Assembly (NCBI GenBank): GCA_023480825.1
Contig: JAMCWQ010000017.1
Location: forward strand, 1 to 58,643
Source of the DNA: Chloroflexota bacterium
Lineage (GTDB): Bacteria; Chloroflexota; Chloroflexia; JAMCWQ01
Direction of reading: 5' to 3'
DNA length: 58,643 bases
A model generated the notes under the pieces. That model saw only the letters and a program-made list of their open reading frames with translations, had not been told where the DNA came from and did no database searches. This document shows positions 1-58,643 of this stretch, one piece after another. How positions within the stretch are numbered: position 1 is the stretch's first letter; each line of letters starts with the position of its first letter. The position numbers were made by a program, and so were the translations under genes.

Positions 1-2
1 TC

Positions 3-1811
3 TGGCTACTCACCCGGCCTTCCAGCGGGCGGCGCGACCTGGCGCTTGTCGTGGTCCTTTCGACCTTCGCCATCGGTCCCCTGCTGTATCCAGGTGTGCT
101 CGCCAACAGCGATCAGCCAACGCATCTCTTCTGGCTGAGCGAACTTGATAAATTGTTCGGTCAGGGGGTCTTCTACAGCCGCTGGGCGCCCGACCAGGCT
201 TATGGATGGGGCGGTCCGGCATTCAATTACTATTCCCCTTTGGCATGGTACGTAGCCGAGGCGTTCCACCTCGCCGGTATGGGACTGGTGGAAGCCATGA
301 AGGCGACTTTGGCGATAGGAATCATAGCCGGGATGACGGGGATGTACCTGTTTGCACGGACGCTGGTTGGGAAGTCTGGCGCCATTGTATCCGCAATCAT
401 ATTCGGATACTTCCCCTATTTGGTGGCGGACATCAGCATCCGTGGCGAGTTGGCTGAATCCCTAGCCATCTGCCTAATACCAGCCACCTTATGGTCGTTC
501 CATAAGTTGGTGGCAGAGAAGAAGTCTGTCTTTGCCGCGCCGGCAGCGCTGTTGTCCGGCCTCCTTCTACTCGGGCACAATGTAACGGCTCTCTTCGCCT
601 TTCCGTTTCTGGTGGCCTATCTGGGTTTCATGATTCTCAAAGGATCACCGGCAAACGGCCGGGGCCGCGCCTTACGGACGTCCTTGCAGCAATGCGGTTA
701 TGGAATCCTGGGCCTAGGGCTAGGGGCGGGGATCAGCGCGTTCTACTGGCTACCAGCGATCATGGAAAGGGGCCTCATCTGGGGTGGGCTGCCGCCGAGA
801 GGCAAGGCAAATCCCTGGGGCTTCCAAGCGTATTACATGCCCGGTGAATGGATTTATTCCCTTCACATTGGGGATCTCTACGCTGGTAACGGGCATCACC
901 ATCCCACTGGCATCTATTTCCTAGTCGGGTCGGTAGCGGCGCTCGCCTTGATTGCCGCTTTTCGCAGAGGATGGCTACGAACAGCTTTCCCATTCTTCAC
1001 CCTGTTGTTTCCCGCGCTTGTTTTCCTGCAGACCGAGGGTTCGGCCCCATTCTGGGAATCTGTGCCTCTGGTCGCCTTCATCCAGTACCCCTGGCGATTA
1101 CTGGACCTGGTGGGGATTTGCCTCGCAGTGATCATCGGCGGAGCCTTCTCCCTTCTCGCCAATCGATTGGAGAAGCTGTCTGCCGGTTGGCAGCGCCGGT
1201 TGGGGGTTGCCATGGCGGTTGGAGTTACCTGCCTGATAGTAATCTCCACATCTATGCTTCCCCTACAGCCCCAATGGGACACCAGGGAGATTGATCATGA
1301 TGACAGGGAACACAACCTGGCTGCAGCGGCCGATATGCGGTTGAAGGGGCAATTCTTGCCAATCTCGGTGCAACCGAGTTCCCCCCAGCCCAAGCCTCAG
1401 GGACAACCCGAGCTAAGCGCCAAAGGAGGGCTCACCACCCTATCATCTACGGCTAATGGGTTTGACAACAAGGCCTGGCTGATCGGTCTGCAAAAGCAAA
1501 GCCAGGTTGTCTTCGATGTGCTCTACTTCCCCGGCTGGCAGGTTTATGTCGATGACCAAAGGGTTCCTACTACTGCACAAAAGCAGACAGGTCAGGTGTC
1601 GGCTCCAGTGCCCGCCGGCAAGCACCGGGTAGAACTGCGCTTCGAGGATACTCCCTTGAGACGATGGTCTGACTACCTATCGGCGTTCAGTCTGGTCCCT
1701 CTAGCAGTCTTACTCGTGGTTCCTGTTCGTCGTCGCTTTCGGCTGGCAAGAGGAAGGGCCAGAGCGCGAACCACTGTAGCTGCCGGCGGCCTTCCTGATT
1801 TCTCCGAATAA
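3..1811 (+). CDS. PTPS-related-type (PF10131-like) polytopic membrane protein, putative GT-C-like glycosyltransferase; 5' end cut by the window edge
   Basis: The frame is open from nt 3, with no stop before the GTG at 51 listed in the ORF track. The protein has many hydrophobic segments. Motifs 'FYSRWAPDQAYGWGGPAFNYYSPL' and C-terminal 'YFPGWQVYVDDQRVP...HRVELRFEDTP' are typical of this membrane family. Confidence 0.6.
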   Translation, partial: WLLTRPSSGRRDLALVVVLSTFAIGPLLYPGVLANSDQPTHLFWLSELDKLFGQGVFYSRWAPDQAYGWGGPAFNYYSPLAWYVAEAFHLAGMGLVEAMKATLAIGIIAGMTGMYLFARTLVGKSGAIVSAIIFGYFPYLVADISIRGELAESLAICLIPATLWSFHKLVAEKKSVFAAPAALLSGLLLLGHNVTALFAFPFLVAYLGFMILKGSPANGRGRALRTSLQQCGYGILGLGLGAGISAFYWLPAIMERGLIWGGLPPRGKANPWGFQAYYMPGEWIYSLHIGDLYAGNGHHHPTGIYFLVGSVAALALIAAFRRGWLRTAFPFFTLLFPALVFLQTEGSAPFWESVPLVAFIQYPWRLLDLVGICLAVIIGGAFSLLANRLEKLSAGWQRRLGVAMAVGVTCLIVISTSMLPLQPQWDTREIDHDDREHNLAAAADMRLKGQFLPISVQPSSPQPKPQGQPELSAKGGLTTLSSTANGFDNKAWLIGLQKQSQVVFDVLYFPGWQVYVDDQRVPTTAQKQTGQVSAPVPAGKHRVELRFEDTPLRRWSDYLSAFSLVPLAVLLVVPVRRRFRLARGRARARTTVAAGGLPDFSE

Positions 1812-1837
1812 TCCTGAATGCAATAGTATCCTTCCCT

Positions 1838-3997
1838 CTAGTCTGATACCTCGACACTAGAAACCTGAACAGACAGGGGCCGGACATCATTGCCCTGGCC
1901 CAGAGTCTTTGGTGACTCCGGCGGCTGTACTGCCTGTATTCTCAGTGTGGTGGAGCCTCGATCCACGTGAAACTGATCTGTCGTGAAGTCCTGGGGGTCA
2001 CCAGGTTGCACAGTGAACTCGCCCACAAGCTCATTGCCAGCGAATACCTGAATCCTTCGCTCCTTCTGAAAACTGCAAGCCCGGAATCTTACTGTCGCGC
2101 TCCCGTTCGTGGAGCTCACGATCTCCAATGAAGCCTTGCTGGCCATCCAACGGGCGTACTCCCCCTTCGCAAGCTCTTTGCTGTACCAACCGGTACCCAT
2201 ATTCGCGAATAGGGCTCTTCCTTTCCCGGCCACCTTGTAGGCGATCACCTGAGCATCTTCGTAGTCCGGCGGGCGGCCGAATATCTGGGCCGCAATCTCT
2301 TTGTCCTTGGCAACCTTTTCCGGCTTTTCCGGCCCCTTATGAACAATGACATAGCCGATTCCATAGTAGTCCAGAACGTTCTGCCCCATGCTTCCAAGAT
2401 CAATGCTGTTGATATCCGGGTTCAACTCAAGGGATACAAGCTGCTGTACGGCCGGCGTGTTTTCGATAAAGGGGTAGGGCTGTCCTCTGGAGATGTACCC
2501 TCCGATTATCTTCTTCCCATGCACCGTCTGGTAGAGGAGGTAGCGGGACTGGAGAAAACTGAAGGGCAAATCGAAGACCGCGAAGTCCCCCTTTTCCTGA
2601 GCAATCTGGTAGTAGATGGGCGAAACATCCGGGGACGACGTTGCGTAGGGAACGGCCAGGAACTCGAATCCAATCACCAGTAATGCCAGAATGGGGATGG
2701 CGACGCGGAAGCGGCGGATAACGCTCTGATGTCTCATGGCAAGGTGCTGCATCAGAACCACAAGCCCCCAGGCTGCCATAACCCCCACAGCAAGCATAAC
2801 GATCACGTCAAAACGGGACACCGAGCGCGAGTCTTTCACAAACGGCAGATAGTAGAAGAGGATGTATGGCAGAGGGATGTTGACCTTGAAGGCCGTGAAC
2901 GTCGTGCTACCGGCGAAGTGTAGGAGCGGGCCTAAGGAGAGAACGAAGAACACGGAAGCAACCAGGGCCCAGAACTTGGTCTGACTCCATCGCCGCCTGA
3001 TGCCGATGACGGCCAGAGCCAATGGTACGTACCCCATATTGACCACTTTCTCCAGGATCGAGCCGCCATAGATACTAGTCCATTGCTTGACAAATTGCCC
3101 CCACAGGGGATGAAAGGGGCTGGGAGCCAGAAAGGCCAGCAAATCTGGTGACTGGTTGACAGTCTGCGATGGTGGCTGCACCGCGCTATTCGTGGTTAGC
3201 GCTTCCCGAAGCATCGGAACCAGGAGAGGTGAGACAAGCAACGCCGAGAGAACGACAGCCGGCCCGATGAGAGCCAGGTCCCCGCAGAGCGTCCGCAGCC
3301 TGCTGGACGCGGCGAACGCGCGGTACAGCAGGAGGATGAAAGTAAAGATCAGCAGGTACATCACGTAGTACCAGTCAGCCAGAGCGGTGAGCGCCAAGAA
3401 TACTCCGGCTACCGGTACATAGCGCCACTGCCGCCGATATACCGACCGCAAAGAAGACAAAACGTAGAATGGCAGCCACTGCATGGCCACCAAGTTGAGA
3501 TGTCCCAGTAAATGGGCGAAATGATACGGGCTGTAGGTAAAGATGAATCCGGCAACAAAGGCGGCCAGCCATATGCCCTGTGTTCCCACCTTTTCCGCGA
3601 GATTCTCACCGCCAAACTCCTCGATTAAGTACCTGGACAACAGGTAGGCGCCCCAACCGGAAAGGGAAAACGCCGCGAGTATCGCCACATTGTAGGCCAC
3701 GAAGGCATTGAAAATCAGCTGTAGAGGCAGAGTGATGAAGGCATCAAAGATGGTGAGCGTATCGAAATAGAGACTCACTCCGGTCGGATAGTAGAGAAAA
3801 TCAGTGTGAAAGAGCGTGTTCCCCGGAGTGGACACGACCTCGCGCATCCACCACAGGTTCCAGAGATACTGCCAATTGTCGCCAGGAGGGCCGGGTAGCG
3901 CCGAGCCTATCTGAGTGATGACCGGGTACGTCAACGCCACTGAAAGCAGGGCATATGCGAGTAGTGCGCCTATGTGCTGTAGGTTGCGATTCTTCAT
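1838..3997 (-). CDS. 720-aa polytopic membrane protein, GT-C-like (family unassigned); paralog of 33535..35697
   Basis: The ORF track gives 1838..4192. I trimmed it to the ATG at 3997. From there the product (MKNRNLQHIGALLAYALLSVALTYPV...) is colinear with, and the same length as, the 720-aa paralog. Shared motifs are 'PGPxGDNWQYxWNLWWMR' and 'HTDFLYxPTGxxLYFDTLT'. There are more than 10 hydrophobic helices and a soluble beta-rich C-terminal domain. Confidence 0.75.
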   Translation of the reverse strand: MKNRNLQHIGALLAYALLSVALTYPVITQIGSALPGPPGDNWQYLWNLWWMREVVSTPGNTLFHTDFLYYPTGVSLYFDTLTIFDAFITLPLQLIFNAFVAYNVAILAAFSLSGWGAYLLSRYLIEEFGGENLAEKVGTQGIWLAAFVAGFIFTYSPYHFAHLLGHLNLVAMQWLPFYVLSSLRSVYRRQWRYVPVAGVFLALTALADWYYVMYLLIFTFILLLYRAFAASSRLRTLCGDLALIGPAVVLSALLVSPLLVPMLREALTTNSAVQPPSQTVNQSPDLLAFLAPSPFHPLWGQFVKQWTSIYGGSILEKVVNMGYVPLALAVIGIRRRWSQTKFWALVASVFFVLSLGPLLHFAGSTTFTAFKVNIPLPYILFYYLPFVKDSRSVSRFDVIVMLAVGVMAAWGLVVLMQHLAMRHQSVIRRFRVAIPILALLVIGFEFLAVPYATSSPDVSPIYYQIAQEKGDFAVFDLPFSFLQSRYLLYQTVHGKKIIGGYISRGQPYPFIENTPAVQQLVSLELNPDINSIDLGSMGQNVLDYYGIGYVIVHKGPEKPEKVAKDKEIAAQIFGRPPDYEDAQVIAYKVAGKGRALFANMGTGWYSKELAKGEYARWMASKASLEIVSSTNGSATVRFRACSFQKERRIQVFAGNELVGEFTVQPGDPQDFTTDQFHVDRGSTTLRIQAVQPPESPKTLGQGNDVRPLSVQVSSVEVSD

Positions 3998-4245
3998 CTG
4001 GAACGCGCGTCTGCGAATCTCAGTCTCAAGGACATCCAACTGACCACAGTGGAAGCGCTGCCTGGAACTTCCGGCTGCAGTAACCATAACGAATGGCGGG
4101 ACCTGTGATCTCTGCAGGTTCCCGAAATCCCGCCGGCACAGGGACAAGGACGGCCTGCAAACTCCCACTCCCGCCATTTGCGAGGCCGCCATCTGCAGTT
4201 TCTACCACAACCCGGACCCATATTTCAAATTGGGCGTTTCTGCTA

Positions 4246-4274
4246 TTGACTTCTCAGGCTGACAGTGTTACTAT
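4246..4274 (+). promoter_or_regulatory. sigma70-type promoter (TTGACT-17 nt-TACTAT) driving the M-box leader
   Basis: TTGACT lies at 4246-4251, followed by a 17-nt spacer and TACTAT at 4269-4274. The predicted transcription start near 4281-4283 is just 5' of the riboswitch aptamer. Confidence 0.6.
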
Positions 4275-4287
4275 GCAATTGCAATAA

Positions 4288-4450
4288 GGCACCTCGTTAG
4301 GCGAGGCGTCTGCGCGTGACACAGGCCACTGCTCCGAAACGTCGAGAGACGCCAATGGGTAGGCCAGGTAGGGCCGGATTAAGGCTCTGCACAAGGTGGC
4401 TGGGGCATTTGCCCCTACGCTGCGCAGTGCCAAAGCTCAACTAGGGGGGC
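4288..4450 (+). promoter_or_regulatory. M-box (ykoK leader) Mg2+-sensing riboswitch aptamer
   Basis: The conserved M-box blocks appear in the correct order: 'CCUCGUUAGGCGAGGC', 'GAGAGACGCCAAUGGGUAGGCCAGG', 'UUAAGGC' and 'GCGCAGUGCCAAAGCUCAACUAGGGG'. Compare the B. subtilis mgtE leader: 'CUUCGUUAGGUGAGGC...AAAGACGCUAAUGGGUCAACAG...AUAAGGU...ACAGUGCUAAAGCUCUACGAUUGAAG'. Confidence 0.85.
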
Positions 4451-4491
4451 GGGTTGCAGCACAAGCTGTAACTCATCTAAGTGGACGCGAG

Positions 4492-4522
4492 CCTCCCTGG
4501 AACGACGGGGAGGTTTCTTTTT
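4492..4522 (+). terminator. intrinsic terminator / expression platform of the M-box riboswitch
   Basis: The stem pairs CCUCCC (4492-4497) with GGGAGG (4508-4513), followed by UUUCUUUUU (4514-4522). AGGGGGG at 4443-4449, the 3' side of the aptamer closing helix, can alternatively pair with CCUCCCU at 4492-4498. That gives anti-terminator logic. Confidence 0.65.
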
Positions 4523-4772
4523 GCCCTTTGGCGGCGGCCGGCATTCTTCCGGTCAGACATGCGGCCAGAGTGTAGGAAGGGGGTGATTACATGCAGGCGG
4601 ATCAACCTCCGAGTAGCAGAACACAGAGTGGCTGGCCGAGCGAGTTGCCCGACCAGGTTTGGACTGCGCCCGTGGGCAGGATGCTGCATGACTTTCACTC
4701 GCTGATTCCTATTCCGCGGAAGCCGCATAGCGCGCCGTAGCACGCGGCTTGTTCTCCTTCCACACCTGATCG

Positions 4773-4809
4773 CCACCTTGGAGGCTAGCCTGCAAGGTGG
4801 TTTTTCTTT
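4773..4809 (+). terminator. second intrinsic terminator-like hairpin in the leader, 94 nt upstream of the NRAMP-related CDS
   Basis: An 8-bp stem pairs CCACCUUG (4773-4780) with CAAGGUGG (4793-4800). The loop has an inner GGC/GCC pair. UUUUUCUUU follows at 4801-4809. Confidence 0.6.
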
Positions 4810-4908
4810 GCCCTGCCATCCGGGCAATACACGACCTCTAGTGATCATATCCCTGAAGCGTGCTTCAGTGGAGCGAACGAACAGACTGGATGGCGAGGAG
4901 GTGTGAAG

Positions 4909-6240
4909 ATGGAGAACAAAATCTTGAAAGCGACAGGCGGAGAGACCTGGACCACCCGGGCCCGCACGGTCAAATCTCCGTTCGCTCGCAACATCCTGAC
5001 TTACTTAATGGTGTTTGGTCCCGGCCTCATCGTGATGCAGGCCGATAACGACGCGGGGGCGGTATCCACATACACCCAGGCGGGAGCCCAGTATGGCTTC
5101 CACCTGCTCTGGATACTCCTCCTTCTCTTGCCGGTAACATACTTCGTTCAAGAGATGGTAACCCGTCTGGGCATCGCTACCGGTCGGGGCCATGCAGCCA
5201 TGATCTACCAGCGGTTCGGCAAATGGTGGGGGCACTTCTCACTGTTCGATCTCGAGCTGGTCAACTTTCTGACGCTGGTAACCGAGTTTGCGGCTATTTC
5301 CCTGGCCCTCAGCGGCTTCGGAGTCTCGCCATACATCTCGGTGCCAATCGCAGCAATTGGTCTCATCATAATGGTCATCACCGGCAGCTATTTGCGATGG
5401 GAGAGGGTCGCCATCTTTCTGTGCTTGCTGGACATCGCCTGGCTGGCTTTCGTCATTGTTTTGCGCGGACCTGCAGGAGCGACTTTTGGAGCAGTGTTCG
5501 GTCATGTCGCCGTACCGAGCCTGCCGCCAGGCGGGCTAAGCGGGAACTTGGTCTTCTTGATAATCGCCATCGTAGGAACAACTATCGCGCCATGGCAGCT
5601 TTTCTTCGAGCAGAGCTGTGTGGCGGACAAGCGCCTGCGTTTCTCTGACCTGAAGTTCTCCCGATTGGATACGTTTATCGGCGCCACGATGGCTATACTG
5701 GTAGCCGGATGCATGATGATCGTCGGCAACGTTCTGTTCACCAACAATATTACCTACAGCGACCCGGCACAGATGGCCGAGGCCCTCGTGCCCTTCGCCG
5801 GCGATGCCATGAAGTACGGCATCCTTCTCTTAATGGTAAATGCTGCGGTTCTGGGAACGACGGTGATATCGTTGTCTAGTTCCTGGGCCTACTCCGAAGT
5901 AAAGGGATGGAGTCACAGTCTGCACCGGCCATTTAAAGAGCAAAAGGGTTTCTACAGCTTCTACATCGGTAGCGTGCTCGTGGCCGCTGGGATCGTCCTG
6001 ATTCCCAATCTGCCGCTTCAACTGGTGATCGTGAGCGTACAGGTGCTGGCTGGATTAATGCTCCCGGTGGCGATCATCTTCCTGCAGCTCTTACTTAACG
6101 ACAGAGCGCTGCTGGGAGAGCGGTTTGCGAATAAACCATGGAATAACGTCATCAACTGGACTGTGATCTTCGTTCTGTTTGGCCTTTCGGCAACACTTGC
6201 GGTGCAGGTCCTCCTGCCCGGGGTAATACCGACAACATAA
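4909..6240 (+). CDS. NRAMP/SLC11-related divalent cation transporter with a non-canonical metal site (candidate Mg2+ transporter, NRMT-like)
   Basis: NRAMP signature 'GPGLIVMQADNDAGAVSTYTQAGAQYGF' is present, with DAGA in place of DPGN. In TM6, 'GTTIAPWQLFF' replaces 'GAxxMPHNLYLH'. The protein has about 11-12 TM segments. I prefer the ATG at 4909, 7 nt after GAGGAGG, over the GTG at 4903 in the ORF track. It lies downstream of the M-box. Confidence 0.85.
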   Translation: MENKILKATGGETWTTRARTVKSPFARNILTYLMVFGPGLIVMQADNDAGAVSTYTQAGAQYGFHLLWILLLLLPVTYFVQEMVTRLGIATGRGHAAMIYQRFGKWWGHFSLFDLELVNFLTLVTEFAAISLALSGFGVSPYISVPIAAIGLIIMVITGSYLRWERVAIFLCLLDIAWLAFVIVLRGPAGATFGAVFGHVAVPSLPPGGLSGNLVFLIIAIVGTTIAPWQLFFEQSCVADKRLRFSDLKFSRLDTFIGATMAILVAGCMMIVGNVLFTNNITYSDPAQMAEALVPFAGDAMKYGILLLMVNAAVLGTTVISLSSSWAYSEVKGWSHSLHRPFKEQKGFYSFYIGSVLVAAGIVLIPNLPLQLVIVSVQVLAGLMLPVAIIFLQLLLNDRALLGERFANKPWNNVINWTVIFVLFGLSATLAVQVLLPGVIPTT

Positions 6241-6268
6241 CTATTTCTGTTGAAAGGAGATGAATGAA

Positions 6269-6499
6269 ATGGCAATCGCAATGAATCACGAGGGAAAATG
6301 CCTTTTCGAGGTGGTGCACCCGCTGTTTGATAAGCCGGAGGAGAAGTGCCGGCCCGAGGGACTGCCGCCAATCCATATGTCAAAGGTCGGCAAGTTCTCT
6401 CTGATTGCCCTGCGCGGGTATCTGGTCCTGATGTTCCTGCTGCTTATCTTCCGGTTTTTGACAATGGCGGGCTCGTTTACGCAGCTCGTTGGCCATTGA
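6269..6499 (+). CDS. small (about 76 aa) membrane protein of unknown function lying between the two NRAMP-related genes
   Basis: It sits in the same operon, 20-30 nt after the NRAMP stop. AAGGAG at 6254-6259 suits the in-frame ATG at 6269; the ORF-track start at 6260 has no spacer. There is one C-terminal hydrophobic helix, 'FSLIALRGYLVLMFLLLIFRFL'. I recognise no family. Confidence 0.45.
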   Translation: MAIAMNHEGKCLFEVVHPLFDKPEEKCRPEGLPPIHMSKVGKFSLIALRGYLVLMFLLLIFRFLTMAGSFTQLVGH

Positions 6500-6514
6500 C
6501 TACACCCCCAATAC

Positions 6515-6563
6515 GGGCTGGCTTGCAAGGGGACGGGATTCCCGCTCCGGTGCAAGCCAGCCC
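6515..6563 (+). other. long GC-rich intercistronic hairpin (13-bp perfect outer stem)
   Basis: GGGCUGGCUUGCA (6515-6527) pairs perfectly with UGCAAGCCAGCCC (6551-6563). The 23-nt interior is itself partly self-complementary. No U-tract follows, so it is not a classical terminator. Confidence 0.5.
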
Positions 6564-6676
6564 TAAGCCCAACGCGAGTCCTGGGATGCGACCAGGTAGT
6601 CTTCGTGAATCCAGGCTTGATGTCCTGAACACAGCTACCGTCAACTAGTCTTCTCTATCTGTAAGGGGCTCCAGCC

Positions 6677-7978
6677 TTGGAAGAGCGAATGGTCCGGCTC
6701 CGTCGAAGTTTCAGTCGATTCTTGCGCATTTTGGGGCCCGGCTTGATTACCGGCGCTGCAGACGACGATCCTTCCGGAATTGCCACGTATTCCCAGACTG
6801 GCGCTCAGTTCGGCTACGGCCAGCTCTGGACTGCGCTATTCATGCTTCCTCTCATGACGGCCGTCCAAGAGGCCTGTGCCAGAATCGGAGCCGTCACAGG
6901 CAAAGGCATCGTTGCGGTCTGTAAGCAGCATTATGGCAAGCCAGTAGTCTACGCAGTTGTGCTGCTTGTGGTCGTGGCAAATACCATTAATCTTGGCGCA
7001 GATCTTGGAGCGATGGCGGAAGCCTCACGGCTCATTCTCCCCATCCCCTTCTCGGTTCTGACTATCGTCTTCGCCGGCGTCATTCTCCTTTTGGAGGTCT
7101 TCAGCTCTTATCGGTTCTACGCCCGGATTCTGAAGTGGCTGTCCCTTTCCCTCTTTGCCTACGTTCTAACGGCGTTCATCGTGAATGAGCCGTGGGAGGA
7201 AATCTTACGCGCCACGTTCGTCCCTCAGGTGGAGTTTTCGTTTGCTTTCCTGTTCATCATTACTGGTGTTCTTGGAACAACTATCTCCCCATATATGTTC
7301 TTTTGGGAAGCCTCGGAAGAAGTCGAGGAAGAGAAAGAACGGCACCTGGTCCTCCGCAGCAGCAAACCTAATATCGGGTGGGATTATATCCGTTCTATGA
7401 GGATCGACAATTTCGCGGGGATGCTTGCGTCGGAAGTGGCGACGTGGGCGATCATCGTAGTTACTGCGACAACACTCCACACTCACGGAATCACGAACAT
7501 CAACACTGCTGCAGATGCGGCGAAAGCATTGGAGCCTCTCGTGCAGACCTTTCCCAACTCAGGATTCTTAGCGAAGCTGATATTCTCAATTGGCATAATC
7601 GGGCTGGGGTTGCTGGCGGTCCCCGTCCTGTCCGGCTCGGCGTCGTATGCGGTGTCCGAGGCGGCGAGCTGGGAGGAAGGACTGAATCTTAAGGTGAGCC
7701 GCGCTCACGGATTCTACGGGGTGATCATCGTCGCCACCGTGATAGGGCTCGGGATCAACTTCGTCGGCATAGATCCGGTGAAAGCGCTTGTGTACACCGC
7801 GGTCATAAACGGCGTTGTTGCGGTCCCTCTTATCTTCTTGATTGCGAGGATCGCGAGCAGCCGAGAAATAATGGGAGAGTACAGAAGTGGGTGGCTCTCC
7901 AGCGCAATTGTCTGGTTCACCTTCGTGGTTATGGGAGCGGCCGCAATAGCCACCTTTGCCACCGTGGGACAGGGCTGA
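6677..7978 (+). CDS. second NRAMP/SLC11-related transporter with a non-canonical metal site (DPSG; TM6 Met and His lost)
   Basis: 'GPGLITGAADDDPSGIATYSQTGAQFGY' has DPSG in place of DPGN. In TM6, 'GTTISPYMFFWEAS' replaces the xxMPH motif. The protein is multi-TM. The start is either the TTG at 6677 or the in-frame ATG at 6689. Confidence 0.85.
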   Translation: MEERMVRLRRSFSRFLRILGPGLITGAADDDPSGIATYSQTGAQFGYGQLWTALFMLPLMTAVQEACARIGAVTGKGIVAVCKQHYGKPVVYAVVLLVVVANTINLGADLGAMAEASRLILPIPFSVLTIVFAGVILLLEVFSSYRFYARILKWLSLSLFAYVLTAFIVNEPWEEILRATFVPQVEFSFAFLFIITGVLGTTISPYMFFWEASEEVEEEKERHLVLRSSKPNIGWDYIRSMRIDNFAGMLASEVATWAIIVVTATTLHTHGITNINTAADAAKALEPLVQTFPNSGFLAKLIFSIGIIGLGLLAVPVLSGSASYAVSEAASWEEGLNLKVSRAHGFYGVIIVATVIGLGINFVGIDPVKALVYTAVINGVVAVPLIFLIARIASSREIMGEYRSGWLSSAIVWFTFVVMGAAAIATFATVGQG

Positions 7979-8410
7979 CAGGCTCTTTCTCCGGATTACG
8001 ACAGATGACGCGCGCCCCCCGGCCTTTGCCACCAACACGGTCAAGCGTTGAATAGGTTTATTTTGCTTCCGCCAGCGTCTTCGGCTGGTAAATGAACAGA
8101 ACATCACGGTAGAGAAGTTCATAGAGGACAGGTTAGCGGCTTGCCAGAGCAACACCACCTCCATCAACACCCGCAGGACCCTGCCGCAAGGCTGCTGGCG
8201 GAAGGCCCATATTTCTCCGATGAGCTGGCGCCCGAAGAGAATGGAGTGCGCTCGGCGTGACGAGCTGATACTTCCCCGGTCGCTCAACCGGCGAATCAGG
8301 GCCACCAGTTGTCAGTAGGTTCTGCATGCCATGAGCGGCACACTTCTTGCGTTGCTTATCCGGGTCTTCCACCCGGGATCCGCTATAGTATTTAGACAGG
8401 GGATCAATTG

Positions 8411-10987
8411 ATGGCCATAGAAACACCAGTTCGGCCCGAGCCGGGTCTCCAGTCTTCGCTGGAGGAAATGGCAAAGGCGAACACCGAGCAAACCCTAGAG
8501 CTCTTGCATTCCAGTTCCAATGGGCTATCGCCCGAGGAAGCGGCGCATCGCCTCGAGACAACTGGGCCAAATGCCATTGCCGCAGAGCAGCGCTCGGCGC
8601 TGACTATCCTGGGGCAGCAGCTTCGGAACGGCCTCATGATCTTGCTGTTCTCGGCAGCGCTAATCACGATAGTCTTGGGAGACTACGTCGACGGCGCGAT
8701 CATCTTGGTCCTACTGCTCCTTAATACCTCACTGGGATTCTTTCAGGAATACCGGGCGGAGCGCGCGTTGGCCGATCTCCGCCGCCTCGTGGAGGTCCAG
8801 TCCAGAGTCCTGCGCGGTGGCCAGGAGGTACAGGTCCCCGCCAGGGACATCGTGCCCGGTGATATCATCATGGTCCGGGACGGTGATCTTGTTCCCGCTG
8901 ACGCCCGGTTAATCGATGGTGAGGGCCTAATGGTAAATCAGGCGGCGCTCACCGGTGAGTCGCTCTGGCAGGAGAAGGACCCAGCGCCCATGAGCACTCT
9001 GCCCTCTGCCATCGCCTCCGCCCCGAACCTGCTATTCTCCGGTACCAGCGTGATGGCCGGTGCCGGGCGGGCCATCGTGGTTGGCACAGGAAAGCGGACA
9101 GCCTTCGGCCGCACAGCTTCCCTGCTTCAGGATGTCCGGAGGGCGAGCGACTTCCAGCGAAACCTGGACAAGTTCGCGGGTTTCTTGCTCCGCTTCGGTC
9201 TCGTACTGACGGCCGTGGTCTTCATCGCCAACGCCCTCCTTGGACGAGACATCTTGACGTCCCTTACCCTGTCGCTAGCCCTGGCCCTCGGGCTGGTGCC
9301 TGAGGCATTGCCGGCAGTTACGATAACATCCCTATCCTTGGGAGCCTCCATCCTGGTGCGCAACAAGGTGGTGGTCCGGCGGCTTGCCGCCATTGAGGAC
9401 TTCAGCGCTATCGATGTGCTCTGCACGGACAAGACCGGTACAATCACCGAGAACAAGGTTGCGGTGACCGGCCTCGGGACCGGCGGGACAGAGACCGATC
9501 TGCTGCGGGCCGCGATCTTATGCTCCGACTTCCCGGTCGTGGGCCGCCACCCCATAGACGACGCGATAGTTCAGGCCGCGAAGGACAAAGGCCTGGACTT
9601 AGACCGGTTGGCCGGGGTGCAGCGCCTCGTTACCCTTCCCTTCACATCCGCCAGGAAGAGAACCAGCGTGCTCGTACCTGGCGAAGACACCGGCAGCCAG
9701 ACTTGCGAGATCATCACCAAAGGAGCGGCAGCGGTGATAATCGACCGCTGCACCCAACTTCGCCAGGGCTCGGAGACTGTCGACCTCGCTGCCCAGCGGG
9801 AGAATATCGAGCAGAGGATGCGAACGGCTGCGGAGGCCGGCAACATGGTCTTGGCGGTCGCCTCTAAGCCCATCCCTGCGTGCCAGCAAATCACGGAGGC
9901 CGACGAGGAAGGGTTCACGTTGCTGGGATTCATCATGTTGGCGGATCCCCTCCGGCCGGGCGCCGGCGACGCCATTAAGCAGGCGCGGGAGCTGGGACTG
10001 GACGTTAAGATCATCACCGGTGACTCCCGGTACACGGCGATCGCCATGGCCAGGTCCCTCGGCCTGCCGAGTGACCCGAGTGACATTGTGGCGGGCGAGG
10101 ACCTGCGCAGCAAAGACCTCGCCGAGATCTCCGAACGCGCTCACATCTTCGCCGAGGTGGTCCCGGAAGACAAATATCACATCGTCCGGGCGCTCCAATC
10201 CAAGGGCCACCGTGTGGCCGTAACCGGTGATGGAATAAACGACTCGCCGGCGCTCAAGACCGCCGATGTGGGAATTGCCATGGAGAGCGGAACCGAGGTG
10301 GCCAAGGACGCCAGCGATCTAATCCTGCTGGAAAACGATCTGCGCGTGATTGTTGACGGGTTGCGTGAAGGACGGAGGGTGTTCATTAACCTCAATCGCT
10401 ACCTGGTTTACACAATGGTCAGCAACTTCGCGAACGTGCTCATCGTGGCCGTGGCCTCTCTGTTCCTCAACTTCTTGCCTTTGCTTCCAGAACAGGTCCT
10501 GTTGGTCAGTATCCTACCTGACATTCCGATGCTTTCCATCGCGACCGATCGGGTCTCCCGCCTGCAGGTGTCACATCCCAGGCATTGGGCAATCAGGCAG
10601 ATCATGGAGGCATCCATATATCTGGGTATTTTCAACGCCATCTTCGCCTTTGGACTGTTGCGCTTCTTTCAAGGAGCCCCTCCGCCGGAAATCCGTACGG
10701 CCTGGTACCTGTTTATCGGCATCACGTCCATCCTGATCCTGTTCCCGGCGCGGAGCCATCTGCCTTTCTGGAAGGACGTGGCCCCTAGCTGGCAACTGAC
10801 AACAGCAACGGCAGTCACCCTCATTGTCGTGATTCTTCTCGCAGAACTGCCGCTGTCTCAGGTGCTCTTTGGCTTCGTTCCTCTCAGCGTTACAACGCAA
10901 TTGGCGCTCTTCGGCTACTCACTACTGTACGTGCTGGTTGCGGAGCTGGTGTTGGTGGAGTACTACCGGCACACGGTTGAGACCTGA
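8411..10987 (+). CDS. cation-translocating P-type ATPase (P2/P3-like; ion specificity unresolved, Mg2+ or Ca2+ are candidates)
   Basis: Diagnostic motifs are 'LTGES', 'CTDKTGTITENK' (phosphorylation site), 'VPEALPAVTITSLSLGA' (TM4), 'TGDGINDSPALKTADVGIAM', and the N-terminal 'GLSPEEAAHRL' domain. I prefer the ATG at 8411, with GGGGA 9 nt upstream, over the TTG at 8408. Confidence 0.9.
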   Translation: MAIETPVRPEPGLQSSLEEMAKANTEQTLELLHSSSNGLSPEEAAHRLETTGPNAIAAEQRSALTILGQQLRNGLMILLFSAALITIVLGDYVDGAIILVLLLLNTSLGFFQEYRAERALADLRRLVEVQSRVLRGGQEVQVPARDIVPGDIIMVRDGDLVPADARLIDGEGLMVNQAALTGESLWQEKDPAPMSTLPSAIASAPNLLFSGTSVMAGAGRAIVVGTGKRTAFGRTASLLQDVRRASDFQRNLDKFAGFLLRFGLVLTAVVFIANALLGRDILTSLTLSLALALGLVPEALPAVTITSLSLGASILVRNKVVVRRLAAIEDFSAIDVLCTDKTGTITENKVAVTGLGTGGTETDLLRAAILCSDFPVVGRHPIDDAIVQAAKDKGLDLDRLAGVQRLVTLPFTSARKRTSVLVPGEDTGSQTCEIITKGAAAVIIDRCTQLRQGSETVDLAAQRENIEQRMRTAAEAGNMVLAVASKPIPACQQITEADEEGFTLLGFIMLADPLRPGAGDAIKQARELGLDVKIITGDSRYTAIAMARSLGLPSDPSDIVAGEDLRSKDLAEISERAHIFAEVVPEDKYHIVRALQSKGHRVAVTGDGINDSPALKTADVGIAMESGTEVAKDASDLILLENDLRVIVDGLREGRRVFINLNRYLVYTMVSNFANVLIVAVASLFLNFLPLLPEQVLLVSILPDIPMLSIATDRVSRLQVSHPRHWAIRQIMEASIYLGIFNAIFAFGLLRFFQGAPPPEIRTAWYLFIGITSILILFPARSHLPFWKDVAPSWQLTTATAVTLIVVILLAELPLSQVLFGFVPLSVTTQLALFGYSLLYVLVAELVLVEYYRHTVET

Positions 10988-10997
10988 AAGCAATCGT

Positions 10998-12425
10998 TCA
11001 GCTATTCTTGTAGAATGAGGAGCGGTTGAACAGGAACCTGTCCACTAAAGAGAGCGCCCTCTGAGGAACCTCGAAGAACTGGTTGTGGATGACCTTGGGG
11101 AGGTCAAGAGCCTGCCGGGCCATCATCTCCGTGCTGAACTGCATTATCAGGCCAAAATTCCAGGCGACAAAGACAGCACCAATCGTCCCCAGGGCCCAGC
11201 GGGGGACTCTCCGGTCCGCCAGATCAACAAGCGCTGCCAGTCCCAGGCCAAATATCAGGCTGCAGTTGACAAACCGTCTGGCTCCAAAGGACCCGGCCAT
11301 GGACCAGGTCTTGTACGCCCCGGCGATATAGACCTGAGCCAGGAAAGCTATGGCCAGCAGGACGGCCAATTGCGGGTCCCGGCGGTAGAGGGCAACAAGG
11401 CCGATCACCGCCAGGATCGCAACAGGAGTCCAGGCGAATAGGCCATGCTCGGGGGAAAAGAGCACATCGAAGGAGAATGGTGAGTTCCACAATAACTTCT
11501 CGGTGACATGGCTGGAAGGCCCAAAATGACCTGTCAGAATCCGGTAAGTGATCAGTTGCGGAATGTACAACACAAAGGCAGTGGCGCCAAAGGCCAGTGC
11601 TCCGCCGGCGAGCCCTCTGAACCTACTGAAATCCCGGCCGCGAAGCGAGTGGACTACGTTCAGAAGCCACTCCAAAGCCGGAATGATCATGAACAGGGCA
11701 TCCTGTTCCCGCACCAGCGTCATCAACGCAGCCGAGGCGCCGAGGGCGGCCCATTGCCACAGTTTTCTGTCCCCGCGTGTCCGGTACCAGATGTAGATGA
11801 AGAGTGCAACGGCGAATAGAGAGTTGGCGTGAGACATCGGCGGCGTGATGTACATGTAGAAGAACGCCGGCGTGGCCAACCAGACGACGATGGTGCCGAG
11901 AGAGGAAGCGAAGCGCGAGAAGATGCTACGGGCGAGCAGGTAGGTGAAAATCAGGCCCAGGAAGCCGTAGATTGCAGAACCATAGGTTATAGCGGTGATG
12001 TACGGCGCGGAATACCCGTCGGCCTGCACGTTGGAGCCGAAGGCGCGCATCACGTGCACGGCCAAATCGCCGGCGGCAAAGAAGGGAGCCCACATTATTG
12101 CTGAGCCGATCGGGGCGACGTTCAGCGGCAGGCCGGTTGTCTCCTCACGCTTGTCGATCAGATCTTGTTTGAAAGCAGCGTATTTTTGGGGATTGCTCTC
12201 GTAGAAGTGCATGTACTCATTGGTGAAATCCAGGTTCTGATCGAACCAGAAGGAACGCAAGTAGGAGAAATACTGAATCTCATCGGCTCCATAGATCCGG
12301 GTTGTGACAGCCGGCAGGAGCAGCACGAAGAAGACCACCAGAACGAGGAGCCCGCGATCCATCGAGCGTATCCGGCTGATGCGGCTGGCCTTCGTATTTT
12401 TGAACTGTTGACTTCCAGTTGTCAC
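10998..12425 (-). CDS. polytopic membrane protein, GT-C-like (first-loop 'YGADEIQYFSYLRS' acidic motif); last gene of the large operon
   Basis: There are about 11-12 hydrophobic helices. A D-E pair follows TM1 directly, as in ArnT/PMT-type GT-C enzymes. The gene overlaps the upstream GT4 stop by 4 nt. Confidence 0.55.
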   Translation of the reverse strand: MTTGSQQFKNTKASRISRIRSMDRGLLVLVVFFVLLLPAVTTRIYGADEIQYFSYLRSFWFDQNLDFTNEYMHFYESNPQKYAAFKQDLIDKREETTGLPLNVAPIGSAIMWAPFFAAGDLAVHVMRAFGSNVQADGYSAPYITAITYGSAIYGFLGLIFTYLLARSIFSRFASSLGTIVVWLATPAFFYMYITPPMSHANSLFAVALFIYIWYRTRGDRKLWQWAALGASAALMTLVREQDALFMIIPALEWLLNVVHSLRGRDFSRFRGLAGGALAFGATAFVLYIPQLITYRILTGHFGPSSHVTEKLLWNSPFSFDVLFSPEHGLFAWTPVAILAVIGLVALYRRDPQLAVLLAIAFLAQVYIAGAYKTWSMAGSFGARRFVNCSLIFGLGLAALVDLADRRVPRWALGTIGAVFVAWNFGLIMQFSTEMMARQALDLPKVIHNQFFEVPQRALSLVDRFLFNRSSFYKNS

Positions 12426-13675
12426 TGGGTTTGTTCTCCTCCATCAAGGAAATCTGCAATAGCCAAAATGCGTTGCGCTCGCTTTGTGTAACCGAAATCG
12501 GAGGCACGGAGCAGAGCTTGCCCGGCTTTGCTGGAGGAGCCATGCCCATCGTGCACAATCATCAACGATTGGCACAGTGCCTTCGGCTCACCTCTGCGGA
12601 AGAAGTAGGCCGATTCGTCGTCCAGAATCTCGCGCAGCGCCGGCATGTCCGGCAGCACCACCGGCTTGCCGGTTGCCATATATTCGAACATCTTCAGCGG
12701 CGAGGCGGTTATATCACTAACGGTGTCGGGGATCACGAGCACATCAGCCGCATTAAGGTACTTCACGACGCACTCTGCGTCGAACCTCCCTGGCATCAAT
12801 ACCTTGCCGGCTGGTAGCCCCGCCTCGCGGGCGACCTGCGTCAACTCCTCCCGCTCATTATCTCGACCGCCAACGAGGACGAGCAGGGAATCGGAATGCT
12901 GTGCTTGGAACTCGGCAAATGCTCGCACCAGTAAGTCCAGCCGCCGGTAGGAGAACGTCAGACCCGAGTAGACGACTATGAAACTATCCTGAGGGAGATG
13001 CAGCTCATTGCGACAGGTGGCCCTGTCCAGTGGACGGTAGACGGCTTCGTCGAACGCATCCGGGACCACGTGTACGGACCGGGCATCTCTTATCCCTTTG
13101 TCGGCCAGTTCGGTGGCGAAGGCGCCCGTCAGCGAGACCACCGCCACGGAGCGCCGGATTGTCTCTCTATCCACCAGTCGCAGTGCTCCCTGCAGGAACC
13201 TGCTCTTGGAGCGAGAGGGATTCCTCGCCTCTAGGTCGTGAGCCTCATAGACAACGGGAATCCCCAGCGCCGGCCCGAGCAGGACGGCAAACCAAAAAGC
13301 ACAAATGACGTCGCGCACGTAGATCGCACCGAGAGCCGGCTTACCGGCCAGCTTGCGGGCCGCGAGAAAAGCCGCGGCCTCGAAGGCGAATGCTGTCCTC
13401 TCGGCATAGCTCCAGATAGTGCCCTTCACGAAACGCGTGACCTTGTTGATCGGGACCCGCAGCAGATGGCGGGCCCCAATGGCCGAAAACGCGCTCTGCT
13501 GAAAGGGGAGCCGGGGGATAAGAATCAGCAGGTCCGGATCTATTTCCTTCAACCGGGCGCAGGTGTGGAAAGTCTGAACAGCGTTGGCCGAACCCATGGT
13601 AAGACTGGTCGGATAGGCAAGGTAGCACAAATGGCGATGCTTGGAGGCTGGTCTGCGGTTCAGTTCAGCGCTCAT
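12422..13675 (-). CDS. GT4-family (GT-B fold) glycosyltransferase
   Basis: The C-terminal Glycos_transf_1-like region reads 'LVLVGGRDNEREELT...VLMPGRF...ADVLVIPD...SPLKMFEYMATGKPVV'. Confidence 0.8.
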   Translation of the reverse strand: MSAELNRRPASKHRHLCYLAYPTSLTMGSANAVQTFHTCARLKEIDPDLLILIPRLPFQQSAFSAIGARHLLRVPINKVTRFVKGTIWSYAERTAFAFEAAAFLAARKLAGKPALGAIYVRDVICAFWFAVLLGPALGIPVVYEAHDLEARNPSRSKSRFLQGALRLVDRETIRRSVAVVSLTGAFATELADKGIRDARSVHVVPDAFDEAVYRPLDRATCRNELHLPQDSFIVVYSGLTFSYRRLDLLVRAFAEFQAQHSDSLLVLVGGRDNEREELTQVAREAGLPAGKVLMPGRFDAECVVKYLNAADVLVIPDTVSDITASPLKMFEYMATGKPVVLPDMPALREILDDESAYFFRRGEPKALCQSLMIVHDGHGSSSKAGQALLRASDFGYTKRAQRILAIADFLDGGEQTQ

Positions 13676-14903
13676 ACAGCCTCATCAGCCTCTCGGTAAT
13701 CGGTCCGGTACGGAACCCTTCGGCGAAACTGGTACAGCGCATGGAAGTCTCCCGGCGAAGCCCTTCGTCCTCCAGGAGCCGCACGATTCCCGCAGCGAGC
13801 TCTTCAGCAGACCGCGGCCCGACCACCAGCCCGCACCGGTATTGACTGACAAAGTCTGCAATGCCGGTGCTAGACGTCACAACAGATGGTGTACCCACAG
13901 CGGCCGCCTCCACGACCACCTTGTTGAGCGCCTCGACCACCGAGGGGACGACAAGAACGTCAGAGGCAGCCATATAGGAGCGAACATCATCGTAGTCAAC
14001 TGCACCCGTAAAGACGATGTGCCCGGACATGCCCAGAGTATCGGCCAGTTTTCTCAGGTACGTCACGTAATCCCCGTACCTGGGTGTTATCCTGCTCGGT
14101 CCGCAGACCAAGAAGACGGCTCTTGGCGACCGCTCCAGAACCGCCGGCATCGCCCGGACAAGATACTCGATTCCCTTGAACGGGTGCAGCCTGCTGAGGG
14201 CGATAAGCACCTGGGCATCGTCTGCCACCCCCCAGTGTGGCAGGAGCAGGGCGCGGCTCTGGGACCGGTACTCCTCAAGGGATACGTTATCCGGCAGGTA
14301 AGCCCTCTCCCGGACGTTCCGTGGTATGGTTTCGGTCTTGTCCTTGCCGGCTCCTAGGGCAACGGCTAGCTTCTCCGTCCGGTAGGAATTCGCCCTGACC
14401 GCTTTCGCTCGCCACATGGCAAATGAAGTGAGCCAGCGGGGAATGGCGAAGCGGGCATATCCATAGTCCACTTCCGGGCAACTCATCACATCGGCTCCTT
14501 GGAGGTTCAACACAAACGGGATACTTGCATGGAGACTGGCAAGAGCGGCGATAGCGCCGAACGGATAGGCGGCCTCCACATGCACTAAGTCATACTTTCC
14601 CGTGTGCTGCGCCAAGAAGCGGGAGTAGCCGGCAAGGAGATCGAGAAAGCGGTCGTACTTCAAGAAGCGCAAGGAGAGGGCACGGGCCAGCTTTGTTCGG
14701 AGGCCTCCAGCCGGCAATATGCGATAGACTCGTCTACCGCTCCTGGCGCTGTCGGGAGCCTCTTGCTCATCGGCGAACCCCGCCCCCGGGGTGAAAACGT
14801 CCACCGTGTGCCCATGCTGCTCAAGGTAATCGCAGGTCTCCTCATGGACATCGTTTCCCAGCAGATGGGGACCGTAGGCCCCGATGAGGTAGAGAATTCT
14901 CAC
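13665..14903 (-). CDS. GT4-family glycosyltransferase
   Basis: The N-terminus is 'MRILYLIGAYGPH'. Further motifs are 'FLVCGPS...HIVFTGAV' and 'VVPSVVEALNKVVVEAAAVGTPSVV'. Confidence 0.8.
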   Translation of the reverse strand: MRILYLIGAYGPHLLGNDVHEETCDYLEQHGHTVDVFTPGAGFADEQEAPDSARSGRRVYRILPAGGLRTKLARALSLRFLKYDRFLDLLAGYSRFLAQHTGKYDLVHVEAAYPFGAIAALASLHASIPFVLNLQGADVMSCPEVDYGYARFAIPRWLTSFAMWRAKAVRANSYRTEKLAVALGAGKDKTETIPRNVRERAYLPDNVSLEEYRSQSRALLLPHWGVADDAQVLIALSRLHPFKGIEYLVRAMPAVLERSPRAVFLVCGPSRITPRYGDYVTYLRKLADTLGMSGHIVFTGAVDYDDVRSYMAASDVLVVPSVVEALNKVVVEAAAVGTPSVVTSSTGIADFVSQYRCGLVVGPRSAEELAAGIVRLLEDEGLRRETSMRCTSFAEGFRTGPITERLMRLYER

Positions 14904-16120
14904 GTTCCCGCTCTGCTTCCGGCTTCAACGTAGACGCCTAGTATCTGTCGTACGAGCGCCTCTTCGTCATATCGCTCCCGAACCGTACGGCGGCCGTTCT
15001 GCACGAGCCGTTCCCGCAGTTGGCCATCATCCAGAATCATGTTGATCTTGCTCGCCAGCGACTCCGGGTTCTCCAGTTCCGCGAGGAGCCCATTGGAGCC
15101 GTCCTGGATGATCTCGTCGACGACAGGTATCTTCGAAGAGATGACAGGGCACCCGGCAGCCATGGCCTCGAGAAGCGGCAGGCCAAAGCCCTCATAGCGG
15201 GTGGGCAGAGCGTAGGCGTCGCATTCCCGGAAGAGGCGAATCTTCTCCTCCTCGCTCACCCTGCCGGCGATCCTCAGGTTCTGCTCTGTTCCGTTCATTT
15301 GGCAAATGCCGCGGAGGGCGGGTTCGTTCCTTGTGTTATGACCAACAAACACAAAACTGGCGTTCGGATGTTCCCGTACCACAAAGGGCATTGCCTTAGC
15401 CAATATGTCGAAGCCTTTCCGGTATTTCAGTTGGCCGACGAACAGAATTGCCGGCCTGCTCAATTGGGCCTCTGGAGAGCCGGAGATTGACTCGATATAG
15501 TTGGTGTCGATCCATAGGGGCACCACGGAAATCCGCGGCGCCGGCACTCCCATCAGTCTCAGTAGTCCTGCCTCATGCGCGGAAAGGGCGATTATTTTGT
15601 CTGCCCGGCGCAGGGCGGAGTGGAGCAAGTAGTTCTGGAGGTTGCGCCAGATCTTCCGGCTGCGGATGGCCCGGGAGAACATTTTGGGCGCCGAGTAAAT
15701 CAAATTGTCGAAGTGCGGCGCATCTCTCAAAGGGTAGTCCCGGTCGTCCACCAAGAAGGGGTCGTGCAGAACACCCAGCGGGCTCAGAACCACAGGAACG
15801 TGCCGGCGGCGGAGCAACGAGATGGCCTCGTAGGAGATGCAGTTTCGCAGATGGTGCACGTGCACGACATCTGGCCGTGCTTCCAGGATGATGTCTTGCG
15901 CCAATTCCTGGGAAAACCAGAAGCGGTTGTACCTGGCCCGATGGACTCTAATTCCATCGATGTTTTCCTGGCGATTGCTCAGAAGCGCCGAGCCCGGCTC
16001 CCGGTAGGTATAGCAGATGACGTCGTGACCACGTTCCACCAAAGCCCGGCCCAGTAAGTACTCCGGCCAGTCCTTGAAGAACGAGGTAACGCCGCCTGTT
16101 GTTACTAGAGCGATCCTCAT
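14900..16120 (-). CDS. GT4-family glycosyltransferase
   Basis: Motifs are 'MRIALVTTGG' and 'FVFVGHN...RIAGRVSEEE...ALPTRYEGFGLPLLEAMAAGCPVISS'. Confidence 0.85.
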   Translation of the reverse strand: MRIALVTTGGVTSFFKDWPEYLLGRALVERGHDVICYTYREPGSALLSNRQENIDGIRVHRARYNRFWFSQELAQDIILEARPDVVHVHHLRNCISYEAISLLRRRHVPVVLSPLGVLHDPFLVDDRDYPLRDAPHFDNLIYSAPKMFSRAIRSRKIWRNLQNYLLHSALRRADKIIALSAHEAGLLRLMGVPAPRISVVPLWIDTNYIESISGSPEAQLSRPAILFVGQLKYRKGFDILAKAMPFVVREHPNASFVFVGHNTRNEPALRGICQMNGTEQNLRIAGRVSEEEKIRLFRECDAYALPTRYEGFGLPLLEAMAAGCPVISSKIPVVDEIIQDGSNGLLAELENPESLASKINMILDDGQLRERLVQNGRRTVRERYDEEALVRQILGVYVEAGSRAGT

Positions 16121-17244
16121 TGCGAAAGCAGCCTCTGGTACTCTTTCATCACGTTGTCTCCGACGGCCTGCCAGCTATATCGTTCGATTACGACGCGGCG
16201 GCCCGCTTTGCCCATTGCCACAGCCCGTCGCTCGTCTGACAGAACTTCGACGATCTTGGACGCGAAAGCTCCTGAGTCCTGAGGGGGCACGAGCAGCCCG
16301 GTAATGCCTTCCTCAACCACCTCGCTGAACCCTCCAAAATCGCTGGCTACCACCGGTTTCTCACAGGCCATGGCCTCGCAGAGCGCAATTCCGAACGTCT
16401 CATTGGCGAAGCTGGAACCAACGACCAGATCGGCCATCGAGAAATAACGTGGCATCTGATCGTGCGGGACTTGCCCGATGAAAGCGACGGCCGGCGCAAT
16501 TCCCAGCCCGTTCGCCAACGCCACCAAGTCTTCCTTATAGGGTCCATCAGCCGCAATCACCAACCTTGCTGGAATCTGCCTCATGACTTCGGGCATTGCT
16601 TCAATCAGATATTGCACCCCCTTCCAGCGCACCAAGCGGCCGGCAAACAAGAGGACCTTCTCTTCGGCCGGGGCGAAACGGCGCCGGAAGACCGGATCAG
16701 GCGGCAATGGCCGGAAGAACTCCGAGTCGATGCCATTGTAGACCACGCGTGGCTGCACCCCATAGCGTTCCTTGACCTGAGCGGCATTGAACCGGCTACA
16801 GGAGACCGCACCGTCGATGAACGGGATGAACAGCCTATCGCCCGGAAAAAAATCCTTCCCGTGACACCCAAACAGTAATTTGACCCCGCTAAGAGTTCTG
16901 GCGGCCACACCCGCGGGCAGATCGTACGGTTTTTGGATGTGGATTATATCATAGCCGCGACCCACAATCCCCGGCAAGCTGGTGACGCCCAGTGTTAGCC
17001 GCTCCATGAGCTTAGTGACGGCCCAGGCGGTGCGCAATCCGGGGATGGCGCGGAACAGGTTGCGGTCGACGAAGGCGTGGCGAATGACGCCGCAAGTGCC
17101 TGCTTCCTGGGTCACTTTGCCAATACCACCAATGATGTCGACCTCGACGCCGCGGCTTGCGAGCTCCCTGGCCAGACCCCAGACAAATGTCTCCACGCCG
17201 CCGCGTTTGGTTGTCGTGGTCAGGTTGTATAAAGCAATCCTCAT
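16117..17244 (-). CDS. GT4-family glycosyltransferase
   Basis: Motifs are 'MRIALYNLTTTTKRGGVETFV' and 'LVIAADGPYKEDL...VGSSFANETFGIALCEAMACEKPVVASDFGG'. Confidence 0.85.
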   Translation of the reverse strand: MRIALYNLTTTTKRGGVETFVWGLARELASRGVEVDIIGGIGKVTQEAGTCGVIRHAFVDRNLFRAIPGLRTAWAVTKLMERLTLGVTSLPGIVGRGYDIIHIQKPYDLPAGVAARTLSGVKLLFGCHGKDFFPGDRLFIPFIDGAVSCSRFNAAQVKERYGVQPRVVYNGIDSEFFRPLPPDPVFRRRFAPAEEKVLLFAGRLVRWKGVQYLIEAMPEVMRQIPARLVIAADGPYKEDLVALANGLGIAPAVAFIGQVPHDQMPRYFSMADLVVGSSFANETFGIALCEAMACEKPVVASDFGGFSEVVEEGITGLLVPPQDSGAFASKIVEVLSDERRAVAMGKAGRRVVIERYSWQAVGDNVMKEYQRLLSQ

Positions 17245-18815
17245 AGAAACCGCACCACCGATTTGCCAAAGGGAATCCTCAGTGACAACACCCGTTCCTT
17301 GTCCGCCGCATCGAAACCTCCTTGCGCTTTGAAGGACACGTAGAAAAGCAAAGCGCCAAGAGGAATCAGGACGGCAACCTCGAGATAATTAGTCGGCAGC
17401 AGCCACACCAGCGGTACGAGCACTACCGTGAAGACCGCGCTGGAAATGGTTACCCGGAACAGGAAACCCCAAGGAAAGCTCAGTTCCATGTCTCGCCAGG
17501 CAAACAACAGGCTGACGAAGCGCGACAAAACCGGCGCCAGTCCCATCGCCACTGCTGCCCCAATGACCCCGAACCGGGGCACCAACAGGAACAAGGAGGG
17601 GATTGCCAGCAGAGATACTAGTCTGGATACAATCACGGACCTATTGTGCTCGTAGACCATTAGGACGGTAAGGGCAACACTAATTAATGACTCGGCGAAT
17701 AGCAAGACCGTTAAAATGATAGTCGCCGTTACCGCCGTCGGAAGGGTTAGGCTAGTCAAAACCGAGCCGGGCTCATTCTTCATGTAGAGGAGCTGCAATA
17801 GATCACCGGACATGATACATAAGCCGGCCGCAGCCGGCAGGAGAGCAAAGATCAGGAATTTTGTCAGCACGCTATACGCGGTCTTCATTGCCTCTTTGGT
17901 GTGCTCGGCGCGTATTCTCGCGAACAGCGGAGTCTGAATCCCTGTTAGTGGGACCACCAGGGCTTTCAGCAACTGCTTGGCAAACTTGTAGGTCAGGGTG
18001 ATGAGCGCTATTTCGGCAAACTGCTGATAGTAGGCCATCACGAACACTACGAACGGAAGGTCATAAAAATAGACGCTTATGTTAAGGAAGTAAACCAGCC
18101 CGGCATAAGAGAGAGCGCGGCGGGCAATTCCTTTGGCGTCATCCCTGCTGAGCACCCGCTCGCGATGCGCACCCCGCATGGCTGCTCGCACAGCTAGATA
18201 GGTCGAGACGATTACCGACAACATGGTGGTGATGAGCAAAGCGAACAGAACCCCGACCGCTCCCCAACCAAGGAGGACGAAGGCCACGGTGAGAAAGGGA
18301 TTCACCACTGCCGCCAGGATATCGAGGAGATTGGTAGACCTCTGCTCGAGATAGCTGTAGAGAATCTGGATCGTGATATCGGAAATCGTCCCGAGAATCA
18401 GTAGAGCACTGATGATGGGGATGAGCAGAGAGCTATCGCTGCCGAATTGAAACAACTGTGAAAAGAAAGGGTTGAAGATATTCAACGCAAGCACTATTAT
18501 GGCAATCAGCGACAGCTTCAGGCCGGAAACGCCGTATACAAAGCGCTTCACCCCTCGCCGGCCATATACTGCTTCCATCTCGGGGACAAACTTGCTCAGG
18601 CTCCTATCGATGCCGAGGTCAGAGTAGAGCCCAATCGTGGCCAAGACCGAGTTGGCTATGGCCAGCAACGCATAGGCACTCACATCCAGCCAGCGCACGA
18701 GGACTATCGAAGTAGCGACGGCGATAATCGTCTTTACCGGGAAGAAGAAAGTATTCCAGAACAGGGCCATCGACGTCCGCTTGGCCAGTGGGGATGCCAT
18801 ATCCGCAGCAGGCAT
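17241..18815 (-). CDS. Wzx-like oligo/polysaccharide flippase (MOP superfamily)
   Basis: The 524-aa protein has about 14 hydrophobic helices. Its N-terminal pattern is 'NTFFFPVKTIIAVATSIVLVRWLDVSAYALLAIANSVLATIGLYSDLGIDRSLSKFVPE', typical of polysaccharide biosynthesis and flippase proteins. Confidence 0.7.
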   Translation of the reverse strand: MPAADMASPLAKRTSMALFWNTFFFPVKTIIAVATSIVLVRWLDVSAYALLAIANSVLATIGLYSDLGIDRSLSKFVPEMEAVYGRRGVKRFVYGVSGLKLSLIAIIVLALNIFNPFFSQLFQFGSDSSLLIPIISALLILGTISDITIQILYSYLEQRSTNLLDILAAVVNPFLTVAFVLLGWGAVGVLFALLITTMLSVIVSTYLAVRAAMRGAHRERVLSRDDAKGIARRALSYAGLVYFLNISVYFYDLPFVVFVMAYYQQFAEIALITLTYKFAKQLLKALVVPLTGIQTPLFARIRAEHTKEAMKTAYSVLTKFLIFALLPAAAGLCIMSGDLLQLLYMKNEPGSVLTSLTLPTAVTATIILTVLLFAESLISVALTVLMVYEHNRSVIVSRLVSLLAIPSLFLLVPRFGVIGAAVAMGLAPVLSRFVSLLFAWRDMELSFPWGFLFRVTISSAVFTVVLVPLVWLLPTNYLEVAVLIPLGALLFYVSFKAQGGFDAADKERVLSLRIPFGKSVVRFL

Positions 18816-18817
18816 AC

Positions 18818-19681
18818 CTAACCAGGCCTTTGGAGCAAGAAGTGAAAGGCTCCGGCGGTGAGGTGCCGGCGGGCCCTATTGACCATCGAAAGTCGCCGGG
18901 GACTATCAGGCACTTGAGGTCGGAACATTCCCGGCTGGGAGACGCTCGGCCGGCTGAACGACGGCTCCCCGTAGATATCCCAACTGTCGAAACCAACCTG
19001 CCCGGCCAGCCGCCGGAACTGCCCTAGCGTGAAATAGTGCATTTCGCTCAGCGTCTGGCGGTCTCTAAACCCTGCTTCGTTCTTCGATCTTCCCCGCCAG
19101 GCAACATAGGTCTCGGCGAGCGTCCGCGGCATCCAATTCACGAATCGCAAATGATAGTGCGGGTCTCGAAGCACATACCTGTTTGTAACGGTCACGAACG
19201 CGAGTCCGTGTGGTTTGAGCACCCGGTAAATCTGCCGGAGCAGGTGCTGGGGAGACTCCGCGTGCTCCAGAACATCATAGCAGGTCACTACCTCAAAGCT
19301 TCCGCTGGCGAGAGGCAGATCCTCACCTGTGGAATTCACCACCTCCATTTGCAGACCGTAACGCGAGCCGCGAAGGCGCGTTATCTCGCAATAATCCGGA
19401 TTAGGATCCAGAGCCGTCACAAGAGCGCCATCTCTTTGGAGAGCCACAGCAAGGCCCCCCATTCCACATCCCAACTCCAGCAGCTTCTTGCCTTCCAGAC
19501 ATCCAGCATGCCGCCGTATCTCCGATAGCTTATCCGACTGGTAGTTCTCCTGCCATAACCGCCGCTCCTTCCACTCAGCGAGGTCCACACGCCAGGGCAT
19601 ATGAGAAGTCCAAGCGGCAATTGCCCGTTCGAGCACCGCCTCGCTCTCACCTGTCCCAATCTTCGTTTCATCTCCCGTCAT
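18818..19681 (-). CDS. class I SAM-dependent methyltransferase
   Basis: Motif I is 'LLELGCGMGGLAVALQRDGALVTALDPN', followed by 'FEVVTCYDVLEH' and 'LKPHGLAFVTV'. Confidence 0.8.
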   Translation of the reverse strand: MTGDETKIGTGESEAVLERAIAAWTSHMPWRVDLAEWKERRLWQENYQSDKLSEIRRHAGCLEGKKLLELGCGMGGLAVALQRDGALVTALDPNPDYCEITRLRGSRYGLQMEVVNSTGEDLPLASGSFEVVTCYDVLEHAESPQHLLRQIYRVLKPHGLAFVTVTNRYVLRDPHYHLRFVNWMPRTLAETYVAWRGRSKNEAGFRDRQTLSEMHYFTLGQFRRLAGQVGFDSWDIYGEPSFSRPSVSQPGMFRPQVPDSPRRLSMVNRARRHLTAGAFHFLLQRPG

Positions 19682-19693
19682 TTCAGGTACTCC

Positions 19694-21259
19694 TCACTGA
19701 GCCTTCAAGTTGTGGAATAGCATGAATCCTTCCTTGGAAGCCACCAATTTCCATGAGGGGGACTCCTGCAACTGGGTTAGCGAAGACCGGCCCTCCAGCA
19801 TAACAGCATTCGTGTCGACCAGAATGTATTGCACGTTCGCCAGCGACGGAGTGTAGGATTGCGGCGGGAAATTGTAGAGATACCGCCTAGGCAACAGCCG
19901 CGGCGCTACAAACGAGCTTGCAGCAACCGAGGCGTCCGATGGGATCATGGCGATTAGCGACTGGGCCGCGGCAACACGAGCATCCGATTCATGATAGCGC
20001 AGGGTACGAAGCACAGGGTTGTGTAGGGCGACATTCGCGCCAACGGCGATGATCAACAGAACTCCTACCAGCGGTACGCCAAGGCCGCCGGGAACGCTGC
20101 GTCCTTTTCCGGCAATCCCCGCAACAAGCTGCTTGAGGCGAGAGAACCCATAGATCGCGCCAACGATCATGCCCGGGATGGCGAGGGCGGAGTACTGGGT
20201 CCGGTAGTCGAACTGGGCAACGCGGTCCGACAGCAAGTTCATCAGCAGAATAGGAAGCGCCAGCAGAAGGGCCCGGGGTCCCAGGAGTGGCAGAAAGGCT
20301 ACCGGCAAGAGAAGCGTAACCATGTACCAGATTTTGTCTGGAGTGAACATCATGCCTAGGGTCTGTAGCGGGTGGGTTACGATAGTCTTGACTATCCCTC
20401 CAGGAGTCGAGCCAAGATTCTTGTAGTAGATAAGGAGTGAGTTGTTCGACCCCAGCCAGTCCTGAGACTGGCCAGGCTCCATAAATGGCAGCTGGGAAGC
20501 AGGAAGCACCGGCGCCGGATGCGTGAACGATGGCACGATGACGAACAGCGAAATGAAGAAATAGGCGCCGCTGAAGGCCACGGGCAATAGCACGTACCGC
20601 CAGTTTCGGCGTCCGGCCAGCTCGTAGAAGCCAAACATCATGAGTACTAGCGAGACGTCGGTGCGGCAAGCAGCGGCAAGCACGCCAAAGGCCGCGAACA
20701 ACACCCACCTTCTCTGCTCGAAGAAATAGAAGGCATACAGCAGCAAGACCAAAGCAAAAGCCCGCAGTTGGATCGGGCTGAGATTGATATACTGCACGGT
20801 GGGATACAGTAGGTATACGAACGCAAACACCAGCCCAAGGAGAGGGCTCTTGAGCTTGTCTCTAGCCAGCAAGAAAACCGGGATGGCTCCCAGCGCGAGG
20901 GCGATGGTCTGGAGGACAAACAGAGTATTGGCGGAAGGAACAAGGGCATAGAAGGGCACCAAGACCGCCAGGAAGGGCATGAAATCGACCCCGAAGATGG
21001 ATTCGGTGAAATTGAAGCGGACATCTTCGAATCCCCGGCCCTGGATTGCATTCCAGATCGCCTGCTCGAAATCCACCTGGTCGAACCCCTGTCCGAATCT
21101 CTCGTATTTCAAGTAGGATGCCACACCGAGCACGGCGATGTAGACCACCAGGACAACGCCAAGAATGATCCATGCACGGTGAGAATCCAAAGAGAGAAAT
21201 GAATCCCGATCATGCCAGGCTTTGGAATGGTTGCCGGCACGCGAAGTCGTAGCACTCAT
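19694..21259 (-). CDS. DUF2079-type polytopic membrane protein (GT-C-like candidate)
   Basis: The ORF track gives 19694..21445. I trimmed it to the ATG at 21259, which forms an ATGA overlap with the stop of the upstream GT2 at 21256. The motif 'GQGFDQVDFEQAIWNAIQG' resembles the DUF2079 signature. The protein is multi-TM. Confidence 0.6.
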   Translation of the reverse strand: MSATTSRAGNHSKAWHDRDSFLSLDSHRAWIILGVVLVVYIAVLGVASYLKYERFGQGFDQVDFEQAIWNAIQGRGFEDVRFNFTESIFGVDFMPFLAVLVPFYALVPSANTLFVLQTIALALGAIPVFLLARDKLKSPLLGLVFAFVYLLYPTVQYINLSPIQLRAFALVLLLYAFYFFEQRRWVLFAAFGVLAAACRTDVSLVLMMFGFYELAGRRNWRYVLLPVAFSGAYFFISLFVIVPSFTHPAPVLPASQLPFMEPGQSQDWLGSNNSLLIYYKNLGSTPGGIVKTIVTHPLQTLGMMFTPDKIWYMVTLLLPVAFLPLLGPRALLLALPILLMNLLSDRVAQFDYRTQYSALAIPGMIVGAIYGFSRLKQLVAGIAGKGRSVPGGLGVPLVGVLLIIAVGANVALHNPVLRTLRYHESDARVAAAQSLIAMIPSDASVAASSFVAPRLLPRRYLYNFPPQSYTPSLANVQYILVDTNAVMLEGRSSLTQLQESPSWKLVASKEGFMLFHNLKAQ

Positions 21260-21972
21260 CCCGAAACTACCTCGTGACCACGCACTCTGATCTGCCACCA
21301 AGTCCTCATCATGTCCAGAAATGTCTTGGCCACCGCCCCTACCCTGCCACCGCGAGCTTTGCCACCAGCACGAGGATGATAGCTCGTCTCCACTTCGGCA
21401 AAGCGATAACCGGATCGACAAGCCCTTACCACGATCTCTCCACAAAAGAAGATTCCCCTTGACCGGACGTGGACTCTGCTAAAGATGTCCCTCCGGTACA
21501 GATGGACCCAGTTGATATCTCGAAAAGGCACGCCGAAAAGCAGCCTCATAAGACGCATAAAGATGGCGGAATTCATTCTCCGGTACAGTGAATAGTCGCT
21601 CCGGCTGCTCCGGTATCCCAGGACGACGTCCGCGTTATCGGCAGCTGATAATAGTCTTCCGAGCTCCTTTATGTCAAACTGGCTGTCGGCCGAATTGTAT
21701 GTTATCAGTTCTTTACGGGCGGCGGCAATTCCGGTCAGCACGGCTCCCCCGAAACCTTGGTTCTCAGCATGGCGGATAGCCCTCACTTCGCCATGACCAG
21801 CCGCCTCCCTCTCAGCGATGGAGAACGTCCGGTCGGTGCTGCCATCGTCCACCACTATGATCTCAAAATCCGCGGCCAACGCGGCCAAGGCGGCCCGCGT
21901 GTCCGCTATTGCCCTGGCAAGGTTATCTTCCTCGTTGTATGCGGGAATGATCACGGAGATGCCCGGCTGCAA
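21256..21972 (-). CDS. GT2 glycosyltransferase, DPM1/Ppm1-like polyprenyl-phosphate sugar synthase candidate (no TM tail)
   Basis: Motifs are 'ISVIIPAYNEEDNL', 'IIVVDDGSTDRT', 'NQGFGGAV' and 'NSADSQFD' (a DxD-like acidic motif). The protein is 238 aa. Confidence 0.75.
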   Translation of the reverse strand: MQPGISVIIPAYNEEDNLARAIADTRAALAALAADFEIIVVDDGSTDRTFSIAEREAAGHGEVRAIRHAENQGFGGAVLTGIAAARKELITYNSADSQFDIKELGRLLSAADNADVVLGYRSSRSDYSLYRRMNSAIFMRLMRLLFGVPFRDINWVHLYRRDIFSRVHVRSRGIFFCGEIVVRACRSGYRFAEVETSYHPRAGGKARGGRVGAVAKTFLDMMRTWWQIRVRGHEVVSG

Positions 21973-23247
21973 TTACCCCTCCGTCTTTCCCACTCCAGGG
22001 CGCCAAGCAGTCAAGCTGGTGTAGTACTGAAACAGTTCACCAAAGAGGCGGAGAATCTCGCTGGCGCTAAGTGCGGAGGTCTCCACAAAGGCTTCGTACT
22101 CTCCCTGACGTCCTTTCACCCAGCTCTTCTCCTCAGGCATTGGCAGGAGGCGTATGTCGTATCGTTCGGGATGATTGTGGATTGGCGTGCCGACGTATGG
22201 TGCAAAAATGTTGAAGCCAAAGCGGTCGGGCCGGACGGTCGCCATCCAGCGTCTGGTCTCCTCGACCGTCTCGTAGGTCTCGCCGGGCAGGCCGATCATG
22301 ATGAATACGTTTACAGGGAGGCCGATTTCCTTGCAGTGGAGCACGAACTCGGTGTTTCGCTCCACAGTTGTGCCTTTGCTGACGACATCCAGAATCTTCT
22401 GGGACCCGCTCTCGATTCCCACGCCCACCTCGATGCAGCCGGCGTCTTTCATTGCGATTAGCATCTCTTTGGTAGTGGTGTCGGCCCGCGCATAGCAACG
22501 CCACTTGATGCCCAGGGGTCTGATACCTTCGCACAGGGCCAGCAGGCGATTCTTGTTGATGGTAATCAGGTCGTCAAGGAAAAGGAAGTGGTCAAACCCA
22601 TACTGATCGATAATGGAATGAAGCTCCGCCAGCACGTAGTCCACGCTGTGCAGCCGGGCTCCACGTTGCCAAACATCTTTTGAGCAGAAGGCGCAACTAA
22701 AAGGGCAGCCTCTACTGGTCATCAGAGTTGTGGCCCGGCCGCCGTCGATCCGGTAGCCATAACCATGTATCGGCAGCAGGTGACGGGCCGGCGGCGCGAT
22801 CGTGTCTATTTGCCGGATATAAGGCATTCGCAAGCTAGGAGGAATCGGAAGCCCTCTTTGGACCAGACTTGCCAACTCCACGATTGCCCGCTCTCCTTCG
22901 CCAGCAACTACGCAGTCAAAGCCGTCCGCCTGGCATTCCTCAGGAGCGGACGACGGGTGCGCTCCACCGATGACAATGGGAGAAGAATGGCCAGTCTTCC
23001 TCAGCGCGGCCAGGACCCTCCTGGCCCAGGGATACTGTGGAGTAGTTGCCGTGAGTCCATAGAGGTCTGCAGTCTCTAGACTGCTGGCATACTCCTCGAT
23101 CTCCCCTTCCTTACCGCCGAAATCGATGACACGCACCTTCACGCCCTGCGACTCCAGGGCGGATGCCAGATAGAGCACTCCTAGCGGCGGGAATGCCTTT
23201 TGGTCGATAAGGAATGGACTTGGGGGGACTATTAAGGCGACTCTCAA
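21973..23247 (-). CDS. B12-binding-domain radical SAM enzyme (class B-like)
   Basis: The N-terminal Rossmann/B12-like region contains 'PPLGVLYLASAL...VIGGAHPS'. The CX3CX2C cluster motif is 'RGCPFSCAFCSKD'. Confidence 0.8.
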   Translation of the reverse strand: MRVALIVPPSPFLIDQKAFPPLGVLYLASALESQGVKVRVIDFGGKEGEIEEYASSLETADLYGLTATTPQYPWARRVLAALRKTGHSSPIVIGGAHPSSAPEECQADGFDCVVAGEGERAIVELASLVQRGLPIPPSLRMPYIRQIDTIAPPARHLLPIHGYGYRIDGGRATTLMTSRGCPFSCAFCSKDVWQRGARLHSVDYVLAELHSIIDQYGFDHFLFLDDLITINKNRLLALCEGIRPLGIKWRCYARADTTTKEMLIAMKDAGCIEVGVGIESGSQKILDVVSKGTTVERNTEFVLHCKEIGLPVNVFIMIGLPGETYETVEETRRWMATVRPDRFGFNIFAPYVGTPIHNHPERYDIRLLPMPEEKSWVKGRQGEYEAFVETSALSASEILRLFGELFQYYTSLTAWRPGVGKTEG

Positions 23248-23250
23248 GAC

Positions 23251-24390
23251 CTAAGCACGTTCCTTCTCGAAATCTCGCACAGAGGCGGCCACCCACTCGA
23301 TCTGCTCGCCTGTCAATTCGGCAAACATTGGGAGAGAAAGAAGCTGCGCGGCCTGTGCTTCCGTAACCGGGAAATCGCCAGGCTTGTATCCGAGATGAGT
23401 ATAGGCGGGCTGCAAGTGGATAGGTATGGGGTAGTGTATACCGGTGCTGATTCCACGGCCGCCAAGGAACTTCTGTAGCTCATCCCTGTACGGTGTCCGG
23501 ATCACGTAGAGATGGTAGACCGACACCACACCCGGCGCTACCACTGGTGTGACGACTTTCAGCCCGGCCAGTAACTGGTTGTAGCGTTCGGCAGCCTTAC
23601 GCCTCGCCTCGTTCCAGGAGTCCAGTCTAGGGAGCTTCACTCGCAACACGGCCGCTTGCATAGTATCCAGCCGGCGGTTGTAACCGGCGAACTGGTGGTG
23701 ATACTTCACTCGCTGCCCGTAGTTGCGGAGCATTCTGATATTTTCCGCCAGCTTGCCATCGCTGGTGACAATGGCGCCCGCATCCCCGTAGGCGCCGAGG
23801 TTCTTCGACGGATAGAAGCTGAAGCATCCGGTGCTACCCATAGAACCGGCCTTCTTGCCCTTGTACAGGGCCCCATGCGCCTGGCAAGCATCTTCAATGA
23901 CGGCAAGACCGTTCCGGCCGGCAATCGCCAGGATAGCGTCCATATCGGCCGGCTGCCCATAGAGGTGCACCGGCATGATGGCCTTAGTGCGCGGGGTTAC
24001 GGCGCGCTCGATAGCGTTGACGTCGATATTGTAGGTGCCCGGATCAGCGTCGACCAACACCGCTTTGGCCCCCGCCGAATTTATCCCGAGAGCCGTAGCG
24101 ATGAAAGTGTTTGCGGGGGTTATTATCTCGTCGCCGGGTCCTACTCCCAGTGCCCGCAGGCTCAACTCCAAGGCAGAGGTGCCATTATCGAGGCCGATTG
24201 CCTCGGAGGCGCCGCAATATTGGGCCCATTCCTGTTCGAACGCGCCTACCGCTTCTCCAAGGATGAAGTCTCCCCTTGCTGCAGACTGGAGCAGAGCCTC
24301 GTTCACCTCTGCTTCGATACTCCGGTACTGTGCTTTCAAGTCTACGAATGGGACCTTGGGCCCCGCCGTAGCTTTGACGGCCTCAACCAT
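23251..24390 (-). CDS. DegT/DnrJ/EryC1/StrS-family PLP-dependent sugar aminotransferase (WbpE/GnnB-like)
   Basis: Motifs are '[19 protein letters not shown]', '[13 protein letters not shown]' and '[20 protein letters not shown]' (the catalytic Lys region). Confidence 0.9.
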
Positions 24391-25021
24391 GTTTCTTCGC
24401 CTCCCTACTCATCACGTCCAGCCCCTCGACATAGGGCCGGTCCACCATGCCTTCTTTGCAGGACAATTCATTCACGTTGCAAACAACACGAGCCGGATTA
24501 CCGTATACCACCGAGTAAGGGGGGACATCTTTAGTAACGACACTTCCCGCTCCGACTAGAGCCCCTTCCCCGATCGTAATGCCAGGGAGAAGGGTGACGT
24601 TGACCCCGATGCGTGCTCCGGCCTTGATGGTCGGACCCCGCATGCACTTAGTGCACAGGGGATGAGGGTCGTTGGCGATGGCGACGCTAGGAGCGATGAA
24701 CACGTCATCTTCAATAACCGTGAATTGCGCTATGTATACGTTGCTGTGCACTTTCACCCGGTCGCCGATAACGCAGCCGTAGTCCACCACCGAATTGTTC
24801 CAAATGGAGAAACCATCGCCAATCCGGTTTTGTTCTCTGATGACCACGTTGTGGCCGGTCTCCAAGCCATTGCCGGCGACCACGTTGGTGTAGACGACGG
24901 TTCCTGAGCGCAACTTCGCGTTGTCGCCGATTACCGTTTCCTCCGGATCGATGCGCCGGCCGGTACGGTAATCCAATTGGACCGTTGGGTCCAGTTGCGC
25001 ATTCTTCCCCATAATTGCCAT
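24383..25021 (-). CDS. left-handed beta-helix (hexapeptide-repeat) sugar N-acetyltransferase (WbpD-like)
   Basis: Repeated [LIV]-G-x-x-x-x hexapeptides run throughout, for example '[33 protein letters not shown]'. Confidence 0.85.
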
Positions 25022-25024
25022 GAC

Positions 25025-26065
25025 CTACAACTCCACCGGTGCCCCGTGCTGCCGGAGCGACTTCTCGATAGCCACCATGGTGCGAACCACGGCGAGCCCG
25101 TTTTTCCCATCGGAAATGGGAGTAGCGCCCGACTCCACGCAGTCGAGGAAGTGCTGGCATTGGACTTTGAGAGGTTCGCTCGCCTCGATCTTGGGACTGA
25201 TGATATCGCCGTCCCGCAGTTGAAGCTGGAATTCGCCGAAGCTATCCACTTCGCCGCTGATGGTCACTCCCTTTTCGAAGATGCGTACTTTCTCCAAGGC
25301 ATCGATGTCGTTGAACACAATCCTCTTCTTGCTGCCCACAACCACAACTTCTCTCACCTTGTTGGAGTCGATCCAGCTGACGTGAATGTTGCCGAGGATA
25401 CCGCCGGGGTAGGCAATGGTGGCGAAACCAACGTCCTCCCGGTTGTTCTGTAGAAGGCGGCTACCGACTGCGCTTACCCAAACCGGCTCTTTGCCGACAA
25501 GGTAGTTGAAGATGGAGATATCATGCGGCGCAAGGTCCCATATGGCATTCACGTCCTTGCGAATAAGGCCAAGATGTGTGCGGGTGGCATGCATGTAGTA
25601 GATTTCGCCAAACTCGTCATTGCTGAGGAGCGACTTCACTTTCTGCACGCCGGCATTGAACAGGAAGGTGTGCCCGACCATCAGAGTCAGACGCGAACGC
25701 TCGGCAATTTCCACGAGCTCCCGGGCTTCCTCACTTACCAGCGTAAGGGGCTTTTCCACAAGCAGGTTCTTGCCGCTTCGCAGGACCTCCAGGCTGATTT
25801 CAAAATGGGTTGCGGAAGATGTCGCGACCACCACGGCGCTGACCTCGGGATCAGCCACGACATCATGCAAATCGCGCGTTCTCGCCGCATTGGGGGCACG
25901 CCGCCCAGCTATGTCCAGGCGCCCTGAATCCTTATCGCAGATCCATCCTATACTGGCATTGGGGAGCTCACCAAACACCCGGACGTAATTCATTCCCCAA
26001 TAGCCGCACCCGACTATGGCTACCTTCTGCAAACCGTCCTCCTTTGTCGACTCCCGCGCTGCCAC
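25025..26065 (-). CDS. Gfo/Idh/MocA-family NAD-dependent sugar oxidoreductase (WbpB/GnnA-like)
   Basis: The N-terminal dinucleotide fold is 'KVAIVGCGYWGMNYVRVF'. 'LLVEKPLT' and 'MVGHTFLFN' are typical of the family. Confidence 0.85.
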   Translation of the reverse strand: MAARESTKEDGLQKVAIVGCGYWGMNYVRVFGELPNASIGWICDKDSGRLDIAGRRAPNAARTRDLHDVVADPEVSAVVVATSSATHFEISLEVLRSGKNLLVEKPLTLVSEEARELVEIAERSRLTLMVGHTFLFNAGVQKVKSLLSNDEFGEIYYMHATRTHLGLIRKDVNAIWDLAPHDISIFNYLVGKEPVWVSAVGSRLLQNNREDVGFATIAYPGGILGNIHVSWIDSNKVREVVVVGSKKRIVFNDIDALEKVRIFEKGVTISGEVDSFGEFQLQLRDGDIISPKIEASEPLKVQCQHFLDCVESGATPISDGKNGLAVVRTMVAIEKSLRQHGAPVEL

Positions 26066-26075
26066 ACAACACTCT

Positions 26076-28016
26076 CTAGTGGTAAGCGAAGATTATCCGG
26101 TCGAACCAGACAGCCATCCCCTGCCAGGCCACAAACAACATCAGCAGCGCCAGCACGGAGCGCCCGGCCCACGATCTCCAACCGAGATGCGCCAACAATA
26201 CTCCAGCGGCCAGGGCTAGTGCGGTAGTGGCGAAAAGCTCGTGCCGGGATTCCATTCCCACAATTGCGCCAAATGCCCCAAAGGCGCCGGCAGCTAGCGT
26301 CCACGCCGCTATGGCGAGGATGAACACCCGTGCCCGCCGGGCCAATGCCGCCACCCCAGCCCCGGCAACCAAGAAAGCTGGAGAGAAAGCGCCCAAGAGA
26401 CCGAGGTCGCTGACGGACAGCCGGCCTATCCTTCCCAGTGCCGAGCCAGCCGCACTGCTTTCTCCGCCGCCTCCGAGGGCAGTCGCCTGTCCAGCAATCA
26501 GCAAGACGAAATGGGAGTAATAGACGAGGGAAACCAAAATCAGCGCGACAACAACAGGCAGCGCCGCGTACAAGGTTCGGATTCTGCTTTGCCAATCTAG
26601 AAACAACAAGCATAGCATCAGGAACAAAGCCACACTGAGAAGGCTGAGCAGCAAGCTACCATAGTGAGAAGTGAAAGTCAAGGCAGAGGCGGCCAGGACC
26701 AAGATGAAGGAGAGGACAGGCGCCAAGGGCTTGGTTATGACGGTGATGAGAATGGCGATCAGTAGGAGAGCCGCCCACTGCCCAAACAAATTGGTGTGGT
26801 TTCCCCAGGAAAACACCATGAACGTGTAGGGAGTGAAAGAATAGACGAAGCCCGCCAAAGTCGCTGCCAGCCCCCCGAAACCGGCCCGCTTTACGATGTA
26901 GAAGACAAGGAAGACTCCGGAAGCATCCAGGAGACTGCTGGATAGGGCCAGTAGCATCTCGTGGTTCGACCACAAGTAGCCGAAGGGAGCCAAGAGCAGA
27001 TAATAGGCTGGAGGGTACGGGGCGTCGCGGCCATCAGGAAGGGGGTTGGTGAAGACTAGATTGCCGGTCATCACGGTCTCCAGGCGATGCGCATGCATGG
27101 TCAGATCGCTGGAGACGAACTGGGGGTAAATCATGCCGCCGAACCGGATGGCGAATGCCAGGCCGAAGATGCCGGATATGGCGGCGATCTCCCAGCCCTC
27201 GACCCTCCAACCCCTTGTGGCCGCCAGCAGTCTGCTGGCCAGGCGGGCCAACAGTGAAAGGACACAGGCCGCGGCAGCCAGAGCGGCCAGTTGACCGGCA
27301 AAGACTGTGATGCCGAGGCGGTGAAAGGCTATGAGAAAGGCCAATACCAGTATGGCGCCGAAAAGGGCGATCGCCGCCAGGCGGACCGGAACCCTTGACT
27401 GGATCAACCAGAGGAAGGCGATGGCAACTGCTATGATGAGCAACGGGAATACGGGGATCGCTGGAACAACTATCCACCGGTCCGCCGCGGGTAGTGGAGA
27501 CACTTGCACGGAATCAACAAAGACGCCGAGGTGCCGGGCATCATTTTGGGGCACAAAGGTGTCCGATTCGATGGTAATATCCAGATCGCTTAAGCCCAGC
27601 GTTTTGCCTCGGACAAGAAAGGAATACGTCTTGAGAGTTCCATCCGGGACAATCTTCCCCACCTCTTCACCGTTGGCCAGCACTCTGACATTGGGACTGG
27701 CCACTCCCTCTGGGCGCCAACCGTTGAGCGCAAGGTTGACTTGCACCGGACCGGGATTGCCAACGCCGGGGAAAGACACTGTTGCCGTCTCGCCGGACCA
27801 GCGGTAGGTCAGGCTGCCGTTGTGCTCCGGCTGGTGAAACCCGGTCACAAACGGCATGTCCAGTTTGCCGCCAATATCAATACCGTAATCCGGCCTATTC
27901 TGATAGCCTACTGTTATAGCCAAAGCGGCAAGCGCCAAGATGAGGTAGAATTCCCAACTCTTGAACGCGAGGCGAGCCAGTCGCAATTCCTCCAGAAGCG
28001 CCAGTCTCACAGTCAT
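26076..28016 (-). CDS. large polytopic membrane protein: N-terminal anchor plus extracytoplasmic 'DIGG-YRW-LGV' beta-rich module plus about 12 TM GT-C-like body (tandem paralog 1 of 3)
   Basis: The ORF track gives 26076..28124. I trimmed it to the ATG at 28016, which has GGAGA 9 nt upstream and lies 13 nt after the upstream stop. The module spans about nt 27492-27905. The loop motif is 'FVSSDLTMHAHRLETVMTG'. Confidence 0.7.
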   Translation of the reverse strand: MTVRLALLEELRLARLAFKSWEFYLILALAALAITVGYQNRPDYGIDIGGKLDMPFVTGFHQPEHNGSLTYRWSGETATVSFPGVGNPGPVQVNLALNGWRPEGVASPNVRVLANGEEVGKIVPDGTLKTYSFLVRGKTLGLSDLDITIESDTFVPQNDARHLGVFVDSVQVSPLPAADRWIVVPAIPVFPLLIIAVAIAFLWLIQSRVPVRLAAIALFGAILVLAFLIAFHRLGITVFAGQLAALAAAACVLSLLARLASRLLAATRGWRVEGWEIAAISGIFGLAFAIRFGGMIYPQFVSSDLTMHAHRLETVMTGNLVFTNPLPDGRDAPYPPAYYLLLAPFGYLWSNHEMLLALSSSLLDASGVFLVFYIVKRAGFGGLAATLAGFVYSFTPYTFMVFSWGNHTNLFGQWAALLLIAILITVITKPLAPVLSFILVLAASALTFTSHYGSLLLSLLSVALFLMLCLLFLDWQSRIRTLYAALPVVVALILVSLVYYSHFVLLIAGQATALGGGGESSAAGSALGRIGRLSVSDLGLLGAFSPAFLVAGAGVAALARRARVFILAIAAWTLAAGAFGAFGAIVGMESRHELFATTALALAAGVLLAHLGWRSWAGRSVLALLMLFVAWQGMAVWFDRIIFAYH

Positions 28017-28029
28017 CGGCTGCGGTCTC

Positions 28030-30087
28030 CTAATGCCCGGCATACAAGATGCGGAAGATCCAGAACGATACCGCCGACCAGGCCAGCGTGGCAAAAAGCA
28101 TGTAGCCGGTAATCCGGCCCGCAACGCCGCGCGAGCTTAGCCGGTCAAGGAGTATTCCGAGCCCGATGGAGAGAGGCACCATCGCATAGAAGAGGTGTTT
28201 CCCGATCATATCCACATGCATACCCACCACGGCAAATACCACCGGTATGGTGAGCCAGGCGATCAGGAGAAGCCAAAACCGGTCTAGTCTTTCCACCCTG
28301 TATAGCGCCAGCCCGAATATGGCCCCCACGAAGGGCAAGGCGGAGCCGTAGAACGTGAGGGACCACTGTACCGTGCTAACCAAGCCACCGGTACCCACCA
28401 CTTGTCCCGAACCGGTCGTCAATCGGCTGGCGTAAGCCGGAAGCGTGACCGTCAAGAGGGGAATCAAATACTGCATGTAGTAGCTCAGAAAAGCTACTAC
28501 CAACCCTCCAACAACTACCATAGCCAACTGGATGACTCGCCTCCGCTCCCAAGCCTCGGCCGGCCAGAGAAGCATCGAGACTCCCCAAATGCCCATGACA
28601 ATAGTGTTGAAGACCAGGATCGTCGGGAACGCCACCATTGTGGCCGCCAGCAACATAGTTGTTAGGGCAAAGGGACCGGCCCTGTTTAGATTGTGAAACT
28701 TGGTCAGGATAATGGCAAACGTGATGACTGTGAGCCACTGGGCGAAAATGGTCGGTAGAATGCCATAGGACAGCATGCGATAGGTGAGCGGAGTGAACCC
28801 GTAGACGGCGGCGGCAAAGAGCGCGGCACGCGGGCTGCCGTAGAACTTCTTGACCAGGTAGAAGATACCGAACAGCAAAGAGACATCCAGCAACGTCACA
28901 AAGAGTTTGACGGAGAGCTCGATAGGTAGCGGCAAGAAGCTAACCGGCGCCGCTATGAAGTAGAACAGGGGCGACTTGGGAATTAGAACGTCCATGTTCC
29001 ACTCGCTGGGCACCGACGACAGGGGACTAGGAAAGTACAGTTCGGCCCATTGGCCCGAGAGAACCATCCGCAGAAAGCGCATATGCCACGGCAGGTCGAT
29101 CATTATCATGTTGGGATACGCTAGACCGCCGAACTTGGCATAGAAGGCGACAAGCGCTACTGCCAGCAAAATGCGCCGGTGCTTCTCGCTCGTTTCCAGC
29201 CTGACCGCTTGAAAGAGCCAGCGGATGAGGCGCTCGCCGATGAGCAAGAGGGCCAGGCCAAGCAGGAGAACGAGAATCAGGTTCTTGGCATAGGGAGTGT
29301 AATCCAGACGCTGGAAAGCGACGGTGTAGGCGATGGCGAAAAGCATTGCCACACCCGCGATCGATGCCAGAGCCCTGATAAGCCAGCCCTTCGTGGTGGT
29401 CCCAAGCACCGCACGGCGGCCGGTGGCGTAGACGACACAAACTGCAAGCATCGCGTAGATCAATTGGCTGAGAGAAGGGAACACCAGACCGGCGCCGGTG
29501 GGCCGGTAGCTCACCCAATCCACCTGTGTTCCCAATTGAAGCCCGCGATTCCCCTCCGGATGGTAGGTATCACTCCTAAGCTCCACGACCAGGTCACGTG
29601 ACTGCGCTGCCGGTCCCGTGATGTCGTAGGAGTAGGTTTGCCAGCCGGGTCCCAGTTTGATCGCCGGCATGGCCTGCCCGTTGACAATGATTTCTAGATT
29701 CGGTGCCGGCTCCCCTGCCGGCCGGCCGGACGCCACTCTGAGCTGCAGCTGGAATGGTATACCACCGCCAATGCCTGGAAGCCTGATGTAGGAATAATTG
29801 TCGGTCCACCGGTACGAGACGCCGGCTCCAGCCTCTTTGCTGTGGAAGTTGTCGACATAGGCATCGTCATAGCCCCCACCGATGTCGACGGAATATGGAC
29901 GGCTGACCTGGTAGGCTAGCATGGTCAGGACCAGTGTGAGCAGGGCGAGTGTCCAGAATTCCCACGATCCGAGGACGGTCTTGAGCCAGGTAAGCTCGAT
30001 GCGAACCTCTCTCCCAATCTTGCCGGCAAAGGCCCGGCTTTCTCTGCCGGCCATAGGCCTCACCAGTCCGGTCTCAGTGGAAGGCAT
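28030..30087 (-). CDS. large polytopic membrane protein with the N-terminal 'DIGG-YRW' module (tandem paralog 2 of 3)
   Basis: The architecture matches 26076..28016. The module spans about nt 29500-29913 ('YSVDIGGGYDDAYVDNFH...VSYRWT...LPGIGG...GRP...VNG...QTYSY'). The loop motif is 'MIDLPWHMRFLRMVLSG'. The start is uncertain, either 30087 or the ATG at 30054. Confidence 0.7.
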   Translation of the reverse strand: MPSTETGLVRPMAGRESRAFAGKIGREVRIELTWLKTVLGSWEFWTLALLTLVLTMLAYQVSRPYSVDIGGGYDDAYVDNFHSKEAGAGVSYRWTDNYSYIRLPGIGGGIPFQLQLRVASGRPAGEPAPNLEIIVNGQAMPAIKLGPGWQTYSYDITGPAAQSRDLVVELRSDTYHPEGNRGLQLGTQVDWVSYRPTGAGLVFPSLSQLIYAMLAVCVVYATGRRAVLGTTTKGWLIRALASIAGVAMLFAIAYTVAFQRLDYTPYAKNLILVLLLGLALLLIGERLIRWLFQAVRLETSEKHRRILLAVALVAFYAKFGGLAYPNMIMIDLPWHMRFLRMVLSGQWAELYFPSPLSSVPSEWNMDVLIPKSPLFYFIAAPVSFLPLPIELSVKLFVTLLDVSLLFGIFYLVKKFYGSPRAALFAAAVYGFTPLTYRMLSYGILPTIFAQWLTVITFAIILTKFHNLNRAGPFALTTMLLAATMVAFPTILVFNTIVMGIWGVSMLLWPAEAWERRRVIQLAMVVVGGLVVAFLSYYMQYLIPLLTVTLPAYASRLTTGSGQVVGTGGLVSTVQWSLTFYGSALPFVGAIFGLALYRVERLDRFWLLLIAWLTIPVVFAVVGMHVDMIGKHLFYAMVPLSIGLGILLDRLSSRGVAGRITGYMLFATLAWSAVSFWIFRILYAGH

Positions 30088-32113
30088 ACATCACCCGCTC
30101 ATACCAAAGACTAGCGCCGGACCACAGGATGTACGCGACCATCATCAACGCGATCGCCTGCCCGGCCCATTGCTTCGGGAAGATACGCGCCAGGAAAATG
30201 CCGGACCCGATGGCGGCGACAGGCAAAAGGAAAAGCATGTAGCGCACGTACAGCCCGGTTAGAAACCCTACACCGGCAAAGGCGACGGCACTAATGACCC
30301 AAGCGGACATGAGCAACCCCAACCGCGAAGTCTTGTAGGCAGTAAACACCAATAGCCCTCCGAACAGCAGCCCGAACAAGGGCCAAAGCTCGAAGTACGC
30401 CCTCGCCTCGTGATACAAGCCTTTGATCCCCTGCACAACCAAGTCGCGAATCGAGTACACTTGTGTAGGCCGTAAGTCCAGCGAACGGTCGGATACTGAG
30501 CCGCCAACGTAGAAGACCCGGCTGTGATCTTGCTCGGCGGCGGTCTGTTGCCTTTCCTGGGCCATGGCCTCGGCCTCTCCGGTCATAGTGCCGACAAAGT
30601 GGGAGTAGTAGCCGCCAAAAGCGATTGCAGCCGCCAAAACGCCGGCTGCCACGAGAGCAACCGTGCCTTTCTCCAACCGCGTCCTCCGGTTTACCAGGAC
30701 ATTCAGGACCACGAACACCACCAGAGATACTGCCAGGAGTAGTACGACTCCCGGATGGGAGAGAAACGCCAGCAGCAGCGTGAAGACAAGAAGGATGAAT
30801 TTGGCCGGCCGGTGGAGTCTGTCGAAGCAGGTGGCGAGCAGCGCCAAAACGGCCAGCGCCAGCCATTGGCCAAACAAGTTGGTGGTGACACCCCAAGAGA
30901 ACACCAAGAAGGACAGAGGCATAATCACGTAGACCAGCGCCGAAAGAAATGCCGCACGGGCATCCTTGGTGACTTTGAACACTACGAAGAACATGAGGAA
31001 CAACCCCGAGGTGTCCATCCAAACGGTGAAGAGCTTCACCAGGAACAATTTGTCCTGAACAATCAGGGTTAGTGGCGCCATCAACAGATAGGCGGTGGGC
31101 AGATAGAAGGTGCTATGGCCTCCCCATTCTCCCGAGACTATCGTAAAGTAAATGCTGCCGCTGAGTACTTGTTCCAAGCGATGGACATGAAAAACGGCAT
31201 CCATGACGAAGTTCTGAGGATAGAGTTGCCCACCCAGCCGCACTACAAAGAGAATGGCAAATACGCTGAGCAGGGCGTTGCGGGCTCCTGCCGCTAACAG
31301 TACTCCTGACCGCTTGTACCAGAGTTCCACAATTAACGAGGTGATGGCCAGAACCATGTACGCCGCGATAAACGTCACCAGAAGCTGATCGGTGAACACC
31401 GAAAGCCAGAGACGGGCAAAAACAATCAATATGGCGAAAGCCAAGCCCAACAGGATCGCCACAAAGAGGGCTACCCTCCTCGATCCGCCCAATCTCAAGG
31501 CCAGTAACGCGCCGACAAGAATGATGACGAGAAGGGGAATGACCTGGCCGGTGGAGGGCAGGACAATCCCATTGCCCACCGGCTGTACGGTGATCTGGTC
31601 CACGGAGACTCCGAGGTCCCTGGCATCTCCTTCCGGCCTGAACGTGTCTGATTTCAGCAATAGATCGAGGTCACCGCTGGCAACATAGGCACGCGGCACT
31701 CGCAGGGTGATCGTTTCTGGGACTCCTGATGTCTGCTTGATACCCAGACTGTGCCCGTTGGCAAAGAATTCCACTTTTGGCGGCGGAGGACTGGGCCGGT
31801 AACCAACGAGCTTGATTGTCACCTCGTAGTCATCCTGGCCTATGCCGGGAAACGATATCGTGGAACTGGCTTTGCTCCAGCGGAAATTCATCTCCGGGCT
31901 GCTCTCCACAGCGTTGAAGTCCGCCACATATGGCCCATCGAAGATGCCGCCAATATCGAGGGGGTAAGCTCCTCTAAACTGATAGCCAGCGGCCATGAGG
32001 CAAAGGCCAAGTGCCAGAACCGGGTAGATGGGCCAATACCCCAGCAGCTTCCAAACCGGCTCGAGCTCGGAGCGTCCCCACTCGGTTATGGCTCTCCACA
32101 CCGTTCGCATCAT
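30074..32113 (-). CDS. large polytopic membrane protein with the N-terminal 'DIGG-YRW-LGV' module (tandem paralog 3 of 3)
   Basis: The ORF track gives 30074..32185. I prefer the ATG at 32113, which forms an ATGA overlap with the stop of the upstream GT4 at 32110. The module spans about nt 31579-31984. The loop motif is 'FVMDAVFHVHRLEQVLSG'. Confidence 0.7.
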   Translation of the reverse strand: MMRTVWRAITEWGRSELEPVWKLLGYWPIYPVLALGLCLMAAGYQFRGAYPLDIGGIFDGPYVADFNAVESSPEMNFRWSKASSTISFPGIGQDDYEVTIKLVGYRPSPPPPKVEFFANGHSLGIKQTSGVPETITLRVPRAYVASGDLDLLLKSDTFRPEGDARDLGVSVDQITVQPVGNGIVLPSTGQVIPLLVIILVGALLALRLGGSRRVALFVAILLGLAFAILIVFARLWLSVFTDQLLVTFIAAYMVLAITSLIVELWYKRSGVLLAAGARNALLSVFAILFVVRLGGQLYPQNFVMDAVFHVHRLEQVLSGSIYFTIVSGEWGGHSTFYLPTAYLLMAPLTLIVQDKLFLVKLFTVWMDTSGLFLMFFVVFKVTKDARAAFLSALVYVIMPLSFLVFSWGVTTNLFGQWLALAVLALLATCFDRLHRPAKFILLVFTLLLAFLSHPGVVLLLAVSLVVFVVLNVLVNRRTRLEKGTVALVAAGVLAAAIAFGGYYSHFVGTMTGEAEAMAQERQQTAAEQDHSRVFYVGGSVSDRSLDLRPTQVYSIRDLVVQGIKGLYHEARAYFELWPLFGLLFGGLLVFTAYKTSRLGLLMSAWVISAVAFAGVGFLTGLYVRYMLFLLPVAAIGSGIFLARIFPKQWAGQAIALMMVAYILWSGASLWYERVMYAFH

Positions 32114-33318
32114 TTCTCCTGATGGCAAGCCGAAAAAGGCAGTTGCCCGCATGCTTCGATCAGTGTCCTTGCGCCGCTGCTCCATTGAAAATTCCGGTCG
32201 ACGTATTCTCTGGCAGCAACGCCCATGGCCCGGGCTTGCTCAGGGTTCTCCAGCAGACTAACAATGCCACCAGCCAGTCCGGCCGGAGTGGAATCGACGA
32301 GCAGGCCCCGGGTCCCGTTGCCAACTGTCTTGGCCGGGCCTCCTTCGTCCACGGATACCACAGGCAACCCCGCTGCTAGCGCCTCCAGCACGGAGAGGCC
32401 AAAAGATTCCACCTTGGCAGGGTTGGCATACACCTGCGCCAGAGCGTAGTAGCTGGCCAGGTCGCCTTCGGGGACGAAACCCGTGAACATGACGCGGTCA
32501 TCAAGGCCGAGGTCAGCTACCAGCCTCTTGAGCCGGTCCATCTCGGGCCCCGAGCCCACTACCAGTCCGCGAATTCCGGGCACCTTGCTCGTGACCAACT
32601 TTATGGAGCGGATGAACAGATCGATCCTCTTGCGAGGGTGCAGGTGGTTGACGGTCATGACCAGCGGAGTCCCCTCCTCGATCCCCAGTCTCTTCCTGAT
32701 TTCCGCCGTTCTCTCTGGGGAGGGCTGTGGAAGATCGACGCCATGCGTGATGACAGTGGAATCGACCCCGTAGACTTCTTGAACCCTCCACCTGCCAAAG
32801 TCACCGTTGACAAGAATGGAATCAGCCTGGTGAACCAACAGACCATCCAGCACACGATACATCGGCAGCGCGAGCCGCGCCACCGGCCCCAGCGCCCCCA
32901 GCCTGGCGGACACCTCGGCGGTGTCCGTGTAAGCGAAGCGCGGTGGTTCGTAGCAGAAATATAGGCATGGGAACTGTACCCTTCTCACTTTTTTGGCCCA
33001 GGCCAGCGCCGGTAGTCCCGGCCCACCGAAGAAGACGGCGGCATCGAAATGGCTCCGGGCTCGTCCCAGCAATCGCGGTGTCAGAGCATACTCCAAGGCG
33101 GCATCCAAATAGTGATTACCCGTCAGCCGGATTTGGCCGTTGGCTCCTACCACCTTGACGGTCTTCGGTAGAGTCTCGCGGCACTCGCCATCGAGGTAAT
33201 GAGTGGCGAGAGTAACCCTGTGCCCAAGTTGCTCCACGAAGTCCGCTAGCTTGATGATAAGTCTCTCCGCACCGGTCAGCTTTTTCAGTTGGGGATAAAC
33301 AAAGAGAAATGACGACAC
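32110..33318 (-). CDS. GT4-family glycosyltransferase
   Basis: Motifs are 'LVVGSGPEMDRLKRL...VMFTGFVPEGDL' and 'ANPAKVESFGLSVLEALAAGLPVVSVDEGGP'. The start is a GTG at 33318. Confidence 0.85.
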   Translation of the reverse strand: MSSFLFVYPQLKKLTGAERLIIKLADFVEQLGHRVTLATHYLDGECRETLPKTVKVVGANGQIRLTGNHYLDAALEYALTPRLLGRARSHFDAAVFFGGPGLPALAWAKKVRRVQFPCLYFCYEPPRFAYTDTAEVSARLGALGPVARLALPMYRVLDGLLVHQADSILVNGDFGRWRVQEVYGVDSTVITHGVDLPQPSPERTAEIRKRLGIEEGTPLVMTVNHLHPRKRIDLFIRSIKLVTSKVPGIRGLVVGSGPEMDRLKRLVADLGLDDRVMFTGFVPEGDLASYYALAQVYANPAKVESFGLSVLEALAAGLPVVSVDEGGPAKTVGNGTRGLLVDSTPAGLAGGIVSLLENPEQARAMGVAAREYVDRNFQWSSGARTLIEACGQLPFSACHQEK

Positions 33319-33339
33319 TAGGCCCCACCGCCAGATAGG

Positions 33340-33516
33340 CTATTCGTCAACCAGCATCACCGGTATGCCATCCTTAATAGGATACCGCCGTCCACACTGC
33401 TCGCACACCAGAGTGCAACCTTCCAGCCTTATGTCGCCCTTACACTTCGGACAAGCCAGTATCGCCAGCAAATCGTCACTGATAGGTTTCCCTTTCGAGG
33501 TGTCACTCTCCGTCAT
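33340..33516 (-). CDS. Trm112/YcaR-like (UPF0434) small zinc-ribbon protein, 58 aa; not in the supplied ORF track
   Basis: My hand translation is MTESDTSKGKPISDDLLAILACPKCKGDIRLEGCTLVCEQCGRRYPIKDGIPVMLVDE*. It carries the family hallmarks 'LLxILxCPxCKG...CxxCxxxYPIxDGIPVML' with four Cys. GGAGGAGGG lies 5 nt upstream of the ATG. The gene fills the gap between 33318 and 33535. Confidence 0.8.
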   Translation of the reverse strand: MTESDTSKGKPISDDLLAILACPKCKGDIRLEGCTLVCEQCGRRYPIKDGIPVMLVDE

Positions 33517-33534
33517 ATGCCCTCCTCCAGCAAG

Positions 33535-35697
33535 TCAGCGCGAGATCGAAACATTGGAAACCGAGATTGATAGAAGTCTTTGGTCGTTACCCAAGCCGAG
33601 GTTTGCGGGAGATTCGGGTGGCTCCTCGCACACCAGTCTCAGCTCAGTTTCGCCTTTGGGTATTTCAAAATGCCCGGTGCTGAATTCGCCGATCGAACCA
33701 GGCTGAACGACGAAGTTGGCAACGAGACGGTCTCCAGCATAAACATCCAAAGTGCGCTTTCGCTGCAAGCTCCACGCTTGGAAATGCAGCTGAACAGACT
33801 CGCTAGTGGAGCTCACCGCTACCAGCGTAGCATGATCAGCCATCCACCTGGTCTGCCCTTGGTCGGTCGATTCCTTGTCGTACCATCCATTCCCGACCTG
33901 AACGAAGAGAGTGTCTCCCTTCTTCTCTACCCGGAACGCCGCAGCTTGGCCATCTTCAAAGTCCGGCGGATGACCGAACAGCGTCTCCGCCATCTTCATC
34001 GCTCTCTGGACGGCATCCGGTTTGTCGAGGTCCTTGTGCACCACGACGTAGCGAATGTTGTAGTAGTCTAGCACATTCTCGCCCATGCTTGGCAAGTCGA
34101 TTTGGTTTATGTCAGGTGCCATACTCAAAGTCACCAACTGCTGGACGCCGGGTGCGCTCTGCACAAAGGGGAAAGGCTGGACGCGCGACGTGTATCCGCC
34201 GACTATCTTCTTCCCGTCAACCGTCTGGTACAGCAAATAACGCGAACGGATGAGGCTGAACGGGATGTCAAGGACCCCAAACTGGCCGGGCTCCTGGGCG
34301 ATCTGCTCATAAACGCTGGGCACCTGGGCCTTTGAGATGGGAAAAGGTATGGCCAAGAACTCGAAACCAATTACCAGCAGCGCCAAGGCCGGGATAGCCA
34401 CATGATACTTCTGGAAGACCGGCCACCGTCTTCGCTTTGCGCTGCGCATAAGAGACAACAAACCCCAGGCCGCCATTACCCCCACGCACAGCATCACGAT
34501 GACGTCGAACCTCGCCACCGCCCGCGAGGTCTTGACGAAGGGAAGGTAGTAGAGCAGCAGGTAGGGTAGCGGTATGTTTGCCTGAAATGCCGTGAAAGTA
34601 GTGCGGCCGGCCACATGCAGTATCGGCCCCAGAGCGAGAACAAAGAAGATGGCGGCCACAACCAGCCAGAACCGGGTTTGCCGCCAGAAGCGCCACAGTC
34701 CGAGACCGGCGAGAGCTAGGGGGAGATACCCGGCAAACACGATCTTCTCCGCCAGTGGGCTGTTGTAGATATCCGTCCACTTGCTGGCAATGGCTCCCCA
34801 GAGCGGATTAAACGGACTGGGCGCGAAGAATGCCAGAAGATCGGGAGAGTGGTGGAGTGTTTGCACGGGATCGTAGACGGCATAGCTGCTTGTCATCGCC
34901 TCTCGTAGCATCGGCACCAGCAAGGGTGATGCTACTACCGTGAATACGCCGAGAACTCCTACGACCCTGACGGCATCGACAGCGAAAATGAGACGTCTCC
35001 GGCGGGCGGTGAATGCTCTATAAGCAAATAGGATGACGGTGAAGATGAGCAGGTACATCACGTAGTACCAATCCGCCAGTGCAGTCAGCGCCAGGAAGAG
35101 GCCAGCAATCGGCACGTATTTCCAGCGCATGGTATCCAGCGCCTTGAGGAGGAACAGGACGTAGAGGGGCAGCCACTCCATCGCTATAAGATTGAGATGG
35201 CCGAGGAGATGGGCGAAATGATATGGGCTGAAGGTAAATATGAATCCTGCCACGAACGAGGCAAGCCACAGTCCGGCTGTGCCTATGTCTTGTCTTCCTT
35301 CCTCCTTGGCGACGTGTCCTCCCAGCAGGTAGTGGGTCAGGAGATACGCGCCCCAGCCGGAAAAGGCGAATCCGGCGAACACGGCGACGTTGTAGGCCAC
35401 AAAGGCATTGAAGACTAACTGAAAAGGCAGGGTCACAAAGGCGTCGAACAGAGTCAGAGTATCAAAGTACAGATTGATGCCTGTCGGGAAGTACAGGAAG
35501 TCGGTATGGAATGGGCCGGAAGCTACCCCAGTGACTACCTGGCGCATCCACCACAGATTCCAGAAGTACTGCCAGTTGTCGCCGTTGGGCCCGGGAATGG
35601 CGTCCCCCATGTGCAACACTAGAGGATAAGTAAGGACAACAGTCAGAACGGCGAATGCAACGAGCGTAATGCCGTGCCGGAGCTTAGGACTACTCAC
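33535..35697 (-). CDS. 720-aa polytopic membrane protein, GT-C-like (family unassigned); paralog of 1838..3997
   Basis: It is colinear with 1838..3997 over its full length, at roughly 55-65% identity by eye. The motifs, TM pattern and C-terminal beta-rich domain are the same. Confidence 0.75.
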   Translation of the reverse strand: MSSPKLRHGITLVAFAVLTVVLTYPLVLHMGDAIPGPNGDNWQYFWNLWWMRQVVTGVASGPFHTDFLYFPTGINLYFDTLTLFDAFVTLPFQLVFNAFVAYNVAVFAGFAFSGWGAYLLTHYLLGGHVAKEEGRQDIGTAGLWLASFVAGFIFTFSPYHFAHLLGHLNLIAMEWLPLYVLFLLKALDTMRWKYVPIAGLFLALTALADWYYVMYLLIFTVILFAYRAFTARRRRLIFAVDAVRVVGVLGVFTVVASPLLVPMLREAMTSSYAVYDPVQTLHHSPDLLAFFAPSPFNPLWGAIASKWTDIYNSPLAEKIVFAGYLPLALAGLGLWRFWRQTRFWLVVAAIFFVLALGPILHVAGRTTFTAFQANIPLPYLLLYYLPFVKTSRAVARFDVIVMLCVGVMAAWGLLSLMRSAKRRRWPVFQKYHVAIPALALLVIGFEFLAIPFPISKAQVPSVYEQIAQEPGQFGVLDIPFSLIRSRYLLYQTVDGKKIVGGYTSRVQPFPFVQSAPGVQQLVTLSMAPDINQIDLPSMGENVLDYYNIRYVVVHKDLDKPDAVQRAMKMAETLFGHPPDFEDGQAAAFRVEKKGDTLFVQVGNGWYDKESTDQGQTRWMADHATLVAVSSTSESVQLHFQAWSLQRKRTLDVYAGDRLVANFVVQPGSIGEFSTGHFEIPKGETELRLVCEEPPESPANLGLGNDQRLLSISVSNVSISR

Positions 35698-37807
35698 CGG
35701 CGCCTCCGGCGTTTGTTTTGACGCTCACCCAATCAACAGCCACCCCGGCATACCTGGCATCCGAGCCATCGCCCTCCTCCGACATCTGCGAGCGAAACTC
35801 CACAGTCAGGGGCGTGTTGGCCTTACTCACATCCGCTACTTTGAAGGTGAAGAGCTGGAAATCCTCTGTCGCTTTGGCCGTCCCCACATCTTTGCCATTT
35901 ACCAGCACCTGTACTGGTAGTGCATTCGGGGACAGGCTCGCCATACGGATGCTGACCTCATCTGCGGTCGCGATAGGCCCGAAGCGGACCTCCGCATTCT
36001 CCCTCGCCCGGCGATAGGACACGCTATCTTTGTTTTCCGCCGGCCAGAAGCCGTCCACGTATCCGGCGTCCAGATAGCCGACGTCGACTCTCTGCCTCGA
36101 CTGCACGGGAAGCCATTTGAAGGTCCAGTCTAGGAGCGCCGCCTCGTCGTCGACATTGAACTGCTTTGCCGTCTTACTCGTATCGCCAGCCCGCCGGTAA
36201 ATCTCGCCAAGCCCGCCATGAGAACGCGGGTCATACGGGTTGACTTGGAGCGCCATCTCATACTGCTTTGCCGCCTCATTCGTCTTGCCGGTCGCCAGAA
36301 GCGTATTCGCCAGCCCTAGCCGTGCGTCGAGAAAATCCGGCTGGAGGCTCAGGGCAGCCTGATAGAATTTCTCCGCGTTGCCGTAATCGCCGACCAAGTA
36401 CGTCTGGTCGGCCTGTGTCTCAAGGCTTTGCCGGTCGAGGACCCGGCCGAGGACCAGGGGCACATTCTGGTAGGCGAACAGTTCCAAAATGACGAACAAA
36501 ACTGCCAGGGCAAGGGCGGCGCTTGCCCACCACTGTTTGCGCCACCGGAAGGCCCTTTCCACCACGGTAACGGCGAAGCAGGCCAGACCGATTATCAAGA
36601 AAGGCATCATGGGCAAGCGATAGCGCAGTCCGATGAAGTCGACGGGAGTGAATAGGGCAAGGACGAAGCAGAAGCCCAGCCATGCTCCGAACAGGGCTGC
36701 CGGCCTCCTCCGGCCGGAAAGGAACAACCCTGCCGGTCCAAGCGCCAGCGCCGCGAGGAAGGGGATGTCGCCCAGCAGTGTGCTTGCGGCGCGCTCCCCC
36801 CAAGAGACGCCTTTATCCACTCGAATAAGGTCCGGCAGATACTCCAGTTTTGCCAGGTAGAAGGCATTGGTCACCGCACTTTCCAAAGCCTGGCGAGGAT
36901 GCGATACCATATAGGACAAAGCTTGCTGGTAAGCATAGCGGTCGCGCTCGGCGTAGCCAGCTATCGGCAGCAAGACCTTCTCCATTTCCGATTTGTCCTG
37001 AAAGCCGCCATTCGCCAGCAGGAAGTTGTACCCACCGGTGGTGTCGACGGGAATGAAGGAATGGTAGACGAGTGCGTTACGCAGAGTCCAAGGGGACACC
37101 ACCATAACGAACGCAATGAGGAACACCGCGACCGTAGTCCAGCCCTTGTGCTTTTCCCGCCTGGCGGATAACCACACCCATATGGCGGCCAGCGGCAGGA
37201 AGAGGAGTGCATAGGAACGCGTCAAGGTGGCCAGGCCGAGGAGAACGCCGCCCGCCGGAAGCCATAGAAGCCGGCTGCCATTGACCGACCATCTGGTCAG
37301 CGCGTACATCGCCCCCAGCAGGAGAACGATAAACAGGGTCTCGGACATGACCAAGTTGCTGATGGTGGCCAAGGGTAGGTAGAGAGCGCAGGCCGCCATA
37401 GCGACGAGAGCGCTGCGCTCGCCGGCAATGCGCCGTGCAATGCCATAGACAAGTAGAACAGCAGTCAGTCCAAGCACCACCTGAACAAGGCGAATATCCA
37501 GTACAGAATATCCAAACAACTTGAAGACGCCAGCCAGGAAGAATATGTAGAGGGGCGGCCTAACCCACTTTGCCGGGTCGTAGTAGCCATCGCCCCCCGC
37601 CAGCATGGCAGCCCGGCCGTAGTATTCTCCCTGATCGCCGCCTTGGGGAACCTGCACCGTGGTGTCGAAATAATATACCCTCAGCAGAAGGGCGGCGAGC
37701 AGTATGGCGGAGATGGCAACAGGAATGACCCACGCCGGAAGAGGGCGTGCAGTCTGCGCCGGGACTGCGATTTCGGATTCGTTTTGTTGATCAGTCATAG
37801 CCGCCAA
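35690..37807 (-). CDS. ArnT/PMT_2-like GT-C glycosyltransferase with TPR repeats and a C-terminal 'YRx-xGVxVDWV' module
   Basis: The N-terminal body has about 11 TM segments, with 'GDQGEYYGRAAMLAGG...WVRPPLYIFFLAG'. The TPR block is 'GDYGNAEKFYQAALSLQPDFLDARLGLANTLLATGKTNEAAKQYEMALQVNPYDPRSHGGLGEIY'. The C-terminal module spans about nt 35720-36110. The start is the TTG at 37807 or the ATG at 37798. Confidence 0.75.
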   Translation of the reverse strand: MAAMTDQQNESEIAVPAQTARPLPAWVIPVAISAILLAALLLRVYYFDTTVQVPQGGDQGEYYGRAAMLAGGDGYYDPAKWVRPPLYIFFLAGVFKLFGYSVLDIRLVQVVLGLTAVLLVYGIARRIAGERSALVAMAACALYLPLATISNLVMSETLFIVLLLGAMYALTRWSVNGSRLLWLPAGGVLLGLATLTRSYALLFLPLAAIWVWLSARREKHKGWTTVAVFLIAFVMVVSPWTLRNALVYHSFIPVDTTGGYNFLLANGGFQDKSEMEKVLLPIAGYAERDRYAYQQALSYMVSHPRQALESAVTNAFYLAKLEYLPDLIRVDKGVSWGERAASTLLGDIPFLAALALGPAGLFLSGRRRPAALFGAWLGFCFVLALFTPVDFIGLRYRLPMMPFLIIGLACFAVTVVERAFRWRKQWWASAALALAVLFVILELFAYQNVPLVLGRVLDRQSLETQADQTYLVGDYGNAEKFYQAALSLQPDFLDARLGLANTLLATGKTNEAAKQYEMALQVNPYDPRSHGGLGEIYRRAGDTSKTAKQFNVDDEAALLDWTFKWLPVQSRQRVDVGYLDAGYVDGFWPAENKDSVSYRRARENAEVRFGPIATADEVSIRMASLSPNALPVQVLVNGKDVGTAKATEDFQLFTFKVADVSKANTPLTVEFRSQMSEEGDGSDARYAGVAVDWVSVKTNAGGAGE

Positions 37808-37847
37808 CTAGCATACTCCAGGCTACGGATAGACCCACCGCGACGCT

Positions 37848-39929
37848 TCATCCGGTGGGCTCCAAGCTAACCCAGTCCAACATGACCCCTAGTAACCTGG
37901 GGTCGGAAAAGCCGGGTGTGAAGATATCAGATTTTATCTCGACAACCAAGTTCTGGCTGGGAGACATGGTGCCTGCCGGCAACTCAATGCTATAGACTGC
38001 CCACCCGCCTGAGGCAACTATGCTGGCAACCGGCTTGCCGTTGGCCAATATGTCGGCCACCGGAGCCGGGAGGCCCTCCGGCCTCCAGCCGCGCATTCGC
38101 AGCGTCAAACGATAACCGGTGGCTGCCGGCGCTCCGGGAAACCGCACAAAGGAATCCCCTGATGTCCAACGGAAAGTAGTTGTCCCATCCTGTTCGCCAA
38201 GCTGCATACCTCGCACATACCCCAGGTCAAGGCCGTCACCTACATCGATTCTGGAGCTGGGCGGCGGGGAAATCTTCTCCCACGCCCAGCTAGTGGGGTT
38301 CTGCTCGTTTACGATGCTGTCCGTGAACAGGCGCCTGGCCGGATCCATCTCGCCGCTGTTGCGGTATATGTCCCCCAACAGTACTTTTGTGCCGAAATAC
38401 TGCTTCCCGTCTTGCAACAACTTCTCTGCCTCTTGCGGGTTGCCCTTCAATATCTCCACGCGGGCCAGCTCAACGCTGGTCTCCGGGATTGTCCTGTCGG
38501 CCTTCTCGAATTCCGTCTGTGCCTGATCAAGTTCGCCCTGATCAAGAAGGAGATCACCGGCGGTGAGATGAGACTGGGACAGCCAGGCCTCAAAACCGAG
38601 CGATGTGAACCCTATTGGATAAGTTGGGAGAACTGTGAAAAGAAACACCGCACAGAGAGCGCCAGCTGCCGCAATGCGCGTGCGGGAAGGAATCGCTGAA
38701 CGTAGCTGGGGAGCCAAGCTCATCACTGCGTAACCGGCGTATGGAAAGAGAAAGGGCAGGACCGGAATACGAAAACGCGCAATTGCGAAAAACACCACAG
38801 CCAAGAGACAGGATACGCCAACCCATAACAGGACCAGCGCCTGCGAAGCATCATGTTTTGCGGTTGCCAGGCCGACCAGCGCCAGACACATGAGGACAAC
38901 GTACAGAGAATCGTCCATGAGGAACAACGCTATCAGGTAAGGGCCAGACACCAGGCCATGGCTGAACCCGTGCACGAAGCGCTCATCCCCGGAGAAGTTG
39001 ATTCGCCACAAGCCCGCCAACCCTTCAGTACCCCTTCCGATCCAACCCAAGGGATCGGATAGGATATCGTGCAAAGCACCGCTGTAAGCCAGCGACTGCC
39101 GCTCCGGAATGCTCGTGGCCTGCGAAAGGGCGGAATAGATGTCCGAACTCGGTCCCTGATGAGAAGCCAGCCAGAGATTCACGGCGCCTGTAGTCTCGAC
39201 CGGGATGAAGGCGTGATAGGCCAAGAAGTTCCTAGCAGTCCATGGAAGCAGTAGAACCACGAACATTGCCAAGAAGACCCCGGCTGCTGCTAAGCGCTGC
39301 CTCCGGCCGCTGGTACTGAAGAACAGCCAGATGGCAACAAATGGCACAAATGCAATCAGCGAGCCTTTGGTGAGGGTAGCCATGCTCATCAGAGCCCCGG
39401 CTGCTCCCACCAAGAGATATCGCCGGTTGGCGGACCGGCTCTTGAGCAAAAGAAGAACGCCGGCAGCGAAGAAAGCCAGGAACAGCGTCTCGGTCAGCAC
39501 CAAATTGGGGAAGATCGCGAAGGGCAGGTAGACTGCGCAGGCCGCAGCGGTAAACAGACCGACCCGCCGGTTGAACAACTCTTTACCGATGAGGTAGAAG
39601 AGGACTATCGTCAGGACGCTTATGCCGTGCTGAATGGCCAGGATTGGCGTGACCTGCGGACCCCAGAGCTTGATGGGAATGGCAAGGAAGACGATATACA
39701 CAGGAGGTCGCAGCCACGGACCGGAATCGAAGAACGAAAAGCCCCTACCCTGGGCCAGGCTCAGCGCCGCCCCGAAGTACTCGCTTTCGTCGCTAACAAA
39801 GTCTCTTCCCGCCAGATACATGGCCATTCCAACACGGAGAAACAGGCCTACGGCGATGATCGCCAGCAGCCATCTGTACCTCCAAAGGAAATCCTTGGCC
39901 CATTTCTGGTATCCGGTTTCTATCCTCAC
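37848..39929 (-). CDS. ArnT/PMT_2-like GT-C glycosyltransferase with TPR-like repeats and a C-terminal 'FRW-LGVMLDWV' module (paralog of 35690..37807)
   Basis: Motifs are 'DESEYFGAALSLAQGRGF...WLRPPVYIVFLAIP' and a TPR-like stretch 'LLLDQGELDQAQTEFEKA...ILKGNPQEAEKLL'. The C-terminal module spans about nt 37851-38260. The GTG start forms a GTGA overlap with the upstream stop. Confidence 0.75.
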   Translation of the reverse strand: MRIETGYQKWAKDFLWRYRWLLAIIAVGLFLRVGMAMYLAGRDFVSDESEYFGAALSLAQGRGFSFFDSGPWLRPPVYIVFLAIPIKLWGPQVTPILAIQHGISVLTIVLFYLIGKELFNRRVGLFTAAACAVYLPFAIFPNLVLTETLFLAFFAAGVLLLLKSRSANRRYLLVGAAGALMSMATLTKGSLIAFVPFVAIWLFFSTSGRRQRLAAAGVFLAMFVVLLLPWTARNFLAYHAFIPVETTGAVNLWLASHQGPSSDIYSALSQATSIPERQSLAYSGALHDILSDPLGWIGRGTEGLAGLWRINFSGDERFVHGFSHGLVSGPYLIALFLMDDSLYVVLMCLALVGLATAKHDASQALVLLWVGVSCLLAVVFFAIARFRIPVLPFLFPYAGYAVMSLAPQLRSAIPSRTRIAAAGALCAVFLFTVLPTYPIGFTSLGFEAWLSQSHLTAGDLLLDQGELDQAQTEFEKADRTIPETSVELARVEILKGNPQEAEKLLQDGKQYFGTKVLLGDIYRNSGEMDPARRLFTDSIVNEQNPTSWAWEKISPPPSSRIDVGDGLDLGYVRGMQLGEQDGTTTFRWTSGDSFVRFPGAPAATGYRLTLRMRGWRPEGLPAPVADILANGKPVASIVASGGWAVYSIELPAGTMSPSQNLVVEIKSDIFTPGFSDPRLLGVMLDWVSLEPTG

Positions 39930-41161
39930 TTATGCGAATCCTGAGCTACTGCTTCTTCAAAGACCTGCAGATACTGCCTTGCCGTCGATTCCCAGTTCAA
40001 CTCGGTTTCCACCCGATGCCGGTTGGCCTGTCCCATCTGCGCCCGCAATGCTGGGGACAGTAAGAGGCGCGATATCGTTGCGGCAAGGGCCTGGGAGTCT
40101 CTTTCTTGCACAAGATACCCATTTTCACCGTCCCGGACGACATCGGGAATACCGGCAATCCGGCTGGCCACCAGTGGCTTTCCGGATGCCATCGCCTCCA
40201 GTAAGACATTGGGCAAACCATCGACGTTGCCGCGTTTGTCACGCACGGACGGCAACACGAAGAGATCTGCTGCCGAGAACAGGCTGATAATCTTATCACG
40301 CCTCACCGGCCCGGCGAGTATCAGGTGATCCGCCACGCCATGCCGGGCGGCCAGGTCCCTCAGTTCCGCTTCGAGGTCTCCGCCGCCCGCGATGACAAAG
40401 CGGACGTTAGGGACGGTTTTCAGCACGTCGGGAATCGCCTGGACTAGATACTCGAATCCTTTCTTGTATACGAGCCGTCCGACGGCCAGAACTAGAAGTT
40501 GCTCCGGAAGTAGGCCCAATTCTTCACGTATTCCGTCGGAGCTATTCGTTCCTCCAAACTCGCCCGGCTCTACGCCATAGGGGATCACCCTGCTGCGCTC
40601 CGGGGCTGCTCCCAATTGCACCGCGCGCGATAGCAACTCCGTGGAGCAGGAGGTTGTGCGGGCGGCGCGACGAAAACTAGCCGTGGCCGCGATTCCGGCA
40701 GGCATCAAACGCTCGGCCAGGAACACATCGGACCCATGCAGACTGACGACGAGCGGTATCCCGCGCCGCCTGGCGACTGCCGCAGCCACCGGTCCATTGG
40801 GGATCACCCAGTGCGCCTGAATCACGTCGAACCGGTGCTGCCCGCTCAACCGCCACAGTTCCCGTGCGGCCCCTACTAAAGCGGCAGGAGCCATGGCAAA
40901 TACGCTCCCCTTCACTTTGACGTCTGCTTCAAGTGATTCGGCATATCCCCACTTGTTCAACGATCGCCAAGGAGCGTACTTGAAGAAATGCAGGTATACG
41001 CCATGCTCGCACCGGCTGTGGCGCAATTCGGGGTGGTACGGCGCGAGCACATGGACCTCATGGCCAAGACTCGCGACGTTACTGGCTATAGATTCGACAA
41101 AAGGCGCTGTCACATCACCCGGGTACTTCGGATAGGACGACGCCAGCATGCATATTCGCAA
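39926..41161 (-). CDS. GT4-family glycosyltransferase
   Basis: Motifs are 'FVIAGGGDLEAELRDL...LILAGPV' and 'VLPSVRDKRGNVDGLPNVLLEAMASGKPLVASRIAGIPDVV'. The ORF track gives 39926..41233. I prefer the TTG at 41161, which yields (M)RICMLASSYP, has GGGAGAG 6 nt upstream, and lies 13 nt after the upstream stop. The ATG at 41149 is also possible. Confidence 0.8.
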   Translation of the reverse strand: MRICMLASSYPKYPGDVTAPFVESIASNVASLGHEVHVLAPYHPELRHSRCEHGVYLHFFKYAPWRSLNKWGYAESLEADVKVKGSVFAMAPAALVGAARELWRLSGQHRFDVIQAHWVIPNGPVAAAVARRRGIPLVVSLHGSDVFLAERLMPAGIAATASFRRAARTTSCSTELLSRAVQLGAAPERSRVIPYGVEPGEFGGTNSSDGIREELGLLPEQLLVLAVGRLVYKKGFEYLVQAIPDVLKTVPNVRFVIAGGGDLEAELRDLAARHGVADHLILAGPVRRDKIISLFSAADLFVLPSVRDKRGNVDGLPNVLLEAMASGKPLVASRIAGIPDVVRDGENGYLVQERDSQALAATISRLLLSPALRAQMGQANRHRVETELNWESTARQYLQVFEEAVAQDSHK

Positions 41162-41174
41162 GGCAGACTCTCCC

Positions 41175-43649
41175 TCATGTCGGCAACCGGTAGATGATGA
41201 TCCCCTCCGATTCATAGACCTTCTTGAAGCCAAGTACTTCCTTTCCCAGATACAGGTCTTTTAACGCCGGCCTTAGCTTCCAGTCGGACAGGTGGTCCAA
41301 TTGGAGATAGGTTACGCCATACCGCCGGGCAATCGTCATGATCTGGTCGAAATCCGCATTCGGGATCATCACCGACCGTCTTTCGCTATGGAACGAGACC
41401 TCCCATGGGTTCCTCGTCATCACCACTGCTTCCTGTGGCGTCTGATCGGCGATCCAATCACTTGCCTGCACGATGGCCGTGGGTGATGTGTACACGGAAA
41501 AGTCTCCTCTGAGCTGGTTCACCGAGGGCCAAGCAAGGGCGACAAATACCAAAGGGACCAGGAAGCCGCCAACCCAGGTCGCGGCTCCTCTGTCGCGCGC
41601 CCTCTGGGCGACCAAATCGTTTACCCAGAAAAGGAAGTTCATGCCCAGCAGGTACAACCAGGGAATGAAGAATAGGAAGTAGCGATCTTCGTAATGCCAG
41701 TAAACGCAGACGAAGACAGCCATCACGGCAAAGCTGGCAAGCAGCAGCCACAGGAGTCTCCGTTGCCGGGCGTTGAGTACAAATGCCCCTAGAAGAGCGA
41801 GAGCAAAGGCGAAATAGGAGAATGTGCTGCCGTCAACGAAGTCCTTGGCCAAGTTGCCGAACTCTTGGCTAATGACGTATGTCACCCAGTCAAAACCGTA
41901 GCGTATTAGCAGACCGGGGCCCGGCAGGTTGCCGTAGTAGATGTTGTATATGTTCTCCCACGGGGGATTATACTTCAGTATCCAGGCGTCATAAGATTCG
42001 GTGGAGTACAGCGGGCTATGAAATAGGGCCAGGTTTCGGACAAACCACGGTGATACCACCACCAGGGCTACCGCCGCGGTGATAGCCAGCCAGCTGATAG
42101 AACGGGCTGGGCCGCGCCTACGCCACATGTAGACAAGGCAGAGAAGGGCAATGGCCACCACCAACAACGCGCCGGTGGGTTTTGCTAGTATCAACAGGCC
42201 CGCAAAAACCCCAGAAAGGGCAAACGATGGTATCGTGCCCCAGAAATGGTCCAGACGCCCCAGAACCGGCCCAGAAGTGGACTCCTCTGGCGGGCGGCCC
42301 GCATCGGCATTGCTGAAAAGCGTGAACAAGAACAGCAGGAAGAAAACGGCAAACGGGAGATCGTTGATCGGGTAGGCCACCATACCGACGAAGTACGGGT
42401 GGATGGCAGTCAAGACGGCTGCGGCAAATCCAACCCTCCGGTCGAAAAGCCTCGCTCCCACCAGGTAGATACTGAGCGCCAGCACCATCGACAGGAGCAG
42501 ATTGGGCACCTTCGCAGCCACTACATTGGCCCCACCAACCAGGAATGCCGGGACGAGCAGCAGCGGCTCCAAAGGGGGCCAGGTATCCACCGCATGCCGT
42601 ATTCCCGCCGGATATTGTTGGTAGAACTGGGCTGCGTAGTCGACAGTCATCCCTCGACCAGAGACGATGTTCCGGGCAACGACCCCGCTGTCCGCGTAAT
42701 CGGCATGGCCGATGAAATCCATGTTCGTAATGAGCACAACTTCGAAGACTGCTAACAAGACCAAGAAGCCGGTGAGCATATAGAGAGCAGTACGGCGGTG
42801 TGCAACCCGGCTGATATGAGACTGCAACGCTCGCCCGATAGCCGGCAGGTTATATGCTGAGCCAACCACAGCAAGAGCGACGGCCAGCCAGGGCAGATAC
42901 GCGGCCGCGATGACTCGTTGCAGGGTAAGCCCAATACCCAGCAGCAGTTCGAAGAGACCCGCAGAGATCAGCACTGTGCGGGCGCCGGCATGTAGACTGA
43001 TGAGCAAGAGCTCAAGGATCAATGCAGCGACGATGACATACCCCACAACCGGCAAAGGCGGCGGGGCAAGCGGGGAAAATGCTGTTCCCAGGGGCCGGGC
43101 CGTTATCGAATCCACCATTACTCCCAGAGAACGGGCGTCGCCGGCAGGGGTGAAAGACGCAGACTCGATGCGAAGCTCGATATCGCCGGTCGGAGTCGAA
43201 CGGCCGGGGATGGAGAAGCTGTAAGTTTGCATCGTCCCGCTCGACTGAAAGGACGCAACTTGCTGGCCATCTTCGAAGATCCGCACCACCGGCGGTTTCT
43301 TCCCTACCGGTCTCCATCCGCTCAACCGGACTGAGACCAGCCGCGCCGCCCCATCCGCCACACCAGGAAGGTTGACAATCGAATCACCGGTGGTCCAGCG
43401 GTAGGAATACTCGGCAACTCTCTCATCGCCGTTGAACCCCTGCACATAGGCCTGATCGCCGATTCCGCCGATATCGATGAGCCACTCAGGTTTGTATTGA
43501 TAGCTCATAGCGACCACGACCAGCCCGACCAGTGCGATCACCATGCTGGCCAGCAGCCAGTCGGCCCGGTGTTCATCCAACTTGAGGGACTCAAGGGGTC
43601 TTCGGACCTTGGCTAGCTCTATTTTCTTCTTGGAATTGGCTTCTGTCAC
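41175..43649 (-). CDS. 824-aa GT-C-like (ArnT/PMT_2-type) membrane protein with the N-terminal 'DIGG-YRW-LGV' module and a C-terminal soluble domain
   Basis: The module spans about nt 43091-43502 ('WLIDIGGIGDQAYVQGF...YSYRWTTGDSIVNLPGV...GWRP...QTYSFSIPG...GDARSLGVMVDSI'). The body contains 'HADYADSGVVARNIVSGRG' and more than 12 TM segments. Confidence 0.75.
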   Translation of the reverse strand: MTEANSKKKIELAKVRRPLESLKLDEHRADWLLASMVIALVGLVVVAMSYQYKPEWLIDIGGIGDQAYVQGFNGDERVAEYSYRWTTGDSIVNLPGVADGAARLVSVRLSGWRPVGKKPPVVRIFEDGQQVASFQSSGTMQTYSFSIPGRSTPTGDIELRIESASFTPAGDARSLGVMVDSITARPLGTAFSPLAPPPLPVVGYVIVAALILELLLISLHAGARTVLISAGLFELLLGIGLTLQRVIAAAYLPWLAVALAVVGSAYNLPAIGRALQSHISRVAHRRTALYMLTGFLVLLAVFEVVLITNMDFIGHADYADSGVVARNIVSGRGMTVDYAAQFYQQYPAGIRHAVDTWPPLEPLLLVPAFLVGGANVVAAKVPNLLLSMVLALSIYLVGARLFDRRVGFAAAVLTAIHPYFVGMVAYPINDLPFAVFFLLFLFTLFSNADAGRPPEESTSGPVLGRLDHFWGTIPSFALSGVFAGLLILAKPTGALLVVAIALLCLVYMWRRRGPARSISWLAITAAVALVVVSPWFVRNLALFHSPLYSTESYDAWILKYNPPWENIYNIYYGNLPGPGLLIRYGFDWVTYVISQEFGNLAKDFVDGSTFSYFAFALALLGAFVLNARQRRLLWLLLASFAVMAVFVCVYWHYEDRYFLFFIPWLYLLGMNFLFWVNDLVAQRARDRGAATWVGGFLVPLVFVALAWPSVNQLRGDFSVYTSPTAIVQASDWIADQTPQEAVVMTRNPWEVSFHSERRSVMIPNADFDQIMTIARRYGVTYLQLDHLSDWKLRPALKDLYLGKEVLGFKKVYESEGIIIYRLPT

Positions 43650-43651
43650 GG

Positions 43652-46600
43652 CTAGTATTCCAAGTGCGCTGTAATCTTGATTTTCGCTCCGGATTCTAGT
43701 GCCGGTATAACAATCTGGTCTTTTTGGATTTCCAGTCGCTCCCCATTGGCCGCTGCCGCACTGGCTACGATGCCCGGGAGAGTAAGGGTGGTGCCCGTTA
43801 TTCCATCCTTTCCCGTATTCTGTAATGTTATGGAGAGGTCATTCCCATTTTGAGTCGACTCGACCTTCAGATTGCGCACCGCGAGATAGTGCTCCACGAT
43901 ATTGGTCAGTGTATCGACAACCAAACCATCTTCCCGTTTGGACGCTGCATAGGCAACCACCCGATCCCACATCTGCATCCCATTACTATCTGCCACGGAC
44001 TCAGGGTGCGTCCAAAGGCTGGTAAATCCTCGACGCGCCAGCACCTCATCGATACTCTGGAGAGCCGTCTTCTCGCTATCCGCTGTGTCCTGCAATTCTT
44101 GATCCGGGTACACCAGCAAGGGAGGATTGCTCGCTATGCCGGAGAGTTCGAACGGATCGCCGTACTGGTAAAGTCTCGTCACGGCCAGGACGCCGCGATC
44201 GGCAAGCGCCTGATAGTGCGGCAGAGTGAGGCTATTGCTGGCGGCCCAGGGAAAAGCAAATGTCTTAGCCGGTCCCAAGCCGTGCTCGGACGCTACGCTA
44301 TTCCACTGATCGAGGTCGGTCTTGAACTCCTTCAGCGAGGTCCCGCGTGCATACAGGTGTCCAAACGTATGGGACTCGATATCCTGGCCGGCAGCTATCA
44401 TCTTATCCACCAGATCACCGAAGTACCAACCGGGATCCGTCTGGTACGTGCCATAAGGGTCGAAGCTATACCACGGGTGCTCCGCCCAGTAGTTCGATGC
44501 CCAACCATTCTTCTGGCTGGCCCATTTGTAGGTAGGGTCACCCGCAAATTGCTGATGTTCGGTATTCCCGTAGAGCAGGTCATAGCCGGTGGAATAAAAA
44601 GTCCCTTGCACTCCATACTTCTGGAAGATCGTTAGCAGATTCTCGGCGCCCTGCCTCATCTTTAGCCCATGCTCGGTAGCTCCGCTTACGCTAGGCTCTG
44701 CCGCCCCCCGGGAGTGTATAGCACCGCCCATGGCCGTCTCCCAATCGAAGGTAAATGCCAGCGCGGCCTTCCCGAAGTCCCGAATCGGCTCCACTCTCAC
44801 CCCTGCTTGGGAGAGTCTCACATCGTCGACGAAAGCCGTGCCGTCAGCTGAACGAAAGCGCACACGCAACCCCGTGGCGTCCAAGGGGGCGATGAAACCA
44901 AGGCTGTTCATCCCCCAAAGAGACCCGGCCCTCTGGAAGCTGGAATTGGTTCCAACCGGTTGCCTGAGGTCGTTCTCCCAGATAAAATCCACCCAGTAAG
45001 CCCCATTGCCCGTGGCGTACCAGGTGAGTTGGTGCTGCTGCCCGCTACCTACGTACACTAATGCGGACTCCACCGCTCCTGCGCCGGGTCCCATTTCCGC
45101 CGAGGACTTACTGTTCCGGCCGTTGGAGGCGATGTGCGCTGTCCCGGTGAGCTTCCAGCCTGACGCCGGTCCCGAGGAATCGGTGCTCTCGAAGGAAGCA
45201 TTAGACAGCAGATTGCACCCTGCATCAAGAAGCGCACTTTCTCTCGCGGCATAGTTCCCGCTTGCTTCTGCCGTATAATACCAGGAGAGCGCTCCGATTA
45301 CTGCTATCAGACAGACTGCAGGGACTGCCGCCCGCAAGGGATGGATTTGCCAGGCGGCTTTCGAGTACACCCGGGTCAAGCCGATCATTACCAGCACGGC
45401 CGCGCCCGCTCCACAAGCGAGAAGCAAGTAGATTCCCGTATCGAGGAGCCGGGGGGCGAATGTGTCCAGGGAATGGCTATTCAGTACTGTGCCGAGAGCC
45501 TTGAGCCATTGCTGCTCGGACGCAGGGTGACCGAACATCGCCTGCAAGCTCAAATAGGAACGCACAATGGAGAAGCCCGCCACAGGGGCAATGGCGCCCC
45601 AGGCCGCCACGCGCCAATAGCGGCTTCGTACGCTCAAGACTCGCTCGAATATGACCCCTAGCCCGGCGCCGAGCAAAGGGATGATCGACAGAATGTACCG
45701 AGTGTCTTCAGAGCCGCCCCCTGAGTACGTGCGGTGCATGGACAAGACTCCGAGCAAGATCAGAAAGCCGATCAGGATTAGCGATAGCTCCCGCCACTTC
45801 CTTCTGGCAACGATTGCCAGGCCGGCAAGCGAGAGCAGCAAGATCGGGCTGACGGCAAATATGCCATTTTGCCCGAAGAGGAAGAACCTCAGCCCTTCGA
45901 CAATTGGAGTGGTGTACGTGGTGGACAAGGCGCGCGCCCACTCGAAGTGATACTGGTACGTGTATGATGTGGCCAACGGAGAACCGAAGTTCAACCAGTT
46001 GTAGGCCACTAGCGTTGCCAGCGCCGGCAATGCCCCGGCAATTGCAGTTTCCCAATGCTGGAGCTTGGCCCGCTGTAGCAGGATATATAAGCCGAAGGGA
46101 ATGAACAGCAGGACATTGATATAGTCGACAAGCACCGCATAGCCGAGCAGCAGTCCCGAGCAAAAGAGCAAGGCGGGAAAGCGTGATAGCCTGCGAGAAC
46201 CAGCCCATCTTATGGCCAGGTAGGCAGCGCCCGTCACCAGAGCAGCGGACAAGGCGTGGTTGTAGAAGAGCGTGGAGTACTTCCAGAGCAGGGTACCCAA
46301 GCCCACGAGCAGGGCCGCGACCAGCGCCGAAGGAGCCCTGACACCTAGCTCTCTACCAATTCCGTACATGCCGAGAATGGCAAAAGCTCCGGCAATTGCG
46401 GAGAGCACGCTCACCGAGGATTCCAGCCCGGATTGTCCGATAATTCCCAGCAGCATCAAAGCATCGCCTGCCAGATAGAAAGGAACCGCAAGAAAGGCGG
46501 TCCCTGGGGCCCGGTCCGAGTAGAAATGGCCACCATAGTAGCTCAAGTCTAGGTAGGCATCAGGAGGCGGTATAGAGCCCAAGTCTTGCCTGGCGGTGTA

Positions 46601-46768
46601 GTCGATGTAGTGGTCGATGGCTGTTGAATGATAGTCCACTATAGAACGCGTCAGGGCGAAGTGGCTGCCATCGTTCGTGGAGACAATTCCCGCGGAAGAG
46701 ACAAAGAAGACCCAGCCGACAGCAATTACGAGCAGCGCTAGAAGCCACCTCCGCCACGCCTTAGCCAT
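43652..46768 (-). CDS. 1038-aa fusion: polytopic membrane domain (GT-C-like) plus CBM4_9-like beta-sandwich plus divergent CE4/NodB polysaccharide deacetylase plus C-terminal beta domain
   Basis: aa 1-500 are multi-TM, with 'YYGGHFYSDRAPGTAFLAVPFY'. aa 517-655 contain 'NLLSNASFESTDSSGPASGWKL...', a CBM-like stretch (nt 44804-45220). aa 668-925 form the NodB-like domain, with 'FTFDWE' (nt 44741-44755), 'HTFGH' (nt 44357-44371) and 'LWTHPES'. Confidence 0.7.
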   Translation of the reverse strand: MAKAWRRWLLALLVIAVGWVFFVSSAGIVSTNDGSHFALTRSIVDYHSTAIDHYIDYTARQDLGSIPPPDAYLDLSYYGGHFYSDRAPGTAFLAVPFYLAGDALMLLGIIGQSGLESSVSVLSAIAGAFAILGMYGIGRELGVRAPSALVAALLVGLGTLLWKYSTLFYNHALSAALVTGAAYLAIRWAGSRRLSRFPALLFCSGLLLGYAVLVDYINVLLFIPFGLYILLQRAKLQHWETAIAGALPALATLVAYNWLNFGSPLATSYTYQYHFEWARALSTTYTTPIVEGLRFFLFGQNGIFAVSPILLLSLAGLAIVARRKWRELSLILIGFLILLGVLSMHRTYSGGGSEDTRYILSIIPLLGAGLGVIFERVLSVRSRYWRVAAWGAIAPVAGFSIVRSYLSLQAMFGHPASEQQWLKALGTVLNSHSLDTFAPRLLDTGIYLLLACGAGAAVLVMIGLTRVYSKAAWQIHPLRAAVPAVCLIAVIGALSWYYTAEASGNYAARESALLDAGCNLLSNASFESTDSSGPASGWKLTGTAHIASNGRNSKSSAEMGPGAGAVESALVYVGSGQQHQLTWYATGNGAYWVDFIWENDLRQPVGTNSSFQRAGSLWGMNSLGFIAPLDATGLRVRFRSADGTAFVDDVRLSQAGVRVEPIRDFGKAALAFTFDWETAMGGAIHSRGAAEPSVSGATEHGLKMRQGAENLLTIFQKYGVQGTFYSTGYDLLYGNTEHQQFAGDPTYKWASQKNGWASNYWAEHPWYSFDPYGTYQTDPGWYFGDLVDKMIAAGQDIESHTFGHLYARGTSLKEFKTDLDQWNSVASEHGLGPAKTFAFPWAASNSLTLPHYQALADRGVLAVTRLYQYGDPFELSGIASNPPLLVYPDQELQDTADSEKTALQSIDEVLARRGFTSLWTHPESVADSNGMQMWDRVVAYAASKREDGLVVDTLTNIVEHYLAVRNLKVESTQNGNDLSITLQNTGKDGITGTTLTLPGIVASAAAANGERLEIQKDQIVIPALESGAKIKITAHLEY

Positions 46769-48392
46769 CTTTGTTGATCCTGTAAATGGTGTAGCGCTCG
46801 TGCCGTTCCACTGCTTGAGCTACCATCTCAATCTGAGCTAGTGTATCTTTGGTCAATCGGCCGGCACTCTTAGCGTCCAGAACGAAGTAGTCAGCCATTT
46901 TCACTCTGTCTAATAGCGACTGCTGAGCCGCCGGCTGGTGCATGGTATCCCAGACATCGGCCGTCGATCCTCCGGCATCCGCTGTGACTCCCTGCCCGCT
47001 CTCCGGCGCTTGGCTCAAGGCAACATATATCAGTTGCCCATAACTGTCAACTAAGTAGGTTCCATCGGGCCCGCGCGCCGGCTCCCTCGCTGACAGGAAA
47101 GTGAAAGCAGGATCAAGGGTGAGCATGGTGCTTCCCGGCGGCGTATCGGCCAAGTAACGTGCCACCATCACGTAGATCCGGTCGGCATGAGGCGCCGCAA
47201 AGGCCGAGACTTGGAGCCAGGCAAGGGGAACCAGAGCGAGCGCCATTAGGCCCCCGGCAGCAGCCCAGAGATATTGCCGCTGTCCCCTGGGCAATCTCAG
47301 AATCGAGAATCCAGCGCCGCCGATAAGGGCCAGCGGGGGTGCGACCTGCATGTAATAGTGAGCGTAATAGGACCGGCTGGTGAGCAGGAGAGCGATGCCG
47401 AGCGCCAGCCAGCCGACAACAGGAAACCATCGCTTGCGGCTCTCTCCTCGCAAGACGAACGCGATAACGATCAACCCGATGGTAGCAAGGACGATGGTCA
47501 GAGATGATCCTCCGCCGCCCGTTGTGCTCCACAGCCGCTGCAAGGGGTCAACAATGCCATCGACCGGCCTGGACAGTTGAAAGCTGAGGACCTGCTTCAG
47601 CATTTCTCCGTTGCTTAGTAGCTGGAAGGGCAAGCCCACGGTGACAACCACGCCGGCAAAGACGCCGCCGGCCAGTACAGCTTGAATCCACTTGCGCGCC
47701 AAGAGGATGGTCAAAATCACGACTATAATGGTCAGGACACCAGGGGCTTTGGTGAGGGCCGCCATGGCTGCGAGCAGGCCAGCCACTGCTGCCCAGTAGC
47801 CGCCTTTTCGACTGTCGGCGGCCATCAAGGCGGCGAAGACAGCCGCCAGGGAGAAGAGCGCCAAGGGCGATTCCAGCATCACCTGCCTGTTGCTCTCAAT
47901 GACCATTGCGTCAATGGACCATATGGCCGCCGCTCCCAGGCCGGCCTTCCAACCGCCAAGCTTCCAGGCAATGGCAAATACCAGTGGCACACACAGAGCA
48001 CCCAGAAGGCTGGAGAAGTACCTTGCCATGATGAAAGACGTTGGCGATCCCCATAGGTTGAAATGGTATAGTAGCGCCGGGGAAAACACGTAGGCCGCCA
48101 AGGGAGGATGACCAAAGAAGAAATCCCGGTAGGGAATGGCTCCTTGCAGCGCAAGCTGATTGGCGAGGGCGTAGACCCCTTCGTCCTCGTAGGGCTGCCA
48201 AGTCATCCCGATGGACTGGGGCCAGATCTGACTGAAACGGGCAAAACCGGCGAGCACGGAGATTCCCAGGACGCTGATGGCGAGAGCCACCGGCTGCATG
48301 AAACCACGGGTTGCCGGTGAACCGCCATGGTCGGCTACCGGGTTGACGGGCAAATTGTCCTCAGCCCCTGGTCTGCTGGTTACTCTCTCCAT
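46761..48392 (-). CDS. GT-C glycosyltransferase (GT39/PMT_2/DUF2029-like)
   Basis: The first-loop motif is 'YEDEGVYALANQLALQGAIPYRDFFFGHPPLAAYV'. The protein has about 11 TM segments and a C-terminal soluble domain. Confidence 0.7.
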   Translation of the reverse strand: MERVTSRPGAEDNLPVNPVADHGGSPATRGFMQPVALAISVLGISVLAGFARFSQIWPQSIGMTWQPYEDEGVYALANQLALQGAIPYRDFFFGHPPLAAYVFSPALLYHFNLWGSPTSFIMARYFSSLLGALCVPLVFAIAWKLGGWKAGLGAAAIWSIDAMVIESNRQVMLESPLALFSLAAVFAALMAADSRKGGYWAAVAGLLAAMAALTKAPGVLTIIVVILTILLARKWIQAVLAGGVFAGVVVTVGLPFQLLSNGEMLKQVLSFQLSRPVDGIVDPLQRLWSTTGGGGSSLTIVLATIGLIVIAFVLRGESRKRWFPVVGWLALGIALLLTSRSYYAHYYMQVAPPLALIGGAGFSILRLPRGQRQYLWAAAGGLMALALVPLAWLQVSAFAAPHADRIYVMVARYLADTPPGSTMLTLDPAFTFLSAREPARGPDGTYLVDSYGQLIYVALSQAPESGQGVTADAGGSTADVWDTMHQPAAQQSLLDRVKMADYFVLDAKSAGRLTKDTLAQIEMVAQAVERHERYTIYRINKDG

Positions 48393-48395
48393 GAC

Positions 48396-49382
48396 CTAGT
48401 CTCCGGCCAAGGCTTTCGCCCGCTTCGCCTCCAACCGCGCTGGATAACGCAGCCAGACTAGGAATCCGGTTCCGAGGTTTGTCAGGTTCAAGACGAGGAT
48501 CAAGGCGGAAACGCTAATGGCATATTCCGGCTGGAACCCTAATTGTTGGAAGATCACTATCAGAGTCACGTCCCTCGTGCCGATTCCACCAACTGAAACG
48601 GGGATGAGGGAGGCGATCGTAGCCAACGAGGCGACGGCGACCAGTTGCACGGGACCGATGGAAAGCCCAAGTGCCGGGAAGAACAAGTAGACCCGAAAGA
48701 ACGACAGCGCGAACGACAGAACTGTGATGACGCTCACTTCGACAATTGTGCTCTTCGACATGGTGAGCATATCGAGGTGCTCGCGTGAGATGTAGCGCTG
48801 AATGAAGCCCTTCACTCTTGGCGGCAGCAAATGTTTGGAGATGGCGCTGAATACCGCGCTGCGAAAGCGCGAGCTCACCAGGAAGGCAACGGCGATCAGT
48901 ACCACGGCGATTACGAGCACCAATACGGCGAGCTCGCTTTGGAAAGCGGCCCAGAACACAAAGACACTCGAGAGAGCGAAGAAGGCAAGGATTACGATGT
49001 CGAACAACCTGTCGAGAACGACGCTGGCAAGCGAGGGAGCCAGCCCATTCCCCAGCGCCTTCAAATACCATGCTTTTACAGCATCTCCCGCCTGGCCTGG
49101 AGTGAAACTACCGGCGGAGAGGCCAATGGAGTAAAGCTGCCAAGCGGCGGAGAATGACAATTCGATGCCATAGCTCCTAAGGATGACTATCCAACGCCAC
49201 GACTTGATGGCGATGAAGGGAATCACCAGCAGTATGGAGATGATGACCAGAGTAGGATTGACCCTTAGCAAGCTATCAGCCAACTGCTGGACATCTACCA
49301 GACGGTAGACGATCGCGGCGAACACGAGCGTGCCGACGACCCGTAGGACCCATTTGAGCCAGCTAGAGTTTAGCTTTGCCAT
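48396..49382 (-). CDS. UPF0104 / LPG-synthase-TM-type 'flippase-like' membrane protein
   Basis: The 328-aa protein has about 8 TM segments. The motif 'FIAIKSWRWIVILRSYGIELSFSAAWQLYSIGLSAGSFTPGQAGDAVKAWYLK' fits this family, which commonly accompanies polyprenyl-phosphate GT2 enzymes. Confidence 0.65.
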   Translation of the reverse strand: MAKLNSSWLKWVLRVVGTLVFAAIVYRLVDVQQLADSLLRVNPTLVIISILLVIPFIAIKSWRWIVILRSYGIELSFSAAWQLYSIGLSAGSFTPGQAGDAVKAWYLKALGNGLAPSLASVVLDRLFDIVILAFFALSSVFVFWAAFQSELAVLVLVIAVVLIAVAFLVSSRFRSAVFSAISKHLLPPRVKGFIQRYISREHLDMLTMSKSTIVEVSVITVLSFALSFFRVYLFFPALGLSIGPVQLVAVASLATIASLIPVSVGGIGTRDVTLIVIFQQLGFQPEYAISVSALILVLNLTNLGTGFLVWLRYPARLEAKRAKALAGD

Positions 49383-49388
49383 GAGTCT

Positions 49389-50312
49389 CTATTCTTTCCG
49401 TTCAAAGCGCATGGCCGCTATTTGTTCTGAGACCAGACCCATGAGGAATATGATGATGCTCATGCTGATAAGGAGCGCGGAGGAATTGGTGATATGGACC
49501 TCCGTCCAAATCGTATAGGCCGCGTACCCTGCCCCGAGCAAGAACGACAAGAGGCTAATTGGGAAGAATATACGGAGCGGACTGTACAGCGTGATGATTT
49601 TGAAGATTATCATCGTGAACTTGGTGCCGTCGCGCGCCAGCTTTATCTTGCTCTTGCCGATTCGCTTGTGAGCCTTGATAGGCACGAATTTCACGCTATA
49701 CCCGGCTTTGATGAAAGCGAGCGTGCTCGTGGTGGGATAAGAGAAGCCGTTCGGCAGCAGGTGGATGAACTCCATTATCATCTCCCGCTTCATCGCCCGA
49801 AAGCCGGAAGTCAAATCGGGAATCTCCCGGCCGACCATGTAGCTGGCCAGGCGATTGAGGACCCAATTCCCTAGGTCTCGCTGCACGGCAGTGTCGGAGT
49901 CGCCGGACCGGGCGCCGACGACAAGGTCATAGTCCGGAATGTATGATAGCAACCGGCGAATATCATCTGCGTCGTGCTGCCCGTCGGCATCCATTAGCAA
50001 GACCACTTCCCCGGTAGCGTTTCGAATCCCGGTCTTCACCGCAGCGCCGTTGCCCTTGTTGTAGGGATGTCGAATGACCCTGGCGCCATGGTCGGCGGCG
50101 ACTGCCGCAGTGTCATCACCGGACGCATCGTCCACGACGAGCACTTCAGCATCCGGGCAGATGCCCCTGACCTTGCTTACTACGGCGCCAATCGCCTGTC
50201 CCTCGTTGTAAGCCGGAATGACGATCGTCAACGTGAATGATAGCCCGTTCACCGGCTCGGGATGCAGCGCCTCCGTGGTTTGGGGTTCAGTCTCTGTCTG
50301 TTGCAGCTGCAA
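49389..50312 (-). CDS. GT2 polyprenyl-phosphate sugar synthase (GtrB/ArnC/DPM1-like) with two C-terminal TM helices
   Basis: Motifs are 'TIVIPAYNEGQAI', 'VLVVDDASGDDT', 'NKGNGAAVKTGI' and 'LMDADGQHD'. The C-terminal region reads 'IIFKIITLYSPLRIFFPISLLSFLLGAGY...ALLISMSIIIFLMGLVSEQIA'. The ORF-track start is a TTG, and an in-frame GTG alternative lies further in. Confidence 0.85.
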   Translation of the reverse strand: MQLQQTETEPQTTEALHPEPVNGLSFTLTIVIPAYNEGQAIGAVVSKVRGICPDAEVLVVDDASGDDTAAVAADHGARVIRHPYNKGNGAAVKTGIRNATGEVVLLMDADGQHDADDIRRLLSYIPDYDLVVGARSGDSDTAVQRDLGNWVLNRLASYMVGREIPDLTSGFRAMKREMIMEFIHLLPNGFSYPTTSTLAFIKAGYSVKFVPIKAHKRIGKSKIKLARDGTKFTMIIFKIITLYSPLRIFFPISLLSFLLGAGYAAYTIWTEVHITNSSALLISMSIIIFLMGLVSEQIAAMRFERKE

Positions 50313-50358
50313 TTTGCGCTTTTCCCCTTCTCAGGATTCGGCAAGATTTAGTTCACAG

Positions 50359-50385
50359 ATTATAGCACACCCGGAATATCGGCAA
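50359..50385 (-). promoter_or_regulatory. extended -10 sigma70-type promoter for the 27-gene operon
   Basis: On the minus strand the sequence reads TTGCCG (50385-50380), a 15-nt spacer, then TGcTATAAT (50367-50359). It lies in the only sizeable gap (187 nt) between the two minus-strand gene blocks, about 40 nt upstream of the GT2 start. Confidence 0.55.
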
Positions 50386-50499
50386 TGTCCGAGTTGCGGC
50401 TCTCCCGGCCGCTGAGTCTGCCCATGTTCGGCCTGATATTCAAACGCTCAAGGGGCAAAATTGGATTCAGGTGCGCCGCTTCGCGAGCCCTTGTTGCGG

Positions 50500-52005
50500 T
50501 CAGCCCAGCAACTCTGCAACTACCCGGGCAATCGCCTTTAGCTCTTCGTCATCTTCCTCGGTTACCCCCAAAGTGGCTGCTTCTGCGGCCAATTCGCTCA
50601 GGTAAGGTGAGGTGGGCGAGGCGGGCCGGTCCTCGGGTTCCCGGTCAGTGGTCACAGTGGGGCGGAGATCAGGTGGCGGAGGCTCAACGCGAGGAACGAG
50701 CACAGCCTGCAGCGATTCGGTGGTCCTCACCTCGGTCCCGGCGGCAGATTCATTTTCCTTCTGGGATACTTCTTGTTCGCTCCCGGGGCGCGATACCCGG
50801 GACGCCGGGCTGCTCCGGCCAGTCAGATGCGCGATAAACCGAATGTACCCGGATGCCGACGCGGCCAGCGTGTGTTCAGTAGCTATGTAGAGTCTGGCAT
50901 TCCAGCCAATGGACTCTCTCAGGGCCGGCACCTGAGCCAACAGGAGAAGGTTTTCCAGAATTTGCTCTTCTTCGGAGTCGTCCACATCTATCTTCACGCA
51001 GCAATGACCCGGCAACTCATCGAAAGCCCCGATATCGGACACCATCACGGTGCGGCCGGCGGCCATCAGCCGCAATGCTGCTGCTGAGGTCTCGCCGGCA
51101 GTCGGATAGCGCAGGCTCAAGCAGACATCCGAGGCGAACACGTAGTTCCAGAAGTCATCCTCCGTGGCAAAGCCGCGCTTCCAGACGTCGCCCTCTAACC
51201 CCAACATCCTAATCGTTTGCTTAGGGTCATAGTTGCTCGACGGATCTCCCACCAAAACGAATTTGGCATCGGGAATGTACCCCAACAGCCCTCTAAAGGC
51301 CCGCAGGGCCGAGTCAATCCGCTTGTAGGGGTTCATAAAACCGATGGAGCTGACAACGAAAGTGTTGGGGCCCAGTCCCAGAGCTTTGCGCGCTTGGTCC
51401 CTCGACCGTTGCTGAGGCAGAGGCATGCCCATATTGATCTTGGCCACAGGCTTTTCAGGAGCAATCAGCCGCACCTTGTCCTCTGCATAGCGGCTATGCA
51501 CGATCACGCCCTGGCTCTGCCTGATTACCTTCTCGCAGAGTGGATAGTCGAAGATAGCGTTGGGCCGTTGACCGCGAAAGACTCGCTTTCCCAGCTCCAG
51601 CCCCTCCTGGCCATAGAGCGCCTCCATCTCCTGCAAGTATCGCCTGATCTTTCCTTGATGGACCGCCATCCAGGTTATCAGATGGTGCAGGACCACATCA
51701 TGCAACACCACAATTCCACTGCGTTTGAACAACATCTGGTAAATGTACGCGTGGGCGGGGCTGTTGCCCATGTGGTAGACAATCGCGTCGTACCGGCGCT
51801 CTTCCATCAGGCGGTCGAACTTCTTGTGGTTGTAGATGCCGAAGCTCTGGGATATCCCGGGATTGGATGGTCTGTAACCATCTACAAATAGGTCGATATC
51901 GGCCGCGGTGCTCAGGTGGGGCAGCAGCTCCTCACTGTAATCGGATATGCCGGAACGCACCGGGTTCAACGGGCTGAAATAGGCTAGTCTCATGTCCCTC
52001 ATCAC
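50500..52005 (-). CDS. GT4-family glycosyltransferase with a roughly 110-aa low-complexity Pro/Glu-rich C-terminal tail
   Basis: The N-terminus is 'MRLAYFSPLNPVRSGISDYSEELLPHL'. Further motifs are 'FVLVGDPSSNY' and 'LSLRYPTAGETSAAALRLMAAGRTVMVSDIGAF'. The tail contains 'RVSRPGSEQEVSQKENESAAGTEV...EPPPPDLRPTVTTDREPEDRPASP'. The start is ambiguous: GTG at 52005, ATG at 52002 or ATG at 51993. Confidence 0.8.
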   Translation of the reverse strand: MMRDMRLAYFSPLNPVRSGISDYSEELLPHLSTAADIDLFVDGYRPSNPGISQSFGIYNHKKFDRLMEERRYDAIVYHMGNSPAHAYIYQMLFKRSGIVVLHDVVLHHLITWMAVHQGKIRRYLQEMEALYGQEGLELGKRVFRGQRPNAIFDYPLCEKVIRQSQGVIVHSRYAEDKVRLIAPEKPVAKINMGMPLPQQRSRDQARKALGLGPNTFVVSSIGFMNPYKRIDSALRAFRGLLGYIPDAKFVLVGDPSSNYDPKQTIRMLGLEGDVWKRGFATEDDFWNYVFASDVCLSLRYPTAGETSAAALRLMAAGRTVMVSDIGAFDELPGHCCVKIDVDDSEEEQILENLLLLAQVPALRESIGWNARLYIATEHTLAASASGYIRFIAHLTGRSSPASRVSRPGSEQEVSQKENESAAGTEVRTTESLQAVLVPRVEPPPPDLRPTVTTDREPEDRPASPTSPYLSELAAEAATLGVTEEDDEELKAIARVVAELLG

Positions 52006-52006
52006 G

Positions 52007-53053
52007 TCACGCGGTTAGACGCTCGATGACGTTCTCCCATGTAATATGGCGAACCGAAGCCAGTCCGGCGCAACCGAGTTGCGAAGCAAGGTTGGAGTTG
52101 CTCGCCAAGCGGGCAATTGCGCCGGCCAGCGCCGCCGGGTTGGACTCGGCCACAATCCCAGTCTCGCCGTCTCTCACGAACTCCAGCACTCCACCGGAAT
52201 CTGAAGACGTTATGACAGGCTTTGCCGAAAAGAAAGCCTCTACGGCCGCGTAGCCGTAATCCTCGTCAACTGGTGTGTAGACAACGGCCCGGCAACCGGC
52301 ATATAGGCCGGCTATCTCCTCATCCGGCAAGAATCCGGCGAAGCGCACCCGATCGTCGATCCCCAAACGAACCGCCTTGTCCTCCAGCATCCGCCGCTCG
52401 GGCCCGGCACCGGCAATGACGTATTGAATGCCGCCACCCGCGAGCTTGGCAGCTTCGAGGAGTAGCTCCACTCTCTTGGCGCGGTCCAGCCGGCCCACGA
52501 ACAGCACGAAATCCCCGATACCGCTTTCTCCGAGGTGGGGGTTTGCCGGCGGTGGGTAGAGCACCTCACTGGTCAGTTGGTTGTATTTCTTCAGCCGGGC
52601 GGAAACGTTACCCGATATGGCAAAGATCCTTTCCGCCTCCAACAGAGTACGACGATCGCTGGATTTGATCAGTTTCCTCACCCGCCGGTCCGCAGGTGTA
52701 TTGAGGAAGTCGCTGTACCCGGTACCATACCAGTCATATGCCTGCCGGTGCTGGTGAACGAGCCAGACTACCTTGTGTGGATGGCGAACGGCATATGATG
52801 GGAACTTAGTGCAGATGACACGGTCCACGGGGATGCCATTGCTCTCCCTTATGTCGAGCAAACGCCATGCCATTAGGCTGCGGAAGATCTCTGATTTCGG
52901 CTGCCAGTTATAAGGCAAGCTGACGACGTCCGTGCGGAAGCCACGGGATTGCAGAGCCTCCTTCAATCCTCCCACGAGCACTTCTGCCCCACCGTGCACG
53001 AACGGTACCTGGGTGGCGCAGATCAATATGTTGGTGGCCAGCCTCGCACCCAT
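52007..53053 (-). CDS. GT4-family glycosyltransferase (tandem paralog A)
   Basis: Motifs are 'ILICATQVPFVHGGAEVLVGGLKEAL', 'ICTKFPSYAVRHPHKVVWLVHQHRQAYDW' and 'YTPVDEDYGYAAVEAFFSAKPVITSSDSGGVLEFV'. I prefer the ATG at 53053, which has GGAGAG upstream, over the TTG at 53077. Confidence 0.8.
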   Translation of the reverse strand: MGARLATNILICATQVPFVHGGAEVLVGGLKEALQSRGFRTDVVSLPYNWQPKSEIFRSLMAWRLLDIRESNGIPVDRVICTKFPSYAVRHPHKVVWLVHQHRQAYDWYGTGYSDFLNTPADRRVRKLIKSSDRRTLLEAERIFAISGNVSARLKKYNQLTSEVLYPPPANPHLGESGIGDFVLFVGRLDRAKRVELLLEAAKLAGGGIQYVIAGAGPERRMLEDKAVRLGIDDRVRFAGFLPDEEIAGLYAGCRAVVYTPVDEDYGYAAVEAFFSAKPVITSSDSGGVLEFVRDGETGIVAESNPAALAGAIARLASNSNLASQLGCAGLASVRHITWENVIERLTA

Positions 53054-53066
53054 CTTCTCTCCAGGC

Positions 53067-54107
53067 TCAGCCCACAAGTGTTTCCACTACGTCCTGCCAT
53101 GTGTTCTGGGGGGCCCGTTTGTTGCCCTCCAACCCAAGCTCCTGGCACAACTTCCGGTCTTGGAAAAGTCTTGCCAGTGCCTTGGCCATCTCCTCGGCCA
53201 CAGGCTCGGTGACCAATCCGCTTTCCCCATCAGTCACGAATTCCAGAACGCCCCCGGAGTCCACGGCGGTGACTACCGGCTTGCCGGCCCTGAAGGCTTC
53301 GACTGTAATGTAGCCATAATCTTCATCTAAGGGCGCAAAGAACACGGCAAAGCAATTGGCATACAACTCAATTAGCTCGGAGTCGACAACGTATCCAAGG
53401 AATTTGACCCGGTGCGAGACGCCTAGTTGCGCCGCCAGTTCCTCTAGTTTCCGTCGCTCCGGTCCCTCGCCAACTACCACACAGTTCATCTGGGTAGGTG
53501 TGGCCGGTAAAGTCTGAAGAAGCAGGTCGACGCGTTTCGCCTTGTCCAGTCTACCAACCGATAAGACGTATTCTCCATAGGGCCCGGAGCGAAAACCCTC
53601 GCGCTGCAACGGCGGGTAAAGCGGGATCGCCTTTAGGCCGGTATATTTCTCGAGCCTGTTGGCCGTATTCTTGGAGTTGGAGTAGATTCGCCGGGATTCG
53701 AGCAACGCCCTTCTGTCCAGCTCGACTATCTGGGAACGTATCTCCAAGTCCTCGGGGCTATTCGTGAATTCGCTGAGCGGAGTGTTGAACCAATCGTAGA
53801 CCTGCCGGAATTGATGGATAATCCAGGTGACCTTGTTGGGATGCTTCAGAACATAAGAAGGGAATTTGGTGCAGATGGCCATGTCGATCGGTTCGTCATT
53901 CACCCGGTCTAGGTTGAGAAAGCGCCATGCCAGCGCGCTGCGCACGACTTGCGCCTTCGGGTACCATTTGAATGGCACTGCCACGATCTCGGCCCGGTGC
54001 CCGGCTCGAACCAAAGCGTCCCGCAGGCCCTCGACGTGCGCTTCTGCTCCGCCCCTGAAGAAAGGGACCTGAGCCACGCACACGGCAATTCTCTTTGGCC
54101 TTCCCAA
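53067..54107 (-). CDS. GT4-family glycosyltransferase (tandem paralog B, about 45% identical by eye to 52007..53053)
   Basis: Motifs are 'IAVCVAQVPFFRGGAEAHVEGLRDAL', 'ICTKFPSYVLKHPNKVTWIIHQFRQVYDW' and 'FAPLDEDYGYITVEAFRAGKPVVTAVDSGGVLEFV'. The start is a TTG. Confidence 0.8.
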   Translation of the reverse strand: MGRPKRIAVCVAQVPFFRGGAEAHVEGLRDALVRAGHRAEIVAVPFKWYPKAQVVRSALAWRFLNLDRVNDEPIDMAICTKFPSYVLKHPNKVTWIIHQFRQVYDWFNTPLSEFTNSPEDLEIRSQIVELDRRALLESRRIYSNSKNTANRLEKYTGLKAIPLYPPLQREGFRSGPYGEYVLSVGRLDKAKRVDLLLQTLPATPTQMNCVVVGEGPERRKLEELAAQLGVSHRVKFLGYVVDSELIELYANCFAVFFAPLDEDYGYITVEAFRAGKPVVTAVDSGGVLEFVTDGESGLVTEPVAEEMAKALARLFQDRKLCQELGLEGNKRAPQNTWQDVVETLVG

Positions 54108-54113
54108 CGCTGC

Positions 54114-54563
54114 CTAGTCCTTCCCGGTCACTCCGCTGGCAGATCGCTCGCTGAGGAGCTCCTCCAGCCGGTCCAGCCGCTCGTCCGTCAACTGCCATTC
54201 CCGGCGCAGCCGGTCCTCATACGCCGTTAGCTGGACTATGGCCCTTGCCACCGCCTCGTTGAAGTTGTTCTGCTGCTCCACAATTGGGTTGATGTACCAC
54301 CGTAGCAGTATCCTCATACCGCGTTTGGCATAGGAGACTAGCCGTCCAATAACTGGAGTGTTCCACATGACCGGCAAGTGGGCGGAGACATTCCAGTTGT
54401 CGTATATCTCTTGGGACAACGTTCGCAGCTCTGCCAGGCTGAGATCATAGCCGGTATCGCGGGCGCCGGACTCCGGTTCCAGCTTGCTGCGCCGCTGGCT
54501 GACCTGGTCACGCAATTCCTGCAAGAGTTGTTCAACCTTTTGCTCAAGTTCTTCTTGGCTCAT
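54114..54563 (-). CDS. 149-aa coiled-coil protein; stand-alone copy of the C-terminal domain of the adjacent GT2
   Basis: 'TPVIGRLVSYAKRGMRILLRWYINPIVEQQNNFNEAVARAI...' aligns with 'TPVVGRLVVFLREKILNLASRWYVQPILQQQVEFNQATVQSI...' in 54613..55974. Heptad-like acidic and basic helices flank it. Confidence 0.6.
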   Translation of the reverse strand: MSQEELEQKVEQLLQELRDQVSQRRSKLEPESGARDTGYDLSLAELRTLSQEIYDNWNVSAHLPVMWNTPVIGRLVSYAKRGMRILLRWYINPIVEQQNNFNEAVARAIVQLTAYEDRLRREWQLTDERLDRLEELLSERSASGVTGKD

Positions 54564-54612
54564 CTACCCCGCTCTGCTCTCCCATCACCATGACTGCTCC
54601 CGCAACCTCAGC

Positions 54613-55974
54613 TCACTCTCTTCGCCTTGCCGATTCCTCAAGCAGCTTCTCCAGCCGTGCCAGCCGCTCCTCAATCGAGTCCAAACGCTGGTTGGCGGAT
54701 CTTTCCATCGCGCTCAGCCGCTCATATATCACGGCTGCGTGCATCGTAAGAACGGAGTTTGTGTCCTCCGCTTGCCTCTCGACGTCATCTAAAACATCAT
54801 CTATAGACTGCACTGTCGCTTGATTGAATTCCACCTGCTGCTGGAGAATCGGCTGAACGTACCACCGGGAAGCGAGGTTCAGAATTTTCTCCCTTAGGAA
54901 AACGACCAGACGGCCAACCACCGGAGTCTCAGAATGGAAGGGTTGTTCTTTCACCAGCCATTTGCCCCGCAGTATGTCAGCATCATGGCGGGATGAACCA
55001 AAGTAAGAGCGCAACGAGGGCGTCTCCAGGAACGCCCGGCCTTCATTCCCGCTCACGCTGCTTCTCTCCGATTCATTTCGGCCATTCATAGCCGCCTCCC
55101 GGTAAGCTCTGTCTGATCCTAACCTATCCGCCTCCGGCATTGTATCACGAAGACGCATAGTCTCGGACGAAAGAAACCCCTCGAGCAACTCGCCCAGCTT
55201 CCAGTGTTTGGCAACGAACCGCAAACGGTTGCGGTGGTGGTAGAAGTAGTATTCTGTGCTGCGCATGTCAACCGTCGCCGACTCATAATGGGTAGCGACC
55301 GCCGTTGGCACATAGATAGTCTTGTAGCCGGCGGCAGCGGCGCGAAGGCAAAGATCTGGCTCTTCAAAGTAAGCCGGGAAGAACTGCTCGTCGAAGTAGT
55401 CCAGTTCCTCCAAAACACGCCTCTTGGCGGCAATGGCTGCTCCGGTCACGAAATCGGGCTCCCACAGCAAGTCAAATTGGCCCTCATCCTGTTCCCCATA
55501 GCCGGCGTGCCTGGTGGCCGCTTCAGGACGCTGCAAGATGCCCCCGGCATGCTGGATTGTCCGTCCATCCGGATAGAGCAATTTGCCACCAGCAATGCCG
55601 GCGGACTCGCTTCCGGCAAGCGCGGACACTATCTCCTTCACCCAGTCTTTCGCCACTACAACGTCCGGGTTCAGCACGCACAAGACATTCCCTGTCGCCC
55701 GCTTGAGACCGAGATTGGCTCCGCCCGCGTAGCCCAGGTTACCGGGCGAGCGCAGCAACAAGACATCAGGGAACTCTCTCGCCACCAAATCTGCCGACCC
55801 GTCGGTCGAGGCGTTGTCCACGACTATTGTGCGCACAACAGGATAGTCCTGAGCGGCAATAGAGTTGAGGCAGGCGGTAAGAAAGCGTATGGAATTGTAG
55901 TTTACTACTACAACCGAGACTACCGGCAGCGATGCATCCACGTTCCCTACCAACTCACTAATCCGACACGGCAA
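54613..55974 (-). CDS. GT2 glycosyltransferase (rhamnosyl/galactosyl-transferase-like) with a C-terminal 'RWYxxPIxxQQxxFN' coiled-coil domain
   Basis: Motifs are 'VSVVVVNYNSIRFLTACLNSIAAQDYP', 'TIVVDNASTDGS', 'NLGYAGGANLG' and 'LNPDVVV'. The start is the TTG at 55974 or the GTG at 55941, which lies after the upstream stop. Confidence 0.85.
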   Translation of the reverse strand: MPCRISELVGNVDASLPVVSVVVVNYNSIRFLTACLNSIAAQDYPVVRTIVVDNASTDGSADLVAREFPDVLLLRSPGNLGYAGGANLGLKRATGNVLCVLNPDVVVAKDWVKEIVSALAGSESAGIAGGKLLYPDGRTIQHAGGILQRPEAATRHAGYGEQDEGQFDLLWEPDFVTGAAIAAKRRVLEELDYFDEQFFPAYFEEPDLCLRAAAAGYKTIYVPTAVATHYESATVDMRSTEYYFYHHRNRLRFVAKHWKLGELLEGFLSSETMRLRDTMPEADRLGSDRAYREAAMNGRNESERSSVSGNEGRAFLETPSLRSYFGSSRHDADILRGKWLVKEQPFHSETPVVGRLVVFLREKILNLASRWYVQPILQQQVEFNQATVQSIDDVLDDVERQAEDTNSVLTMHAAVIYERLSAMERSANQRLDSIEERLARLEKLLEESARRRE

Positions 55975-57223
55975 ACTCGCGATAGATGTTCAACAGTGCG
56001 TCGTACTTCTTGTCCCAGGTGTGCTGGGACAACACCTTCTGCCGTCCGGCGGCGCCGAAGCGAGCCGCTACCGCCTTATCGTCCAGCAATTGCCTCGTAC
56101 GGGAGGCAATCTGTTCCGCATCGCCGAAGGGAACGAGATAGCCATCCACATCGTCATCGATCACTTCCGGTACGCCGCCCGCCCGGGCCCCGATCACCGG
56201 CTTGCCATATAGCCAGGCCTCCAGATAGACGATGCCGAAGGAATCGGTTCGCGAGGGCATGACGAAGACATCTCCTGCGGCCAACAGGTCGCGCTTGACC
56301 TCGTTGTCGACAAAGCCCAACAAATGGCAATGCTTTTTCTCCTCCGGTGGCAAGTCTTCCACGTAGCGCTCGATGTGGCTCATTACCGGTCCGGCGAGGA
56401 CCAGATCAACGGCGACGCCCTTTCGCCAGAGCAGCCGCATAGCGTCAATGGTGTGCTGCGTACCCTTTTCGTAGGCCATCGTGCCCAGCGTGAACACTAA
56501 CGGACCATGAATGCCGTGGCTTTGGCGAAAACGTTCCGCTACTCCTCCTTCGACTTCCCAGGGATTCAGGCCCACTCCCACCTTTCGGAGCAGAGATAAA
56601 GGCACGCCTTTGGCGGCCAGGAAATCCTTCTCCAGCTCCGTCTGTACTATCACGGCTTTGGAGGCGCACAGCGAGGCTATTTGGTGCTGCATGGAGTAAT
56701 ACCGCCGCACTTTGATATTGCCAGGCTCTCCCAGATGGGTGAAGGGCGTGATTAGCATAGGCACTCCCCAGGCCTTTGTGACGCGGCTGGCCGCGTACAG
56801 AAGCGAATCGAAGGGGACGTTAGTGGCATGCACGATATCATAGCAGCCCCGGCCGGCCGCCAGCGCCCGGGTCAGCCCCGGTACAAGGGGCATGCTCTGG
56901 CACATGAAGCTAAGCAGCGGCGCCATATTCAGCGGCAGAGAGGAGATTTCCGCCATGATCCTCCGCTGCACCGGGTAGACGAGCCGGGAGACGGGCACGT
57001 GCCGCACCGGGAAGCGGCGCACATGCACGCCATTGACCCATTCTTCGGCTTTGTCTACCCTCTTCTTCCCCTTGGCCCAGAAATGCTCAATGTCCCAGGC
57101 ATCAGTAGTGAAGACGTCTACGCTATGACCGTCGAGGACCAGCCTTTCGGATATCTCTTTGAAATAACCCTCCGAGCCGCCGACATAGGGGTAGTAGCGC
57201 TGGATAATGTGCAGAACTCTCAT
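55958..57223 (-). CDS. GT4-family glycosyltransferase
   Basis: Motifs are 'MRVLHIIQRYYPYVGGSEGY', 'LVLAGPVMSHIERY' and 'VMPSRTDSFGIVYLEAWLYGKPVIGARAGGVPEVI'. Confidence 0.85.
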   Translation of the reverse strand: MRVLHIIQRYYPYVGGSEGYFKEISERLVLDGHSVDVFTTDAWDIEHFWAKGKKRVDKAEEWVNGVHVRRFPVRHVPVSRLVYPVQRRIMAEISSLPLNMAPLLSFMCQSMPLVPGLTRALAAGRGCYDIVHATNVPFDSLLYAASRVTKAWGVPMLITPFTHLGEPGNIKVRRYYSMQHQIASLCASKAVIVQTELEKDFLAAKGVPLSLLRKVGVGLNPWEVEGGVAERFRQSHGIHGPLVFTLGTMAYEKGTQHTIDAMRLLWRKGVAVDLVLAGPVMSHIERYVEDLPPEEKKHCHLLGFVDNEVKRDLLAAGDVFVMPSRTDSFGIVYLEAWLYGKPVIGARAGGVPEVIDDDVDGYLVPFGDAEQIASRTRQLLDDKAVAARFGAAGRQKVLSQHTWDKKYDALLNIYREFAVSD

Positions 57224-57846
57224 TTACCGCGGCCGGCAGGTGTTCGCAGAGCTGTCTCCATGGGCTGTTTCCCGCCGCCAGTCCCCGGGTGCTCATCCCT
57301 GTGAACGGAAGTCGCAACCCCTTGCATGGCCCATTGGAGGGTCGGGAAGACCATCAAGGTATTGGCGAGGCCGAAAAGCCCGCCGGTTACCGTCCGCAGT
57401 TCCCAAGTGCTTTGGCGTAGCCCGACCAGTTGGGTCAACCCATCTATTGCCAGCGGCGCTATCAGCACCAGGTAAAGCCGCCAATTGATTGCTTTCCAGC
57501 GCCGCCCGGCGATGGCGAAGGCGATCCCTCCAAGGAGGAAGGATGCAAAGATCGCCAGGTCTCGCTCGCACATTGCCATCTGAAAGCCAAACGGCCAGTA
57601 GGAGTGGCTGGGCACCTGGGTGCAGATCACGCGGTAGGCCCGGAAGATGGGCACCCCAAACGAGCCAAGGCCGATGGACATTAGATATGGATCGAGAATG
57701 GAGATCGCTATCAGAAGAGCGACCGATGCATTGATCAGCAACAGCCAGTGCCTGGCAAACCATGCCAGAAAGCGTTCAACGCCCCCGACAACTACCCTGT
57801 CGACATCCCGGCGCCAACCTGATATCTCATTCCATTCATCTTGCAT
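57220..57846 (-). CDS. DUF2085-like small polytopic membrane protein
   Basis: The ORF track gives 57220..58254. I trimmed it to the ATG at 57846, because a consensus promoter sits just upstream and the long extension overlaps the M56 peptidase gene. The motif 'ICTQVPSHSYWPFGFQMAMCERDLAIF' resembles the DUF2085 'CHQxPxRSF...CARCxGIY' signature. Confidence 0.55.
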   Translation of the reverse strand: MQDEWNEISGWRRDVDRVVVGGVERFLAWFARHWLLLINASVALLIAISILDPYLMSIGLGSFGVPIFRAYRVICTQVPSHSYWPFGFQMAMCERDLAIFASFLLGGIAFAIAGRRWKAINWRLYLVLIAPLAIDGLTQLVGLRQSTWELRTVTGGLFGLANTLMVFPTLQWAMQGVATSVHRDEHPGTGGGKQPMETALRTPAGRGK

Positions 57847-57879
57847 GAGAAGCGATCCGTTTCTAGTTTGAGCCCTGAG

Positions 57880-57909
57880 ATTATACGAACAGCAGAATAC
57901 GCCTGTCAA
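57880..57909 (-). promoter_or_regulatory. consensus sigma70 promoter (TTGACA-18 nt-TATAAT) for the DUF2085/GT operon
   Basis: On the minus strand, TTGACA lies at 57909-57904, followed by an 18-nt spacer and TATAAT at 57885-57880. The predicted transcription start is about 27 nt upstream of the ATG at 57846. Confidence 0.65.
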
Positions 57910-58012
57910 CGCGGGGAAGAATGGACCATGAACAGGCGACGGGCTGGCCGGAGGCCGCATTACCGCGTATGCCATGAAAATATTCGGCGGTCGCTGGATG
58001 AAGTGCTCCCTG

Positions 58013-58643
58013 CTACCGGACGCTCGGCCCCGCATGCATAACCACTGGGCAAGTCTCCCTACTTGGCAGGTGGCAGTTCGGACCGACGACATTCGTGCCC
58101 GGCTGGGCGTAGACCGGCGCAATGCTGACGAGGAAGAGCATGGCCAGCATCGCAGCGCTCGCCACGAACTTGGGCATGGAGATGGCCGGCAAGAAATCAG
58201 CTGCGGGATCGAGCAAACGCTCAATTCGCTGCTCGGTGACGCTAAGAGCGCCAATGGCAGCCAATTCTGTGGTTAGAACTTGGCTCCGCTGGCTGAGAAT
58301 CTTCAACAGGGCGCTGGCCAGCGGCAGCTCCGTGCCCATGAAATCCACCGTGGCATCGTCCGCAGCCAGCTCCTTGGCCCGGATGTAACGGTCACGCAGG
58401 TTGGAGGCTACAGGAAGCAAGAAAAGCATCTCGGCCATCGCCCGGCTCAGTAGTATCTTCAAAGGGTCGCGGTTCTTCAGGTGGTACTTCTCGTGTAGCA
58501 ACACCGCCTTCAATTCCGCATCGGTCAGCGAGTTCGCTAATGTGTGGCTTATGCACACTTTGGGCCGCAAGAAACCGCAACAGAAAGAATACAGCCGGTG
58601 GTCGTCAATCAAATCGAGCTTGCCGTCCAGTCCCAGCTGGGAC
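58013..58643 (-). CDS. M56-family (BlaR1/MecR1-like) membrane metallopeptidase/sensor; 5' end beyond the window
   Basis: The HExxH zinc motif occurs in the typical context 'FLRPKVCISHTLANSLTDAELKAVLLHEKYHLKNRDPL'. The reading frame stays open to the window edge (codons ...SQLGLDGKLD precede the listed TTG). Confidence 0.65.
   Translation of the reverse strand, partial: SQLGLDGKLDLIDDHRLYSFCCGFLRPKVCISHTLANSLTDAELKAVLLHEKYHLKNRDPLKILLSRAMAEMLFLLPVASNLRDRYIRAKELAADDATVDFMGTELPLASALLKILSQRSQVLTTELAAIGALSVTEQRIERLLDPAADFLPAISMPKFVASAAMLAMLFLVSIAPVYAQPGTNVVGPNCHLPSRETCPVVMHAGPSVR

Follow-up and report, generated by a model that had tools for sequence, protein, structure and literature searches.

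A co-directional gene set rich in GT-C-type membrane enzymes, most likely for a cell-envelope glycan, in an uncultured Chloroflexota bacterium

In a 58,643-nt stretch of a 73-kb contig (the whole stretch analysed, hereafter the window) from an uncultured Chloroflexota MAG, we find a co-directional set of glycosylation genes, known from sequence alone, that most likely builds or decorates a cell-envelope glycan. We favour this reading on the basis of two donor modules, GT-C folds, a CBM-like module shared among the membrane enzymes and conservation in relatives, with no other assembly machinery in the window. If true, the locus, which combines eleven GT-C enzymes with cytoplasmic glycosyltransferases in one co-directional set, would make an envelope glycan on both sides of the membrane.

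Twenty-seven consecutive genes (g27 to g01) run on the minus strand from 50312 down to 10998, and the ORF listing and junction script thus agree with the earlier note, which had described such a run; the script also reproduced exactly its 4-nt overlaps (at 12422, 14900, 16117, 17241, 21256, 32110 and 39926), its 8–11-nt overlaps (at 13665, 24383, 35690 and 46761) and its widest internal gap of 40 nt (37808–37847). That note had further placed the start of the unit at 50385, which does not hold: after a 187-nt gap (50313–50499), in which no terminator-like hairpin was found and whose structure is not unusual (z = −0.12), minus-strand glycosylation genes resume, with seven further genes (five of them glycosyltransferases) separated by gaps of at most 49 nt. 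The promoter-like site that it had read at 50359–50385 is present in the sequence (our consensus promoter scan omitted it, as its 15-nt spacer falls outside the consensus range) but is not the 5′ boundary of the set. Because u1–u7 continue upstream and reach a 12/12 sigma-70 consensus, we take the set to comprise 34 co-directional genes over approximately 46.9 kb (10998–57909).

50359 to 50385, minus strand: promoter-like site, TTGCCG (50385–50380), 15 nt, TATAAT (50364–50359), with a TGn extended −10 (TGcTATAAT)
50500 to 57846, minus strand: u1–u7, by Pfam GT4, GT4, GT4, an unknown 149-aa protein (u4), GT2, GT4 and a DUF2085 membrane protein; u2 and u3 are 47% identical, and u7 would, judging from the sequence, start at ATG 57846
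57880 to 57909, minus strand: sigma-70 consensus promoter upstream of u7, TTGACA, 18 nt, TATAAT, 12/12 matches

Pfam and NCBIfam profile searches gave the same gene content as had been counted before: ten GT-C-like proteins plus a CE4 fusion, two GT2 enzymes, a Wzx-like and a UPF0104 protein, six GT4 enzymes, a three-gene amino-sugar module, a B12 radical SAM enzyme, a methyltransferase and a 58-aa Trm112-like protein. GT-C-type products thus number 11 in the 27-gene operon (g01, g08, g14–g16, g19–g21 and g23–g25) and 13 across the window with d1 and d2.

51 to 1811, plus strand: d1, GT-C candidate that lies outside the operon and resembles PTPS_related/YfhO; its Pfam PTPS_related score of 33.8 bits passes the 26.4 cutoff, and YfhO and PMT_2 match weakly
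1838 to 3997, minus strand: d2, second GT-C copy of the g19 family, outside the operon, 59% identical to g19 over 709 aa (719-aa protein P0004 in the NCBI annotation)
10998 to 12425, minus strand: g01, GT-C-like membrane protein of 475 aa, PMT_2-like, at least 7 TM peaks, DE motif after TM1
19694 to 21259, minus strand: g08, DUF2079 polytopic protein, GT-C-type candidate; Pfam DUF2079 E 1.6e-57, 196 bits; its start at 21259 gives a 4-nt ATGA overlap with g09
26076 to 32113, minus strand: g14, g15 and g16, tandem GT-C paralogs (28–33% identity), in each of which TM1 is followed by a CBM36/60-like beta-sandwich at the N-terminal end
33535 to 35697, minus strand: g19, GT-C whose family (DUF6311/YfhO-related) spans the Chloroflexota; its C-terminal domain is CBM6/35/36-like
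35690 to 39929, minus strand: g20 and g21, paralogs with PMT_2 GT-C, TPR and C-terminal CBM-like module; Pfam PMT_2 61.8 and 45.4 bits, plus TPR families
41175 to 43649, minus strand: g23, N-terminal CBM-like module and PMT_2 GT-C, 824 aa; Pfam PMT_2 37.8 bits
43652 to 46768, minus strand: g24, fusion of a GT-C-like membrane domain with a CE4 polysaccharide deacetylase, the latter extracytoplasmic; Pfam Polysacc_deac_1 29.5 bits (aa 706–852), CE4 motifs FTFDWE, HTFGH and LWTHP; NCBIfam LA_3751/3752 putative GT, E 2e-15
46761 to 48392, minus strand: g25, PMT/ArnT-type GT-C; Pfam PMT 55.1 bits, PMT_2 36 bits; EDE motif after TM1

The earlier proposal that the polytopic proteins are GT-C enzymes and not transporters is supported for all 11 in the operon, by predicted structure for two Pfam-less families and by HMM for the rest. 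PMT_2, PMT or DUF2079 matches exceed the Pfam curated threshold in g08, g20, g21, g23 and g25 (DUF2079 being, as we take it, a member of the GT-C clan), and BLAST ties g24 to the PMT_2 region of g20 and, through its N-terminus, to g01 (E 3e-5). The PMT_2 score of g01 itself (25.6 bits) lies slightly below the 26.1 cutoff; its ortholog in contig L082 (418 bits) has a PMT_2 match (PF13231). The PTPS_related family of d1 is assigned to Pfam clan GT-C (PMC7801869). Profile searches matched no Pfam or NCBIfam family to g14–g16 and no Pfam family to g19, and the best PDB matches of these two families (g14–g16 and g19/d2) are STT3, AglB, PglB, Pmt4, ArnT, EmbB and AftA. By Foldseek, the AlphaFold model of g14 (pLDDT 92) matches STT3/PglB/Pmt4/ArnT/AftA plus CBM35/36, and that of g19 (pLDDT 86) matches STT3/AglB/PglB/EmbB (E down to 7e-9), with a C-terminus like CBM6/36. 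An acidic residue is present in every GT-C candidate, either in the loop that follows TM1 or in the corresponding conserved loop; D40 after TM1 is invariant for g19, as is the Asp of the YPQxxxxD loop in the g14–g16 family (3478 representative clusters). The weak archaeo_STT3 match of g23 spans only the shared N-terminal GT-C region, and the WWDxG motif is absent from g23.

A CBM36/60-like beta-sandwich, which Foldseek places with CBM35/36/6, is common to 8 of the 13 GT-C proteins in the window (seven in the operon, plus d2). The module is N-terminal in g14, g15, g16 and g23 (HMM E 3e-65 for g23) and forms the C-terminal 135 aa of g20 and g21, at 30–38% identity. For g19 and d2, hhalign links their more diverged copy to it with a probability of 93.9%. 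As the acceptor polymer is the presumed ligand of the extracellular CBMs on AftD and YfhO (PMC8035078), we infer by analogy that the shared module may bind the acceptor.

Sugar donors, flippases and tailoring enzymes are encoded by the following genes.

17241 to 18815, minus strand: g06, candidate MOP-superfamily (Wzx-type) flippase, about 13 TM; Pfam Polysacc_synt_3 34 bits (cutoff 23)
18818 to 19681, minus strand: g07, SAM-dependent methyltransferase; Pfam Methyltransf_11 E 4e-22
21256 to 21972, minus strand: g09, soluble GT2, polyprenyl-phosphate-sugar-synthase-like; Pfam Glycos_transf_2 E 1e-30
21973 to 23247, minus strand: g10, B12-binding radical SAM enzyme; Pfam B12-binding plus Radical_SAM; NCBIfam HpnJ/PhpK/BchE-like, below cutoffs
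23251 to 26065, minus strand: g11, g12 and g13, DegT aminotransferase, hexapeptide N-acetyltransferase and GFO/MocA dehydrogenase, a 3-amino/3-acetamido-sugar module; Pfam DegT (E 1e-123), Hexapep and GFO_IDH_MocA; NCBIfam UDP-GlcNAc 3-dehydrogenase-like (E 4e-46), NeuD/PglB/VioB acetyltransferase-like (E 2e-27) and PseC/WecE-like
33340 to 33516, minus strand: g18, 58-aa Trm112p-like zinc-ribbon protein, possibly a methyltransferase partner; Pfam Trm112p E 2.6e-12
48396 to 49382, minus strand: g26, UPF0104/MprF-flippase-like membrane protein; Pfam LPG_synthase_TM E 5e-41; NCBIfam TIGR00374 'flippase-like domain' 109.9 bits (cutoff 43.2)
49389 to 50312, minus strand: g27, GT2 with C-terminal TM helices (peaks 234–277) in GtrB/ArnC/DPM1/AglJ architecture and a DAD motif (MDADGQHD), candidate polyprenyl-phosphate-sugar synthase; Pfam GT2 E 1e-31

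One donor module consists of g27-g26-g25 (GT2, flippase-like, GT-C; spacing 6 and 3 nt), and the other of the amino-sugar genes g13–g11 followed by g09 (GT2), g08 (DUF2079) and g06 (MOP flippase). The earlier suggestion of two polyprenyl-phosphate-sugar-synthase-like GT2 enzymes is borne out by the NCBIfam matches of g27 (AglJ E 2e-43, Dol-P-hexose transferase E 3e-28, PpgS E 1e-26) and g09 (best ArnC, E 4e-21, with Dol-P-hexose transferase, AglJ, PpgS and other GT2 families also matching), all scoring far below equivalog cutoffs.

The 3′ half of the operon is a gene block conserved across other Chloroflexi contigs, and includes some of the six cytoplasmic GT4 genes.

12422 to 17244, minus strand: g02–g05, four cytoplasmic GT4 with overlapping stop and start codons; Pfam Glycos_transf_1/Glyco_transf_4, E 2e-16 to 4e-43
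32110 to 33318, minus strand: g17, GT4, conserved partner of g01-like and g14-like GT-C genes; Pfam E 2e-39
39926 to 41161, minus strand: g22, GT4; Pfam E 4e-43; its 411-aa start matches the L001 gene call

This block (Trm112, GT4, DUF6311-like GT-C, three to four g14-family GT-C, methyltransferase, DUF2079, methyltransferase, GT4s and g01-like GT-C) recurs in another Chloroflexi MAG, on two of its contigs, and on one JGI metagenome contig. Orthologs of g07 lie within it in L082, L090 and L100, g08 is kept in these three and L096, and g18 homologs adjoin GT4 in the same three and L104. The GT4/g01-like/g14-like triad recurs in L085, L086, L088 and L092 (the 4.3-kb contigs L093 and L094 hold only the g01-like/g14-like pair), and a g06 homolog adjoins g14-like and g08-like genes in L087. 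Window-specific junctions are preserved in 66–77%-identical relatives from other samples, including the g11–g13 order in a 77%-identical one (L103); in an Anaerolineales chromosome (L015) a g27-like GT2 gene overlaps a g19-family gene, and in other genomes g19-family genes stand alone amid housekeeping genes. As the conserved core occurs elsewhere without g20–g27 and g09–g13, the locus is modular, and different acceptors might be served by different modules.

Across all ORFs of the window, Pfam and NCBIfam matched no priming transferase, Wzy, Wzz, ligase, ABC or OPX family, in line with what had gone unrecognised before; neither an oligosaccharyltransferase motif nor an LCP/WaaL-type ligase or glycan acceptor was found there. 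The departure from the Wzx/Wzy paradigm that the earlier note drew from this is nevertheless not established, because the Wzx-type flippase g06 is present, the search covered the 58,643-nt window only and Wzy proteins are notoriously difficult to detect.

Based on sequence, structural models and analogy, we assign a probability of roughly 60% to a scheme in which GT4 and GT2 enzymes build a lipid-linked precursor in the cytoplasm, a flippase exports it and GT-C enzymes extend and decorate it outside from polyprenyl-phosphate sugars. On the cytoplasmic face, g02–g05, g17 and g22 (and probably u1–u3, u5 and u6) would assemble, on a membrane lipid, a precursor (oligosaccharide or glycolipid) that contains a 3-acetamido (diamino) sugar from g13–g11; g07, together with g18, and possibly g10 would methylate it. 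The MOP flippase g06 would then carry the lipid-linked material outward, while the GT2 enzymes g27 and g09 would load polyprenyl phosphate with single sugars, to be flipped by g26 and/or g06. Outside, the 11 GT-C enzymes would use these lipid-phospho-sugars to lengthen the glycan and to add branches and decorations, with the beta-sandwich keeping 7 of the 11 on the growing polymer and the CE4 domain of g24 de-N-acetylating the product in situ. Substrates and step order are presumed here, as is the action of every gene on one polymer.

Counted against this scheme is the possibility that the GT-C enzymes glycosylate proteins rather than a polysaccharide: g20 and g21 carry TPR, and the TPR-bearing GT-C enzymes of eukaryotes (TMTC) act on proteins, not polysaccharides. 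The modular make-up of the locus, the solitary g19-family genes of other genomes and the lack of a primer, polymerase, ligase or acceptor among the window's genes also weigh against it. In favour of the scheme, Chloroflexota envelopes have additional layers of unknown composition, for which polysaccharide or protein has been suggested (PMC13319060). Under the envelope-glycan reading that we prefer, the product would be a wall-associated or membrane-anchored polysaccharide.

The likeness to mycobacterial arabinogalactan/LAM assembly drawn in the earlier note is reasonable, although its view that the families differ from those of such systems stands only in part, as PMT/PMT_2/YfhO-like families are those used in multi-component transmembrane glycosylation. 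The closest known concept, which that note did not name, is by analogy such a three-component or multi-component system with mycobacterial AG/LAM logic. Published systems pair a GT-A enzyme with a GtrA-, Wzx- or MATE-type flippase and a GT-C (PMC8035078; PMC11127046), and the present locus likewise has two complete donor modules in textbook order (g27-g26-g25; g13–g08 plus g06). As in AG/LAM assembly, several GT-C enzymes would extend a glycan outside the membrane from polyprenyl-phosphate sugars, here as read from genes; the proposed route also resembles teichoic-acid glycosylation, from which, together with mycobacteria, such extracytoplasmic routes are mainly known.

GT-C genes are packed densely here, with 11 in the 39 kb of the operon (genes g01 to g27, numbered from its 3′ end) and 13 in the window once the outlying d1 and d2 are counted. 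Pfam matches exceeding the threshold were obtained for g25 (PMT and PMT_2), g20 and g21 (PMT_2 and TPR, with only about 2–3 TPRs each before a carbohydrate-binding-module (CBM)-like domain), g23 (PMT_2) and d1 (PTPS_related), and g08 matches DUF2079 with 196 bits, a family that we take to belong to the GT-C clan. For g01, g16 and g24, GT-C similarity is only sub-threshold or by BLAST linkage: g01 scores 25.6 bits against PMT_2 (cutoff 26.1; its ortholog on another contig has a PMT_2 match), and g24, in which a CE4 deacetylase (CE4 motifs FTFDWE, HTFGH and LWTHP) is joined to a GT-C-like domain, is tied by BLAST to g20 and g01. No Pfam or NCBIfam family matched g14, g15, g16 or g19. As PDB sequence searches with g25, g24, g20 and profiles of the g19 and g14 families left the membrane domains unmatched (only TPR or marginal CE4 matches were returned), a comparison of folds was needed.

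Among the polytopic proteins for which the earlier note had proposed such a comparison, g14 and g19 were modelled with AlphaFold, and both have GT-C-like folds. In Foldseek searches of the PDB, the g19 model (40 homologs, pLDDT 86, pTM 0.86) matches STT3, AglB, PglB and EmbB, with E values from 7e-9, and its C-terminal beta-sandwich resembles CBM6/35/36; the g14 model (59 homologs from an exhaustive profile search, pLDDT 92, pTM 0.92) matches STT3, PglB, Pmt4, ArnT and AftA, and its domain between TM1 and TM2 resembles CBM35/36. Every GT-C candidate is polytopic by hydropathy (7–17 peaks each), as are g19 and g14 by the helices of their models, and acidic residues occupy the first extracytoplasmic loop: an invariant Asp in the g19 family (D40) and in the g14–g16 family (the D of YPQxxxxD), DE/DxE/EDE motifs after TM1 in g01, g20, g21 and g25, D33 in g24 and D-x-x-D in g23. 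With similarity to established GT-C enzymes supplied by structure (g19 and g14) and by Pfam (g20, g21, g23, g25 and d1), the polytopic proteins are not mostly transporters or unrelated folds, and their description as GT-C-like in the earlier note is borne out. Alignment of the family profiles with hhalign to g08, g01 and d1 gave probabilities of 0.5–12%, uninformative with such single-sequence targets; between the g19 and g14 families, both GT-C by model, it aligned the CBM-like domains only. The g14 family is large, comprising 3478 representative clusters (50% identity) at E ≤ 1e-3 and 736 at E ≤ 1e-30 in the exhaustive profile search (a word-seeded search gave 7–20 matches versus these thousands, the named taxa being Chloroflexi MAGs), and 1 of 60 members has a marginal GT87 match.

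One ~140-aa beta-sandwich recurs across these families, as detected by all-against-all BLAST and HMM. It is N-terminal in g14, g15, g16 and g23 and C-terminal in g20 and g21:

g14, amino acids 70–215
g15, amino acids 55–203
g16, amino acids 68–210
g23, amino acids 40–195
g20, amino acids 560–705
g21, amino acids 545–693

The copies are 30–38% identical, whereas the membrane domains of the host families have no detectable similarity. A more distant copy forms the C-terminal domain of g19 (hhalign probability 93.9%) and, by paralogy, of d2, so that eight GT-C proteins bear CBM-like domains. The module is marked by invariant D, D, E and D residues and by the motifs IDIGG, YRWT and DxRxLGVxVDxV; it found no PDB sequence match and no Pfam model, with CBM60 matches in Pfam only sub-threshold. 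Its mostly acidic invariant residues are compatible with Ca-dependent binding as in CBM36/60, and it could found a new CBM36/60-like family. A role in holding the acceptor polymer has been proposed for the extracellular CBMs of AftD and YfhO (PMC8035078). We take the sharing of one module across different GT-C families as the best evidence that these enzymes act on one glycan.

The GT-C genes belong to a longer run than the earlier note had supposed. Its 27 consecutive minus-strand genes from 50312 to 10998 were reproduced by an ORF listing and a junction script, together with all of its 4-nt overlaps (at 12422, 14900, 16117, 17241, 21256, 32110 and 39926) and 8–11-nt overlaps (at 13665, 24383, 35690 and 46761), and 40 nt (37808–37847) is the widest gap inside the operon. 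The promoter-like site at 50385–50359 is present as sequence (TTGCCG, 15 nt, TATAAT, with a TGn extended −10; a consensus promoter scan omitted it owing to the short spacer), but it does not mark the 5′ limit of the operon at ~50385 as had been claimed: beyond a 187-nt gap, which lacks a terminator-like hairpin and unusual folding (z = −0.12), glyco genes keep the same strand as far as u7. These upstream genes (u1–u7) comprise three GT4 genes, a gene for an unknown 149-aa protein, a GT2 gene, one more GT4 gene and a gene for a DUF2085 membrane protein, with gaps of at most 49 nt. As they continue on the same strand past the gap, the glyco genes in this orientation number 34 and span about 46.9 kb. 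Its upstream end is marked by the following features:

57220–57846, minus strand: DUF2085 gene u7, its start probably ATG 57846, ~27 nt downstream of the predicted transcription start
57880–57909, minus strand: predicted sigma-70 promoter (TTGACA, 18 nt, TATAAT; 12/12 consensus), which precedes the u1–u7 block and falls within the longest DUF2085 ORF
58013–58643, minus strand: HExxH peptidase-like gene fragment (HEKYHLKNRD, M48/M56-like), cut off by the right edge of the window; bounds the glyco genes upstream

That longest ORF begins with ~136 codons that are Arg/Ser/Pro-rich and look non-coding. Within 52007–54107 and 54114–55974 (minus strand), u2 and u3 form a tandem pair of duplicated GT4 genes (47% identity), and u4 (149 aa) is similar to the last ~100 aa of the GT2 u5 (30% identity), like a duplicated fragment. 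The 3′ end of the locus is sharp, g01 ending at 10998, 10 nt away from where a convergent P-type ATPase gene stops, and G+C is even (55–61%) throughout the window. The source organism is uncultured (metagenome-assembled); NCBI locus tags of the contig include M1319_01115, M1319_01210 and M1319_01235, and the Logan assembly of run SRR10244963 also holds part of the window. Riboswitch control of the operon was considered and rejected, the only Rfam match being an M-box elsewhere in the window, followed by metal-transporter genes:

4286–4455, plus strand: M-box (Mg2+) riboswitch, RF00380, 136 bits (Rfam)
4903–6240 and 6677–7978, plus strand: two Nramp-family transporter genes, downstream of the M-box
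8408–10987, plus strand: P-type cation ATPase gene, downstream of the M-box

Together these look like a Mg2+-regulated metal-uptake operon placed between d1/d2 and the main locus. The minus-strand ORF beside the M-box (4477–4848) has no family match and a basic low-complexity sequence, and is probably spurious.

Pfam and NCBIfam scans of every product reproduced the gene-content tally of the earlier note. Six GT4 enzymes are encoded in the operon (g02–g05, g17 and g22 by Pfam), along with a SAM methyltransferase (g07), a B12 radical SAM enzyme (g10) and a 58-aa Trm112-like zinc ribbon (g18). An anti-phage ‘GT4-conflict’ reading was rejected, as such matches were always much weaker than those to generic GT4 families. 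A three-gene module of the type usual for 3-amino/3-acetamido sugars is formed by g13 (a GFO/MocA oxidoreductase with UDP-GlcNAc 3-dehydrogenase as top NCBIfam match, E 4e-46), g12 (a NeuD/PglB/VioB-type acetyltransferase) and g11 (DegT, E 1e-123). Two GT2 enzymes are of the GtrB/ArnC/DPM1 type, with matches below equivalog cutoffs: g27, which has C-terminal TM helices and MDADGQHD (top NCBIfam matches AglJ, Dol-P-hexose transferase, PpgS and ArnC), and the soluble g09 (top match ArnC). Candidate flippases are g26, a UPF0104/MprF ‘flippase-like domain’ protein exceeding its NCBIfam cutoff, and g06, a MOP/Wzx-type protein exceeding the Pfam threshold; no GtrA- or SMR-type flippase was found among the window products. 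With two polyprenyl-phosphate-sugar-synthase-like GT2 enzymes and two candidate flippases in the same operon, the GT-C candidates are putative users of polyprenyl-phosphate sugar donors outside the membrane.

As far as sequence can tell, the components that define the Wzy, ABC and synthase pathways are missing from the window, and HMM scans of its products agree with the earlier note that a priming transferase, Wzy, Wzz, ABC and OPX components are absent from it. Bac_transf, Glycos_transf_4 (MraY/WecA), Wzy_C, O-antigen polymerase and Wzz had no match at E ≤ 0.01 in the window (Wzy detection being insensitive), leaving the Wzx-type g06 as the sole component of a Wzx/Wzy-dependent pathway there. 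ABC_tran had no match in the window either, and its GT2 enzymes are short (g09 and g27) or soluble (u5), none being a processive multi-TM synthase. Pfam and NCBIfam revealed no teichoic-acid, O-antigen, rhamnan or other marker of a separate acceptor-polymer pathway in the window, although such a pathway could be elsewhere in the genome.

Gene order is conserved beyond this genome. The 3′ half of the locus corresponds to a block found on two contigs of the Chloroflexi MAG GCA_015470965.1 (L082/L084 and L090) and on a JGI metagenome contig (L100), so that the synteny search proposed in the earlier note did recover the core order in other Chloroflexi contigs: Trm112, GT4 (g17-like), a DUF6311-like GT-C, 3–4 g14-family genes, a methyltransferase, DUF2079 (g08-like) and a methyltransferase (g07-like). 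In L082 and L090 the block goes on with GT4 genes (g05- and g02-like) and a g01-like GT-C; L100 reaches its contig edge before that. Beyond the block, the window has the g13–g09 amino-sugar/radical SAM/GT2 module, the flippase g06, two extra GT4 genes and the whole g20–g27 segment. A small GBBH-like_N (DUF971) protein is encoded between the DUF2079 gene and the second methyltransferase gene in L082 (14525–14860) and L100 (14591–14941) and is absent from the window. The window-specific junctions g14–g13–g12 and g19–g18–g17 are kept in relatives of 66–77% identity from two other sequencing runs. A minimal triad (GT4, g01-like and g14-like) occurs on four contigs, and a g01-like/g14-like pair on two further contigs of 4.3 kb; in two of the four triad contigs (L086 and L092) it is preceded by genes for a GAF/PAS histidine kinase and for an OmpR-type regulator, which suggests a minimal module under signal control. 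Both are soil-type metagenome contigs on which a giant six-GAF/PAS kinase, the response regulator and the compact triad follow one another (L086 1350–12001 and L092 1289–11908).

The g19 family is Chloroflexota-wide (570 confirmed stretches among GTDB species representatives), and its genes are mostly solitary, amid housekeeping genes. Among 80 Chloroflexota loci (L002–L081), the neighbour that recurs most is a class III aminotransferase, at 24 loci, followed by an FTCD_C protein at 22 and a metallo-beta-lactamase-fold protein at 19; a PAP2 phosphatase, which may serve carrier-lipid recycling, adjoins at 12. On an Anaerolineales chromosome (L015), a g27-like GT2 gene overlaps the g19-family gene, and at three loci of the class Chloroflexia (L042, L068 and L079) a B12 radical SAM and GT4 pair divergently adjoins it.

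Given this gene order, the locus appears to hold two textbook-ordered multi-component transmembrane glycosylation modules. One would consist of g27 (GT2), g26 (flippase-like) and g25 (GT-C), with spacings of 6 and 3 nt; the other would join amino-sugar synthesis (g13–g11) to g09 (GT2), g08 (GT-C, with a 4-nt overlap) and g06 (MOP flippase). Flippases of the MOP/MATE and Wzx types are documented in multi-component glycosylation systems (PMC11127046, PMC8035078). The nine other GT-C enzymes, which have no donor synthase of their own, presumably share both donors. We suggest a two-compartment route, to which we assign a probability of roughly 0.6, in which ten or eleven Leloir enzymes would build a lipid-linked precursor inside the cell that is flipped outward and there extended, branched, de-N-acetylated (by g24) and decorated. 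Speculatively, a membrane lipid could serve the GT4 enzymes as the priming site, in the manner of PimA/PimB in PIM/LM/LAM synthesis, which would account for the missing phosphoglycosyltransferase. We infer all substrates and the nature of the product, and the modular composition leaves room for more than one product.

A conventional Wzx/Wzy-type locus, with primer, polymerase and chain-length/attachment genes elsewhere and GT-C enzymes that only add side chains after polymerization, would fit the Wzx-type MOP flippase and the ten or more Leloir-type glycosyltransferases, the known multi-component systems (which are decoration systems; PMC8035078) and a window that is only part of its contig and genome. 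We nevertheless regard it as somewhat unlikely, as 11 GT-C genes (including three tandem paralogs) far exceed any described decoration system and no Wzy, Wzz, PCP, OPX or LCP match occurs within 58.6 kb; candidate systems with multiple GT-C enzymes were noted by Kelly et al. only as unexplained elaborations (PMC11127046). It is also conceivable, if unlikely, that a three-component decoration module, the conserved GT-C core, the amino-sugar module and the upstream GT4 block adjoin on one strand without a single product, given that the core block is found elsewhere without g20–g27 and g09–g13, that in L086 and L092 the minimal triad stands by itself after a two-component regulator, that g19-family genes are solitary in most genomes and that there are at least two promoter-like sites. 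Against such a mosaic, stop/start overlaps bridge the module borders (for example, g09/g08, g20/g19 and g25/g24), related populations keep the arrangement, and the CBM-like module common to the ‘core’ g14–g16 and the ‘accessory’ g20, g21 and g23 (30–38% identity) argues for a common acceptor.

Decidedly unlikely, in our view, is protein glycosylation, in which the GT-C enzymes (especially g25, g20 and g21) would put sugars or a lipid-linked oligosaccharide built by the GT4 enzymes on secreted S-layer, sheath or pilus proteins. The PMT match of g25, the GT-C plus TPR architecture that g20 and g21 have in common with eukaryotic TMTC O-mannosyltransferases (PMC7801869), AglJ (an archaeal S-layer N-glycosylation enzyme) as the top match of g27, STT3/AglB/PglB as the top Foldseek matches of g19 and g14, and the S-layers of some Chloroflexota (PMC10284905) all favour it. 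However, the STT3 matches mirror the core that GT-C enzymes have in common (TM-scores about 0.4), a MIR domain was not found, the locus encodes no candidate substrate protein, and the CBM-like domains on eight GT-C proteins plus one polysaccharide deacetylase point to a glycan acceptor. The WWDxG oligosaccharyltransferase motif is in no product, and an oligosaccharyltransferase reading was rejected, as a regular expression for WWD or W[WYF]D[YFWA]G matched none of them; g23 matches archaeo_STT3 partially, at 38 bits against a cutoff of 450.

Returning to the two-compartment route, a more far-reaching version, which we hold to be improbable, would make the conserved core (that is, Trm112, GT4, the DUF6311-like GT-C, the tandem g14-family array, DUF2079 and the g01-like GT-C) and the accessory GT-C enzymes a Wzy-, ABC- and synthase-independent polymerization machine. 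This machine would build a major uncharacterized outer envelope layer of Chloroflexota from polyprenyl-phospho-monosaccharides, working wholly outside the membrane with its enzymes anchored on the growing chain through the new Ca-type CBM36/60-like module, as an independent, non-actinobacterial invention of the arabinogalactan/LAM strategy. Chloroflexota are abundant bacteria with puzzling envelopes: LPS and BAM genes are absent, but the envelope profiles are multilayered or ‘neoderm’, and the composition of the extra layers is an open question (PMC13319060); the locus and its conserved core offer concrete candidate genes for one such layer. The concept of polyprenyl-phosphate sugar, flippase and GT-C enzyme is already established. 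What distinguishes this locus is its GT-C gene density, two unmodelled GT-C families, a shared new CBM-like module, a GT-C/CE4 fusion and a different phylum; our literature search found nothing on GT-C-rich loci in Chloroflexota, the g14 family, DUF2079, DUF6311, DUF6541 or a Chloroflexi lipoglycan. At least one large GT-C family comes to light without a Pfam, NCBIfam or PDB sequence match, a previously unmodelled carbohydrate-binding module is defined, and the use of many GT-C enzymes in series may reach beyond Corynebacteriales. If confirmed, these enzymes would widen the toolbox for extracytoplasmic glycoengineering.

Among known systems, we compared the locus with the multi-component systems GtrA–GtrB–Gtr*, ArnC–ArnEF–ArnT, CsbB–GtcA–YfhO, GacI/J/K/L and the Citrobacter GT136 system, which likewise combine a GT2 polyprenyl-phosphate-sugar synthase, a flippase and an extracytoplasmic GT-C enzyme of the same clan of families (PMT_2 and YfhO/PTPS_related relatives). 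The g27–g26–g25 genes have exactly that order, and g09–g08 with g06 resemble the variant with a cytoplasmic GT-A and a Wzx/MATE-type flippase (PMC8035078, PMC11127046). Those systems, however, have one GT-C enzyme per module (rarely a few) and decorate a polymer from another pathway, whereas here 11 GT-C genes accompany two donor synthases, no such pathway is visible in the window, a UPF0104/MprF-like protein stands in place of a GtrA-family flippase, and two GT-C families are without a Pfam, NCBIfam or PDB sequence match. Eukaryotic TMTC1–4/PMT O-mannosyltransferases resemble g20 and g21 (PMT_2-type GT-C plus extracytoplasmic TPRs) and g25, which matches PMT (PMC7801869), and this TMTC-like architecture keeps protein glycosylation alive as a rival; yet g20 and g21 have about 2–3 TPRs followed by a CBM-like domain, MIR is lacking, and the gene cluster is of the polysaccharide type.

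Another parallel is the galactosamine modification of arabinogalactan by PpgS (Rv3631) and Rv3779, in which a small GT2 makes a polyprenyl-phosphate N-acetylhexosamine and a GT-C enzyme transfers the sugar, which ends up de-N-acetylated outside; here, the deacetylase is fused to a GT-C (g24), and the NCBIfam PpgS model matches g27 (E 1e-26) and g09 (E 6e-13) far below its equivalog cutoff. In mycobacterial and corynebacterial AG and LM/LAM assembly (EmbA/B/C, AftA–D, MptA/B and PimE, with decaprenyl-P-Araf and -Man), many GT-C enzymes also work in series on a single glycan outside the membrane, using polyprenyl-phospho-monosaccharide donors, Emb and AftD carry periplasmic carbohydrate-binding modules, GT4 enzymes (PimA/PimB) start a lipid-anchored precursor in the cytoplasm without a polyprenyl-PP primer, and several GT-C genes are clustered (about six in the Rv3779–Rv3809c region); EmbB and AftA are among the Foldseek matches of the g19 and g14 models. 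In the analogy with mycobacterial assembly drawn in the earlier note, the logic of many GT-C enzymes is reasonable, and the expectations of different families and of a different lineage (Chloroflexota) agree with the results: no Pfam or NCBIfam match to the Emb/Aft/Mpt/PimE families (Arabinose_trans/GT87), a UbiA-type DPPR synthase or DprE1/E2 was found among the window proteins, and the accessory chemistry here differs in having a 3-acetamido sugar and a B12 radical SAM enzyme, in pairing methyltransferases with Trm112 and in the fused CE4 domain. By analogy, the locus would work like the multi-component glycosylation systems and, in its multiplicity of GT-C enzymes with CBMs, also like mycobacterial AG/LAM assembly.

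Follow-up and report, generated by a model that had tools for sequence, protein, structure and literature searches.

Three tandem genes of a Chloroflexota bacterium most likely define a previously undescribed GT-C class A family, the family and its architecture being new and the enzyme class already known. We consider it probable that their products are extracytoplasmic glycosyltransferases which use polyprenyl-phosphate sugar donors to build one envelope glycan; donor and acceptor are deduced from the gene neighbourhood. The genes lie in the window, i.e. the whole stretch of 58,643 nucleotides that was analysed, and are on the minus strand, as are all features whose coordinates are given below.

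Three tandem genes and their orthologs

The three consecutive genes proposed in a first-pass annotation were confirmed as open reading frames. Gene C (30074..32113), transcribed first, is an ORF of 679 aa (678 aa from position 32110 in the NCBI model); gene B (28030..30087, ORF of 685 aa) is the middle paralog, and its frame overlaps that of C by 14 nt at the end of C; gene A (26076..28016), the last paralog, encodes 646 aa from an ATG at 28016 that is preceded by AGGAG. BLASTP revealed full-length homology for each pair, with 33% identity between A and C (E=3e-86), 28% between A and B (E=6e-61) and 29% between B and C (E=2e-48), in line with the initial estimate of well under 40%. As also anticipated, the genes fell into no named family: no match to A, B or C reached threshold in Pfam, NCBIfam or the PDB sequences. 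The threshold of the PMT_2 HMM was reached by none of the three and by 0 of the 61 family members scanned, and the Pfam arabinosyltransferase families gave no matches to the family. C is 100% identical to a 'hypothetical protein' from a Chloroflexi MAG, and every homolog of the three is labelled 'hypothetical' or has no name.

In Chloroflexia MAGs, the genes form tandem arrays of 2-4 copies with the same neighbours. Three orthologous clades retain the gene order (bootstraps of 100, 100 and 82%), B clustering with the third-position genes of these arrays (100%) and A with the fourth-position genes (82%). Since each window copy has its own positional orthologs (bootstrap 82-100%), the triplication is ancient, which bears out the earlier view of old, diverged duplicates. 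Two extracytoplasmic loops have a length that is fixed inside each clade and different between clades; together with the positional orthologs, this indicates that three distinct functions have each been under purifying selection over a long time. The low identity between copies and the lack of functional annotation anywhere in the family might instead suggest redundant, decaying duplicates, or non-enzymes such as scaffolds or transporters. We regard this as very improbable, given that the ORFs are intact, that all three keep an invariant Asp and a basic residue at position 624 (described below), that each copy has positional orthologs with loop lengths conserved by clade, and that no transporter fold appeared among the structural matches listed for C.

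Fold, putative active site and relation to PMT_2 proteins

A, B and C share one layout, in which a basic N-terminus, predicted to be cytoplasmic, is followed by a single signal-anchor TM helix, by the beta module (about 130-140 aa) and by a polytopic body. The first three elements are as originally described (module of ~135 aa), but we counted ~14 TM helices after the module, three extra ones and an 11-TM core, instead of ~12. According to hydropathy and the positive-inside rule, both the beta module and the Asp-bearing loop lie on the extracytoplasmic side. In an AF2 model of C (pLDDT 87.7, pTM 0.87), the chain ends 8 residues beyond the last TM helix. A Foldseek search with this model returned GT-C class A enzymes as all of its best 16 matches and as 19 of the 22 matches with E<=1e-3, the remaining three covering the beta module alone. 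The best PDB matches were STT3, AglB, PglB, EmbA/B, AftA, ArnT and DPY19 (probability 1.0, E down to 8e-6). Whole-chain TM-scores against solved GT-Cs were modest (0.35-0.40), partly because the query has four extra helices and the module, and rmsd values were large. These matches support a GT-C class A fold for the modelled C protein and its paralogs.

The model of C shows a TM helix (residues 275-297), a helix at 304-317, a second one at 340-350 and then the next TM helix, which is the TM1-JM1-JM2-TM2 arrangement. D305 (codon at 31199..31201) is the second residue of helix 304-317, after the first TM helix of the core, and was placed in the GT-C fold by this secondary-structure order rather than by superposition. 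In all GT-C class A enzymes, juxtamembrane helix 1 (JM1) bears an essential catalytic Asp at its tip (PMC12041299), and the location of D305 suggests that it occupies this catalytic position. The JM1 motif reads VMDAVFHVHRLEQVLSG in C (31157..31207, start of the helix) and, from the translations, MIDLPWHMRFLRMVLSG in B (29053..29103, Asp331) and SSDLTMHAHRLETVMTG in A (27063..27113, Asp304). The family consensus is P-x5-D-[LI]-x-[FL]-[HN]: D305 and P299, six residues ahead of it, are present in 149/149 homologs, and G319 (D305 +14) in 93% of sequences. The claim of a conserved Asp in an early extracytoplasmic loop therefore holds. The broader D...H...RLE motif proposed with it holds only in part: its strings occur in all three proteins, but the His is H in 99/149 and N in 39/149 homologs, and the 'R-L-E' part is variable.

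R624 (codon at 30242..30244), located where a late TM helix reaches the outer face, is basic in all homologs (R in 131/149, K in 18/149). In alignments it falls on the 'RY' of the window's PMT_2 proteins, and it is a candidate ligand of the donor phosphate. The A/B/C family conserves no second invariant acidic residue and no D-x-D or E-x-D metal site, so that it probably works without a metal, a mode of catalysis reported for AftA, ALG6 and PimE. A search for the WWDYG motif in A, B and C was negative.

Gene D (41175..43649, 824 aa) had been taken for a fourth copy. It does have the anchor, the N-terminal beta module (43083..43499) and the three TM helices of the triplet, but its core is an ordinary PMT_2-type GT-C (Pfam PMT_2, E=3e-9; GT39 protein in the NCBI annotation) containing an invariant HADYAD (42690..42707), and BLASTP aligned it to the triplet over the N-terminal ~150 aa only (34-39% identity). 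An additional alpha/beta domain is present at its C-terminus. Its AF2 model (pLDDT 85.5) matched ArnT best (Foldseek, E=5e-10), with 6w98 also among the matches. The A/B/C family aligned by hhalign to the PMT_2 family of D with E=1e-44 at full length and, after removal of the beta module, with 97.8% and E=7e-13 over 344 columns, scores that a common hydrophobic composition may have raised, the proteins being polytopic; the core HMM of the A/B/C family gave a weak alignment to D, F, H and I. In the D model, the invariant D317 lies at the place equivalent to D305 of C. The models and the ungapped spacing pair these two residues, whereas hhalign pairs D305 with D311. The D-x13-G spacing is common to A, B, C, D, F, G and I. 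D is a remote homolog of A, B and C at the profile level only and, as judged by BLASTP, not a full paralog. The initial assignment of A, B and C to GT-C glycosyltransferases is supported by the fold matches, the profile homology to PMT_2 and the position of the Asp; of the findings named beforehand as contrary to it, namely a family of other function, a missing GT-C core or an unconserved motif, none appeared.

The beta module and the gene cluster

The beta module spans residues 50-178 of C (31580..31966, from DSSP strands and Foldseek) and was found by hmmsearch in B (29491..29910, E=2e-42) and A (27486..27902, E=3e-43). Foldseek matched the C module to CBM6 (5fui/1gmm), CBM35 (2w1w) and the carbohydrate-binding domain of BcsB, with target-normalised TM-scores of 0.54-0.60 for the CBM6/CBM35 entries; by sequence, the match to CBM families was sub-threshold (CBM60, E=0.003). 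As modelled, the module is a CBM6/35-like beta sandwich, with D59, E70, R78, W79, D163 and R165 as conserved residues in C. Sugar binding is a putative role, and the module could alternatively contact proteins. Seven enzymes of the cluster carry it, on the N-terminal side in A, B, C and D and at the C-terminus in E, F and G. Gene E (33535..35697, 720 aa) is polytopic, has no Pfam or NCBIfam match and lies in synteny with the array in other genomes as well; its module (33541..33939) is divergent (HMM 27.6 bits, conditional E=7e-10). F (35690..37807, module at 35708..36100) and G (37848..39929, module at 37851..38264) are PMT_2 GT-Cs with TPR. These three C-terminal modules had been overlooked at first. 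The presence of one module on seven different membrane enzymes suggests a common polymer substrate.

The same structural data could be read as evidence for protein glycosyltransferases, either PMT-like O-glycosyltransferases or STT3/PglB-like oligosaccharyltransferases, acting on surface or S-layer proteins: STT3, AglB and PglB are the best Foldseek matches of C, the proteins closest in sequence belong to PMT_2 and are annotated as GT39 by NCBI, and PMTs bear a lectin-like lumenal domain (MIR). We consider this unlikely, as A, B and C have neither the WWDYG motif nor a C-terminal periplasmic domain, neither a MIR domain nor a further conserved acidic residue that could form a metal site. Moreover, the appended domain adopts the CBM6/35 fold, a feature of Emb and AftD, which act on polysaccharides, and polysaccharide-assembly genes dominate the cluster.

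Pfam and NCBIfam matches define a candidate donor-supply triad (46761..50312), consisting of a GT2 like polyprenyl-phosphate sugar synthases (49389..50312), a flippase-like membrane protein with an MprF-type (LPG_synthase_TM / TIGR00374) domain (48396..49382) and a PMT-type GT-C (46761..48392). The NCBIfam matches were to AglJ, dolichyl-P-hexose transferase, PpgS and ArnC-like models, with TIGR00374 above cut-off. The genes directly downstream of A (19694..26065) encode a UDP-GlcNAc 3-dehydrogenase-like oxidoreductase, a hexapeptide acetyltransferase, a DegT aminotransferase, a B12-radical SAM enzyme, a DUF2079 membrane protein and a small ArnC-like GT2 (21256..21972), and look like a pathway that makes a modified amino sugar and attaches it to a lipid. 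In total, the cluster contains two small GT2s like polyprenyl-phosphate sugar synthases, the flippase-like protein, a Wzx-like flippase, twelve GT4-type glycosyltransferases, amino-sugar enzymes and about eleven GT-C-like proteins. This conserved cluster probably builds a cell-surface sugar polymer of these bacteria.

A Wzx-like flippase was detected, but neither a Wzy nor a WaaL could be recognised among the proteins scanned, and these multi-copy polytopic proteins could also serve as GT-C-fold polymerases or ligases that move whole undecaprenyl-diphosphate-linked repeat units. This appears slightly less probable still than action on proteins: the structural matches are GT-C class A, with Wzy, WaaL and SEDS proteins absent among those of the C and D models, and the closest sequence relatives are of the ArnT/PMT type, which use monophosphate donors. 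The two GtrB/ArnC-like GT2s and the flippase-like gene likewise suit monophosphate-sugar donors.

Under the favoured assignment as glycosyltransferases of an envelope glycan, the cluster GT2 synthases would make the donor and the flippase-like protein would flip it, and the core would bind this polyprenyl-phosphate-linked sugar within the outer leaflet. The Asp at the JM1 tip (D305 in C) would activate the acceptor hydroxyl, R/K624 together with H453 and R292 would hold the donor phosphate, and the beta module may hold the growing glycan as the acceptor. Each of the three paralogs would add a different residue or linkage. Three successive linkage-specific steps on a single substrate, as suggested earlier, are made more plausible by the conserved positional orthology and by the loop lengths fixed per paralog clade.

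Comparison with known systems

By sequence profile, the closest system is ArnT/PMT_2 (PF13231; CAZy GT83/GT39-like), which includes gene D. Both groups have the TM1-JM1(Asp)-JM2-TM2 order, the D-x13-G spacing and a basic 'RY' near the core end. PMT_2 proteins differ in their JM1 motif, of the D-E-x-x-Y or HADYAD type, and A, B and C have neither the C-terminal TPR of F and G nor the alpha/beta domain of D. By structure, STT3/AglB/PglB (GT66) match C best (E=8e-6 to 3e-4) through the common GT-C class A core. Membership of A, B and C in GT66 was rejected for want of WWDYG, of the C-terminal soluble domain and of the D-x-D/E-x-D metal site.

Three-component extracytoplasmic systems (Gtr, Arn, and GT136 as described in PMC11127046) combine a GtrB-type synthase, a flippase and a GT-C. 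The cluster likewise has two GtrB/ArnC/AglJ-like GT2s, a flippase-like protein and many GT-Cs, which suggests the expected donor-supply logic at the outer face. It differs in having about eleven GT-C-like proteins rather than one GT-C per system, and a flippase candidate that is MprF-type and not GtrA or MATE.

The mycobacterial EmbA/B/C, AftA, AftB and AftD have the same GT-C class A fold (7bvf and 8if8 in the fold search, and 6w98 for gene D). They act outside the cytoplasm with lipid-monophosphate sugar donors, as we infer for A, B and C; the donor of these arabinofuranosyltransferases is decaprenyl-phosphate-arabinose. A, B and C have no detectable membership in these families by sequence, and their hosts are Chloroflexi, not Mycobacteriales. 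The module of A, B and C is N-terminal, a dedicated anchor helix preceding it and the three additional TM helices coming after it, whereas the soluble domains of Emb are C-terminal or loop-inserted. EmbC carries a lectin-like CBM on its membrane core (PMC3044687), as A, B and C carry a CBM-like module, and the essential Asp of Emb/Aft is at the JM1 tip (PMC12041299), where the invariant Asp of A, B and C is placed too. Finally, the Emb/Aft enzymes are several diverged paralogs, each making its own linkage on one cell-wall polysaccharide, an organisation to which we liken that of A, B and C.

Three tandem genes of a large, undescribed family

The genes A (26076..28016, 646 aa), B (28030..30087, 685 aa) and C (30074..32113, 679 aa), three tandem paralogs on the minus strand, were all recovered as open reading frames where the first-pass annotation had placed them, and the three motif strings that it quoted were present in the translations. 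A Chloroflexi MAG encodes a 'hypothetical protein' with 100% identity to C, which was called there with 678 aa from a start one codon later. The genes are transcribed in the order C, B, A and show a tight, operon-like packing: there are overlaps of 4 nt between the upstream GT4 gene and C and of 14 nt between C and B, and gaps of 13 nt between B and A and of 10 nt between A and the next gene. The starts of A and C each have an AGGAG box upstream. Pairwise BLASTP revealed paralogy over the full length of the proteins, with identities of 33% between A and C (E=3e-86), 28% between A and B (E=6e-61) and 29% between B and C (E=2e-48), in agreement with the low identity judged by eye at the first reading.

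Hydropathy and an AlphaFold2 model of C (pLDDT 87.7, pTM 0.87) agreed on the layout of the protein. A basic N-terminus and an anchor helix lead into the beta sandwich of residues 50-178; then come three TM helices, helix 275-297, a 57-residue loop and ten more TM helices, with a second long loop past the helix that ends near residue 501. Taking the N-terminus as inside, the beta module and both long loops are extracytoplasmic in the predicted topology. The order of parts proposed at first is therefore retained, but the figure of about 12 TM helices was a slight undercount, since three extra helices and an 11-TM core are present.

Neither Pfam nor NCBIfam gave an above-threshold match for A, B or C, and none was obtained when 61 family members were scanned against Pfam. 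The closest entry for C, DUF6541 (PF20176), remained below threshold (25.1 bits against a cut-off of 29); A and B did not match it, any match was limited to two of the 61 members, and a literature search on DUF6541 found no papers. When PDB sequences were searched with family profiles, one profile returned no match at E<=10 and a second returned noise and a marginal CBM match (E ~2). A word-index search retrieved no more than 23 relatives, none of which had a name or a precomputed Pfam domain. The tiny family that this number suggested was misleading: an exhaustive HMM search of 1.84 billion cluster representatives from public metagenomes, clustered at 50% identity, gave 4687 matches at E<=1e-3, 2323 at E<=1e-10 and 849 at E<=1e-30. 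The best 150 matches were mostly full-length (626-774 aa), the remainder mostly shorter fragments, and the cluster members sampled bore no names. With thousands of HMM matches and neither Pfam-threshold hits nor names, the family is thus large yet undescribed.

Conservation was followed on an alignment of 149 full-length members (residue numbers are those of C). P299 and D305 are invariant, position 624 is R or K in all 149 sequences, H453 is a His in 89% of them, and Y337, P339, Y342, P347, G408, Y503 and W670 are each kept in at least 89%. The conserved acidic/histidine motif noticed at first thus holds for its Asp (149/149), which withstands the test for lacking conservation in homologs that was set at first, but is subfamily-specific for the rest: position 309 holds His in 99 sequences and Asn in 39, and positions 311-314 ('HRLE') are variable. 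The resulting family motif, P-x5-D-[LI]-x-[FL]-[HN], contains a single acid.

Assignment to GT-C class A

Enzymes of GT-C class A, as outlined in the portion of PMC12041299 that cites Alexander & Locher 2023, have a polytopic core in which a conserved N-terminal module made of TM1 and the juxtamembrane helices JM1 and JM2 precedes TM2-7. A conserved and catalytically essential Asp lies at the tip of JM1, on the extracytoplasmic side (PMC12041299). In the model of C, the order is TM helix 275-297, helix 304-317, helix 340-350, TM helix 355-382 and then more TM helices. D305, placed by secondary-structure order in this model, is the second residue of helix 304-317, the first juxtamembrane helix; the motif P-x5-D-[LI]-x-[FL]-[HN] is that of JM1. 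A Foldseek search of the C model against the PDB returned 22 matches at E<=1e-3, of which 19, including the top 16, are GT-C class A enzymes, while the other three cover the beta module alone. The membrane body matched STT3 (8pn9, 7oci, 6s7o), AglB, PglB, EmbA/B, AftA, ArnT and DPY19, with a probability of 1.0 and E-values down to 8e-6.

Sequence profiles were compared with those of gene D (41175..43649), the core of which is a standard PMT_2 domain. Full-length hhalign of the two families gave 100% probability over 600 columns (E=1e-44). The match persisted at 97.8% (E=7e-13, 344 columns) without the shared beta module, and at 97.1% (E=7.5e-11) from the first core helix on. Core homology to PMT_2 became visible only after deeper alignment of the gene D family; a shallow comparison of the family with the six PMT_2/PMT proteins of the window aligned the beta module alone. 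The best Foldseek match of the D model (pLDDT 85.5) is ArnT (E=5e-10). In this model an invariant H315-A-D317-Y-A-D320 begins helix 316-329, as D305 does in C. Although hhalign aligned D305 with D311 of gene D, D317 was preferred as its counterpart, because the Asp is then second in JM1 in both models and the D-x13-G spacing at the JM1 helix, common to A, B, C, D, F, G and I (the last three being further GT-C-like genes of the same cluster), is ungapped.

The first-pass annotation had read the three proteins as GT-C enzymes with a conserved Asp in an early outer loop. Fold, profiles, predicted topology and the position and invariance of the Asp all bear this out, and with three independent lines, fold and sequence profiles among them, we regard the assignment of A, B and C to GT-C, taken alone, as highly probable. 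As to their place within the class, the top fold matches suggested an oligosaccharyltransferase. STT3, AglB and PglB (GT66) are recognized by a WWDYG motif in a C-terminal extracytoplasmic domain. Proteins of the A/B/C family contain no WWD motif anywhere and no C-terminal soluble domain; their C-terminus lies 8 residues beyond the last TM helix. Enzymes of the ArnT/PMT type (GT83/GT39) have an acidic pair (D-E) or a HADYAD-type motif in JM1, and PMTs carry a MIR domain in a lumenal loop. PMT_2 (PF13231) did not match A, B or C at E<=0.1, nor any of the 61 family members at E<=0.01, as against 37.8 bits for gene D (cut-off 26.1), and no MIR domain was found in the Pfam scan of A, B and C. A PMT proper was accordingly rejected, on the failure to reach the PMT_2 threshold, the single JM1 acid without D-E or HADYAD, and the lack of a MIR domain. 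In the absence of WWDYG, of a C-terminal soluble domain and of a MIR domain, A, B and C can be counted neither among the oligosaccharyltransferases nor among the PMTs proper. We class them as a new family within GT-C class A, nearest to the ArnT/PMT_2 branch.

These features suggest how the enzymes may work. The donor would be a polyprenyl-monophosphate sugar supplied by GT2 enzymes of the cluster, with its phosphate bound by R/K624, H453 and R292. D305 would act on the acceptor hydroxyl or, should the enzyme be retaining, serve as the nucleophile. Catalysis would probably be independent of metal, since no second acid is invariant in the family alignment; metal-independence has been reported for AftA, ALG6 and PimE (PMC12041299). 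A main alternative, en-bloc polymerase or ligase chemistry, we hold to be improbable. The active-site prediction for the family, D305 and R/K624, is a clean and testable one.

A carbohydrate-binding-like module on seven membrane proteins

The N-terminal beta module is, as modelled, a beta-sandwich (jelly-roll) that superposes on CBM6 and CBM35 domains. Foldseek matched its fold to CBM6 (5fui, 1gmm), CBM35 (2w1w) and the carbohydrate-binding domain of BcsB, and the CBM6/CBM35 entries gave target-normalised TM-scores of 0.54-0.63 and rmsd values of 3.7-4.8 A with the models of C and D, the scores for C lying at 0.54-0.60 and those for D being similar. No CBM family could be assigned above the Pfam threshold to the module of A, B, C or the 61 members: CBM60 appeared only as a sub-threshold match (18.6 bits against a cut-off of 28.2), in three of the 61. 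The best-conserved residues of the module, D59, E70, R78, W79, D163 and R165, combine polar side chains with an aromatic and, as judged from the alignment, are compatible with a candidate sugar-binding site.

Gene D had been taken at first for a fourth copy of the A/B/C family. Anchor, module (34-39% identity) and the next three helices are common to it and to A, B and C, but its core belongs to PMT_2 and is followed by an extra C-terminal alpha/beta domain, and NCBI names it 'glycosyltransferase family 39 protein'. It is a distant cousin with the same architecture and does not belong to the unassigned family. In precomputed annotations, Pfam PF26626 is given for some gene D homologs (P0172, P0174, P0181 and others) and for no A/B/C-family member.

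Three further copies of the module, absent from the first-pass annotation, form the C-termini of other minus-strand genes. Those of G (37848..39929) and F (35690..37807), at 37851..38264 and 35708..36100, each end a protein with PMT_2 and TPR regions. A divergent copy (33541..33939, 27.6 bits) ends the polytopic protein encoded by E (33535..35697, 720 aa, ~10 TM helices). E has no Pfam or NCBIfam match, and when its single sequence was compared by profile with the PMT_2 family the result fell short of significance (probability 1.5%). With the copies in A, B, C and D and at the ends of E, F and G, one module is found on seven membrane enzymes, which have three kinds of membrane body: that of the A/B/C family, PMT_2 (D, F and G) and the unassigned one of E.

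By analogy with EmbC, which carries a lectin-like CBM (PMC3044687), the module might grip a polymeric glycan acceptor. The architecture, in which an anchored N-terminal CBM-like domain and three helices precede the core, widens the view of how GT-C enzymes recruit polymeric acceptors, and a module common to seven enzymes offers a simple, testable model for keeping a multi-enzyme pathway on one substrate. That the acceptors are proteins instead, as the fold matches to oligosaccharyltransferases might suggest, is in our view unlikely. A polymeric glycan remains our preferred acceptor.

An ancient array in a conserved glycan cluster

From ~10998 to 58254, all genes lie on the minus strand and are devoted to glycan assembly. 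This cluster encodes twelve GT4-type glycosyltransferases (two of which, at 32110..33318 and 39926..41233, were assigned from their sequence pattern alone), a Wzx-like flippase, a SAM methyltransferase, a B12-radical SAM enzyme and about eleven GT-C-like membrane proteins, namely a PMT_2-like protein (10998..12425), the product of a DUF2079 gene, and A, B, C, E, F, G, D, H and I. Just outside it, a 784-aa ORF without Pfam or NCBIfam match (1838..4192, minus) adjoins the gene of a PTPS_related (GT-C-like) membrane protein (51..1811). On the plus strand, opposite to the glycan cluster, two Nramp-family metal transporter genes in tandem (4903..6240 and 6677..7978) precede the gene of a P-type cation ATPase (8408..10987).

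Two small GT2 genes on the minus strand resemble polyprenyl-phosphate sugar synthases, one being AglJ or dolichyl-P-hexose transferase-like (49389..50312) and the other ArnC-like (21256..21972, 238 aa); compared with AglJ, dolichyl-P-hexose transferase, PpgS and ArnC, both fell below all equivalog cut-offs. The first lies next to the gene of a flippase-like protein with an MprF-type domain (48396..49382, minus; TIGR00374 above cut-off). Together with an adjacent PMT-family GT-C gene, they make 46761..50312 (minus) look like a three-component extracytoplasmic glycosylation unit with an unusual flippase candidate. In extracytoplasmic glycosylation, a GT2 charges polyprenyl phosphate, a flippase exports the product and a GT-C enzyme transfers the sugar outside (PMC11127046). 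The cluster follows the same GT2/flippase/GT-C logic, here multiplied.

Directly downstream of A are genes for a UDP-GlcNAc 3-dehydrogenase-like oxidoreductase, a DegT aminotransferase and a hexapeptide acetyltransferase. They belong to a minus-strand sub-cluster (19694..26065; oxidoreductase, N-acetyltransferase, DegT, B12-binding radical SAM, GT2 and DUF2079) which looks like a pathway to an acetamido sugar, possibly C-methylated, that is then loaded onto polyprenyl phosphate. Its first four genes are missing from the syntenic Chloroflexia loci. Gene H (43652..46768, minus) combines a GT-C-like membrane domain (LA_3751/LA_3752-family, E=2e-15) with a C-terminal polysaccharide deacetylase (PF01522, E=8e-7) and so resembles ArnD, a deformylase, and ArnT fused in one protein. 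This is a hint that the acyl group of a lipid-linked N-acylated amino sugar is removed outside the cell prior to transfer.

A locus scan, limited to one genome per species, retrieved 25 loci, all from Chloroflexia or Chloroflexota MAGs. This result sets no bound on the range of the family, because the search pattern came from a narrower alignment biased to C-type sequences. As a rule the 25 loci hold two to four members in tandem, and the shared gene order runs GT4, G-like, GT4, E-like, C(-C'), B, A, DUF2079, methyltransferase, GT4, GT4 and PMT_2-like; the window agrees with it except for lineage-specific insertions. In the Chloroflexia loci whose synteny was examined, an E-like gene immediately precedes the array. 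Four loci (L008, L009, L010 and L017) carry four tandem copies (C, C', B, A), the C-type having duplicated again, as compared with three in the window. One copy is split across frames, with module and core in separate ORFs, in L014 (12005..14111), L018 (9371..12209) and L023 (3435..5646); either frameshifts of the assembly or true pseudogenes may account for this.

A neighbour-joining tree of 54 copies resolved three clades that follow gene order, C with array positions 1 and 2, B with position 3 and A with position 4 (bootstraps 100, 100 and 82%). The early suggestion of an old duplication is thus confirmed, and since the three clades keep gene order with such bootstraps, the triplication is older than the split of the window lineage from these MAGs. 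The lengths of the extracytoplasmic loops are tight within a clade and different between clades: the loop from D305 to P339 has a median of 34 residues in the C clade, 42 in the B clade and 32 in the A clade, and that from Y503 to G585 a median of 80, 54 and 58.5, respectively. Such lengths would be expected of three enzymes differing in acceptor or linkage specificity, and A, B and C may attach different residues or linkages to one polymer. The overall picture, GT-C enzymes which use polyprenyl-phosphate sugar donors and form distinct linkages on a polymeric glycan acceptor, appears to us a likely one.

The Chloroflexota cell envelope is of unresolved composition; an outer layer is seen in some species, although LPS and the genes for LPS and BamA are lacking (PMC7332563). 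The conserved cluster provides concrete candidate enzymes for surface glycan assembly in this phylum. GT-C enzymes with carbohydrate-binding domains that work in series on a wall polysaccharide are well known in mycobacteria, and given these the kind of system is not itself new. What is new is a family without counterpart in Pfam, NCBIfam or the PDB and without a characterised member, but with hundreds of sequence clusters; an architecture in which an N-terminal CBM-like domain on an anchor of its own, and then three extra helices, stand ahead of the core; and one module common to seven enzymes of a conserved Chloroflexota cluster. Taking all parts together, we tentatively propose, as a possibility rather than an expectation, that the cluster at ~10998-58254, the core of which is conserved in Chloroflexia-related genomes, is an extracytoplasmic assembly line of about eleven GT-C-type enzymes, seven with a previously undescribed module, that builds an outer envelope polymer of the LPS-less Chloroflexota. 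A, B and C might then represent a new GT-C family at the CAZy level and the module a new CBM family targeting the enzymes to a common polymer, and the whole could be an independently arisen functional analogue of mycobacterial arabinogalactan synthesis.

Follow-up and report, generated by a model that had tools for sequence, protein, structure and literature searches.

The locus raises the question of what is done by a module of about 135 residues that recurs in its membrane proteins and that carries no domain name. The window, by which we mean the whole stretch of 58,643 nucleotides analyzed here (contig JAMCWQ010000017.1 of Chloroflexota assembly GCA_023480825.1), was found to hold eight copies of this module, on eight multi-pass membrane proteins, all encoded on the minus strand. 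A first-pass annotation made from the DNA letters had described the same ordered motif string in six places; the six open reading frames and motif strings it named were all verified, the six segments were all found and were homologous by BLASTP and HMM, and their recomputed coordinates differed from the earlier ones by about 15 nt at most. Copy A (27480..27890; HMM E = 5e-59) follows the N-terminal helix of a GT-C-like membrane protein without annotation, protein A (26076..28016 or 28124), and copy B (29485..29898; E = 1e-59) belongs to protein B (28030..30087; MCL5256401, named "hypothetical"). Copy C (31565..31969; E = 3.8e-55) is part of protein C (30074..32110 or 32185), which without the module is 28 to 31% identical to A and B, and copy D (43077..43487; E = 7.8e-59) is part of protein D (41175..43649), a GT-C of the PMT_2 type (PMT_2 match of 37.8 bits). 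Two further copies lie at the extreme C termini of their hosts, copy E (35693..36097; E = 2.6e-49) in protein E (35690..37807; MCL5256406, named "GT39 family"; PMT_2 E = 1.2e-16, plus TPR) and copy F (37851..38258; E = 3.9e-57) in protein F (37848..39929; MCL5256407; PMT_2 E = 1.3e-11, plus TPR). The remaining two are divergent: one, with the pattern GWY..E..RWM...NDxRxLS (33541..33891), is at the C terminus of a 720-aa membrane protein (33535..35697), and the other (1844..2200) is at the C terminus of a paralogous membrane protein (1838..4192).

The likeness among the six modules is far above chance expectation. In pairwise BLASTP, with an effective database size of 2e7, matches were obtained for 13 of the 15 pairs (all but C-E and D-E), at 29 to 40% identity and E values of 1e-7 to 1e-31 (A and D, 40% identity, E = 2.5e-31). 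When the six copies were made into an HMM and the six-frame translation of the window was searched with it, exactly those six were returned, the next match having an E value of 0.47. Failure of the segments to align significantly had been set beforehand as a refuting test, and alignment was significant both pairwise and profile to profile. The "degenerate version" that had been suggested to close both 720-aa paralogs also proved real when an HMM of 53 diverse family members was used, and in hhalign (33535..35697, HMM E = 4.1e-8, hhalign probability of 96.3%, E = 2e-9; 1838..4192, HMM E = 4e-8, hhalign probability of 96.9%, E = 1.8e-10). An ortholog of 33535..35697 at locus L004 scored 1.5e-16, and without the module protein 1838..4192 is 61% identical to protein 33535..35697. 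The beta-rich middle domain of the neighboring protein G, used as a negative control, showed no sequence relation to the module in hhalign (probability of 0.2%).

That the module is not a named domain, as had been supposed, was borne out in that neither Pfam nor NCBIfam held a model matching at threshold. The only recurring Pfam signal on the module was CBM60 (PF16841), always below the cutoff: module A scored 22.8 bits (E = 1.3e-4) against a gathering cutoff of 28.2 bits, and sub-threshold matches were seen in 9 of 53 diverse members (best E = 8.4e-5) and in none of the other 44. DUF7532 gave one sub-threshold match, in one tandem-array protein, and an NCBIfam search of the module-bearing regions gave no match. 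The precomputed Pfam annotation, which is very recent and already includes PF26626 and PF28474, assigned no family to protein B or to 77 of its 78 homologues and assigned only PMT_2 and TPR to proteins D, E, and F; the 78th B homologue (P0237) received only PMT_2 and DUF8201. PF26626 (DUF8201) was considered as a name for the module and was rejected, having no match to B or D; it follows PMT_2 in P0237, which is a homologue of D as well, and so most likely covers the C-terminal domain of that protein. Homologues, where named at source, were called "hypothetical" or were named for their GT-C part only. An exhaustive HMMER search with the module profile put the size of the family at 2,795 clusters at 50% identity. 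A 4,871-aa PKD-repeat protein of Bacteroidota (P0041) with 28 weak stretches was set aside as a cumulative false positive (best single stretch E = 6.5e-4). The module represents a large sequence family without a name.

A beta-sandwich had been guessed from the alternating hydrophobic pattern, and AlphaFold2 and Foldseek agreed with it. The isolated module (copy A) was modeled as an all-beta domain of nine strands (pLDDT 90.2, pTM 0.86), and in full-length protein B (pLDDT 92.6, pTM 0.91) the beta strands span residues 65 to 196. The best Foldseek matches of the module were to CBM35 (2w1w, 2wz8, and 4qb2), CBM6 (8j3x, 1us2, and 5fui), and CBM36 (1w0n), and other top matches were to the carbohydrate-binding domains of BcsB and to the Ca-binding toxin receptor-binding domain CDTb RBD1. 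TM-scores of the top matches were 0.5 to 0.68; those to CBM35, CBM36, and CDTb RBD1 had a probability of 1.00, E values of 2.7e-4 to 1e-3, and TM-scores of 0.54 to 0.64, and CBM6 5fui and CBM35 2w1w were recovered again with the full-length model of B. As modeled, the fold is a galactose-binding-like beta-jelly-roll of the CBM6/35/36 type. PDB sequence searches with the 6- and 53-sequence profiles returned no relative, i.e., no solved CBM similar in sequence. Across 170 modules the conserved signature comprised E22 (92%), R30 (94%), W31 (98%), D117 (82%), R119 (94%), and G122 (98%); D5, D11, and D126 were common, and the CBM60 signal in Pfam spans module residues 64 to 131. Foldseek also matched domains that are not lectins (toxin receptor-binding, phage lambda gpJ tail-fiber, and ephrin-receptor ligand-binding domains), so that the fold alone is no proof of sugar binding.

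The modules had been placed outside the cytoplasm, and as a prediction this was supported by the charge distribution in all eight host proteins, assessed by positive-inside analysis of the loops next to the helices that flank the module. Since the all-helix hydropathy count was ambiguous in E and F, probably owing to juxtamembrane helices, the argument rests on the charge of these flanking loops. In A to D, the segment preceding the first helix has 7 to 10 Lys plus Arg residues and basic residues occur after the first helix beyond the module. Here the module is preceded by an N-terminal in-to-out helix and followed by more membrane helices, the nearest of these beginning within about 10 residues of the module's last strand. 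For E and F, as for the two 720-type proteins, an Arg/Lys-rich loop before the last helix places the tail outside; the module is at the end of the TPR arm in E and F and closes a predicted external tail of about 260 residues in both 720-aa paralogs. From this charge bias and from GT-C topology we infer an extracytoplasmic location for all eight copies in the window. The family is not always extracytoplasmic, since a divergent branch represented by a radical-SAM fusion (P0029) has neither a signal peptide nor a membrane helix.

The reading that we favor is that the module is probably an extracytoplasmic jelly roll of the CBM6/35/36 type that binds the envelope glycan serving as acceptor or product of its enzymes; glycan binding is suggested by the fold, the partner enzymes, and precedent. 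The short tethers in A to D would hold the module at the outer face of the membrane, just ahead of the GT-C core, where it would bind an envelope glycan that the enzymes extend or decorate using lipid-linked donors. Such binding would make the acceptor locally more concentrated and would place the chain at the active site. The membrane-proximal position in A to D, joined to the analogy drawn in the first-pass annotation, is also all that speaks for the module being a chain-length ruler or a donor-side element that recognizes the polyprenyl-phosphate sugar donor. We regard this as very improbable, because a compact jelly roll of 135 residues lacks an extended element of the kind a ruler would use and the C-terminal copies past the TPR arm are far from the membrane-embedded donor site.

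The enzymes that carry the module bear on its role as well. In 66 full-length homologues the partners were PMT_2 (14 cases), GT87 (10 cases), ALG6/8 and DUF6541 (2 cases each), and YfhO (1 case), with sulfatase, GDSL esterase, and radical-SAM partners as single cases; the family occurs mainly on GT-C enzymes (PMT_2, GT87, ALG6/8, and YfhO). Some homologues contained tandem arrays of four to six modules, a frequent arrangement for CBMs. Proteins D, E, and F exceeded the Pfam cutoff for PMT_2. No prior annotation existed for A, B, or C; the membrane part of the B model matched STT3 (8age_A, E = 1.1e-5), PglB (3rce_A), Pmt4 (9i5k_A), and ArnT (5f15) over 410 to 500 columns, so that by modeled fold B is a GT-C like STT3, PglB, and ArnT, and A and C are its paralogs. 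The two 720-aa-type proteins (33535..35697 and 1838..4192) had no Pfam or NCBIfam match. In B, D331 (IDLPWH), 9 residues past helix 301-322, was invariant in 56 sequences, and an acidic motif follows the first helix in E (DQGEYY) and F (DESEYF), which points to a conserved, putatively catalytic acid at the start of the core's first extracytoplasmic loop in the A/B/C family and in E and F.

These partners weigh on a second explanation, in which the module is an architectural or oligomerization domain that binds no glycan and either caps the GT-C rigidly or pairs with the modules of neighboring enzymes, bringing the GT-Cs of the cluster together in one complex. [quoted passage not shown] We nevertheless hold this explanation to be rather unlikely: tandem arrays of four to six modules and partners of soluble type (sulfatase, GDSL esterase, and radical SAM) are typical of ligand-binding modules and not of enzyme-specific caps, a module carried on the tip of a TPR arm (E and F) is unlikely to pack on the membrane core, and conservation falls on polar or aromatic residues (E, R, W, D, and R), as is typical of sugar sites.

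The first-pass annotation had also described the module as shuffled among the enzymes of one pathway. This stood insofar as the eight copies are spread over four host types (A/B/C, D, E/F, and the 720-aa pair) but not within each type, where the copies stem from whole-gene duplication. Across the family at large, most N-terminal modules grouped together and C-terminal ones grouped with C-terminal or short ones. Frequent recent shuffling was rejected, since the nearest neighbors of N-terminal modules were N-terminal in 68 of 84 cases and hosts within a type are paralogous. Among the homologues retrieved here, the A/B/C family was found only in MAGs of Chloroflexia, Thermomicrobiales, and Ktedonobacterales.

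Pfam scans showed a surrounding glycan-assembly gene cluster (10998..58254, minus strand) that encodes many GT4 and GT2 enzymes, a Wzx-like flippase, DUF2079, a deacetylase, and a WbpB/E/D-like sugar-modification trio, along with further GT-C enzymes at 46761..48392, 43652..46768, and 10998..12425. When related loci were gathered with the full-length B-family alignment, 25 in other Chloroflexota MAGs were 15 kb or longer, and 18 of these held two to five modules. An SLH-domain protein is encoded near one homologue (L003). A cell wall or S-layer anchor, which would bind finished wall polymer and thereby bring the enzymes to places where the envelope grows, is consistent with this neighbor, with the CBM-like fold, and with partners of differing chemistry (sulfatase/phosphotransferase-like and esterase), which would fit a common address tag. 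Such an anchor is nonetheless quite unlikely in our view, as the short tethers of A to D confine the module to the membrane surface, away from the wall layer, and the documented GT-C precedents bind acceptor (PMC3044687; PMC11127046).

A further idea concerns the whole set of enzymes. The N-terminal arrangement of amphipathic helix, membrane helix, jelly roll, and three membrane helices may be a self-contained, topologically neutral cassette, whose even helix count lets it precede any GT-C core; it is duplicated in tandem in two homologues (P0020 and P0160). This insertion cassette, with the module as a common docking address for GT-C enzymes, would constitute a Chloroflexota-specific extracytoplasmic glycan assembly line, in which a single growing envelope polymer, or the partner enzymes, might serve as the docking site for up to eight different GT-C enzymes; we offer this as speculation that is unlikely to hold.

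About 2,800 clusters (50% identity) bear a domain that no database names, and most of them are membrane glycosyltransferases called "hypothetical." A definition of the domain would make many unannotated GT-C enzymes accessible as a class, the A/B/C family among them. On the reading that we favor, the domain would indicate which element recognizes the acceptor in an uncharacterized pathway for envelope polysaccharide; the cell envelope of this phylum is poorly understood. If binding is shown, the module would be the founding member of a new CBM family (CAZy) tied to synthases and not to hydrolases.

The closest structural likeness is to known CBMs, since CBM35, CBM6, CBM36, and CBM60 were the best structural matches to the module (TM-scores of 0.54 to 0.62, normalized to target). 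These four are calcium-associated jelly-roll modules of glycoside hydrolases. Identity to CAZy CBMs was 10 to 19% in the Foldseek alignments listed, and the module sits on synthases, whereas those CBMs sit on hydrolases. BcsB (Foldseek 5eiy_B, 9fmt, and 6yg8) likewise has periplasmic jelly rolls beside a membrane glycan synthase, guiding the nascent polymer, but forms a subunit of its own in a GT2 synthase, with lower TM-scores (about 0.5). The analogy to Emb and AftD, GT-C enzymes with an appended carbohydrate-binding sandwich, which had been put forward from the sequence, is described in published work (PMC3044687; PMC11127046). Emb and AftD chains were absent from the PDB sequence searches with either profile and from the top 50 Foldseek matches. 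The CBMs of EmbC, EmbA/B, and AftD are, like the module, extracytoplasmic beta-sandwiches on a GT-C with CBM6 and CBM36 as neighbors, and these mycobacterial arabinosyltransferase CBMs have been linked to the binding of acceptor and to chain extension (PMC3044687; 10.1101/2019.12.22.885152); in EmbC, acceptor is bound by the C-terminal jelly-roll CBM (subdomain II), which is similar to CBM6 and CBM36 (PMC3044687). The module differs from these in that it also occurs at the N-terminal end, enclosed by membrane helices, and as arrays of tandem copies and in that its host is a member of the Chloroflexota. In GT136 ORF12, the O-antigen ribofuranosyltransferase of Citrobacter youngae, a C-terminal CBM binds the unmodified acceptor polysaccharide (PMC11127046). 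Here too a periplasmic beta-rich CBM is appended to a GT-C; by description, that CBM is immunoglobulin-like and was dispensable under the conditions tested, whereas the module is jelly-roll/CBM35-like. The ORF12 system consists of a GT2, a small membrane protein, and the GT-C (PMC11127046), and a comparable trio is present in the window at 46761..50312.

The six ORFs and the motif strings quoted for them in the first-pass annotation were all present in the translations of the window, and its overall reading of the module holds: the finding is real. The module lies at the N-terminus of proteins A (26076..28016), B (28030..30087), C (30074..32113) and D (41175..43649) and at the extreme C-terminus of proteins E (35690..37807) and F (37848..39929). 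An HMM of the six copies, run against the six-frame translation of the window, matched exactly those six (E 1e-49 to 1e-59), all on the minus strand (A, 27480-27890; B, 29485-29898; C, 31565-31969; D, 43077-43487; E, 35693-36097; F, 37851-38258), and the next best match had an E value of 0.47. Pairwise BLASTP of the ~135-residue segments returned alignments for 13 of 15 pairs, with 29-40% identity (E 1e-7 to 1e-31; effective database size 2e7). The degenerate version proposed for two 720-aa paralogs was borne out as well: a profile broadened to 53 diverse members of the family matched the C-termini of the proteins at 33535..35697 and 1838..4192 (E 4e-8 each), with hhalign probabilities of 96.3% and 96.9%, and the beta-rich middle domain of the neighboring membrane protein G, taken as a negative control, gave 0.2%. 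In an ortholog of the 720-aa protein from another Chloroflexia MAG the module copy was less diverged (E 1.5e-16). This brings the number of copies in the window to eight.

From the six-copy alignment, AlphaFold2 produced an all-beta model (pLDDT 90.2, pTM 0.86), which in Foldseek against the PDB matched jelly-roll sugar-binding and receptor-binding domains with TM-scores of about 0.5-0.68 and 11-19% identity. These matches included CBM35 (2w1w, 2wz8, 4qb2), CBM6 (8j3x, 1us2), CBM36 (1w0n), CBM29, CBM22, the carbohydrate-binding domains of BcsB, iota-toxin Ib and C. difficile CDTb RBD1. Because these are its structural neighbors and PDB sequence searches returned no solved structure related to it, the module is predicted to be a galactose-binding-like fold outside every established sequence family. 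Its signature reads G-F-x3-E ... R-W-[TS] ... R-P ... N-G ... T-F-x-P ... D-x-R-x-L-G-V-x-V-D; over 170 modules (module-A numbering) the best-conserved positions were E22 (92%), R30 (94%) and W31 (98%), followed by R59 (81%), P60 (84%) and G74 (84%) and, toward the C-terminus, D117 (82%), R119 (94%), L121 (87%) and G122 (98%).

HMMER, run exhaustively against 1.84 billion representative proteins, yielded 2795 representatives at E ≤ 1e-3, 880 of them at E ≤ 1e-10. No curated model covering the module was found in Pfam or NCBIfam. Module A scored 22.8 bits against Pfam CBM60 (cut-off 28.2), sub-threshold CBM60 matches occurred in 9 of 53 diverse members (best E 8.4e-5), and the remaining Pfam signals were scattered noise from other beta-sandwich families; an NCBIfam scan of module-bearing regions gave no match. 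The precomputed Pfam annotation of the protein collection, recent enough to include PF26626 and PF28474, placed no family whatever on B and 77 of its 78 homologues, and only PMT_2 and TPR on D, E and F. The 78th homologue, P0237, carried PMT_2 and DUF8201 only. We rejected PF26626 (DUF8201) as a name for the module; since it is listed after PMT_2 in P0237, it is most likely the C-terminal domain of D-like proteins. That soluble domain, of ~110 residues, lies at 41175..41510 (minus strand) in protein D, which has no DUF8201 flag, unlike P0237. Source names of homologues were "hypothetical protein", "glycosyltransferase family 39 protein" and, in one IMG record, ArnT-like glycosyltransferase; the window genes, from a Chloroflexota MAG, bear locus tags M1319_012xx.

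Pfam identifies E and F as PMT_2 (GT39/83-like) enzymes that also have a TPR arm, and D as PMT_2-type; A, B and C had no existing annotation. The membrane part of a full-length B model from a 56-sequence alignment (pLDDT 92.6, pTM 0.91) matched STT3, PglB, AglB, Pmt4 and ArnT over 410-500 columns (E 1e-5 to 2e-3), and B is thus modeled as a distant GT-C. In alignment and model, D331 ("IDLPWH") is an invariant Asp directly after helix 301-322, a position corresponding to that of the catalytic acidic residue of GT-C enzymes. Outside the module, A, B and C were 28-31% identical to each other, E and F 30% and the two 720-aa proteins 61%, and BLAST found no similarity of A, B or C to D, E or F; the modules of A, B and C nevertheless share 31-40% identity with the D and F modules. 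On this basis, the eight copies fall into four host types, enlarged through whole-gene duplication.

Partners among 66 full-length homologues were PMT_2 (14), GT87 (10), ALG6/8 and DUF6541 (2 each), and YfhO, sulfatase, GDSL esterase and radical SAM (1 each). Of 166 domains in the top 150 matches, 82 were N-terminal, 25 C-terminal and 23 internal, and 36 lay in short, probably fragmentary proteins; nearest-neighbor analysis showed that position is mostly kept within lineages. Some family proteins carry arrays of 4-6 modules. Some B-family proteins of ~950-980 aa (P0020 and P0160; loci L028, L030, L032, L040, L042 and L047) have the whole N-terminal unit of helix, module and helices twice in succession, spaced about 250-290 residues apart.

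The extracytoplasmic placement suggested earlier is also predicted from the charges flanking the helices in A to F and the 720-type pair. In A to D, the N-terminal stretch ahead of the first helix is basic (K+R 7-10) and the module begins 2-9 residues after that helix; the module's last strand is at most about 10 residues from the next helix, which basic residues follow. The B model comprises an amphipathic helix (13-40), a membrane helix (42-59), the module (65-196) and helices 206-227, 234-294 and 301-322, the last preceding the D331 loop. Given its length, helix 234-294 could cross the membrane twice; in that case the helix number ahead of the GT-C core would be even, placing module and catalytic loop on the same, outer side. 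The short tethers, together with the prediction of full-length B as a rigid body, suggest a serious rival reading, in which the module is a scaffold or oligomerization domain. In E, F and both 720-type proteins, an Arg/Lys-rich loop ahead of the last helix puts the tail outside, in agreement with the external C-terminal domains of ArnT, PMT and STT3-type enzymes. We know of no description of an N-terminal module clamped between membrane helices. The metagenomic homologue P0029 (920 aa) combines five divergent "GWY..E..RWM" modules with a radical-SAM domain and has no signal peptide and no membrane helix; this branch is presumably cytoplasmic.

The minus strand from about 11 kb to 58 kb forms one long glycan-assembly cluster with many GT4 and GT2 enzymes, a Wzx-like flippase, DUF2079, a methyltransferase and a B12/radical-SAM enzyme. 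The last of these (21973..23247) adjoins a WbpB/WbpD/WbpE-like trio (23251..26065, minus strand; consecutive genes for a GFO/IDH/MocA oxidoreductase, a hexapeptide acetyltransferase and a DegT aminotransferase), a hint that the polymer contains a 2,3-diacetamido sugar. Genes C, B and A follow one another closely on the minus strand, the C stop overlapping the B start (30074..30087), an arrangement suggesting that the three paralogs are translationally coupled. For A, the ATG at 28016 is the likelier start codon, since the longest ORF (TTG at 28124) would run 95 nt into B. Protein G (43652..46768, minus strand, 1038 aa) starts with a GT-C-like membrane region (LA_3751/3752-family match) and ends with a polysaccharide deacetylase; the beta-rich domain between them (~aa 500-680, "NLLSNASFE...GW" style) has no sequence relationship to the module. 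A Trm112p-like zinc-ribbon ORF of 58-60 aa (~33340..33516, minus strand), found in at least two Chloroflexota genomes, directly follows the 720-aa-type gene and precedes a GT4; in the related locus L004 (ORF at 3986..4168) one extra gene (518 aa) separates it from the 740-aa protein. Upstream of the cluster, the opposite strand (4903..10987, plus) encodes a pair of Nramp-family transporter paralogs and a P-type cation ATPase, which seem to have no connection with the glycan genes. Members of the B family turned up exclusively in MAGs of Chloroflexia, Thermomicrobiales or Thermomicrobia and Ktedonobacterales and in unclassified Chloroflexota MAGs. In these genomes, 18 of 25 loci, each spanning at least 15 kb, had 2-5 modules, typically with 3-4 N-terminal-module genes side by side and a 720-aa-type protein bearing the module at its C-terminus. 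Adjacent genes at 46761..50312 (minus strand) for a GT-C of the PMT family, a membrane protein resembling LPG_synthase_TM and a GT2 have a layout similar to that of three-component extracytoplasmic glycosylation systems of polyprenyl-P-sugar synthase, flippase candidate and GT-C (PMC11127046).

Fold, extracytoplasmic position, a strong preference for GT-C hosts, tandem arrays and the polar/aromatic signature fit a candidate carbohydrate-binding module that would hold the acceptor or product glycan; for a ruler we found no specific support. The module is a new, sizeable, unnamed sequence family of CBM-like accessory domains on GT-C enzymes, and such domains are of an already known kind. The C-terminal CBM of GT136 ORF12 has documented binding to the O-antigen acceptor and was dispensable under the test conditions (PMC11127046). 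For the C-terminal jelly roll of EmbC, a role in holding the acceptor or product glycan is experimentally documented, and, like the module, it has CBM6 and CBM36 as structural neighbors (PMC3044687).
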